Assembly: GCA_038087875.1 (NCBI GenBank)
Contig: CM075990.1
Coordinates: 1,738,001 to 1,802,000 of the forward strand
Direction: 5' to 3'
Origin: Malacoraja senta
Lineage: Eukaryota
Length of the DNA: 64,000 bases
Positions 1 to 64,000 of this stretch are shown here, one piece after another (the stretch's first letter is position 1; every line of letters starts with the position of its first letter). The notes under the pieces are model-generated. The model saw nothing but the letters and a program-made list of their open reading frames with translations. It did no database searches and was not told the DNA's origin. Made by a program: the position numbers and the translations under genes.

Positions 1-1325
1 CCATTCTTTGGCAAAAAACAAATCCCTCCTCATATCCATTCTAAAGGTTTGTCCTTTTATTCTGAGGCCATGCCCTCTGGTTGTACTCTCCCCTTACTAC
101 TAACATCCTTTGCACGTCCACTCTATCATGGCCTTTCATTATCTGATAGGTTTCAAAGAGAACCCCTTCTCTTCCCTCCCCGTCACCCTCTACTTTCTAA
201 ACTCCAGCGAGGAAAGGCCCTGAGCATCCAAACACTCTCACCCATTAACCGAATCATCCCATGATCATTCTCATAAACCTCTGGGCCCTCTCCAATGTCA
301 GCACATCATTCCTCAGATTTCGGTCACAAAACTGCTCACAATATTCCAAATGTGGCGTCACCAGCACCTCACAAATCCTCAGCATTACATCCCTCCTTTT
401 ATATCCTAGTCCCTTCAAAATGAATGCTAACATTACATTTGCCTTCATCACCACTAACAACATGCGAATTAACCCTTTTGGGAATCCTGCACCAAGTCCC
501 TTTGCTTGTCCAATTTCTGGAACCACTCCTCTATGTCTTTATTCCTTCTGCTAAAGTACATTACCGTACCCTTTGTTACGCTGTATTCAATTTGCTACTT
601 CTTTGCCCACATTCTCACCTGTCCAACTACTTTTGCAAACTCCCTGCTTCCTCAACATTACTTACCCCCTCATCCAATCTTCCTATCATCTGCAAATTTG
701 GCACAAAGGCATCAATTCCATCACCCAGGTCATGAATACATAAGATGAAAAGTAGTGGATTCAACAACAACCCCTGTGGAACATCGCAGCCAACCAGAAA
801 AGGCCCCTTATATTCCCACCCTTTGCCATATGCCAGTCAGCCAATCGTCTATCCATACTACTACCTTGCCTCTAATATCATGGGCTCCTATCTCATTTAG
901 CAGCCTCATGTGCAGCACCTTATCAAACGCCTTTTGAAAATCCAAAGAAACAACATCCATTGACTCTCCTTTGTCTATCCTGCTTGTTACCCCCTCAAAA
1001 AACTCTAATAGATTTGTCAGATAACACCTTCCCTTTACGAAACCATGCTGACATGTGCTTATCATGTGTTTCCAAGTACCTGAAAGCCTCATCCTTAATA
1101 ATGGACTGTAAAATGTTACCAATCGCAGAAGACGGACTAACCGGCATGTAATTTCCTTTATTTTGCCTTGCTCCCTTCTTAAACAGTGGAGCTACATTTG
1201 CGAATTTCTAGTCCTCTGAAACCATTCCTAACTCTAGTGATTCTTGAAAGATCACTACTAAAGCCTGCACAATCTCAATAGTATCTGTTTCAGAACCCTG
1301 GAGTGTAATCCATCTAGTCCATGTG
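1..1325 (-). mobile_element. Decayed CR1-clade LINE, RT and 3' region
   Basis: Minus-strand ORFs 808-1122 (QHGFVKGRCYLTNLLEFFE...DFQKAFDKV) and 254-526 (VTPHLEYCEQF) carry CR1 RT motifs; multiple frameshifts. Confidence 0.85.
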
Positions 1326-1733
1326 ACCGATCCACCTTCAAACCTTTCAGCTCCCCAAACACCTTCTCCTGGGGTCTGTTCCCATTTGCTGATCAACTCC
1401 GATTCAGTTCAAGTTGGGAAAGGATGAAAGCACTTACTTCCCTCGTGCTGAATTTTTCCAAATGATTTTCCACAAACATTGGGAATTCCACTTATGTGTT
1501 ACATTTATAACAGTCCAAAAGATCCTAATAGATAGCCAGTGTCTCGGCCAAACAAATATATAGCTAGAAATGTAGAAACAAGGAACTGCAGATGCTGGAT
1601 TACCAAAGACAAGAGTTTTGGAGTAGCTCTGAAATATTCATGGAAACATTAAATTCACGTTTGTAATCTTGAACACTGAATATTGAGTTAAGGCATCTAA
1701 CGTTGTGTCACGTTCTGTCTGTTCTCATGAAAG

Positions 1734-3474
1734 ATGTTCAGCAAAAACACAAGGAGTTTCTGCGGGTAGAGACCGAAACACTGAGAGTGAACACGCTCCT
1801 CAAGAAGGGAAATGCTAATGGTTTCCAGCTGGTTGATCGATACGTTGAGCTCACGGTCATTTCTACTGTTCGAGATTGGGGAGTGGTGGAACATGAGCTG
1901 CTGGCAAGAGGCCGAGAACATGAAAAGTGGAGAGAGAAACACCTCCAGGGAGAGCTGGAAAAAATCCGGACTGATCAATTGGTCCAGAGCAGCTTCTCTC
2001 AGAACAAATTCAAAACTGGGAATTCGGCAGTGGTGGCCGGAGTTGCGGGGATTGGAAAAACAACAATGGTGCAAAAGATTGTTTATGACTGGGCCACAGA
2101 GAAAATATACCAACACTTCCAGTTTGTCTTCATTTTCAAATTCAGAGATTTAAATTCCATTAGCTGTCGAATAAACCTGAACAAACTGATTCTGGATCAA
2201 TATCCTTACTTTAGAAATATCCTGGAAGAGGTCTGGAAGAACCCAGAGAGACTGCTGTTTATATTTGATGGTTTGGATGAATTTAAGGGCAGAATCGATT
2301 TTGCTGACAATCTGAGAGACACAGTAGAACCTCAGCACATATGCACAGACCCTGAGTGGCGGTGTGAAGTGTCTGACATTGTGTATAGTTTAATCCAACA
2401 CAAGCTTCTCCCAGGCTGTTCAGTGCTAGTGACCACCCGCCCCACTACATTACATTCATTGGAAAAGGCGGAGATCGGTGTCTGGGCTGAAATCCTGGGA
2501 TTTGTTGGAGAGGAACGAAAGGAATATTTCAACAAGTTTTTTGAAGATCAGACGGTGGCAGCAACTGTTTTCAAACACGTGGAGAAGAATGAGATTCTGC
2601 ACACCATGAGCTACAACCCCTCATACTGCTGCATCCTCGGCCTTGTACTGGGCCCCTTCTTCGCGCAAAGACACGGGGACCCGCTGCAAGTTCCCAAGAC
2701 CATCACCGAACTATATTCCTACTACATTTACAACATCCTGAAAAACCACGGTTGTGAAAATGAGAGCCCCCGTGAGGTGCTACTGAGGATTGGTCAGATG
2801 GCCTTCACAGGAGTGTCCGAGAAGAACATTGTGTTCACAGATGGAGATTTGATCAAGTACGATCTCCAGCCTTCCCAGTTCCTCTCCGGCTTCCCGATGG
2901 AACTTTTGGAGAGAGAGGATTCTGCCTGGAGTGGGGCATACACATTTCCTCACCTCACTATCCAAGAGTTTGTAGCTGCACTTGCACAATTCCTGACTCC
3001 AGATCCTGGAGATATCCTGAAACTCCTCACTGAAGCCCATAGCAAGGAAGATGGGCGATTTGAGGTATTTCTCCGTTTTGTTGCTGGTCTCTCCTCCCCA
3101 GGGTCATCTCGACGATTGGAGGAGTTTCTGGGCCCATTTCCTCATCAAACAACTGTCCAAGTGATTGACTGGGTGAAGGAGGAGGTTAAAAAGCCGATTG
3201 GAAATGCATGGAGTCAAACTGGTAAAAGGAGTTTCCTAAATACATTGCCGTTCCTTTTTGAGTGTCAAAATAGTAGCCTTGCACAGGACACACTGGGATC
3301 CATTCAAACACTGTCATTAATTGGAATACGACTAACCCTGATTGACTGTGCCGTGCTGTCTCGTGCGATTGGGCTCTGTGACACAATAAAACATCTCAAT
3401 TTGTGGGGCTGCCACATTCAGTGTGAAGGACTCCAGCAACTGGGACCCGGGCTGCACAAATGTCAGGAATTGAG
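1734..3474 (+). CDS. NLR (NACHT-LRR, NLRC3/NLRP-like) gene: large NACHT exon
   Basis: Open frame with Walker A GVAGIGKT, Walker B LLFIFDGLDE, VLVTTRP sensor, winged-helix FPHLTIQEFVAAL and a first LRR. Acceptor tctgttctcatgaaag|AT (phase 1), donor AG|gtaact (phase 2). Upstream exon(s) not found in the window. Confidence 0.93.
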
Positions 3475-4304
3475 GTAACTGCTCATTTCTCTTTTACATT
3501 AAATTGTAAGATTGACCCACTTTGTTGTTTGTGAAGGAAAAGAAACAGTTTGAATAAAATGTATGAAAGAATACTCTGAACATTTGTGCCAAATAACCAG
3601 AAGTTTTTATAGTAATTTCTGTCTAAATGGCTTCTTGAGAAGGGCAGTTGAAGACATCACTGGATAAGTTTTTTTTAAAAAGCCATCGATTTCATTGTAA
3701 TCAATAGCATTTATTGCTCTTTCCCAAGTTTATTGCTTTCCCACACGTCCATTGACCAGGTGCCTTCTGAATGACACTGGCACCAAGGCCAACACTAGTG
3801 GCAGCAGTTGGTGTGTTGATACATCCTATCCTTTTGCTGAGGTAGGTCAAGCAACAGATTGTCCAGTAGGAGATTCACGTGATGTGCCAGGTTTAAGCCC
3901 CTGTCCCATTTTCATGACCTAATTGGCGACCTCTGCCGAGTTTGCCCATGACTCATACTCGCAGCAAGGTCGCCACGAGGTCGTAGGAAGTCTTTGTAAC
4001 TCTTCCTCATGCTCTTGAGTGTTCTTCGCGTACTCGTGGCCTCAAGTTGGTCGCGGCGCTTTTTTCCAGCCTGATAAAAAATATCCACGAGTTTAAAAAA
4101 AAGGTTGGCATGGAAAAAATTGATACTTTTTACTCGTAGGTAGGTCGTAGTAGGTCGTGATGGTAGTCGTAGTTAGTTGAAGGTAGTCGTAGGCCGGTAA
4201 CTGGTCCGAGAAAAAAAAATGCAATCATGACATCATTTTATCATGTGATCATTTTCCACTCGTAGCTGGTCGTAGTTGGTCTTAGGTGTGGAAGACTGAG
4301 GTCG

Positions 4305-4431
4305 AGGGAGGTCGTAGACATAGTCATAGGAGGTCATATACATAGTCGTAGGAGGTCGTAGACATGGTTGTAGGAGGTTGTAGACATAGTCGTAGGAGGT
4401 CGTAGACATAGTCGTAGGAGGTCGTAGACAT
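4305..4431 (+). repeat. ~21-bp tandem repeat (gtagacatagtcgtaggaggt-like) inside the Harbinger-like element
   Basis: About 6 copies visible; the array continues at 6052-6083. Confidence 0.85.
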
Positions 4432-6051
4432 CAAGTCACATCAAGTCACATTTATTTATATAGCACATTTAAAAAACAACTCTCGTTGGCCAAAGTGTTT
4501 TACATTTGTTATAAGAATAGTATAAACAAACAAACTACATACATATATACATATAGCCCTCGCTCAGAGGACGTCAAGAAAGGCTTGGGAGTATAGATAC
4601 GTTTTTAGTCTTGACTTAAAGGAGTCGATGGAGGGGGCAGTTCTGATGGGAAGGGGGGTGCTGTTCCACAGTCTAGGAGCTGCAACCGCAAAGGCGCGGT
4701 CGCCCCTGAGCTTATGCCTAGACGGCGGGATGTTCAGTAACCCCAAGTCGGACGATCTGAGGGACCTGGAGGTGGTGTGGTGGGTGAGAAGACTTTTAAT
4801 GTAGGTGGGGGCAAGCCCATTGAGGGCTTTGTAGACATAGAGGAGGATCTTGAAATTTATACGGAACCGCACAGGGAGCCAGTGGAGAGAGGCCAGGATT
4901 GGGGTGATGTGGTCCCTTTTTCGGGTGCCCGTCAGGAGTCTCGCTGCGGCGTTTTGGACCAGTTGCAGGCGGGACAGGGAAGATTGGCTGATGCCAGTGT
5001 AAAGGGAGTTGCAGTAATCTAGGCGGGAGGAGATAAATGTGTGGATGATCTTTTCAAGGTCATCAAACTGGAGGAATTGTTTTATTTTAGCTATCGTCCG
5101 AAGCTGAAAGAAGCTAGCTTTTACCACGGCATTGACTTGTTTGTCAAATTTCAGTGCTGAGTCAAATATCACGCCAAGGTTTTTGACGTGAGGTTTGAGT
5201 AGTGGGGTAAGGCTTCCAAGGCTGCCTGCTATCATTTTGATTGAGACCGAGGGGCCGAGAAGGATGACCTCAAACTTACTCTCGTTTAGTTGGAGGAAGT
5301 TCTGGGCCATCCAACACTTTATATCCTCGAGGCAGCGGGTAAGGTTAAGCAGATTTGATTGTTTTTTGGGCTTCAGGGGGAGATAGAGTTGTGTATCGTC
5401 TGCGTAGCAATGGAAGGAAATGCCTTGCCTTTCAATTACTTGGCCTAAGGGGAGCATAAACAGGGAGAAGAGAATGAGGCCAAGGATGGAACCTTGTGGA
5501 ACCCCACAGCAGAGATTAGCTGGGGAGGAGAAAGAGTTGCCTATGTTAGTCGAGAAACTCCTACCTTTGATGTAGGAGATGAACCAGCTCAGGGCAGTGC
5601 CATCAATACCAACCCCGTACCGGAGACGGTCAATTAGGATGGTGTGGTCGACAGTATCAAATGCTGCACTGAGGTCAAGAAGGAGCAGGATTGCACAGTC
5701 GCCGGAGTCAACGGTGAGCAGTAGGTCATTATGTACCTTCAACAAGGCAGACTCTGTGCTGTGGTGAGCCCTGAAACCTGATTGGAAAGTTTCCAAGATA
5801 GTGTTTTGGTGAAGGTAAGGCATAAGTTGACTTAAAATTACCTTTTCAAGGGCTTTTGAGAGGAAAGGCAGTTTAGAAATGGGTCTGTAGTTGCTTGGCA
5901 AGGTGGGGTCGAGGTTAGGTTTTTTCAGGAGTGGCTGGACCACCGCATGCTTGAAGCAGGTAGGTACAGTGCCATTGGCCAGAGAGCTGTTGAAGATGGC
6001 GAGGATGCTGGGACCGGCTGTTGTAATGACGTCCTTTAGGAGGGCAGAGTT
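4432..6051 (-). mobile_element. 5'-truncated L2-clade LINE with uninterrupted RT ORF
   Basis: Open ORF 4564-6051: NYRPISKLPFLSK, DLSAAFDTVDH, GVPQGSILG, HCYADDTQLY, SRLDYCNSL; tail (atgtgacttg)n after aataaa. Confidence 0.9.
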
Positions 6052-7043
6052 GTAGGAGGTCGTAGACATGGTGGTAGGAGGTCTTTTACTTCGGCGAGTC
6101 AACGCGACCGTGACATTTTTTTCAACTCGTCTAGGGTCTTCTAAACTCCTGGATTAGGTCGTCCAAGTGGGACAGGCCCTTTACTTTTAGAGTAAACTTC
6201 CTGTATTACAAATTGGCAAACTTGGGGGAGTCATCTTCAAGGGCAGATGCTCTCCTGTCCTAGGCTTTTGGATACAAAGCATACATAGCTTTGTATACTA
6301 CTCTTTATCCACATTCACCTTCCCTCCCCAGCCCCACCCGCCCAACCACACTCAAATCTACATCCCATGCTTCGTGAGTTATAAAGATAAAGGATTTCAT
6401 GATTACCCTGCTGTATTTAGTGTGCTGTATGTGATAAAAATATGTGAATTGTACAATTTCATATAGGTACAATGCTGAATTGCACAACCCTTTCCTTGAT
6501 TGTGGTTGCTAGGCAACATCCAGGCAGAGGCTCACGTAATGGTCACTTTAATTACAACTGCTCATTGAGACTGATATAATCCAGTTTCAACCAAGTTTCA
6601 GTGAGACCCCTAATGCTGTCTTGGGCAACATCTTGGGCTGATCTAACTTAGCCTACTGTCCACTCCAACCTATTGTCTCTTTACACTACACCACCCCCTC
6701 CCCCCCAATTCCTGGCCACACCTTGTCCATTAGTTGGAACACACATCAATCGGTACCATTCCTTCCGGTTGATCAGGCCTTTGGCATCTCAATATATGTC
6801 CAATTCATCTGTGTGGCTCTCGCATCCCACAGTTCCCCATTTCTGGTAATGTTGGCTGCGCCTCCTTCCTCCCTCCCCCCCATATCTGAGTGTGAGTAGG
6901 TCTGGCCCCCTCTACCTGTCCTTCACTTAGCTCTATTTTCCCCCCTCCCTCATGCTGCTTCGCAATTGGCAAGGAGTGAGTTTCTCTGCATCAATAAACA
7001 CGAGTTGGGTAGTGAGGGGAAATCTGATCATTCATATCTCAAA

Positions 7044-7438
7044 AGATGAGAGGGGATCTCATTGAAACATATAAGATTGTTAAGGGCTTGGACACGCTAG
7101 AGGCAGGAAACATGTTCCCGATGTTGGGGGAGTCCAGAACCAGGGGCCACAGTTTAAGAATATGGAGTAAGCCATTTAGAACGGAGACGAGGAAACACTT
7201 TTTCTCACAGAGAGTTGTGAGTCTGTGGAATTCTCTGCCTCAGAGGGCGGTAGAGGCAGGTTCTCTGGATGCTTTCAAGAGAGAGCTAGATAGGGCTCTT
7301 AAAAATAGCAGAGGGGATATGGGGAGAAGGCAGGAACGGGGTATGATTGGGGATGATCAGCCATGATCACATTGAAGGGCAGTGCTGGCTCGAAGGGCCG
7401 AATGGCCTACTCCTGCACCTATTGTCTATTGTTTATTG
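7044..7438 (+). mobile_element. CR1 3' end fragment
   Basis: MRGDLIETYKI...RTRGHSL...FFSQRVVSLWNSLP, CR1 3' UTR and ctattgt tail. Confidence 0.88.
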
Positions 7439-7503
7439 ATTTATTTTTTCTTGAAATATCCAGGTAAGAGAAAATGTATCAGACATGAGATTTGAATTCT
7501 GAA

Positions 7504-7607
7504 GTCTGAAGAAGGGTTTCGGCCCGAAACGTTGCCTATTTCCAAAGAACGGCTTGTTGGTATAGATGCTGCTGCAACCGCTGAGTTTCTCCAGCATTTG
7601 TGTCTAC
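7504..7607 (+). mobile_element. Penelope pLTR-derived repeat with a minimal hammerhead motif (7506-7533)
   Basis: CTGAAGA-A-GGGTTTCGGCCC-GAAAC-GTT followed by the family tail gatgctgctgcaaccgctgagtttctccagca. Confidence 0.7.
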
Positions 7608-7650
7608 ACATGAGATCTGAATTGGTTTGTTTCTCGCTGTTTGTGTTTAG

Positions 7651-7737
7651 ACTGGAGAACAATGCATTGGGAGATTCCGGAGTGAAACTGTTGTCTGTGG
7701 CTCTGAGGCACCCTGACTGTAAAATACAGAAACTAGG
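7651..7737 (+). CDS. NLR gene LRR exon (87 bp)
   Basis: ttgtgtttag|A...GG|gtaagt; encodes LENNALGDSGVKLLSVALRHPDCKIQKL, a ribonuclease-inhibitor-type LRR; phase 2-2. Confidence 0.9.
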
Positions 7738-9140
7738 GTAAGTAGCAGACTCTGAGAGGAAGTGTACAATTATTGGGTGTCTGACACTGGACATTAATAC
7801 GGGTTGAACTCTCTTGTCCGGCATTCTGTGGTTTTGGATCTGTCCTACAGATCTACACAAATTAAATTCTAGCTATGTTCTGGTTAAGATCTAAAATCAA
7901 CTGAAATTTACACTCGCCAGCTTACGCAGTAAACAACTTACGTAAACGCACTTATAATTCACAATAGGTGGTCCCGTTTCCTGAATGACCTTTGTCATTG
8001 CAACAGGAGGATGGCGATGGCTTCCTGTCCGCTTCATAGTTATAAAAGCATTGCCTGGGCTCGCTGCTCTTCCAGTTTGGGCCACTGTTGGTGCGACACT
8101 GGGAAGGCGAGGGAGGCAGTGGAGAGCAACTCCTGGCCTAGTTGCTGACATCTTCCACAACGTGCTCCAGCGAGCTATCTTCTCACCTGCTGCCACTTTT
8201 TCAGCTCCTTCCACCACCCCCTCCTCATCCTCCTCCTCCTGTCACTGTCCGCTTTGCCTCTCCCCCTTCCACCGCTGACTTTCCTCCTCTCCCAGAGATG
8301 CCAATATATTCCAAGGTGGAGAAAGAGGAGGAGGTGACGGTGGAGGGGAGAGCTGACAAAGTGACGGCCGACAGGAAGATGTGGAAGCAGGCGAGCGGAG
8401 AGGGAGCCCCATGGTGACCGAGCGCACCCTGTCGGTGGAGGCGCCTGCAGAAAGAGCTGCCAGCCAGGGTCTACAACGTGAGCCGCAACAACAGCTGTGT
8501 CAACCGGACGGCGTGGCAGTCGGGAAAGAAGGGCTCGTTGGTGCAGACCAGCACTATTAGCACCCAGTTTTAAGGTGGAACCACACAATCTGCTGGAGTA
8601 ACTCAGCAGACTGAGTTCCCCAGAGTTGCTGCCTGACCTGCTGAGTAACCTCAGGAGTTTGTGTCGTTTTGTATCAACCAGTAATAACAGTTCTGTTTCT
8701 ACCTGGTTTTACGGTGATTCCGACGTGTAAAATTCGACTTGCATAAAGGTTTGCGTACAATGGGAGTGTCTGAACTCTGTAATATGACTGGTTAGCATGC
8801 AACAAAACATGGCAATAAACTAAACTGTACCTCATTAATCTCCCAGTGCAACTTTTGTGATCTCATCGGACAACTTCCTGATTTGCCAAAGCTTTTGGGT
8901 TACCAACAGTTCTTAGGAATGGAACCCCCAACAACACCTGGAGAGCCCTTTACTTAAAAAAAACCCAGTTCTTTGGCTCAGGGTGATGATCAGTCAGGCA
9001 TCAGAGTGATCTGCTATTTTTCTGTGGTCAAGTCCCAGTCAGGTCCCAAGGACTCCGGCATGATTAGTCATTGTGTTGATAAACATTCAGGATTGTTTCC
9101 AGTCTTTCTGTTTCCCTCATCCTCTCTCTCTAATTTCCAG

Positions 9141-9308
9141 GCTGAGAGATATTGGTCTCACAGATTATTGCACCAACTATCTCATCTCTGCACTCAGTAC
9201 AAACCAATCATTGACTAGTCTGGACTTGGGAAAAAACTCCTTAACAGACCGATCTGTCCCCGCTCTCTGCTACCTGACACGGATGCTCCCGAGTCTGAAA
9301 TGGATCGG
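9141..9308 (+). CDS. NLR gene LRR exon (168 bp)
   Basis: aatttccag|G...GG|gtgagt; encodes LRDIGLTDYCTNYLISALSTNQSLTSLDLGKNSLTDRSVPALC...; phase 2-2. Confidence 0.9.
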
Positions 9309-9452
9309 GTGAGTGTTTGTGTGAGCATTTAATGTAATAAAATATCAGTCGATCCGTGAGCTTTCCTGGTGTTGAAATATTGATCACTGCCTTTGTTATA
9401 GACACTGTTGTGCGATCTGCTTATTCCCTCCTTGTTTTCCAATCTGTTTCAG

Positions 9453-9540
9453 GCTGTGGGAGAATGCATTCAGTAGAGGTGGAGAGAATCAGCTGAAGTC
9501 TCTGCAGGGAACCAGACCTGGACTGAGTGTGTCTTTATGA
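9453..9540 (+). CDS. NLR gene terminal coding exon
   Basis: ctgtttcag|G; encodes LWENAFSRGGENQLKSLQGTRPGLSVSL then TGA at 9538-9540; in frame with the previous exon. Confidence 0.85.
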
Positions 9541-9850
9541 ACATCTCAATGTATATCTGTCACCACATCTGGCCTGTTTCCTGCCCACCCCTTTGAATGT
9601 CTATGCTTTGGATTTAGAATCCAATGGTTCCACCGGTTCCCAGGCGGACCCGAACATATAGTAAATGCAAGAGGTGGCTCTGCCATGTCACTCAGCTGCT
9701 GATCCACACCACAATGCCTCTGCCATTTATCGGGCTGGGTGTCTATGGTGGGAACTGGGGAATTGCAGAAAGGAACAGCCCAGGGGGGAGGGAGTTTCAG
9801 AGACCAATAATAGCATTTAGGGGTTTCTGGGGACAGATTGTTTTTAGAGC

Positions 9851-9956
9851 AATCTCCATGCTGAAGGACGTCGGTCTCACAGGTTTTTGCACTGAAAATC
9901 TTGCCCCAGTTCAAACCGCTCACTGATGGGTCTGGACCAGGGGAACAACTCCTTCA
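9851..9956 (+). pseudogene. Decayed duplicate of the 168-bp LRR exon
   Basis: Aligns to ~9132-9243 (LKDVGLTGFCTENL vs LRDIGLTDYCTNYL); acceptor mutated cag>cat; about 7-nt deletion. Confidence 0.8.
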
Positions 9957-10759
9957 GAAGAACATGTGGCATGAAGATTTACTCCAGTCCATTCAATGGC
10001 CTGACCACATAGTATTAATTTTTGAAATATCTTTTCAAATAAGCTTTCAAATATTGTTGGATAGTTGGATCTGCTGCGATTCCTGAAATTGTGATTTGAG
10101 AGCCAGCAGTGAAACTGCACAAATTGTTCAAGCCTTCACTCATTGTCGGATATTTGTTAATTGTATCTGAAGTATGAATAGTTTATTAAACCACAGATTG
10201 GGAAGTTCCTCAGCTTTCAGAATATAAATACAATGGTGAAATCAGTAAATCACTGTCAGCTCCTGTCCTGCTGTCTGACCTATGATGGCCTTCATAAACA
10301 TGACCTTCAATCAGTTTGTGGGGTTCTGGGCTGCTCCCAGCTCTGATGTTCAGACTCGCCCTTCCCATTCCCCACACCCCTCCCCATTCTTTCCCACTCC
10401 CCATCGTCTCCCATCCCCCCCTCCCCATCCCCCTTCTGTCTCCCCATTCCCTGCCCCCACCCACCCTCCTTGTCCAAACTGCCCGCTCCCCCTCCTTCCT
10501 AAACACTCTGCACCGTGATCACTAAAGCAGGATCGTCACCGGGTGCCTCTGAGCGTTGGATGTGCGTCACCGTTGAGCGGAAAACCGCCTCACAAATGGC
10601 CAGGACCAAAGATACTAGAGGAGTTAATATCTTTGTTATAAAGCCTCACATTACATTCCTGGTTTTATATTCTAGTCCTCTTGAAATAAATGTGAACTGG
10701 AGGTTGGCTTTTTGACAAGAGAGGTTATAGCAACAGTGCTCACCGAGGATATTCTTAGG

Positions 10760-12510
10760 GATCATCCAGAGAGGCTATATGTATGCAACTTAGTACCAAG
10801 TAGGGGATGATGACTGATGGGACTATTGAATGTCTGCAGGAATTAGAGGAGTAGATGTTTTGCAGATCGCAGATCACTATGTATAATAAGGTATATATTG
10901 GGGTGGGAAATTGCAACCTTCACGTGGTCCACCCTGTTTCAACTAATACAATCAACGCGACGTGCACAAACAGAAATTCAAATAGAACAAGTTGTCTTAC
11001 AACTTTAGGCTGTGCACTCCATACGCAAGAAGAAGAAAGGGTGTATTATACCCCAGTATATTAGCGGGAGTTTTTAACTTCAATGTTGACTGGGTCACCC
11101 ATAGTGCCAAGGACTTGGACGGGGTGGAATTTGTAAAATGTAATCAGGAAAGCTTCCTTAATCAATGTATAGAGAGCCTTGCTAGAGAGGGGTCAACACT
11201 GAACCTACTCTAAGGGAACAAGATAGGGCAAAGTGTGAGTGGGGGAGCACTTTGGGAACCGTGATAAGGAGTCTACATAGAATAGTACATCACAAGAAGA
11301 GTCCCTTCGGCCACAATGACCTGCCAAACATGGAATGCTATTTATTGTCATTCAAACATAGGTTTGAACGAAATATCATTTACTACAGTTTTTTACATTA
11401 CAAAATAACCCAAGACCCACACTTAACACAGTTTACATAAACATACATCACACAGTGAATCTCCAACACCTCCTCACTGTGATGGAAGGCAAAAGTCTTA
11501 TCTCTTCCCTTTGTTCTTCTCCCGTGGTCCAGCAGTCCAACTGCAGCGTCGAGGCGAACTGGGGCTCCGATGGTAAAGCCCCTGGCGGGCGATGGTAAGT
11601 CCCGTGGCCATTTAGCCACGCTGGGCGATGTTAGGCCCTGGCTCCGTGTCCTTTAAACCCCGCGGTTCAAGCAGTCCAACCCGCACATGACGCCAAGCCT
11701 GTCTCTTACTACCTGTGCATAATACATATCCCTCCGTTCCCTGCATAATCATATGCCTATCCAAAAGCCTCTTAAATGCCACTATTGTATCTGCCTCAAC
11801 CATCAACCCTGGCAGCATATTTAAGGCACTGACCTCCTCTGAAACAGGTTGCTCTGCACATCAGCTATGGAGAAAGAATGGACAGGTCCACGTTAAGGTC
11901 CTAAAATGGGGCAAGGCCAATTTTGGAGGCATTACAGGGGAACTTGCAGAAGTCGATTGGGTGAAAAATTTCACAGATAAAGGGGCATCTGCCTAATAGG
12001 GGGCTTTTAAAAGTTGGATAGCAAGAGTTCAGCGACAGGAAGATCCGATTAGAGGAAAGGGCAGGGTTGGCGAGTTTAGGGAACCCTGGCTGATGAGCAA
12101 TATTGAGGTTCTGGTAAAGAAAAAGATGGCACCCTACAGGTTTAGGTAGTCAAGATGAAATGAATTGCTCGCCAAGAAGTGTGGGAGTAAACCTAAGAGG
12201 GAAATCAGGAGAGTAAAGAGAGGATTAGATGGATCTGACAGGCCAGGTAAAGGAACATTCCAAGAGATTCCACAGGTATATTGAGAGTAAAGTGGTGCCT
12301 AAGGCGTGAATAGGTCCCTTTAAAGATCAGTGTGGCTTTTTATGTGTGGAGGCAAAGATATATGTGAGATTGTAAATGAAATATCTAATCAGTTTTTACT
12401 GTATAAAATGATGAGCTGTGATGTATTGGGCCACGCACAAATTTCCAAAGACGAGGTCTTGGTGGTCCTAAAGCACTTTAGAGTGGATAAATCCCCAAGG
12501 CCTGACCAGG
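10760..12510 (+). mobile_element. Old fragmented CR1 (EN to RT) with nested insertions
   Basis: FNFNVDW...LDGVEFVKCNQESFLNQ, VKVLKWGKANF, VDKSPRPD remnants. Confidence 0.65.
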
Positions 12511-12710
12511 CGGGAATATTTAAAAACCAGCCGTTGGAGGTGAGAGACAATGTGTGGTGTGAACAGCGAATAAAAGGAGGGCAGGCTCCATCGGAGCAGC
12601 CATTTTGAGGTGCTGCTGGTGATCAATGTGTGGCTTTGCTGAGTTCTGGGAGGTGGGCAAGCAGCACACAGGCGAGGGCAAGGATATTCATTTTTTCTTT
12701 TTCCCCAGAA

Positions 12711-25198: not shown

Positions 25199-26762
25199 AT
25201 ATCCTTCTCCATATCCTTCTCCATATCCTTCTCCATATCCTTCTCCATATCCCCCTCTTCCGCGGCCTCTGCCGCGTCCTCTTCCCCTGCCTCGGGAGTA
25301 ACTCCCTCGCCATCCTGTACCTCCCTTGTCCTGGTCTACTACTTGCTTTACTGCCTGCAACATAATCTTTGCCTTTCCCTTCTGTTTTTCCTCATCCCTC
25401 CGCACGTACACTTTCTGGGCCTCCGTAAGCAACTGAGGCAGTAGTTTCTCATTCCAATCATCCATCTTTCTAACTTCTTCCTTACATCAGGCCAGGATTT
25501 GGTCACGAAATTGGCCCTGAGCAGTTGTTTTCCTGCCTCTGAGTCCGGATCTATTCCGGAATATTGTTGCATGTTCTTCCTGAGTCTTTGAAGGAACGCT
25601 GTCGGGGCCTCGTCTTTTCTGCTGTCCATTTCAAATGCTCGTTCAAAATTCTGTCCTTTGGGTACTGCCTCTCTTATCCCTTTTATAATTATATCCCGCA
25701 GGTCCTTCATATTCTCTCGCCCTGCTGCTGTTCCCTTGTCCCAATCTGGCTCTTGTACTGGGAATTTATCTGCCGCCGCCGCATTTTGCTGCCCTGGCGG
25801 GTTCTCCTGTTCCCACTTTTTCATTGCCGCTGCCCTAATCATTTGCCTCTCCTCTGATGTGAAGAGATTCCCCATAATGGCCATCAACTTATCCCATGTA
25901 TAAGTGTTTGGCCCAAGGAATTGATCTAACTGTTCCGCCAGACCTAAAGGATCTTCAAGGAGGCTTTTCATCTCCTTCTTGAAGTTCCTTACCTCGGTAC
26001 TGGTTAAGGGGACATTAACAAATCCCATTCCCCCGTGGGGTCCTCCCATGGGTACCTCCTCAGGGGTCTAATTTTTATCGGTCTTTTTCTTACTCTGACC
26101 GACCTCCTGACTCCCTCTCCCGGTGGCGGGTGATTTAATTCATCTACCCCAGCCGCCTCCTGTCTTTCCATCTCCTTCTCGTCCTCACTCCTGGGGTCCG
26201 GTGGTTCACTGTCGGTGTCATCACCATCAGTAACTTCATTATTAGGTTCTTGTTTTACCCTGACCTTTCTCCTTTCCACCTGAGCAGGTCCGGGTGTCAC
26301 CTCTACCACCGCCGCCGCAAGTGGAGGCGGGGGTGGGATCGGTGGCGCTACTCTGGGTGGTGGGTGTACATAGGGAGGAGGTAGGTTCTCCAGTATATCC
26401 CATGGGGGTGAAGAGGGGCTTGACTGTTCAGCCTCTTCTTTTAATTTTAACAGATTACATCCCGTCTCCCCATGGTTTCTTCTATCAACAGGTTGGGTTT
26501 ATTATTCACATATACATTCAATGCCTGCCGCACCCAATCCTCATCTGACCCATCCTTCGGCCACCCGACCGAGTCTCCTTTGATCGGGTGTTTTGGCCAC
26601 TCGAAATAACAGAATCAAATCATTTTTGTCTTGTCCAATCCCTGGGTATTTCCCTGCCCCCAGAGGCTCAGCATTCGCCCCCAACGGACTATCAGGCAGA
26701 ATGCGGGGGTCGGGCTTACCGCCCTTCCCCTCCCTTTTGGGCTTTCCGTTTTCATTGCCCAT
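25199..26762 (-). pseudogene. gag: Endogenous retrovirus gag (gamma/epsilon-like), frameshifted, runs into the gap
   Basis: Start MGNENGK (Gly2); PPPY late domain at 26370-26381; capsid VPLTSTEVRNFKKEM...FLGPNTYTW and MHR-like KDEAPTAFLQRL; RG-rich tail and (YGEG)n. Confidence 0.85.
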
Positions 26763-27025
26763 CCTCCTGATCGGAATTTCCCTCCGATCTATTTAATCGC
26801 CCGAGTAGTACTTAATAGTCAGTTTTCTTACCTGGGTCTTGTGCACAAGAATCACTCGATTTGGCTCCTCGCGATTTCCAACTACTCCCACTTGTTTCTC
26901 GAATCTCTGGTCTGGGATATCACTCGCTCAAACCGCTGACGGCAAGCAAGGGGTCCAGGGCCGCTGAATCAGCGGGGTGCACCGTCCCTTCTTCCGTATA
27001 CCGCCGCCAGCCAGCCGGAGTGGCG

Positions 27026-27044
27026 ATCCCAAGACGAGCCCCCA
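27026..27044 (-). promoter_or_regulatory. Primer-binding site, tRNA-Pro type
   Basis: TGGGGGCTCGTCTTGGGAT, 4 nt from the LTR; the MLV Pro PBS is TGGGGGCTCGTCCGGGAT. Confidence 0.85.
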
Positions 27045-27048
27045 AGCT

Positions 27049-27547
27049 TGTGAGATGCAAAAAGTGAGTGCTCACAATCACGATGCTAGAGAAATTAGAG
27101 AAACAAGTTTATTTATTAGCAAGTCTGCAGAGTCGGGTGCCTCCCCTGTCGAGACACACCAAGGTCGGGAAGTCACCCTCTTTTATTCATATCATTGTAC
27201 ATTTGTTACACTTTTATTCCTCCCCTTCGGGCTCCTTTCAAATCAGAGCACTGAGGTGCACACTCTACCGTACCGCCCCCGGTGCCTCCCACATCATACA
27301 TCGCATGTGCATTTAAATGAGACATCTTGTCATGATGGGCGTGTTTGCAATATTCATTTATCTCATTACGCAAGCGCACTATAGAGTTGTTCATGCCCTT
27401 TACCCCAATTCTTGCTTGGCTGTTGCTATCTCCTGTTTCTCATCCTTGAAATGTCACCAGTTGTTCTTACGGCTAAGCTCATCTACTCTCTACTATACAA
27501 AGGGTTCTTAGTCTAAATCAACTATACCTATTAACCCCTTCCTCACA
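27049..27547 (-). mobile_element. ERV 5' LTR (499 bp)
   Basis: Inverted termini TGTGAG...CTCACA; AATAAA on the minus strand near 27110; followed by PBS, splice donor CAGGTAAG (26827-26834) and gag. Confidence 0.85.
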
Positions 27548-28793
27548 GGAATGCTCAGTTGGGTTCAGATAGGGTGATTGACGGCCATTCAAGAATTGAG
27601 CATTTTTTAGCTTTGAAAAACTCCTTTGTTGCTTTAGCAGTATGTTTGGGATCGTTGTCTTGCTGTAGAACGAACCTACGCCAAATGAGTTTGAGGCATT
27701 TGTTTGAACTTGAGCAGATAGGATGTGTCTATGCACTTCAGAATTCATTATGCTACTACCATCAGCAGTTGTATCATAAATGAAGATAAGTGAGCCAGTA
27801 CCTTCGGCAGTCATACATGCCCAGGCCATAACATTCCCAGCTGTTTCATATTGTTGCAGCTAACCAGTGGTTTGCATCTTGAAGTGCAGCCTCTGTATTT
27901 ATGTTCATGAGGTCTTCTGCGGACAGTGGTCATTGACAAATCCACACTTTGGGGATTTTTCTTTATTATAGAGATATTCTTCTGTCATCAGCTGTGGATG
28001 TTTTCGTTGGCGATTAGAAAGCTTACAACTGCTCTCTTTCTTCTCAATAATGCTTTTAATAATACTACGTGTAAAAATGGCCTTTAATAAAATCTGACAA
28101 TAGACAATAGACAATAGGTGCAGGAGTAGGGCATACGGACCTTCAAGCCAGCACTGCCATTCAATGTGATCATAGCTGATCATCCACAATCAGTACCCCG
28201 TTCCTGCCTTCTCCCCATATCCCCTGACTCCGCTATCTTCAAGAACCATTACTAGCTCTCTCTTAAAAGTTTCCAGAGTACTGGCCTCCACCGCCCTCTG
28301 AGGCAGAGAATTCCACAGACTCACAACTCTGTGTGAAAAAGAGTTTCCTCATCTCCGTTCTAAATGCTTACCCCTTATTCTTAAACTGTGGCCCCTGGTT
28401 CTGGACTCCCCCAACACCGGGAACATGTTTCCTGCCTCTACCCTGTCCAAACCCTTAATAATCTTATATGTTCCATTAAGATTCCCTCTCATCCTTCTAA
28501 ACTCCAGTTTACACGCACAATCGCTGCATTTTCTCAGCATATGACAGTCCCGCCATCCTGGGAAATAACTTTTATAACCACCTAGGGTCTAGTGGAGTCA
28601 AGGGATATGGGGAGAAGGCAGGCACGGGTTATTGATAGGGGACGATCAGCCATGATCACAATGAATGGCGGTGCTGGCTTGAAGGGACGAATGGCCTCCT
28701 CCTGCACCTATTTTCTATTTCTATATGTGCACTTTAACCACATGTGTTTTTTTCTATTACAAATCTTTGTCCCAAACATTATGGAGGGCACTT
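27548..28793 (-). mobile_element. Tc1 transposon remnant interrupted by CR1 pieces
   Basis: Transposase MAWACMTAEGTGSLIFI...[13 protein letters not shown] ...tgtcccaaacattatggagggcactt|TA at 28793. Confidence 0.75.
28095..28725. mobile_element. Two CR1 3' ends, 28095-28575 (-) and about 28590-28725 (+)
   Basis: LEFRRMRGNL...RTRGHSL; tails agacaat and ctatttct. Confidence 0.8.
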
Positions 28794-29936
28794 TATATTG
28801 TTCATTGCTGCGGAGAGAGGGGATAGGATGGTGTGAATATCTGAGAAAGAGAGAGAGAGAAGAGAGAGAGAGGGGTGGAAGGAGAGAGACGGGGTGAGGG
28901 AGGGCACCAACACAACCCACTAGCGCACTCACCAATGCATGCTGATACACGCTTATTTGCACAATATTTGATACATACGTTTGCACGCCCATGCGCAATC
29001 ACGTGTGGACTCTCATCGGCACACCAGTGTGCACTCAATGATGTGGAAATACACCCCAGTTACACACTCACCGACACAACAATGCACAGGCTCTAGGACA
29101 CACATTTGCACACTCAGACACACCTACTGACACAGACTAACTCTCACGGAAGGGAGGGAATGGGGGAGGGAGGGTGCACACTGACAGGTTTCCAGTATTC
29201 CCGTGTTCACTGGATTAATGAGTGTGCAAGGGTGAGCGTGCACCGTTGCCGGCGTAGTGGTGAGCAGGCGTGGCCTTTGCACCAATACGCAGCACGGAGG
29301 GAGCATGCGGCATCGGAGCTTTGAATTGGTGCGTCTGCAACCATGCACCAGAGCATTGCAATATCGAGCATGCACCGCTGCCCTGCACAAGCGACCGTGT
29401 ACCGCTGCCCAAATGCATCGAAGAACATGCACTGCTGAGTGTGCATCGGTGCTTTGCATTCGGTGTGTGTGCATACACGACAGTGCAATGGCGTATTACA
29501 ATGCCGAGAATGCATTGCTGCTTTGCACCAATCGCCGTGCACCGGCGCCTCAATGCACGGTAGAAGATGCATTGGTGCGTTGCATCGGCCAGTGTGCGAG
29601 TGTGCGCGCACCGTTGCATCGCCCCCGCCCGCCCAGCGCGCTGTTTGTGGAAGGCACTTTTCGGCGCCAGCATCAAATATGGCGGAGTCTGGGAAGGTTA
29701 GGCCAGCATCAAAGATGGCGGCATCTGCTCAGGCTAGACGAGAGCAAAGATACTAGAGGAGCTCTGCTCTATAATCTTTGGACCAGAGTGCGCTGCTTCA
29801 AAGCCCCCCTGGGTTCCCCCAGAGCTCTGTCTGTCTGTGTAGGCTTTAAGTGCATTATCGTCAGGTGCAGTGAGGTACAGTGAAAAGCTTTGCTGTGTGT
29901 GCTAAGCAGAGAGATCAGACATTACTGAACGTAATA

Positions 29937-32900
29937 CAGTGCTCTCCATAATGTTTGGGACTAAGATTTTGGCGGATGTAAGAACGGCAACCAAGTTTTT
30001 GTGAACTTATTTATTTCAGAAATAACTCTTTGGTTTACAGGTCCTCACAAACACGTCTGACCACAACGGTGAGTGTGCGTGTGTTTGCTGACCACAACTG
30101 TGGCTCGAAACCGCGCGAAAACAGCAGCCCCTCCCGAGTCACGTGACCGCGGCTTCCGAACGTCGGGTTCGATACCTGCGTGCGCCAGCAGACGCCGCTA
30201 CATGCCCCCCCCAGAATCCGCGGTATGGAAACGCACGGGTAACCGGACGGTTCGACCGGAACGCGTAGGCCGAGGTCGCGGGGCGATTGTAACAGTAGGG
30301 GCCGGCAAAACAGAACCGGAGGGACGCGACAAACGCAAATGAGGAACGGGCATAACAGAGGGGACCGGTGAAACATAACCAGGGGTAACAGGTGCAGCGG
30401 GCGGCAAAACGGCCGGCGGACGCCCTCTACGCCGCGGAGTGGCCACCGCCACCGGCTATCCTCGTCGACATGGACTGGCTTAAGGCGGCCGACGGAGACG
30501 AACTCCTCCCTGCCACCCATGTCCAACGTGAACGTCGAGGTACCAAACCTCAGCACCCTGTACGGACCTTCGTACACCCGCTGTAACGGCGAGCGGTGAG
30601 CATCCCTACGAAGGAAAACATAAGCACAATCCCGTAACATTGTAGGCACATGCACCGCAGACGACCCGTGTCGGGAAGTGGGAACCGGGACCAACGCCCG
30701 CGCTCGCTCGCGAAGGTCAGCTAACACCACCGAAGCCGGGACCTCCTGATCGCGGGGAACGGGCAGAAAATTCCCAGGTACCCGCAGAACCGAGCCATAA
30801 ACCAGCTCGGCCGAGGCGGCGTCGAGGTCTTCCTTAGGCGTAGTTCTGATGCCTAGGAAAACCCAGGGTAACTGGTCAACCCAATCGGGGCCGGTGAACC
30901 GGGCCGTCAACGCCGACTTAAGGTGTCTGTGGAACCGCTCGACTAAACCGTTCGACTCCGGATGATACGCGGTGGTCTGGTGCAGCTTCGCGCCGTACAG
31001 CTGCCCCATACCATACCACAGGATGGACGTGAACTGGGCCCCTCGATCAGTGGTAATATTGGAAGGGACCCCGAAACGAGCGATCCTATTGGAGACAATA
31101 GCGCGTGCACAAGCCTCAGCGGAGGTATCGGTCAACAGCATTGCCTCTGCCCACCTAGTGAACCTATCTACGATGGTTAGCAAGTGAGTAGCCCCACGCG
31201 AACACGGCAAAGGACCCACCAGGTCGACATGGATGTGCAGGAACCTGCCGTGTGGAACAGTGAAATCCTGTACGGGCGGGCGTACATGCCTCTGTACCTT
31301 GGAAGTCTGACAGAGGATACAAGCGCGGGCCCATGCTGCGACCTGCTTTCGTAACCCGTGCCAGACGAACTTGGACGCGACCAGGGCAGAGGTGGCGGGA
31401 ATGGACGGGTGAGCTAGGCTGTGGATGGCGTCGAAAATCCGACGCCTCCAGGCAATCGGGACAATCGGGCGGGCTTTGCCCTTCAAGACATCGCAAAGGA
31501 CCCGCATGCCGGCGGTGCCGCAAGGTACCTCAGCCAATTTAAGGCCCGACTCAGCATTGCGGTAATCCCCCATGCCGACATTAGCCCGTTGGGCAGCAGC
31601 CAGCTCCGCATAGTCCACACCTAGGTTTAAAGCGGAAACCTCAGGGGCTGCCGGACGGGACAACGCGTTGGCCACAACGTTCAGCTTCCCCGCCACATGC
31701 CGAATATCAGATATGAATTCGGATATGTAGGCGAGGTGCAGCAGTTGCCTGACGGCCCAGGGATCGGACACCTTGGTCAAAGCGAACATGAGTAGCTTGT
31801 GGTCCGTGAATGCGGTAAACGCATGGCCCTCCAGGAAATAATGGAAATAGCGGATCGCTAGGTAAAGCGTGAGGAGCTCCCGATCGAAAGCGCTGCACTT
31901 GATCTCCGGGGCCCGCAGCTGCCTGCTGAAAATGGCAGCGGCAGCTAGCGGCTACCTACCCGCTGCTCGAGGACAGCACCCACCACGACGTCAGATGCGT
32001 CCACGTTGAGGGCTGTTAGAGCCGATGCCCTAGGGCGTATCAGCATGGTGGCGTTGGCCGACGCGGTCTTAGCCCCCTCGAAAGCTATCCCAGCCTCCTT
32101 GGACCAAACCAGGTCCTGCTAGACACTGGAACAACGGCCGCATCATGGCAGCTGCTGACGGGACGAATCGGTGGTAGAAATTTACCATTCCGATGAATTC
32201 TAGCAGGCCCTTGACGGATAGTGGCCTCGGGAAGCGACGGATTGTGTCGACCTTCTCAGGCAGCGGCTGCGCGCCATGGCAGGTAATGCTGTGACCTAAA
32301 AAGGAGTTGGAGAGCAATCCGAACTGGCACTTCGCAGGGTTGATCACCAACCCGTGCTTAGAAGAGCAGGCGGAGGTGTTTAACGTGTTCAGCCTGCGAT
32401 CAGTCAGCTGGCCACCAGAATATCATCGAGATAGATGAATATGAATGGCAAACCGTGCCCGACCTGATCCATTAACCTTTGGAACGCTTGAGCGGCGTTC
32501 TTCAGGCCAAAAGGCATTCTTAGCCATTCAAAAAGGCCGAAAGGGGTGATGGTGGCCGTCTTAGGGACGTTGCCGGGATGGACCGGAATCTGACTATACC
32601 TGCGAACAAGGTCGACCTTCGAGAAGAAGGCGGCGCCCTCCAAATGAGCCGAGAAATCTTGGATGTTAGGGACTGGGTACCGATCTGCCGTGGTCACGGC
32701 GTTGAGACGCCTGTAATCACCGCAAGGTCTCCAACCCCCGGATGCTTTGGGCACCATGTGCAGCGGGGAAGCCCAAGGGCGATCCAACTGCCAGATAATC
32801 CGCACGTCCTCCATAAACTGGAACTCATCTCGTGCGATGCGCAGTTTATTAGGCGGGAAGCGGCGTGCGCGGGTTTGAACCGGTGAGCCCTCAGTGGGAA

Positions 32901-34460
32901 TGTGGTGGACCACACCATGGCCTCGTCGAACCAGGGCGTGAGCAACCCTGGGAATTCAGCGAGAAGGGCTGCGAAAGGTTGCTGGATCTCAGCTACCTCG
33001 TCGAGTTGCTGTTGGGGCGTGAACGGGTTACGTGGCTTGACAGGGCACAGGTCCGACACTGGAACCATTCGCCCGCCTCACACATCGACAAGCAGGGAGA
33101 ACGCGCGCAAGAAATCGGCCCCCAATATCGGCTGGGTGACGTCAGCAACGGTGCACATCCACCTATATGGGTGGGAGTCAAAATTTAAGTCCAGGGTCCG
33201 CGTACCATAAGTGCGAATGTCGCTTCCATTGACAGCCGAGAGGACGGGTCCTACCTTACCGACGCGGGTATCTCGGGCAGTCGGTGGCAGGATGCTGGCT
33301 ATGGCACCGGAGTCGACCAGGAAACGGTGGCCGGAGTGGCTATCATGGACGTAGAGGCATTCGTTTGGGCCGACGGCGTTCGCCTCTATGGGCGATCGGC
33401 CGAGTCATTTCTCTGAAACGAACAGGGGCTTCGGCAGCTTCGGGCTTCCACGCCGTAGCGGAGATGGTAGTAGCACCAACGTCGTCGGCTGTACACCTCC
33501 GGCAGCGGCGATGCTTCTTCAGCGCTGGGCTGGTCCTGCTCTTCCTCCCGATGTCGTCTCGGTTGCACCCGCGCCTTGGCAGTGGGGCGGCTGAAAGCGC
33601 AAACGTCCCACCGACTGTGGGTTGTGGGTCCACAACTCATCAGCTCTCTCTGAGGTGCTGGGGATCGCTGACATCACCCCCGGCGAGCATCAGACGGACT
33701 TTGGCAGAGACCGAAGGTATGGAGCAGCAGGGCCTTCAAACCATTGTATTTTGTGATCATCGGCGGGTCTCTGATGTATGGCAACAGCCTCGAGGCACAG
33801 TCCTGTGGCAGAGCTCCTACCACATGAAAGTACATCGTGTCGTCTGCAATAAAGCGGTGCAGATGGAACTGTGCCTCAACGTGGGCGAACCACACCTGAG
33901 TTTGGTCTGGCCAAAATGAATGTAATTTGAAGCCCGGTGAGCCCTGCCTCGTGCCGGCCAATTCTGCGGGAACGTAGTCCTCCTACATGATCTTCTTTGT
34001 CTAACGACGGCTAGACAGGTCGGGGTCACCAATTTGGCGGATGTAAGAACGGCAACCAAGTTTTTGTGAACTTATTTATTCTAGAAATAACTCTTTGGTT
34101 TACAGGTCCTCACAAACACGTCTGACTACAACGGTGGTCAGCTACACAACTGTGGCGCAAAAGCGAAACTGCGCGAAAACAGCAGCCCCTCCCAAGTCAC
34201 GTGACCGCGGCTTCCGAACACCGGGTTCGATACTTTCGTGCGCCAGCAGGCGCCGCTACAAGATCCTATTTGTCTCTGTACTCAACAATTTCAGATCTGT
34301 AATAGAAAAAAAATCACATGTGATTAAAGTGCACATTGTCAGATTTTAATAAAGGCCATTTTTATACATTTTTGTTTCACCATGTAGAAATTACGGCAGT
34401 GTTTATGCATAGTCCCATTTCAGGGCTCAATATTTTTTGGTACACAGCAATGTCATGTAA
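29937..34460. mobile_element. Tc1-family terminal segment split by the Gypsy insertion
   Basis: TA|cagtgctctccataatgtttgggac at 29937 is the same TIR as at 28793; sequence resumes at 34261. Confidence 0.7.
29968..34260 (-). mobile_element. Full-length Ty3/Gypsy LTR retrotransposon, frameshifted
   Basis: LTRs 34033-34260 and 29968-30202; TSD AGAT; tRNA-Trp PBS TGGTGACCCCGAC (34019-34031); PPT at 30203-30215; gag [28 protein letters not shown]; integrase HHCC, DDE and GPY motifs. Confidence 0.95.
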
Positions 34461-34679
34461 ATTCAGGGCTGCCAACTCACGCTTTGAGCATGAGAATCAC
34501 GCATTTGGCCAAATTCTCACGCTCTCACGCTGATCACAAATTTCTCACGCTCTGTCGAAATTCTGTGATCAACGAAAATTTCAAAAGTCATATCAAGTGC
34601 ATGGGCCGCGGGTGTTGGAGAGCCGGGGCTGAGGGAGGGATGGAAGCAGAAGCAGCAGCGGGGACAGATGCGGACGGGG

Positions 34680-34772
34680 AGCCGGGGCTGGCAAGTGTTT
34701 GCCAGGCTGGCTAGTGTTTACCGAGCTGGAGAGTGTTTGCCGGGCTGGCGAATGTTTGCCGGGCTGGCGAGT
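34680..34772 (+). repeat. ~21-bp tandem repeat (tgtttgccgggctggcga), about 4 copies
   Basis: Direct inspection. Confidence 0.7.
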
Positions 34773-35444
34773 CGCTCGCTGCAGCACCTGCCATGGAGCA
34801 GCCGCAGTGCAAGAGTCCCGGGCCGTCGGAGGCATCGGAAGCATTGCGCCTCTGCCGTGAGAGTCTTTGTGCCGAATTCGCCCTGGTTTCTGGTCGTGAT
34901 CCTTCGAAGAGTCTCTACCCGAAACCTTTAGAAGGGTCACGACCCGAAACGTCACCCATTCCTTCTCTCCAGAGATGCTGCCTGTCCCGCTGAGTTGCTC
35001 CAGCATATTGTGTCTCTCTTCGGTTTAAACCAGCATCTGCAGTTCCTTCTCACACAATGAGACCCAACAAGACGACTTTGCAGCTAGTACCAGGTAGCAG
35101 CCGGGTGGGGGAGGGACGGAGGGAGAGGGGATGTTAAAGAAATCGATATTCATACTCATTCGGGGAAATTAGTTGATACCTGTCTTTAAATTGATATTTT
35201 GTTCTTCTTTAAATGGAAGTCTTGGATTCATGTATCGCGGGAATAAATAAGCAAAGGCAAGATGGTAAATATAAACTACAAATTAACTTCAGAAAATGAA
35301 ACTAGTAGAGATGAACTTTGCCCTTCACTTTACAAAGAATAACCTCAGGGATTATGCAGTAAATGTCATTCAAATACTCTGCAACCTTGGGATAATATTG
35401 TTCATGTTCAAATCGATAGGTAAGTCTTGATTTGTTCAATATTA

Positions 35445-35715
35445 TAATTAGTTCAAAGATACAGCATGGAAACAGGCCCTTCGGCCCCTCGAGTCTGTGC
35501 TGACCATCGATCACCCGTTCACACTGGTTCTATGTTATCCCACTTTCTCCTCCACTCCCTACACACTAGGCAATTTACAGACGGCCAATTAACCTACAAA
35601 TCCGCACGTCTTTGGGATGTGGGAGGAAACCCACGCGGTCACAGGGAGAATGTGCAAACTCCACACAGACAGCACCCGAGACCAGGATTGAACCCGGGTC
35701 TCCAGCGCTGTGGGG
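35445..35715 (-). mobile_element. tRNA-derived V-SINE (HE1-like) with CR1-type tail
   Basis: B-box GGTTCAATCC followed by V-domain GTGTGGAGTTTGCACATTCTCCCTGTGACCGCGTGGGTTTCCTCC. Confidence 0.75.
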
Positions 35716-36627
35716 CATTAATTGTAATGCGAATAATTGGGCCTCCGCTGATATGCCGGGATGATTACCCAATATTACTGACTATTAATCCATTGTATTA
35801 TTGATTATATATGTTGCGCCCGTTCTCCTTTATCTGTACATTGTGAGCGGCTTGCTTGCATTTACCGGATAGCACGCAACAAAAGCTTTTCCCTGTACCT
35901 CGCTACAGGTAGCAACAGTAAACTAAATCAATCTATTTACATGTATCTATGTGTTGTTGCTTTAACCGGCCTGTTAAGGTGCAGCAACTGAGATTGTCAT
36001 TGTTCTGATGTCGCTGCACACGACAGCTAAACATTCGTCTCTTCATTCTACACTTGAAATGATCACAATGACATTTAAATGGCATTTGGACAGGTACACG
36101 TGCAGGAAGGAACTGCAGATGCTGGTTTAAACCGATAGACACAAAGTGCTGGAGTAACTCAGCGGGTCAGGCAGCATCTCTGGAGGGAAGGAATGGGTGA
36201 TGATTCGGGTCGAGACTCTTCTTCAGACTGAAGGTCTGGTTAATTGGCTTGGTATAAGTGTAAAGTCCCAGTGTGTGTAGGATAGTGTTAATGTGTTGGG
36301 GTTGCTGGTCGGTGCGGACTCGGTGGGCCGAAGGGCCTGTTTCCGTGGTGTATCTCTAAACTGAGCCCTGTCCGGCTAGCAGGGCTGTGTAGGGCCGAGT
36401 GCCGGGACACGGTGACAACTGGCTCTGATCTCCACAAAGTCAATCACATATAGAGCAGCGCTGCAGATCAATGGGCCTCTGGTGCTTGGAGTCAGTCCAC
36501 AGACACAGAGAGGAAATTGGATGTTACTCCGGCTTTTTGCGTCTATCAGTGACTTGAAGAGAGGGCTGGACAACGAGTGACGCAGCTGGTCGCGGCTCCC
36601 CTGATCTACGCTATTCTCACGCACTTA

Positions 36628-36792
36628 TGGGCCTGTCCCATTGAGGCGACTCTTTAGGCGACTGTCAGGGACTAGTTTTACTAGCATTCACCTACAACAC
36701 CTCGCGACAACCTACGACAGCCTCCGACAGCAATAATTGTTGCCCCTGTCGCTTGTAGTCACCCAAAAGATCGCCTAAGTGCGACAGGCCCT
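36628..36792. mobile_element. Harbinger-like MITE
   Basis: Same TIRs as 3896-6180 (gggcctgtccca / gcgacaggccct); TTA on the left, TCA on the right. Confidence 0.7.
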
Positions 36793-36944
36793 TCAGGCTG
36801 TGGCTCGGTGTATCCTGGAGGACAACCAGTGGCTGCTGGTAGTAGGTACCCAGCACTGGGTAGAAATGGTGGAAGATAGTGGCCTTCAAATGGGGGTGGT
36901 TGGAGAAAGCATCCTGCTTGCCTGCTAGATTTTCAATGACTGTA

Positions 36945-37290
36945 ACTGCAGGAAAAATGTTACCAATGTTGGGGGAGTTCTGAACCAGGGGTCTCAGATT
37001 AAGAATAAAGGGTAGGCCAGTTAAGACTGAGATGAGGACAAACTTTCTTCACCCAAAGAGTTGTGAATCTGTGGAATTCTCTGCCACAGAAGGCAGTGGA
37101 AGCCAATTCACTGGATGTTTTCAAGTGAGTTACATTTAGCTCTTGGGGCTCGCGAAATCAAGGGATATGGGGAAAAAACAGAAAAGAGGTACTGATTTTA
37201 GATGAACAGCCATGATTATATTGAATGGCAGTGCTGGCTCGAAGGGTCGAATAGCCTATTCCTGCACCTATTTTCTATGTTTCTATGCTT
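36945..37290 (+). mobile_element. CR1 3' end fragment
   Basis: CR1 3' UTR and (ttctatgt) tail. Confidence 0.8.
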
Positions 37291-37764
37291 GAGTATATGG
37301 CAATAAAACTCGACCACTTGATTTTGAAGCATTCATGCAAGGTGGAGGTATAATGTAGTCATAGAGTGATACAGTGTGTAAACAGGCCCTTCAGCACAAT
37401 TTGCCCACACCCGCCAACATGTCCCAGCTACACTACCTGCTTTTGGTCCATATCCCTCCAAACTTGTCCTATCCATGAATCAGTCTAACTGTTTCTTAGA
37501 TGTTGGGATAGTCCCTGCCTCAACTACCTCCTCTGCCAGCTTGTTCCATACACCCACCAGCCTTTGTGTGGAAAAAGTTACCCCTCAAAAAGTTACCTCT
37601 TAAAAATACTTCAAACAAAAAACATTGAAATCATACTTCTACATTGCACTAAAACATGATGTTAATACATCAAATTTCAAAATGTCCCTACTGTGGGAGG
37701 GGAGACTGAAGATTCAAAGTTTAATATAATAATTCTGCTGATACTGACTCCAACCAACCACGTT

Positions 37765-40700
37765 GGGGGGAGGGACTCAAATAGAGAAAGCTATTAGACA
37801 GTGTGTGAGGCAGGAGGCAGAGAAGGAAAACACTCAGACCCAACATGTAGGGGGGAAAGAAGAAAACAATAATAAATGGAGAATAAGAGGTGGTGGCGTT
37901 CTTAAATGGGTGAGCAGAGAAACAGAGGGGTGTAAAATGCGGGCGGAAGCAATAGGTAGTAAGGTGAAAAGTAAAAGTGGCAGGCAGACAAATCCAGGGC
38001 AAAAATCAAAAAGGGCCACTTTTCAACATAATTGTATAAGGGGTAAGAGCGTTGTAAAAACAAGCCTGAAGGCTTTGTGTCTCAATGCAAGGAGCATTCG
38101 TAATAAGGTGGATGAGTTGAACGTGCAGATAGCTATTAATGATTATGATATAGTCGGGATCACGGAGACATGGCTCCAGGGTGACCAAGGCTGGGAGCTG
38201 AACATCCAGGGATATTCAATATTCAGGAGGGATAGAGAGAAAGGAAAACGTGGTGGGGTAGCGTTGCTGGTTAGAGAGGAGATTAACGCAGTGGAAAGGA
38301 AGGACATTAGCTTGGAGGATGTGGAATCGGTATGGGTAGAGCTGCAAAACACTAAGGGGCAGAAAACGCTGGTGGGTGTTGTGTACAGGCCACCTAGCAG
38401 TAGTAGTGAAGTTGGGGATGGCATCAAACAGGAAATTAGAAATGCGTGCATCAAAGGCAAAACAGTTATAATGGGTGACTTCAATCTACATATAGATTGG
38501 GTGAATCAAATTGGCAGGGGTGCTGAGGAAGAGGATTTCTTGGAATGTGTGCGGGATAGTTATCTAAACCAACATGTAGAGGAACCAACGAGAGAGCGGG
38601 CTATTCTAGACTGGGTATTGAGTAATGAGGAAGGGTTAGTTAGCAGTCTTGTTGTGCGTGCCCCCTTGGGCAAGAGTGACCATAATATGGTTGAGTTCTT
38701 CATTAGGATGGAGAGTGACATTGTTAATTCAGAAACAACGGTTCTGAACTTAAAGAAAGGTAACTTTGAGGGTATGAGACGTGAATTGGCCAAGATTGAC
38801 TGGCAATTAGTTCTAAAAGGGTTGATGGTGGATATACAATGGAAGGCATTTAAAGACTGCATGGACGAACTACAAAAATTGTTCATCCCAGTTTGGCAAA
38901 AGAATAAATCAGGGAAGGGAGTGCATCCGTGGATACCAAGGGAAATCAGGGATAGTATCAAAGCAAAAGATGATGCATACAAATTAGCCAGAAAAAGCAG
39001 CATACCAGAGGACTGGGAGAAATTCAGAGACCAGCAGAGGAGGACAAAGGGCTTAATTAGGAAAGGGAAAATAGATTATGAAAGAAAACTGGCAGGGAAC
39101 ATAAAAACTGACTGCAAAAGTTTTTATAGATATGTGAAGAGAAAGAGATTAGTTAAAACAAATGTAGGTCCCTTGCAGTCAGAAACAGGTGAATTGATCA
39201 TGGGGAACAAGGATATGGCGGACCAATTCAATAACTACTTTGGTTCCGTCTTCACTGAGGAAGACATAAATAATCTGTCAGAAATAGCAGGGGACCGCAG
39301 GTCAAAGGAGATGGAGGAACTGAGTGAAATCCAGGTTAGTCGGGAAGTGGTGTTGGGTGAATTGAATGGATTAAAGGTCGATAAATCACCAGGGCCAGAT
39401 AGGCTGCATCCCAGAGTACTTAAGGAAGTAGCTCCAGAAACAGTGGATGCATTAGTGATAATTTTTCAAAACTCTTTAGACTCTGGAGTAGTTCCTGAGG
39501 ATTGGAGGGTAGCAAACATAACCCCACTTTTTAAGAAGGGAGGGAGAGAGAAAACAGGGAATTACAGACCAGTTAGTCTAACATCGGTAGTGGGGAAACT
39601 GCTAGAGTCAGTTATTAAAGATGGGATAGCAGCACATTTGGAAAGTGGTGAAATCATTGGACAAAGTCAGCATGGATTTACGAAAGGTAAATCATGTCTG
39701 ACGAATCTTATAGAATTTTTCGAGGATGTAACTAGTAGAGTGGATAGGGGAGAACCAGTGGATGTGTTGTATCGGACTTTCAGAAGGCTTTCGACAAGGT
39801 CCCACATAAGAGATTAGTATACAAACTTAAAGCACACGGTATTGGGGTTTCAGTATTGATGTGGATAGAGAACTGCCTGGCAAACAGGAAGCAAAGAGTA
39901 GGAGTAAACGGGTCCTTTTCACAATGGCAGGCAGTGACTAGTGGGGTACCGCAAGGCTCAGTGCTGGGACCCGAGCTATTTACAATTTATATTAATGAAC
40001 TGGATGAGGGAATTGAAGGCAACATCTCCATGTTTGCGGATGACACTAAGCTGGGGGGCAGTGTTAGCTGTGAGGAGGATGCTAGGAGACTGCAAGGTGA
40101 CTTGGATAGGCTGGGTGAGTGGGAAAATGTTTGGCAGACACCGTATAATGTGGATAAATGTGAGGTTATCCACTTTGGTGGCAAAAACAGGAAAGCAGAC
40201 TATTATCTAAATGGTGGCCGATTAGGAAAAGGGGTGATGCAGCGAGACCTGGGTGTCATGGTACACCAGTCATTGAAAGTAGGCATGCAGGTGCAGCAGG
40301 CAGTGAAGAAAGCAAATGGTATGTTAGCTTTCATAGCAAAAGGATTTGAGTATAGGAGCACGGAGGTTCTACTGCAGTTGCACAGGGTCTTGGTGAGACC
40401 ACACCTGGAGTATTGCGTACAGTTTTGGTCTCCAAATCTGAGGAAGGACATTATAGCCATAGAGGGAGTGCAGAGAAGGTTCACCAGACTGATTCCTGGG
40501 ATGTCAGGACTTTCATATGAAGAAAGACTGGATAGACTTGGCTTATACTCGCTAGAATTTAGGAGATTGAGAGGGGATCTTATAGAAACGTACAAAATTC
40601 TTATGGGGTTGGACAGGCTAGATGCAGGAAGATTGTTCCCGATGTTGGGGAAGTCCAGGACAAGGGGTCACAGCTTAAGGATAAGGGGGAAATCCTTTAA

Positions 40701-40963
40701 GACCGAGATGAGAAAAAACTTTTTCACACAGAGAGTGGTGAATCTCTGGAACTCTCTGCCACAGAGGGTAGTTGAGGCCAGTTCATTGGCTATATTTAAG
40801 AGGGAGTTAGATGTGGCCCTTGTGGCTAAAGGGATCAGGGGGTATGAGAGAAGGCAGGTACGGGATACTGAGTTGGATGATCAGCCATGATCATATTGAA
40901 TGGCGGTGCAGGCTCGAAGGGCCGAATGGCCTACTCCTGTACCTATTTTCTATGTATCTATGT
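37765..40963 (+). mobile_element. Near-complete CR1 ORF2 (APE endonuclease + RT), young
   Basis: ORFs of 684 aa and 344 aa: CLNARSIRNK, GITETW, MGDFN, KSDH; RT FADDTKLGG; one frameshift near 39770; intact 3' tail. Confidence 0.95.
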
Positions 40964-42844
40964 AATGAATATCATCCATTCCGGAAGTTCTATTTTTCTG
41001 TTGCCATTTAAACTCACTTGGATTTCAATCAATTCAATGTAAAAGTAATTGGGAATGAGGAGCATTGGAACAAAAATTTGCCCTCAGTAATATTAACTGT
41101 AATATAATAATGTATGCATGTTTGTAGGTGCTATCAAAACAAAGATATTTTTTATCATTATTGTGTTATGAATACCACAAAACATATTAATGTACTCTCA
41201 AGATCACATTTAATAGAATAATATTGCTTAAATATATAGTTTGTGTTTCGGAAGGGGGACTTTGTATTTCGGAAAAGTCCCAGCTGAGGGGAAGACTGCA
41301 AAATACTGAAAATATTTGGGGTGAAAATGACTTCAGGACAGTTTGTTAGGAAAATGAAGGAAATGGTAACAGAATACTTATACGGCTGAGATTAAAGAAA
41401 TTGATAAAAAATATTCAAAAGTTCCTAGTTTAGAGCTCTATAAGAATAGAGTTGAACTTCAATTGAGACATGATTTGTTATTAGTATCACCGATTGAGAA
41501 TCAGCTACTTAAAACCAAAAGTCAATTTTATATACATGGTGAAAAATCTGGTAAATTACTCGCTAATCAGTTGAAAGTGGTGTCGGCCAAACGTCAGATT
41601 ACTAAAGTGAGTAAACGGGATGGTACACTGACTGTAGACCATGACGAAATTAATAAATCTTTTCAGGAATTTTATATCTCCCTATACCAATCAGAATTTC
41701 CTATTGATTCCAATATAATTTTTAAAGAAACTGAACTTGCCAAATTTATTTATATAATGAGTCTCTGTTGTTAGACGAACCCATCAAGGAGAAAGAAATA
41801 CAGAAAGCAATCCTTTCGATGAATTCTAGTAAAGCTCCCGGTTTAGATGGGTTTACAGTAGAATTTTTAAAGTATTTCTCAAGTTTACTGTCTCCCTGGC
41901 TATGCAAGGTTTTTAAAGAAGCCTTTTTAATGAATAGATTACCACAATCCTTTTATGAAGCATCTATTTCTTTAATTCTTAAAAAAGATAAAGACCCTAC
42001 TGAAGTGACATCATATAGACCTATATCACTGTTAAATGTAGATTCCAAAATTCTTTCCAAAATATTAGCTCTGAGATTGGAAAATATTTTACCGCAAATG
42101 ATCTCTGAAGATTAGACAGGTTTTTATTAAAAATCGTTACTCATACTTTAACGTTAGGAGATAAATGAATATCGTATATAAAGCATCAAATAAAACTCCA
42201 GCATGTGTCATTTCACTTGATGCCGAGAAGGCGTTTGATAGGGTAGAATGGGAATACTTATTCAATAGACTTGAAAAATTTAAGATTGTTCCAAAATGTA
42301 TTTCTTGGATCAAGCTGATATATCATATACCTCAGGCTTCTGTACTTACCAATAATCAGAAATCCCCTTTTTTCAGACTCTTTCAAGGTACTAGCCAGGG
42401 CTGTCCTTTAAGTCCTTAACTGTTTGATATCGCTTTGGAACCTTTGGCCACCGCTATTAGGGAATCCTTGGTATTTTTGGTATTGTCCGTGGGAATAAGA
42501 CACATAAGCTATCTCTTTATGCAGATGATCTGTTATTATTCATTTCTAATCCTGAGAAATCTATTCTGGCAATAGTAGCACTACTTAATCAATTTAGTAG
42601 TTCTTCTGGTTATAAACTAAATCTTAGTAAGAGTGAGCTTTTTCCATTAAACAATCTAGTTTCGAATTATGGACAGTTTCCATTTAGACTGACTACCGAA
42701 TGTTTTACTTATTTAGGTATTAAGATTACCAAGAAACACAAGGATTTATTTAAAGCTAATTTTACACCATATCAAACAACAGTTTACTAAATGGTCACCA
42801 ATGTCCTTATCTTTAATCGGCCGAATCAATGCTATTAAAATGTA

Positions 42845-43596
42845 CAGGTACAGAGCCAGGAGCTCGCGACCGAATGCGCTGTATTTGGTCTACGCGCGGT
42901 TGAGGTGCCGGCTGAAGAAGGCCAGGGGCCGCCAACCTCCGTCCGTCAGTTGCTCCAGCACGGCACCAACTGCCGATTCCGAGGCGTCCACCGTGAGAGC
43001 AGTCAGGGCATCTTCCCGCGGGTGCACCAGCAATACGGCCCGAGCAAGGGCCTCCTTCGCGCCGCCAAATGCTGCCACTGCCTCGTGGATCCATTCGATG
43101 TTCTTGTGCTGCCCACCCGCCAGAAGTTGATACAGCGGCCGCATGATGTGGGCCGCGGATGTCACAAAACGATGGTAAAATGCCATCATCCCGACAAACT
43201 CCTGCAGGCCGCGCACCGTGCGTGGGCGGGGAAACCGACGGATGGCGTCAACCCTGTCCGGAAGGGGAACTGCGCCTTGCGAAGTCATGCGGTGGCCGAG
43301 GAAGTCGATCTCAGTTACCCCAAAACGGCACTTGGCTGAGCCGCTGACAGAGCTGCCGGAGCTGGGCGCAGTGCTCCTGCTGCGAGTGGCTGGCCACCAG
43401 GATGTCGTCTAGGTAAACAAAGACAAAATCGAGGTCGCGACACATCCCGTCCATTAAGCGTTGAAAAGCCTGCGCGGCGTTCTCAAGGCCGAACGGCATC
43501 CGCGTGAACTCATAAAGTCCGAACGGCGTGATGATCGCCGTCTTGGGTACATCCTCCGGGTGGACTGGGATCTGGTTATAACCCCGTACCAGATCC

Positions 43597-43641
<45 letters not shown>

Positions 43642-46600
43642 ATGTATTAGAAGTACATTACATTACAACCACATACATTAATACTCATCATTTATATCTT
43701 CTTACAATTAATGTACTCCCTTTATTTATTTTTTTACACTAGAAAAAGAAAAGATTGAAAGAGAGAAGAAAGTGAAGGAAAAAGTGCAAGTGTAGAAAAG
43801 TGTAGAAAATGTAACAACAAAAAAGGACGAAGACCCTATAAGAGCGAAATTAAAAACAAAAAGAAAAAGAGTTAAGAAATAGGCCCTAAGAAAAGAAAAG
43901 AGAAAGAGAAAAAAAGAGAAACAAATGTTTTTTTTTTGAGCATCACGTAAATAGGACATACCAACTCTTCAACTATCATCCCCCCTTACCTGACCTCAAT
44001 TTTTTATTTTTTTTAAAGTACTTTTGCACCCTATGTTTGTAATAATTCTATAAATGCAGACCACGTCAGGTGGAAGTGATCTGGTTTACCTGCTAGGAGG
44101 AGTCTTATCTCTTCTAGGTGTAATGTTTCAAACATATTTGAAATCCACATATTTATAGTTGGTATTGGAGCCTTCTTCCAAAATTTTAGAATTAGCTTTT
44201 TTCCAGTTATTAACCCATAGTCCATTAATTTCTTTTGAAACACATTTAGTTCTGGATCATCTTCCGTTATTCCGAAGATAATCCATTCTGCTTTGGGTAT
44301 CAGTCTTGTTTTAAATAACTTTGTAAAGATTTCAAAAATTTCATTCCAAAATTTTTGAATTTTTGTACAGAAGACAAATGAGTGCGCTATAGTTGCTTCT
44401 TGGGATTGACATTTATCACAAATAGATGATACGTTTGGGAAAATTTTATGAATTTTAGTTTTCGAATAATATAATCTATGTAAAATTTTAAATTGTATTA
44501 AAGTGTGTCTTACATTAATCGAGCATTTATGCACGTTTAATAAGTATTCATTCCAACTTTCCTTTGAAATTTTAATAGCTAACTCTTGTTCCCAGTCTCT
44601 TCTGATACCCTCCGTAGATGGTATTTGTGCATTTAAGATAATATTATACAAATATGATATTAAGTTTGCTGATTCCGCTTTTATCTGCATTGCCTCGTCC
44701 AGTACATCTGCTAGGTTATTATGATGATCTTTTGTATATTTTTTCAAATAGTCGCATTTTTGAAAGTATTTAAAATATTGATTATTTCCGAGTTTATATT
44801 TTATTTGTAATTGTTGAAATGAAAGTAATTTTCCAGTTTCATACAAGTCACCAAGCGTTTTAATTCCTAGTCTATCCCATTGTGTATCCACTTTTGAAAA
44901 TATTGTAGCCCCAGCCAAATGGGCGGTGAAGTCCTGAATGTGTGGTACGGGTATCGATCCGCGGTTGTTGCGGCATTCAGCCAACGGTAATCCCCGCAAG
45001 GTCGCCAGCCCCCGCTTGCCTTAGCGACCATGTGGAGTGGGGACACCCATGGGCTGCTTGAAGGGCGGACGATCCCCAAGGACTCCATCGTGCGGAATTC
45101 CTGCCGTGCCAGACACAGTTTATCCGTCGGCAGTCAGCGTGCTCGTGCGTGGATAGGTGGGCCGGTAGTTTGTATAAAATGTACCACTCCGTGACTGGGG
45201 GTCGATGACCGAAACTGTGGGGTCAGGATATCCGGGAACTCGGTCAAGATCCGAGCGAAGCAGGAATCCACGGATGACAGGGGGCGTCCCACCGGCTGAT
45301 CCAAACGTAACATGATCGGCTCCATCGTAGCGGCGTTGACCAAGCGCTGACGCCTGACGTCCACCAGGAGGGAATGCGCCCGGAGGAAGTCGGCCCCGAG
45401 CAACGGCTGGGAGACATCAGCGATAGTGAACCGCCACGAGAAATGGCAGGAGCCGAACACGATCAGGACCATGCGCGCTCCATACGTGCAGATGGGGCTG
45501 CCATTCGCCGCAGTGAGGACGGGCCCCCGCTTACCGGAACGAATGTCGGCCAGCGAGGGGGCAGGATACTGAGCTCCACTCCAATATCAAAGAGGAAGCG
45601 GGTCCTGGAGCGCCGATCCCAGGCGAAAAGGCGGTGAATTTGGCCGGCCGCCACGGGAACTATTGGCAGCCGGCCCAGGCATTTCCCGGGAACGTGCATG
45701 GCTGGCGGCATAGTTGTGCTGCAGCACCTCAGCGCTGATGCTAGTAGCACCAGCGCCTCATGTTGGTGGCACTTGGAGCTTGCTGGCTCCTGTTGGTGGC
45801 ACTTGCAGCTTGCTGCCGCTGGACTGCAGGTGCAGTACCCTACACGGCCGCGGGGGGCGATCTTATGGGCCGTCAGGCTGGAGCTCTCACTCCTTCCACA
45901 GCTCCCCCGCCCCACCGGAGGAAATCGGTGCGCCTGCCGACGGCCGGCGCGTTGACGTCATCAGGCCGCGTCGTCCTCAGCGCATCCCCGTGTCTGCTGA
46001 CGGCCAGCGCGTTGACGTCATCAGGGCGTGCCATCCACAGCGCGTCGGATGGCACGCCCTGATGTCGGCGAAGGAGGCGTCTGTGAGCTGAAGACGGATG
46101 TGCCCATCCAGGAGAGCAACCATCTCCTTTAGGATGCTTGATGGCCGTCGGTCACCTAGGCCCTCCATATGAAGGAGCCTGGCAGCACGCTCAATCCTGC
46201 TGAGTCTATAAATCTGGAGCAGGAGCTCCTTAAGGCCGAGGTATTTATCGGTGGCCGGGGGGGGCTGCGAGGAAGTCCGTGACCTCTTCAACCGTGTCCT
46301 GGTCGAGGGCCCCCACCAGGTAATAGAAACGGGTGGCATCTACTGTGATGCCCCGCAGGTTGAATTGGGCCTCCGCCTGCTGGAACCAGATGTGCGGCCG
46401 GGTGGTCCAGAAGATAGGCAATTTTACAGAGACCGCGTCCAGAGACAGGGCCTGGCCGGCCTCTGAGGTGGAAGGGCATTCTGCTTTCTCCATCATGATG
46501 ACAATGGAGCATCGGGGTCACCAATGTGGTGCGTAGGACTCGAAATAAAAGAGAGGAGTCAGGTATTTCGAGAGGCACCTTTATTTGTGTTCCTCCCGGT

Positions 46601-46743
46601 TGTAGGGAAGTCCACTCGAGAGAAAGATGGCACCCAAAACCCCTGACTTTAAACCCTCTGGTTAAGGGCCGCCTCCGGACTGAACCACTCCCGTGCCGAG
46701 GGGTTCGACAGTTAGGATGGCCCGACCCTTGGGAGTCGCCACA
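42845..46743 (-). mobile_element. Gypsy element with 5' LTR only, truncated in RNase H
   Basis: LTR 46525-46743 (tgtgg...ccaca); Trp PBS at 46512-46523; gag [46 protein letters not shown]. Confidence 0.9.
43603..44885 (-). mobile_element. Young 5'-truncated L1 inside the Gypsy RT
   Basis: Poly-A tail of about 34 nt; TSD atccactttt at 43593-43602 and 44886-44895; open ORF2 C-terminus with CDKC...H...C zinc knuckle. Confidence 0.92.
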
Positions 46744-48169
46744 ATCTTACCTAAATTTTTGTATTTATTTCAGACGATACCAATTTTTATTGCTAAATCT
46801 TTCTTTGATATTATTGACTCCAAAATTTCTTGATATAAAATGGCAGAATAAAAATTCCAGACTAAGTAAAAAATACTTACAGAAATATAAAAAAAGACGG
46901 TGGTTTGGCACTGCCGAACCATAGATTCTACTATTGGGCAGTTAATGTTCGTTATTTAACATTTTTAAGAATAACTGGGAAAGAGAACTTCAAATTTCTC
47001 TATCTATAGAGAAATGGGAGAGGATTCTTCAATTAGTTATTACTTCCTCAATGTGTGTAAGACACGCTTTGATACAATTCAAGGTGGTTCACAGAGTTCA
47101 TATGTCAAAAGATAAGAGCTCATTTTTATGGTCATATAAATCCTACCTGTGACAGATGTAACTCTGAAGTGGCCTCACTGACTCATATGTTTTGGTCCTG
47201 CCCACTTTTGGAAAAATATTGGAAATAAATCTTTGATACTATTTCTGTAGCTTTAGGTATTGATTTACAACCTCATCCTATTACTGCAGTTTTTGGGCTA
47301 CCAATGTTAGATTCTATTCATTTGTCCCGTTCCGCCCATCGGCTGATTGCTTTTACCACATTAATTGCAAGAAGATCTATTTTATTTAAATGGAAAGACT
47401 CTAACCCTCTGACCACACTCCATTGGTACTCTGAAACGATATCATGTTTAAATTTAGAAAAAATCAGGAGTGACATTGTTGAACCCTTGGTTAAATTTTG
47501 ATAGGACTTGGGGAAGATTTATTCAACATTTTCACACGACATGAATTGTCCCCTCTCAACCGGTATAATAATTATTTTACCTTTATACGATGGAATGGAC
47601 TTGATGACAAACAGGGACTTAAATTGTTGAAATTCTTTGCAGCCCAGATTCTGTTTTGCTTTTTTTAGTGTAGAGGGGTTTTGTTTTTTTCCTTTTTTCT
47701 CTTTCTTTCCTTTTTTATCTTTTTATCTTTTTCATTTTTTTATATATATGTTTTCTTTTAAACATTTAATTATAGTTACATAGAGGTCTATATTCAGTGT
47801 ATTTTGACATATTTAGGTTATACCTGTTATTAATGTAATCCTGATCCCTATGTATCAATATCATTGTTATGTTTATCATTATTCTTTTTTGTTGTTGTTT
47901 TGTTTTTGTTTTGGGGGAAAAAAAACTAATAAATAGATTTTAAAAGAAAGAAAGAATACTTATACAGCTGAGTGAGTATAATTTTATGGATGAGAAATTG
48001 TGTTCAACCAATTGATAACTTCTTTGACAAAGTAACTAGCATGTTAGATACCAAGAAAGATTGGGATGTAGCAAATTTTGTTATACAAAATTTGATCCTT
48101 GAAGTGCCCCATAAAAGATTACTGCATTAGATAAGCAACTGTGGACTTGAACCTAATAGGTTATGTCCA

Positions 48170-48470
48170 GGGGGTGAGATATGGGGCTTCATGTGTGGGC
48201 CAGATATATTGTCCGTGCAGAGGGGCTAGGAGCAAGGCCAAGTGTGCAACCAGAGTCAAGGTCTGGAATAGTACTAGGTGTGCAGTCAAAGCTGGGACAA
48301 TGGGAGTGTTCAGCACTGGGAACCTAAGCAGGTAAGCAGCTATGATCAGGGTAGAATATGGGGCCAGGTGTAAGGCTGGACTCAGGGTCAGGAATGAGAG
48401 AAGGTATGCAACTGGAGTCAGGGTCAGGAGTAGCACCAGGTGTGCAGTGAGACCCAGGTTGGTCAACATG
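48170..48470 (+). repeat. Degenerate tandem repeat (gggtcaggagtagcaccaggtgtgca-like)
   Basis: Recurring ~40-bp motif. Confidence 0.55.
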
Positions 48471-48967
48471 GGCCAAGTGTTTGAATATGATCTGATTTCC
48501 ATACATGGATATACTAAGATCATTCATGTGCTGCACCTGTTGACCAGAGCCTGGTTCTACTGTGGGATGTAATTAGGAATGTGATTTAGCCTAACCTTAT
48601 TCATAGCTAATGCAATTTAAAGCATGAATATTGCATTCAATTGTAAGATTAAAAGACTCGCTACAGTGTGTACCAGATTGCACAATTTCAAGCTGAAAAC
48701 TGCAAAAGCTCCATACCATTAGCTCCGTACCAACAGCTTCCACATTCTCCGCCCCCTCCCCCCCCCCCCCCCCCCCCACCTTGGTCGCTACGCTCCCTCG
48801 GGCTTGGTCTCTCGCAATTTCTCACTCCTAACTCTCACCCAATGTTGGCAGCCCTGCTTAACCCTAACCAGTTTGAAGCAGGGATTTTTGCCCGAAACAT
48901 CACCCATTCGTTCTTTCCAGAGATGCTGCATGTCCTGCTGAGTTACTCCAGCTTTTTGTGTATCTGC

Positions 48968-49360
48968 AATTGGACCTTCTTGCTCCTAAACTCAAATACT
49001 CTCGCAATGAAGCCCAATATGCCACTTGCTTTTTCACTGTCTGCTCTACCTGCATGGTTACTTTCAGTGACTGATGTACAAGCACACCCAGGTCTCGTTC
49101 CACCTCCCTTTTTCTTAATCTGACACCATTCATATAATAATCTGCCTTCATGTTCTTGCCCACCAACGTGGATAACCTCACGTTTATCCACTTATACAGT
49201 AGATGAGGTTAGAGAGGTGCGGTCTCACCTACAACTGTTGTTGAGGTCCCTGTATGGAGTCGAGGGAGGAGGTATAAGGACAGGTGTTGCATGCCCTATG
49301 GGTGCAGGGGAAAGAACCTGGGGAGGAGGTGGTTCGGGTGGGAAGGGATTACTTGATTAG
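48968..49360 (-). mobile_element. Adjacent CR1 (48968-49191) and Penelope (49192-49360) fragments
   Basis: ERDLGVLVHQSLKV; the second part aligns to 13308-13495. Confidence 0.7.
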
Positions 49361-49658
49361 GGGGTTATTAACTACATGGAGAGTTTGGACAGAATTGTAT
49401 TGTGTCCTCTGAAACGCTGCTGATTTCTGGGAGACGTGATAGAGGTATATAACATTTTGGGATTAATAGGTAGGGTAGACAGTCAGAACCTGTTTCGCAG
49501 GATGGAAAATCAGAGTATTGGATGGCATGACTTTAACTTGAGAAGGGCGAACTGTAAAGGAATGTGCGAAGCAGGTTTTCACACAATGGTTTGTGAGTTG
49601 GTGGTTGAGGCAGTGAGGATAGTAGCACTTATGAGTCTTTGAATAGGCACGTGCATAT

Positions 49659-50460
49659 TGGCCAAATTAGAGGTATTACAAAATGGAGGATCTTTGCATT
49701 TGCAGGGCCTGCTTGGCTTCTGCCTGTGAAACGTTGCAAGCTGTGAGCCGGTTTCAGAAAGTCTGGACCCCAGATGGATATTCAGGATGAGGTGAGGTCC
49801 AGATGTCTCTTCCTTTGTTAAAATGTATAAAGACTTTTGCAGATGAGCTCAGAGATGTTTCAAATGCATGGTCAGGATTGGTCAGATAAGGGAGAGTTGT
49901 AAATACTGTTAACTATGTTGCAGAGTGTCTGTGCTGTTATCTTGTGATTGGTTAAAGTGTGAAGCCTTGGTCAGATTGTTTACAATTACCTGGGGAAATG
50001 TTTCTATACCTATGTAAATTATGTCAACTGAGTTCCTGCTAGAACTTTCTGCAGAAACAATGTAATGGGGTACTTTGTGATTGGGTTAGGGAACTGTCAA
50101 TAACTGTATAATGTGATCGATATGTATGATTGGCTTGTAGGGGCTGTCCTCCCCCCCCCCCATGTAGTTCTGCCCCATGGTTCCAATGGCCTATAGAAGA
50201 TTGAACCCCATGAGGATCGGAGTCAGTCTTCTGGAGGTGCACTTGGGATCGTGTGGCCTGCTGGAGGTGTCTGCTTGCACGAGGCTGAAGGGCCTTGAAT
50301 GAGCCGAGACAAGGATCGGACCCATGGTGGTTAGGTATTGTATAGGGAGTTTGTTTGTGTTTGGGTAGAATAAAGATTAGTTGAACCAGTGCTTGACTCA
50401 GTGTTTTACTGAACTAGACTGGGGGGGGGGGGGGGGGTAAGCTTTAGGAGCATAATTACA
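49659..50460 (+). mobile_element. Solo LTR (802 bp)
   Basis: TG...CA termini; 5-bp TSD CATAT (49654-49658, 50461-50465) splitting a CR1 3' UTR; AATAAA at 50369. Confidence 0.75.
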
Positions 50461-50477
50461 CATATGCAGGGAATGGA

Positions 50478-50845
50478 GTCAAGAGTCAAGAGAGTTTTAT
50501 TGTCATGTGTTCCAGATAGGACAATGAAATTCTTACTTGCTGCAGCACAACAGAACATATTACAAAACAGATAAAACTTCAGTGTGCCTATAGACAATAG
50601 ACCACATATACACAATAAATAAACAGATATAGTGCAATAATAATAATAGACTGTTATTGTTCAGAGCTTATTTGATGTCGTGTCTAATAGTCTGATGGCT
50701 GTGGGGAAGAAGCTGTTCCTGAAACTGGATGTTACAGATTTCAGGCTCCTGTACCTTCTTCACGATGGCAACGGTGAAATGAGTGTGTGACCCGGATGGT
50801 GTGGGTCTTTGATGATGTTGGCAGCCTTTTTGAGGCAGAGGCTGC
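50478..50845 (-). mobile_element. Rex1-like LINE 3' end
   Basis: ctcttgactcttgact tail; similar to 14780-14940 and 16000-16150. Confidence 0.65.
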
Positions 50846-51384
50846 GATAGAGATGGATATGGATTATGGACAGGAGAATATGGATTATGTGCAGGTAGGT
50901 ACGAAATATGGTCTATGTCCCAACAAACAAACCAAGCAGAAGGGAGAAATCTACAGTATATAATTAAAAGTCTCATCTTGACCACTTCCTGTGAGTGCTA
51001 TGTATTGATTTTAGAAAAAACACTACCATATATCGCTATAATTTTCTGGCCATCTTACTCACAGTGCTCCTCCTCTGAGGCAGCCCTGAGGATTTTTCTG
51101 ATCAATGAAAAATAAAAAGGTTATGAGTGTTTAAAAATCTTGAGATCAGCTGATTGGTCCTCTCGCCTGTCAATCACCACGATGAAGGTAATGCCCCTTC
51201 CAGTGAGGGCAGGACTATAAAACCCCGGATGCCTCGACGTGAGTCAGTCACTCTGGAAGATCACAAGGGAGAGTCCACAACTGAGATTCTAAGCTGTGAA
51301 TCAACTAAACTGTGAGTCTGCAATATACTTGCAATAAATGATTTGTTAGCCCATAATGAAAATGCAATGAGTTGTTTGGCAATT

Positions 51385-51932
51385 TGGTGGCACTCTGCTT
51401 GAAATGCTATGAAATTGAATTTGGTGGCCTGCACTGTGCTTGAAATGCTATGAAATTGAATTTGGTGGCCTGCACTGTGCTTGAAATGCTATGAAATTGA
51501 ATTTGGTGGCCTCCACTCTGCTTGAAATGCTATGAAATTGAATTTAGTGGCCTGCACTGCTTGAAATGCTATGAAATTGAATTAGATGGCCTGCACTCTG
51601 CTTGAAATGCTATGAAATTGAATTTGGTGGCCTGCACTCTGCTTAAAATGCTGTGAAATTGAATTTGTTGGCCTGCACTGTTTGAAATGGAATGAATTGA
51701 ATTTGGTGTCCTGCACTCTGCTTGAAATACTATGGAATTGAATTTGGTGGCCTGCACTCTGCTTGAAATGCTATGAAATTGAATTTGGTGGCCTGCACTC
51801 TGCTTAAAATGCTGTGAAATTGAATTTGGTGGCCTGCACCACTTGAAATGGTATGAAATTGAATTTGGTGTCCTGCACTCTGCTTGAAATACTATGAAAT
51901 TGAATTTGGTGGCCTGCACTCTGTTGAAATGG
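51385..51932 (+). repeat. 41-bp minisatellite, about 13 copies
   Basis: Unit gcactctgcttgaaatgctatgaaattgaatttggtggcct. Confidence 0.95.
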
Positions 51933-51950
51933 AATTTCAAGGAATAGCCA

Positions 51951-52145
51951 TGAGTGAACTGCCAGCCCACCAGCCCTGAGTGACTGAGCTGCAAGCCCAT
52001 CAGGCCTGAGTGAGCTGCCAGCCCACCAGGCCTGAGTGACTGGGCTGCCAGCCTACCAGGCCTGAGTGACTGAGCTGCTAGCCCATCAGGCCTGAGTGAC
52101 TGAGCTGCCAGCCCACCAGGCCTGAGTGAATGAGCTGCCAGCCCA
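51951..52145 (+). repeat. 30-bp minisatellite, about 6.5 copies
   Basis: Unit tgagtgactgagctgccagcccaccaggcc. Confidence 0.92.
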
Positions 52146-52217
52146 AAAATCCATTCGGCCCACAATGTCCATACTTGCCCTCTGGAAATCAGTCCCTTTG
52201 GCCCACAACACCCATAC

Positions 52218-54217
52218 TCTACAATAATTATAGGCAGCATGGAGTAAATGAGGTGCTTGAGGAGTATAAAGAATGTAAAAAGAATATTAAGAAATAAATT
52301 TGAAAAGCTAAAAGAAGATATGAGGTTGCTTTGGCAAGTAAGGTGAAAGTAAATCCAAAGGGTTTCTATAGGTATATTAATAGCAAAAGGATAACAAAGA
52401 ATAAAATTGGTCCATTAGAGAGTCAGACTGGACAGCTATCTGCAGAGCCAAAAGAGATGGGGGAGATATTGAACAATTTATTTTCTTCGGTATTCACCAA
52501 GGAGAAGGATATGGAATTATGTGAGGTAAGGGAAACAAGCAGAGTAGCAATGGAAACTATGAGATTCAAAGAAGAGGAGGTGCAGACACTTTTGAAAAAT
52601 ATGAAAACGGATAAGTCTCCAGGTCCTGACAGGATATTCCCTAGGACATTGAGTGAAGTTAGTGTAGAAAGAGCAGGGGCTATGACAGAAAAAATTCAAA
52701 TGTCATTAGAAATGGGAATAGTGCCGGAGGATTGGCGTACTGCGCATGTTGTTCCGTTGTTTAGAAAGGGTTCTAAGAGTAAACCTAGCAATTATAGACC
52801 TGTTAGTTTGACGTCAGTGGTGGGCAAATTAATGGAAAGGATACTTAGAGATAATATATATAAGCATCTGGATAAGCAGGGTCTGATTAGGAACAGTCAA
52901 CATGGATTTGTGCCTGGAAGGTCATGTTTGACTAGTCTTCTTGAATTTTTCGAAGAGGTTACTAGGGAAATTGATGAGAGTAAAGCAGTGGATGTTGTCT
53001 ATATGGACTTCAGTAAGGCCTTTGACAAGTTTCCTCATGGAAGGTTGGTTAAGAAGATTCAATTGTTGGGTATTAATGGTGGAGTAGCAAGATGGATTCA
53101 ACAGTGGCTGAATGGGAGATGCCAGAGAGTAATGGTGGATGGCTGTTTGTCAGGTTGGAGGCCGGTGACTAGTGGGGTGCCTCAGGGGTCTGTGTTGGGT
53201 CCACTGTTGTTTGTCATGTACATCAATGATCTGGATGATGGTGTGGAAATTGGATTAGTAAGTATGCAGATGATACTAAGATAGGTGGTGTTGTGGATAA
53301 TGAAGTAGATCTTCAAAGTCTACAGAGAGATTTAGGCCATTTGGAAGAGTGGGCTGAAAGATGGCAGATGGAGTTTAATGCTGATAAATGTGAGGTGCTA
53401 CATCTCGGCAGGAGAAATCAAAATAGGACGTACTTGGTAAATGGTAGCGAATTGAGGAATGCAGTTGAACAGAGGGTTCTAGGAATAGCTGTGCATAGTT
53501 CCCTGAAGGTGGAATCTCATGTAGATAGGGTGGTAAAGAAAGCTTTTGATGTGCTGGCCTTTATAAATCAGAGCATTGAATATAGAAGTTGGGATGTAAT
53601 GTTAAAATTGTACAAGGCATTGGTGAGGCCAATTCTGGAGTATGGAGTACAATTTTGGTCGCCTGATTATTGGAAGGATGTCAACTAAATAGAGAGAGTA
53701 CAGAGGAGATTTACTAGAATGTTGCCTGGGTTTCAGCAACTAAGTTACAGAGAAAGGTTGAACAAGTTAGGTCTTTATATTTTGGAGTGCAGAAGGTTAA
53801 GAGGGGACTTGATAGAGGTCTTTAAAATTATGAGCGGGTTAGACAGAGTTGACGTGGATAAGCTTTTCCCATTGAGAGTAGGGACGATTCAAACAAGGGT
53901 ACATGACTTGAGAATTAAGGGACAGAAGTTTAGGGGTAACATTAGGGGGAACTTCTTTACTCAGAGAGTGGTAGCTGTGTGGAATGAGCTTCCAGTGGAA
54001 GTGGTGGAGGCAGGTTCGATTTTATCCTTTAAAAATAGATTGGATGGGTATATGGACGGGAAAGGAATGGAGGGTTATGGTCTGAGTGTAGGTAGATGGG
54101 ACTAGGGGGAAGTAATATATATTTTTTTTTAAATAATATATATATTTTTTAATGTTCGGCACGGACTTGAAGGGCCGAGATGGCCTGTTTCTGTGCTGTA
54201 ATGGTTATATGGTTATA
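52218..54217 (+). mobile_element. CR1 LINE (second subfamily), 5'-truncated
   Basis: ORFs 52331-53284, 53293-53688 and 53719-54105; near-identical to 20755-22860. Confidence 0.93.
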
Positions 54218-54319
54218 GTGCTCCAGAAAGCCCCCCCCCCCCCCCCCCCACTGGCCACCAATATTTGAATTGGTGGAGAGGTCGAATATTGCGTTGGGGG
54301 ACCAGCCCTCCCGTGTCAT

Positions 54320-54939
54320 TGTCAGAAGTGGGATTCATAGATACATAGAGAATAGATGCAGGAGTAGGCCATTCGGCCCTTTGAGCCAGCATTGCCAATC
54401 AATGTGATCATGGCTGGTCATCCACAATCAGTACCCCATTCCTGCCTTCTCCCCATAACCCTTGATTCCGCTAGATCTAAGAGCTCCATGTAACTCTCGC
54501 TTGAATGCATCCAGTGAAATCAGCCTCCACTGCCTTCTGAAGCAGAGAATTCCACAAATTCACAACTCTCTGTGTGAAAAACGTTTTGCTTATCTCAGTT
54601 CTAAATGGCCTACCCCTCATGTGGCCCTTGGTTCTGGACTCCCGCCAACATCGGGAACATGTTTCCTGCATCCAGCATGTCCGATGTCTTAATAATTTTA
54701 TGTTTCTATAAAATATCCTCTCATCCTTCTAAATTCCAGTGAATACGAGCTCAGTTGTTCCATTCTTTCATCATATGACAGTCCCACAATCCGGGGAATT
54801 AACCTTGTGAACCTCCGCTGCATTCCCTCAAAAGCAAGAATATCCTTCCTCAAATTAGGAAGGACAAAACTGCACACAATACTCCAGGATTCGAACCCAC
54901 ACCTCCAATGGAGAATGCGACCTGAAAGCAGTACCTTAG
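54320..54939 (-). pseudogene. tRNA-Leu(CAG) pseudogene split by CR1 (pieces 54887-54939 and 54320-54336)
   Basis: Minus strand ...TTCAGGTCGCA...GGGTTCGAATCC [CR1] GAATCCCACTTCTGACA; 5' part eroded. Confidence 0.85.
54337..54886 (-). mobile_element. 5'-truncated CR1 with 6-bp TSD GAATCC
   Basis: ggattc at 54331-54336 and 54887-54892; complete CR1 3' tail. Confidence 0.88.
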
Positions 54940-55660
54940 TGACAGGCGGTTAGTGCTACACGCGGTTAGTACACAGTTTACTTGGCCTTACAAATCAGTG
55001 GGAAAGATTACAGCCCACTCTCGTCGTCCGTGCCTCAGGCTCTCACTTGTTGTATGCCCATCTATGCATTGTGGCAGTGTTTCCTGACGACATCCTTTCC
55101 CAAGTAAAACCTTCAGGTACCTGAAACATCTTCTTTGGATTGCACATTGTTTACATCTATTTGAACAAACGTCAGATAGCATGGAGTAACTAACGTGACA
55201 ATTATGCCCCCAGCCGTGATATCATACTCATGCTTCACCTCTCAATCGGATCGGATTTGATCTACTCCAGGTCTTAAGACCTCCTCCTTTTTACACGACC
55301 AGTCCCGTAATTCGAGGCAATGTCCCCTCGTTGCAAAAGCGCTCGGTGTGAACACATCTTGGCATCTACCTTGTTATACCCCTTTGGATCATATATGTTT
55401 ATTAAATTCCCTATATTCCCCCTAAATTCTACAGGATAGGGACCAAACTTGTTTAGGCTCTTGTGATAGGCGACAAGAACTGAACGCGAAGGAGGAATGG
55501 AGAGAAAGAAGCATTCAAGATCTTCACCTCATGTTTATGGAGACATTCTTGTGCGCACCTTCTGCTTTCAGGAAACATAAATGAGACTGATAAATAGCAA
55601 ATTGCTTGATAAGAGAAGCTCAGATTTCGAAATGATTTAATCAAAACCACTCATGATTCA

Positions 55661-55742
55661 CGACGAGGATGGGATTCGAACCCACGCATGCAAAGCACAA
55701 TGGATTAGCAGTCCATCGCCTTAACCACTCGGCCACCTCGTC
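55661..55742 (-). tRNA. trnS-GCU: tRNA-Ser(GCT)
   Basis: GACGAGGTGGCCGAGTGGTTAAGGCGATGGACTGCTAATCCATTGTGCTTTGCATGCGTGGGTTCGAATCCCATCCTCGTCG, 82 nt. Confidence 0.96.
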
Positions 55743-56597
55743 TCCTTTTTGGGAGGGTTAGGACTGTTTTCCATCTCTGATAGTCTGCTTTCAATGTAAA
55801 GATTTGCATGCATTTAATGTAATAGAATTGATTGATCCCGTACCTCACATGGCGTTTTAATCGTCAGTATGCAGAATCGGAGACTCTGTGAATACCGGGA
55901 AATTAGGTTTTGGTGCCAGTGATCTTAAGTCTCTGCAAACTGACGATTAAAACGGCATGTGCATCTCCAGGATCAATCAATTCAATCACATCAAATGCAT
56001 GCGGATCTTTACATTGAAAGCAAAAGACATTAAAGATAGTCGAAGTTGTGCAGGCACTGCAGGGCAGCTGGTAAATCATACTTATGGGTGCTTTACACAA
56101 CGTGCTGGGAAGGAATCACCAGATGTAGAAGGGGTCCATGGTGAACATGACAGACAGATATTTGAAAGCCCGGGTGCTTGAAGAGATGGCAGCAATATTG
56201 TGTGTAGGATGGAACTGCAGATGCTGGTTTACACCGAAGAGAGACACAAAATGCTGGAGTAACTCAGTGGGCCTGGCACCATCTCTGGAGAAATGAATAG
56301 GGGACGTTTCGGATCGAGACCATTCTTCAGAATGAGATTCAGGGATGTGGGTAACTAGCGGTATGAAAAGGTACGGGACAAAGCAGAGATTACTCTGATG
56401 ACCAAAGAGCCTACAATGGTCCATTGTTGAATGAGGAGGAGGTGAGTAAGAACAGTGAAACTATCAAAACGACTGGGGTGGGAGAGTGATGGGGAGAGAA
56501 AGGTAATGCAAGGGTTACCTGAAATTAGAGACATCAATTATCATACTTGCTGTGTTCTTAGGAATGAAATTAGGTTCATTTAAGATGTTTCATGTAC

Positions 56598-56949
56598 AAT
56601 TTTGGAGTTAAATCTAATTAGGGGTTGGGTGATGGGTGGGGAGGGACGCGAGGCAGGTATATCATCACCTTTTTTTTCTTCTTTCTGTTTTTGTCTTTTT
56701 ATTTCTTTACGTCTTCCTTATTTCTTTTGCTTACTCACTCTTTGGCTACACTACTTTGGTAGTCTAGGGGTTCTATCCTTGCACACTCCAATTTTTCTCT
56801 CTCTTGATTTTTCTCTCTTCTTTTCTCTTAACTATAGCTAAAAGTCAAAATTCAAGCTGTATAATAACTGTATTATGTCATATGCCGCTGGTTATATTTT
56901 TGTACACTTGCTTCTGATAAATAAAAAAATAAAAAAATGTTTAAAAAAT
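56598..56949 (+). mobile_element. Short poly-A-tailed retroposon (L1-type 3' UTR)
   Basis: 13-bp TSD atgtttcatgtac at 56585-56597 and 56950-56962; A-rich tail. Confidence 0.8.
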
Positions 56950-57393
56950 ATGTTTCATGTACTAGAGAATGTATTCATTATGTGCGGAGTCCAATGTTGT
57001 GCTTCAATAAACTCACCGCGACGGACGTTTAGGTGTGAAGTTAGAAATGACTTTGACAAGCAATGGGTAGATGATATGTCAGAGCTGTTCTAAGACAACT
57101 GAACCATCCTCTCACCAGCTATAGAGTGGTCCTGGCCTTCCATCTACCTCATCGGAGATATTCGAGCTATCTTTAATCGGAATTTACTGGATGTTATATT
57201 GTACTACAGACAGTGTGGATTGAAAAGCTTCACTATGTTCCCAAAACATAACAATAAGCCTGGAAATAGGAAGCGTTTTAGGTTTTTCCAAAATCTGCCA
57301 TTGGAAAGCGAAGAGCGCACACAAAAGCTAAAGTGCAAAACATGAAAGCAGACTATCAGTGATGGAAAACAGACCTAACCCTCCAGAAAAGGA

Positions 57394-57475
57394 GACGAGG
57401 TGGCCGAGTGGTTAAGGCGATGGACTGCTAATCCATTGTGCTTTGCATGCGTGGGTTCGAATCCCATCCTCGTCG
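57394..57475 (+). tRNA. trnS-GCU: tRNA-Ser(GCT)
   Basis: Identical 82-nt sequence in the opposite orientation. Confidence 0.96.
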
Positions 57476-58362
57476 TAAATCGTGACATTTGGCAGACCTG
57501 AGTGGTTTTGATTAAATCATTTCGAAATCTGAGCTTCTCTTATCATCAAGCAATTTGACATTTATCAGTCTCATTTATGTTTCCTGAAAGCAGAAGGTGA
57601 GTGCAAGAATAAGTCTCCATAAAGATGGGGTGAAGATCCTGACTGCTTCCTTCTCTTCATTCCTCCTTCGCGTTCAGTTCTTGTTGCCTATCACAAGAGC
57701 CTAAACACATTTGGTCCCTATCCTTTAGTATTTAGGGGGAATAAAGGAGATCTTACTAAACATATATGATCCAAAGTGGTATAACAAGGTAGATGCCAAG
57801 ATTTGTTCACGCCGAGCGCGTTTGCAACGAGGGGATATTGCCTCAAATTACGGGACCGGTCATGTAAAATTGAGGTACTTATCTCATCCAGCTATTAGTA
57901 TTGGTTCCAGGATACAGTATTGGGTATCTTTTCTTCTCAGACGCATAAATGTCTTCACAAAGGGCAGCGAATCACTGAGAGTTTCCACTGACAAGATTTA
58001 TGTTTGTTACATTTAGTGGACAATATATTTTGAAAGATCGGGATTTGCGTAGTAGGAAAATTTCCAAAGGAGAAGGTCTTAAGACCTGGAGTAGATCAAA
58101 TACGATCCGATTGAGAGGTGAAGCATGAGTATTATATCACGGCTGGGGGCATAATTGTCACGTTAGTTACTTCGTCCTAGCTGACGTTTCTTCAAATAGA
58201 TGCAAACAATGTGCAATCTAACCTGAAGGTTTTGATTGGGAAAGGACATTGTCTGGAAACAGAGCCACAATGCATAGATGGGCATACGACGAGTGAGAAC
58301 CTGAGGCATGGATGACAAGGGTGGGCTATATGGCCAAATAAACTGTGTACTAACCGCATGTA

Positions 58363-58434
58363 GTCAGGATGGCAGAGTGGTCTAAGGCACTGCTTTCAGG
58401 TCACAGTCTCCACTGGAGGCGTGGGTTCGAATCC
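58363..58434 (+). pseudogene. tRNA-Leu(CAG) 5' portion fused to CR1 (58435-58595)
   Basis: GTCAGGATGGCAGAGTGGTCTAAGGCACTGCTTTCAGGTCACAGTCTCCACTGGAGGCGTGGGTTCGAATCC then CR1 tggaatattgtgtgcag. Confidence 0.88.
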
Positions 58435-58732
58435 TGGAATATTGTGTGCAGTTTTGGCCTCCTAATTTGGGGAAGGATATTCTTGCTATTGAGGGAATGC
58501 AGTGTAGGTTCACGAGGTTAATTCACGGGACACAGGATTGCGGGACTGTCATATGATGAAAGAATGGAGCGACTGAGCTTGTACTCACTGGAATTAAGAT
58601 CACCAAAACCTAATTTCCCGGTATTCACAGAGTCTCCGATGACGGGAATTCTCCCTGTGTAGCGCCTCTCACTGCCTCGCCATCAATCCATTGCAGCCCA
58701 GGACAGGGTTTCAATAGATGGCTCTTAACATC

Positions 58733-59921
58733 TAGTCAAGTCAAGTTTACTAGTAACACACACATACAAGATGTGTAGTGAAATGAAAGTGGCAATGCCT
58801 GTGGATTGTGTGTAGTGAAATGAAAGTGGCAATGCCTGTGGATTGTGTGTAGTGAAATGAAAGTGGCAATGCCTGTGGATTGTGCAAAAATAACAGACCA
58901 ACAGAACAGAATAGAACAGAACCAGATATTTTTTTACAATAAAAAAAAAAAGACACAACACAACAGTAAATTAGTAAATTGGTCCCTGGTGAGATAAGAG
59001 TTTACAGTCCTGATGTCCTGTGGAAGAAACTCCGTCTCATCCTCTCTGTTTTCACAGCGTGATAGAGAAGGCACTTGCCTGACCGGAGCAGCTGGAACAG
59101 TCCATTGCTGGGGTGGTAGGGGTCCCTCATTATGTTGCTGGCTCTGGATCTGCACCTCCTGGTGTATAGGTCCTGCAGGGGGTGAGTGTTGTTCCCATGG
59201 TGCGTTCGGCTGAACGCACTACTCTCTGCAGAGCATCCCTGTCCTGTGCAGAGCTGTTCCCAAACCAGATTGAGATGTTACAAGATGCTTTCTACAGCCC
59301 CAGAGTAGAAGCACTGAAGGATCCTTAGAGAGACTCTGAATTTCTTCAGCTGCCCAAGGTGGTAAAGGCGCTGCCTTGCCTTACTCACCAGTGTAGCAAT
59401 GTGTGTTCTCCATGTCAGATCCTCTGTGATGTGGACTCCCAGGTATTCAAAGCTGCTCACTCTATCCACAGTAGTCCCATTTATCTCCAGTGGCGTGTAT
59501 GTCCTCGGATGTTGAGCCCTTCTAAAGTCCACAATCAGCTCCTTAGTTTTAGTGACATTCAAGAAGAGGCTGTTGTCCTGACACCAGAGTGCCAGGTCAG
59601 CCACCTCCTCCCGGCAGGCCTTCTCGTCGTTATCGGAAATGCGGCCCACCACCACTCATCAGCAAACTTGATGATGGAGTTGGAGCTGAACCTGGTCACA
59701 CTGTCATGTGTGTACAGGGAGTACAGTAGGGGGCTCAGGACACAACCCTGGAGGGATCCTGTGTTCAGGGTGAGGGGGTTGGAGGAATGTCTCCCCATCT
59801 TGACCATCTGGGGCCTGGCGATGAGAACGTCCAGGACCCAGGCACACAGGGGAGTGTTCAGCTCCAGTTCCAGCAGCTTCTCAGCAAGGCTGGAGGGGAC
59901 TATGGTATTGAAAGCTGAACT
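58733..59921 (-). mobile_element. Rex1/Babar LINE, 5'-truncated, with three 37-bp repeats in the 3' UTR (58772-58885)
   Basis: FSSAFNTIVP...LNTGSLQGCVLSPLLYSLYTHD...KFAD; KTKELIVDFRR; KARQRLYHL; gacttgact tail. Confidence 0.88.
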
Positions 59922-60447
59922 GAACATCATCGCTCCCTCCGTCATCAGCACCAGTTTTAAAGCTTTGGATGCTTCGTAATTTCCTTGCACATCTCGGAAC
60001 AGGCCCTCGTCATTAGATTCAAATAAATATAGAAACGTTTACCACAAATACGGTCCCTCATGGCCCACCACGCCCATATCGTCCGTGACGCCCTCTACGC
60101 CAATACGATTTTCCCGTTTTGGTCCGTACCCATCCATTCTTTTCCAGAGAGTCGAGTCAAGAGTGTTTAATTGTGATATGTACCGACAATGGCACAACAA
60201 AATGCTTTCTTGTAGTGGTATAATAAACCTGAAAGACAATAGATAGCATTAAAAAATAATAAATAAAGTTGTTTACTCCACAGTATAACTGTCGGCTAAT
60301 TCTGCTGTGAAGTCAGAGAACTGGTGGGCAGTTAACTGCCGCCATCTCTCCGTAATATCATGCAATAAAGTCCCTTGAAGAAAACGTACGAAGTCTGTTG
60401 CTTTTCGTTTTCCTTTAATTTCCCTCTACATTAATTTCTTCCACAGA

Positions 60448-61958
60448 TTTTTTTCCTGCATCTAGCATGTCAAGTCCTTTTATAAATTTATATGTTTCTA
60501 TAAATGAGATCCCCACTCATCCGTCTAAATTCCAGTGAATACAAGCCCAGTCTTTCCAATCTTTCCTCATATGACAGTCCCGCCATCCCGGGGATTAACC
60601 TCGTGAACCTACGCTGCACTGTCTCAATAGTAAGGATGTCCTTCCTCAAATTAGGAGACCAAAACTTCACACAATACTCCAGATGCGGTCTCACCAGGGC
60701 CCTGTACAACTGCAGAAGGACCTCGTTACTCCTATACTCAAATCCTCTCGTTATGAAGGCCAACAAGCTTTTTCACTGCCTGCTGTACCTGCATGTTTAC
60801 TTTCAGTGACTGGTGTACAAGGACACCCAGGTCTAGTTGCACTTTAATTTTTCCTTATTTGACACCATTGGGATAAATAAAACTGCCACCTTATTCTTGC
60901 CGCTAAAGTGGATAACCTCACATTTATCCACATAATACTGCATCTGCCATGCATCTGCCCACTCACTCAACCTGTCCAAGTCACCCTGCAACCTCCCAGC
61001 ATCCTCTTCACATTTCACACTGCCAGCCAGCTTTGCGTCATCTGCAAATTTGCTAGTAAAACTTTTAGTTCCATCATCAAAATCATTAATATATGTTGTA
61101 AATAGTTGCGGCCCCAGCACCGAGCTTTCAGGCACTCCACTCGCCACTGCCTGCCATTCTGATGGGGACCCATTTATTCCAACTATTTGTTTCCTGTCTG
61201 CCAACCAATTCTCCATGCATATCAATACCCTACCCCCAATACCATGTGCTCTAATTTTGCGCACTAATCTCCTGTGTGGGACCTTATCAAAGGCTTTCTG
61301 AAAGTCCAAAAACACTATATCCACTGGCTTTCCTTCATTCATTTATCTTGTCACATCTTCAAAAATTTCCAGATGATTAGTCAAGCAGGATTTCCCCTTC
61401 ATAAATCCATGCTGACTTGGACCAATCCGTTTACTGCTATCCCCACCGCCGATGTCAGGCTAACTGGTCTATAATTCCCCCTTTTCTCTCTCGCTCCTTT
61501 CTTGAAAGGTGGGATAACATTAGCTACCCTTGAGTTCTCTTATTAAATCTGGTTCATTGGACAAGACTAAATCCAGAAGTGCCTTCTCTCTGGTAGGCTC
61601 CAGTACAAACTGCTCTAAGAATCCACCTCATAGGCACTCTACAAACTCCCTTTCTTGGGGTCCAGAACCAACCTGATTTTCCCAGTCTATGTGCATATTG
61701 AAATCTCCCATAACCACAGTGGCATTACCTTTGTTACATGCCAATTTTAACTCCTGCTGCAACTTGCACCCTATCCCCAGGCTAATGTTTGGGGGCCTGT
61801 AGATAACTCCCATTAGTGTCTTCTTACCTTTACAATTCCTCAATTCTATCCACAGCGACTCTACATCTTCAGTCCCTATGTCACCCCTCGCAAGGGACTG
61901 AATTTCATCCCTCAGCAACAGAGCTACTCCACCTCCCTGCCCACCTGCCTGTCCTTCT
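60448..61958 (-). mobile_element. CR1 (EN and RT fragments with internal deletions) running into the gap
   Basis: VIYRPP...MGDFN; DFQKAFDKVPH; SKFADDAKL; RPHLEYCVKFWSP. Confidence 0.9.
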
Positions 61959-62158
61959 NNNNNNNNNNNNNNNNNNNNNNNNNNNNNNNNNNNNNNNNNN
62001 NNNNNNNNNNNNNNNNNNNNNNNNNNNNNNNNNNNNNNNNNNNNNNNNNNNNNNNNNNNNNNNNNNNNNNNNNNNNNNNNNNNNNNNNNNNNNNNNNNNN
62101 NNNNNNNNNNNNNNNNNNNNNNNNNNNNNNNNNNNNNNNNNNNNNNNNNNNNNNNNNN
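61959..62158. other. Assembly gap (200 N)
   Basis: Run of N. Confidence 1.
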
Positions 62159-62439
62159 GCAGCAAGCAAGAATTTCATTGTCCTATCTGGGACACATGAC
62201 AATAAACTCTCTTGACTGGACTTGACTTAAGGTAGATGCAGGAGTACTCACGGACAGAGGCAACAAAACACACAGAATGAGGCCGGAGCAGTCTGAAGGT
62301 GGACCTCGACCCGATAAATTCACCTATTCCTTTTCTCCAGAAATGCTGCTTGACCCGCTGATTTACTCCAGCATTCTGTAGCATTCTGTCTATCTTAAGA
62401 GCAATCAAAGACAGAAGCAGGTGGAGTCACGGGCAGGGG

Positions 62440-63010
62440 CAGAACCACTCACAGATAGAGGCAATCTCACAGAGAGAGGCAGTGATATTCACAGAGAAAA
62501 ATCAAGATATCCAAGCTCAGTGTGAGAGACACCAACAGATAGTTGCAGGGACACTCGTCGACAAAGGAAGTGAAACTCACTGGCAGAGGCATGAATACTC
62601 ACTGGCAGAAACACACTTAATGAGTCATGAACACTCAAAAAACATTCATGGGGACGCTCACCGACATAGGCGAGAAATTACAGTCAGAGGAATGGTCAAA
62701 GATCGAGGCAGAAACAGTGACAGATAGAGCGAGGGACACTCACAGACGGAGGAAACAACACTCACAGTGAGAGGCAGGAATACTGGCAGATTCAGACAGT
62801 GCTACTCGCAGAGAGATGCAGGGAAAGTCGAGGACAGTTCGAGGGACGCGCAAATACAGAAGGAAAACACTCACAGATAGGCAAGAACTCTCACAGAGAA
62901 TGACATGAAGACTCACAGACAGAGGTAGGAAATCTCACAGACCGAAGGAGGAGTACTCACAGACAGAGGAGGAACACATGTAAGCAAAGTCAGGGACAGT
63001 CAGAAAAGCA
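62440..63010 (+). repeat. Degenerate purine-rich tandem repeat (cactcacagagagaggca-like)
   Basis: actcacaga motif recurs about every 20-30 bp. Confidence 0.6.
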
Positions 63011-63067
63011 GGAAAACTACTGTCAGAAGGGGCTAGGGGCCCTGGAACAGCCCAACAGCGTCACGTG

Positions 63068-63382
63068 GAGGTTGTGGGGGCGGGGGGGAGGGGGTTGTGG
63101 GGGCGCGGGGAAATTTGTGGGGGCGGGGGAAGTGTGGGGGAGTAATGTTGGGGTGGGGGGGCTGTTGTGGGGCGGGGGGATTTGTGGGGGAAGGGGGAGA
63201 TGTGGTGGCACGGGGAGGTTTGTGGGGGCGGGGGGAGTGTGGGGAAGTAATGTTGGGGAGGGGGGTGTTGGCGGGGGGAGTTGTGGGGGGAGAGGGGTGT
63301 GTAGGCGGGGGGGGGAGTTTTGAGGGGAGAGGGGTGTGTGGGCGGGGGGGAGTTGTGGATGGAGAGGGGTGCTTGGGGCTGG
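63068..63382 (+). repeat. G-rich low-complexity repeat (tgtgggggcgggg)
   Basis: More than 20 G-runs; internal ~110-bp duplication. Confidence 0.85.
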
Positions 63383-63707
63383 GCTTCTTTGGGTCCCTCC
63401 GAAAATTGGAAACCACCGCCGGCCATCCACAGCTCCATTAAAGATGCGATGGTGCAGGAAGGGGCGGACCGTCCCGGTGAGTGACGGGGGAAGAGACTAA
63501 TCCACACGGTGCTTAACGGCAGGAGAAGAGATAAAGGCCTGTCTCACGAGTCTGCGGTCATTGGCGGTGATACAGGAAGTATCTACCGCTCGTGGACCAC
63601 CAGAGACCGGGAGTTCGGTCAAACGCACACCGCTGAGGCCGTGCGGCGTTGGTCCCAACACCGCACGGTGCTCACAAAAAGTCAGCAATGTTCAAAAATA
63701 ATTTCTT

Positions 63708-63880
63708 GCCGCCAGTGAGGCACGAGTGCGGCACGGTCACCGCCACAGCCGCCGCCAGTGTGGCACGAGCGCCGCGAGTCAAACCTTCACCGCCACAGCC
63801 TCCGCCAGTGAGGCACGTGTGAGGCACGGGCACCGCCACAGCGCCGCGATCAGCACTACCGCCGCCACAGCCCCGCGATC
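63708..63880 (+). repeat. GC-rich degenerate repeat (ccgccacagcc / gccagtgaggcacg)
   Basis: Direct inspection. Confidence 0.6.
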
Positions 63881-64000
63881 CTAAATGACGTTATTACTAA
63901 CTTTGTTATTGCTGGTCTACAATTCCTAGGCCCTAACCCCCTTTATAAAATTGTCTTTTATAAAGCAAATTTCTATAACACCAGGTGTTTTAGGAACAAA

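Follow-up and report, generated by a model that had tools for sequence, protein, structure and literature searches.

A dispersed hammerhead-motif family of Malacoraja senta as the probable terminal module of a Penelope-like retrotransposon

The 64,000-nt stretch of Malacoraja senta DNA analyzed here (the window) carries a dispersed family of minimal hammerhead motifs whose inserted copies have no peak of ends at the ribozyme cut site. With a probability of roughly two thirds, these copies represent terminal modules of a Penelope-like retrotransposon (PLE) that is autonomous and encodes an endonuclease, the short ones being run-off cDNAs made from the element's own uncut RNA.

Results

The hammerhead motif and its copies in the window

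The first-pass annotation had recognized a minimal type I hammerhead of the kind found in Penelope terminal repeats, and this assignment is borne out. The core nucleotides C3-A9, G12-A15.1 and U16.1-H17 are present as in the minimal PLE class. Among 176 core-covering copies, the pair 10.1-11.1 is GC in 107 and GT, through CpG decay, in 33. The palindromic positions 15.2-16.2 (helix III ACGU), which lack a loop III and can pair only in a dimer, are CG in 93 copies and CA or TG, again through CpG decay, in 55. The extra A between A9 and 10.1, found in 163 of the 176 copies, had been noted as a caveat, but it is a listed feature of the class (PMC4209133) and no defect. Helix II comprises 4 bp and helix I only 2 bp; of the 120 copies that possess a base at 2.3, 94 have an A-C mismatch at the third position.

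A profile search yielded 21 family matches in the window, 15 extending to the core region and 6 restricted to the tail. The 15 correspond to the 14 places annotated initially, all of them family copies with correct coordinates, plus a deleted copy at 17737-17660 (minus strand). The four copies that had been called core-intact satisfy a strict descriptor, which demands the core, a helix II of 4 bp with G-C or C-G as closing pair, and a palindromic 15.2/16.2; their C3 stands at 7506(+), 17993(-), 18412(+) and 20666(-). Two copies annotated at 19464(-) and 56300(-) as weaker in stem II, here placed at 19494 and 56330, indeed retain the core and have lost the 10.1-11.1 pair.

Two of the strict matches are short solo insertions. 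The first (7503..7607, plus strand), with an intact core, a 10-nt insertion and a predicted cut after 7533, lies in an NLR intron between the arms of a 16-nt target-site duplication (7483..7498 and 7608-7623, one mismatch). The second (20571..20667, minus strand), also core-intact, has an 11-nt duplication (20558-20568 and 20670-20680). The two others form a young head-to-head inverted pair (17898..18543) of 5′-truncated arms, each with the GIY-YIG end, the UTR and an intact hammerhead; the tail is present in the plus arm only. The copy at 19368..19720 (minus) is likewise 5′-truncated and runs from the GIY-YIG end through the UTR and core to a broken helix II and the tail. A 5′-truncated copy at 56196..56560 (minus), with UTR, tail and broken helix II, is 86% identical to 19366-19720. 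Not all of the annotated copies are free-standing short units: those at 12771, 17963, 18409, 19464 and 56300 run upstream into the Penelope 3′ UTR or the GIY-YIG end.

Three degenerate copies lie together at 17556..17846 (17556-17652 plus; 17737-17660 minus, with an internal deletion; 17772-17846 plus), and a head-to-head short pair with degenerate core occupies 23601..23830 (23690-23601 minus and 23701-23830 plus). The copy at 34926..35056 (plus) has its tail and lacks the first core bases, while a short copy at 36100..36231 (minus) combines a degenerate core with a tail. Degenerate copies are also found at 48868..48971 (plus) and, in short form, at 62288..62398 (plus). The profile further detected a tail-only inverted pair without core at 8574..8693 and tail-only matches at 1585-1629, 16807-16866 and 18521-18599.

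The NLR-intron copy lies on the sense strand as annotated, about 120 nt before an LRR exon: its predicted cut site is 118 nt upstream of the exon, itself predicted from splice signals. Since about 2.3 family copies are expected by chance in the two NLR introns, this location is uninformative, and the copy gives no sign of a host function.

Abundance in the genome

A 28-nt pattern of the motif has 41,995 exact matches in the 1.94-Gb genome against none for the reversed pattern, and the descriptor has 24 matches in 0.8 Mb of genome against none in shuffles; these contrasts exclude a chance origin. The density, annotated as one copy per 5 kb, is higher: about one per 3 kb in the window and, from 330 copies counted in 0.8 Mb, one per 2.4 kb across the genome, which extrapolates to about 0.8 million family fragments. 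Among the 176 core-covering copies, drawn at random from the genome, the whole motif is kept in 32 and the conserved core is intact in 71. The dead copies decay neutrally.

Whole tandem Penelope elements carry the module

Whole tandem elements occur elsewhere in the genome as RT/GIY-YIG units of 3,867-3,997 nt with the motif at every junction, so that the hammerhead lies in terminal repeats flanking the RT/GIY-YIG ORF. A single open frame of 1,212 aa was found; RT, a CX2-5CxxC linker and a GIY-YIG domain at the C-terminal end lie within one ORF, the matches to RVT_1 (E 6e-6) and GIY-YIG (E 1e-3) both being under Pfam's cut-off. The module, located past the GIY-YIG stop codon and ahead of the following ORF, consists of the hammerhead core, about 65 nt downstream and an optional tail some 36 nt long. 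A pyrimidine tract and CAG stand before the core in nearly every copy linked to an ORF.

The window contains one remnant of such an element, recognized as Penelope by the first-pass annotation. It is a decayed, 5′-truncated ORF on the minus strand (13035..14185) that starts at 14185 in mid-RT, is frameshifted, and encodes the C-terminal part of RT, the Zn-finger linker and GIY-YIG (tblastn E 1e-48 to 1e-51 against the intact frame of locus L113). Its own terminal repeat (12701..12804, minus) follows a pyrimidine-rich 3′ UTR, and the hammerhead in it, mutated in the core, lies about 235 nt past the stop codon.

RT, the CX2-5CxxC linker and the C-terminal GIY-YIG domain, together with partial tandems, inverted 5′-truncated copies and an optional tail, are also features of the endonuclease-bearing Neptune (or Nematis) clade (Craig et al. 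2021, PMC8557442); here the tail is 30-40 nt long. By domain layout and copy structure, the element is probably of the Neptune/Nematis type.

Short copies start near the core edge, with no peak at the cut site

The 5′ ends of 141 of 319 copies map at -8..+5 relative to C3, and only 10 at +26..+32, the cut site. Some 16 of these probably represent long copies whose subfamilies are absent from the references, which leaves about 125. A second method placed 12 of 341 ends at +25..+32, compared with 15-20 in adjacent bins; in its control, 249 of 252 simulated cut-site ends were recovered, 200 of them within that bin. Short-copy ends are scattered over about -7 to +4, and there is therefore no single start base; many include bases to -5 or -6. 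A cap-derived extra G before AGT was not evident by eye among the 100 matches listed. On the 3′ side there are two peaks of ends, at +91-95 and at +128-132, separated by about 36 nt.

Target-site duplications of at least 6 nt flank 25 of 49 solo copies, one pair of which is a duplicated locus; among controls the figure is 41 of 952. Since the solo copies have no UTR and do have such duplications, their origin by recombination was ruled out. An inverted partner stands beside 49 of the 141 fixed-start copies, and exact head-to-head junctions number about 1,030 genome-wide compared with 87 head-to-tail.

Three other features of the boundary were considered and set aside. A second 5′ peak at +33..+38 came mostly from an older subfamily missing from the references and was gone with a retrained profile. 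The idea that short units are introns on the antisense strand (GT near +92, AG at +1) does not provide a general rule because the commonest haplotype has no GT (column 92: T 91, C 34). For a permuted or upstream cut site around -3, the spacing leaves, by reasoning only, no room for a helix.

The boundary could also arise if the RNA did not start there and reverse transcriptase stalled or switched template, on a longer RNA, at the hammerhead's base or where the pyrimidine-rich 3′ UTR begins; the short copies would then be ordinary 5′ truncations with a hot spot. Consistent with this, the ends spread over about 12 nt with microhomology, a pyrimidine tract lies directly upstream in every subfamily examined, and strong 5′ truncation is typical of PLEs (PMC8557442). 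However, the ends drop from about 14 per base at -8..-1 to about 1 at -20..-9 and 0.3 farther upstream, both arms of the head-to-head pairs end at the same place, and the peak persists across subfamilies whose UTRs differ in length and sequence. Stalling thus appears unlikely.

Conservation and folding of the motif

Between subfamilies, 5 of 6 free positions vary (N7, loop II, 11.4, H17), and none of the 10 non-CpG positions of the core does (Fisher p=0.0014, position classes having been assigned after viewing the table); many downstream non-core positions are as invariant as the core. No two-sided covariation was found in the helices among the aligned copies, the compared subfamilies being close, and only one-sided U-A/U-G changes occur at 10.4-11.4 and 2.1-1.1. 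The Rfam hammerhead covariance models, proposed as a check, gave no match at E<=1 in the window or at E<=10 in 17800-18600.

It is rather improbable that the motif is no longer a ribozyme and owes its conservation to a role as DNA core promoter or protein-binding RNA element, or that its 5′ boundary is a splice acceptor. The very short helix I would fit such a role, as would a helix pairing the core and GGGU with the 3′ flank, whose predicted stability exceeds that of the monomer fold by about 5-7 kcal/mol in a program that disregards the tertiary core; flank changes between subfamilies preserve this competing helix. The tract and CAG before the core resemble an acceptor, and the intron of Drosophila Penelope ends at helix I (PMC4209133). 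Against this, lineage variation is confined to positions that a hammerhead tolerates, and no short copy begins with an upstream exon in common: where upstream sequence is shared, in 13 of the 92 copies without an inverted partner, it resembles UTR or is duplicated flank. No GT-AG joint at either candidate acceptor was seen among the joints listed (assembled contigs from runs presumed to be RNA), which is uninformative on splicing, expression and cleavage. In the preferred reading, selection likely preserves the ribozyme fold in the active lineages alone, where it would be a weak ribozyme dependent on dimers and protein.

A separate retroposon of short copies is not supported

The first-pass annotation saw in the short copies a non-autonomous, ribozyme-bearing retroposon family. 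Such a separate unit, resembling a non-LTR retrozyme or SINE, would be transcribed, would cleave itself and would return to the genome through the Penelope enzyme. Short copies are indeed true insertions with target-site duplications and outnumber the ORF-linked ones; when transcribed they contain the copy-end sites, so that some could be re-copied. There are 87 head-to-tail junctions, and three runs each have a single contig in which the end of the tail is linked with the start. One older haplotype was seen in 12 short and no long copies, there being no long reference for it. This reading is nonetheless the least probable of those considered and lacks support, because the two main haplotypes are common to short and ORF-linked copies (24/10 and 11/6), head-to-tail units are rare and form no arrays (of the 87 junction loci, the 20 inspected have two or at most three units), and the ends avoid the cut site; the entire motif is also seldom kept, and the window copies showed no tRNA-derived polymerase III head, either in tRNA calling or against Rfam tRNA models.

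Discussion

A model for the copying of the module

In the preferred reading, the endonuclease of the element would nick the target DNA, and reverse transcription would begin inside the RNA at one of two sites, by analogy with the anole element in vitro. The cDNA would extend 95-135 nt to the RNA 5′ end just ahead of the core, most likely a transcription start within the initiator-like TCAGT, and would be joined through microhomology. Priming from both target strands may produce the head-to-head pairs, and read-through tandem RNA the longer copies; the ribozyme would not set the insert ends. For the green anole Poseidon element PAc, the tail is delimited by two internal start sites of reverse transcription, extension takes place on both strands, insertion is normal in hammerhead mutants and cleavage requires protein (Frangieh et al. 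2024, PMC11167929). PAc belongs to another clade than the skate element.

A bolder version is less likely than not: Penelope RNA would start at the first bases of the hammerhead, the conserved competing helix would hold the ribozyme until the element protein refolds it, the roughly 300,000 fixed-start copies would be a fossil in vivo primer-extension map, and internal priming on uncut RNA would make most transposition events inserts of 95-135 nt.

Relation to known systems

The main point of the first-pass annotation is a rediscovery, since Penelope terminal-repeat hammerheads have been known since 2014. Lunse, Weinberg and Breaker reportedly described PLE hammerhead variants that cleave as dimers, and may already list this motif. 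The minimal hammerheads of Cervera and De la Pena (2014, PMC4209133) share with ours the core boxes, the extra base between A9 and 10.1, G10.1-C11.1, the palindromic 15.2-16.2 without loop III and the terminal-repeat position, and there too most copies are dispersed single motifs tied to truncated elements. Helices II and I are 7-8 and 4-5 bp in Schistosoma, longer than here; a helix I of 2 bp is given for D. virilis. The copy number in this genome is far above the approximately 4,000-9,000 of coelacanth and Xenopus, which were counted with a different descriptor, and insert ends, mapped here, are not mapped in the accessible part of that paper.

PAc shares the pair of 3′ ends, with a tail of 30-40 nt between them that lies downstream of the hammerhead, the absence of RNA ends at the cut site and, in the preferred reading, the uncut RNA as template (PMC11167929). 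The skate element differs from it by a Cys-rich linker between RT and endonuclease and by an ORF start inferred about 164 nt past C3, beyond the tail, instead of at stem II. For PAc, the accessible part of that paper does not report a fixed 5′ boundary in short genomic copies. In the literature searched we found no paper on such a boundary, and a term search gave no match in three supplement files of PMC11167929. Non-LTR retrozymes (PMC7229834; bioRxiv 10.64898/2026.07.22.740005) are likewise short, non-coding, hammerhead-bearing and kin to Penelope terminal repeats. They form tandem arrays with mostly canonical type I hammerheads and circular RNA, whereas the copies here are solo or head-to-head, minimal and bounded away from the cut site, without head-to-tail arrays bearing a hammerhead per unit.

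Descriptor counts of genomic ribozymes in such genomes would mostly record dead by-products. The new element is the map of insert ends, which provides genome-scale support for an uncut RNA template, in agreement with a single in vitro study, and predicts the RNA start, a testable point in the transposition cycle. If the bolder version is true, the motif would be a combined promoter and RNA switch, and among the densest ribozyme-motif repeats in vertebrates.

Copies of the repeat in the window and in the genome

The recurrent hammerhead motif described in the first-pass annotation is real. All 14 places that it had named were present among the matches of a profile search, which returned 21–22 family matches in the window in two runs; the core was reached by 15 of 21 of these, the other six being tail only. 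A loose core pattern matched six copies, and a strict descriptor four, with C3 at 7506 (+), 17993 (−), 18412 (+) and 20666 (−). The Rfam search proposed as a check was run on the window and gave no matching hammerhead model. By its sequence, the motif is one of the minimal hammerheads known from Penelope terminal repeats, and it would work like them; PMC4209133 defines this class, with the extra base included, and reports that cleavage is low even as dimers. Across the 1.94-Gb genome, a 28-nt pattern had 41,995 exact matches, and 330 profile matches were found in 80 evenly spaced 10-kb pieces of contigs C1–C9 of this assembly; the reversed controls gave 0 in both cases. The density of one per 2.4 kb in these sampled pieces extrapolates to about 0.8 million fragments. 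The types of repeat present suggest a cartilaginous fish as host.

In the window, two Penelope end copies (19366–19720 and 56196–56560) are 86% identical, including the flank past the tail, which suggests an old local duplication. Elsewhere (L145–L160, loci at 3.87–4.04 Mb of contig C1), one short copy has been amplified at least 18 times inside a host tandem repeat with a period of about 2–3 kb.

The parent Penelope element

The Penelope RT/GIY-YIG element noted earlier, with its terminal hammerhead copy, was confirmed as a frameshifted remnant on the minus strand (14185–13035) that begins in the middle of the RT. The GIY-YIG stop is followed by the element's own hammerhead, which is sense-oriented and has a mutated core. 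A search for the parent by protein yielded 20,266 candidates and, among them, 150 scored matches, of which 20 loci, mainly picked for long open frames, were retrieved. In three of these 20 (L113, L115 and L120), units are repeated head to tail with a period of 3,867–3,997 nt, and the motif stands at every junction; the open frame of L113 encodes 1,212 aa. The junction reads, in order, stop, pyrimidine-rich UTR, TCAGT, core (+1 being C3) and the predicted cut after +28, followed by about 65 nt, the tail to about +130 and a putative ATG at about +164. The RVT_1 and GIY-YIG scores of the parent frame are both under the Pfam cut-offs; its Cys-rich linker fits the Neptune/Nematis type, for which PMC8557442 describes such a linker. 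In 11 randomly sampled ORF-linked copies, the UTR before the motif varied widely in length (about 86–295 nt) and the motif was constant; a twelfth match was not UTR-like and was left out of the references.

Short copies share their boundaries

Ends were mapped by aligning 322 of the 330 matches to 33 reference copies, 319 of them with enough upstream sequence. Among these 319, 141 began at −8 to +5 (short copies), 52 further upstream, and 10 at +26 to +32, around the predicted cut site. Pyrimidine-rich DNA preceded 16 of 92 non-inverted short-start copies, against 131/5,000 at random; these 16 probably represent long copies from subfamilies absent from the reference set, so that the fixed-start count would fall from 141 to about 125. 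After the profile had been retrained, 12 of its 341 matches began at +25 to +32, no excess over the neighboring bins (15–20), and 249 of 252 simulated cut-site starts were recovered, 200 of them within this bin. Since such starts were detectable, these data indicate that the inserts were not made from ribozyme-cut RNA. At the 3′ side, ends peaked at +91–95 and +128–132; loose contig ends from public runs, which by their codes are mostly from other organisms, fell at the same positions. We found no description of the fixed 5′ boundary in the literature covered, one key paper lying outside it.

Among 49 short copies that stand alone and reach 84% identity or more, 25 were flanked by target-site duplications of 6–15 nt, two of the 25 belonging to a single locus that has been duplicated; shuffled pairings gave such duplications in 41 of 952 cases. 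In the window, duplications of 16 nt and 11 nt were seen at 7503 and 20667. A head-to-head partner was present for 49 of the 141 short-start copies, and about 1,030 exact head-to-head junctions (2,058 strand matches) had both arms at the start. Head-to-tail junctions numbered 87, with two, at most three, units in the 20 fetched loci. The copies thus differ from non-LTR retrozymes in failing to form tandem arrays, as described in PMC7229834 and bioRxiv 10.64898/2026.07.22.740005; the comparison also drew on PMC6765202 and PMC8969392. Haplotype typing, which left 41 of 143 copies without assignment, showed two main haplotypes common to short and long copies (24/10 and 11/6), and one older haplotype with 12 short and 0 long copies, for which no long reference existed.

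Conservation and folding of the motif

An alignment of 176 core-covering copies was used to assess core conservation and stem II covariation. Non-CpG core columns were 92–96% conserved, as were many downstream non-core columns, and the CpG positions G12, 11.1, 15.2 and 16.2 had decayed to 71–79%. The core was kept in 71 copies, core and helix II in 47, and the whole motif in 32. It follows that the dispersed copies decay neutrally. Between subfamilies, none of 10 non-CpG core positions varied (p=0.0014, the positions having been classed after the data were seen); the differences at N7, loop II, 11.4, H17 and 1.1 were all tolerated or one-sided (U-A/U-G), and the alignment contained no two-sided compensatory change.

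Helix I has 2 bp. In five copies, the monomer hammerhead fold reached −3.9 to −4.5 kcal/mol, whereas the best fold, with the 3′ flank paired to the core or GGGU, reached −9.4 to −11.1; for the double hammerhead, the values were −6 to −7 versus −24 to −32 kcal/mol. These energies leave the tertiary core out of account. At 18420–18445 (+), the four bases past the cut site find a better partner in the 5′ strand of helix II than in helix I, and this pairing, a possible off-state, is preserved by the variants of the subfamilies. Another conserved pyrimidine tract, seen at 18440–18465 (+) and in all subfamilies, runs into AG and then ATG about 20 nt past the predicted cut. By sequence it looks like a splice acceptor; the joints listed from public-run contigs included none at this tract.

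The copy in the NLR intron and other features of the window

An NLR-type gene (1673–9520, +) has a NACHT, winged-helix and HD2 exon identified with Pfam (NACHT exon 1673–3478, +), then LRR exons predicted from splice signals and translation at 7651–7737 (+) and 9141–9308 (+), and another predicted near 9454 (+). An intact copy ends 44 nt upstream of the first LRR exon; its predicted cut site is 118 nt upstream, in agreement with the distance of about 120 nt annotated previously. The two NLR introns hold four family matches versus about 2.3 expected by chance. Cutting of the pre-mRNA by this copy is unlikely, considering the lone motif and its 2-bp helix I.

Open frames at 24992–26498 (−), adjoining an assembly gap, resemble a broken retroviral gag region. 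Two decayed bodies (30035–33900, − and 42800–46300, −) are Gypsy-like LTR retrotransposons, both carrying RT, RNase H and integrase-like frames. LINE copies at 20897–22730 and 52218–54051 are 93–95% identical, in opposite orientation and 30 kb apart, and many further LINE RT remnants occur throughout the window. The four tRNA genes (Asp, Met, two Ser) lie at 23086–23159, 24511–24582, 55661–55742 and 57394–57475, both Ser genes within a 3-kb inverted duplication (55009–58330). Minisatellites lie at 4278–4453, 51372–52159 and 62441–62963 (periods 22, 41, 30 and 22 nt).

Origin of the short copies

The anatomy of the copies, their ends, duplications and haplotype sharing, and their neutral decay are established. 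Reverse transcription would be primed internally at two 3′ sites and run off at an RNA 5′ end immediately before the core, where TCAGT resembles an initiator. A rotifer Penelope repeat carries the initiator-like TCACT (PMC3846280), and Drosophila Penelope has an internal, TATA-less promoter (PMC2377424). Individual 5′ ends scatter from about −7 to +4, which counts against a single start base; less probably, reverse transcription may instead stall at the same place. According to PMC11167929, a protein assists hammerhead cleavage, insertion is independent of cleavage, the tail is bounded by two internal RT starts and both target strands are extended. After run-off at the RNA 5′ end, the cDNA end would be joined via microhomology, and the inverted pairs of this family would arise from priming on two strands.
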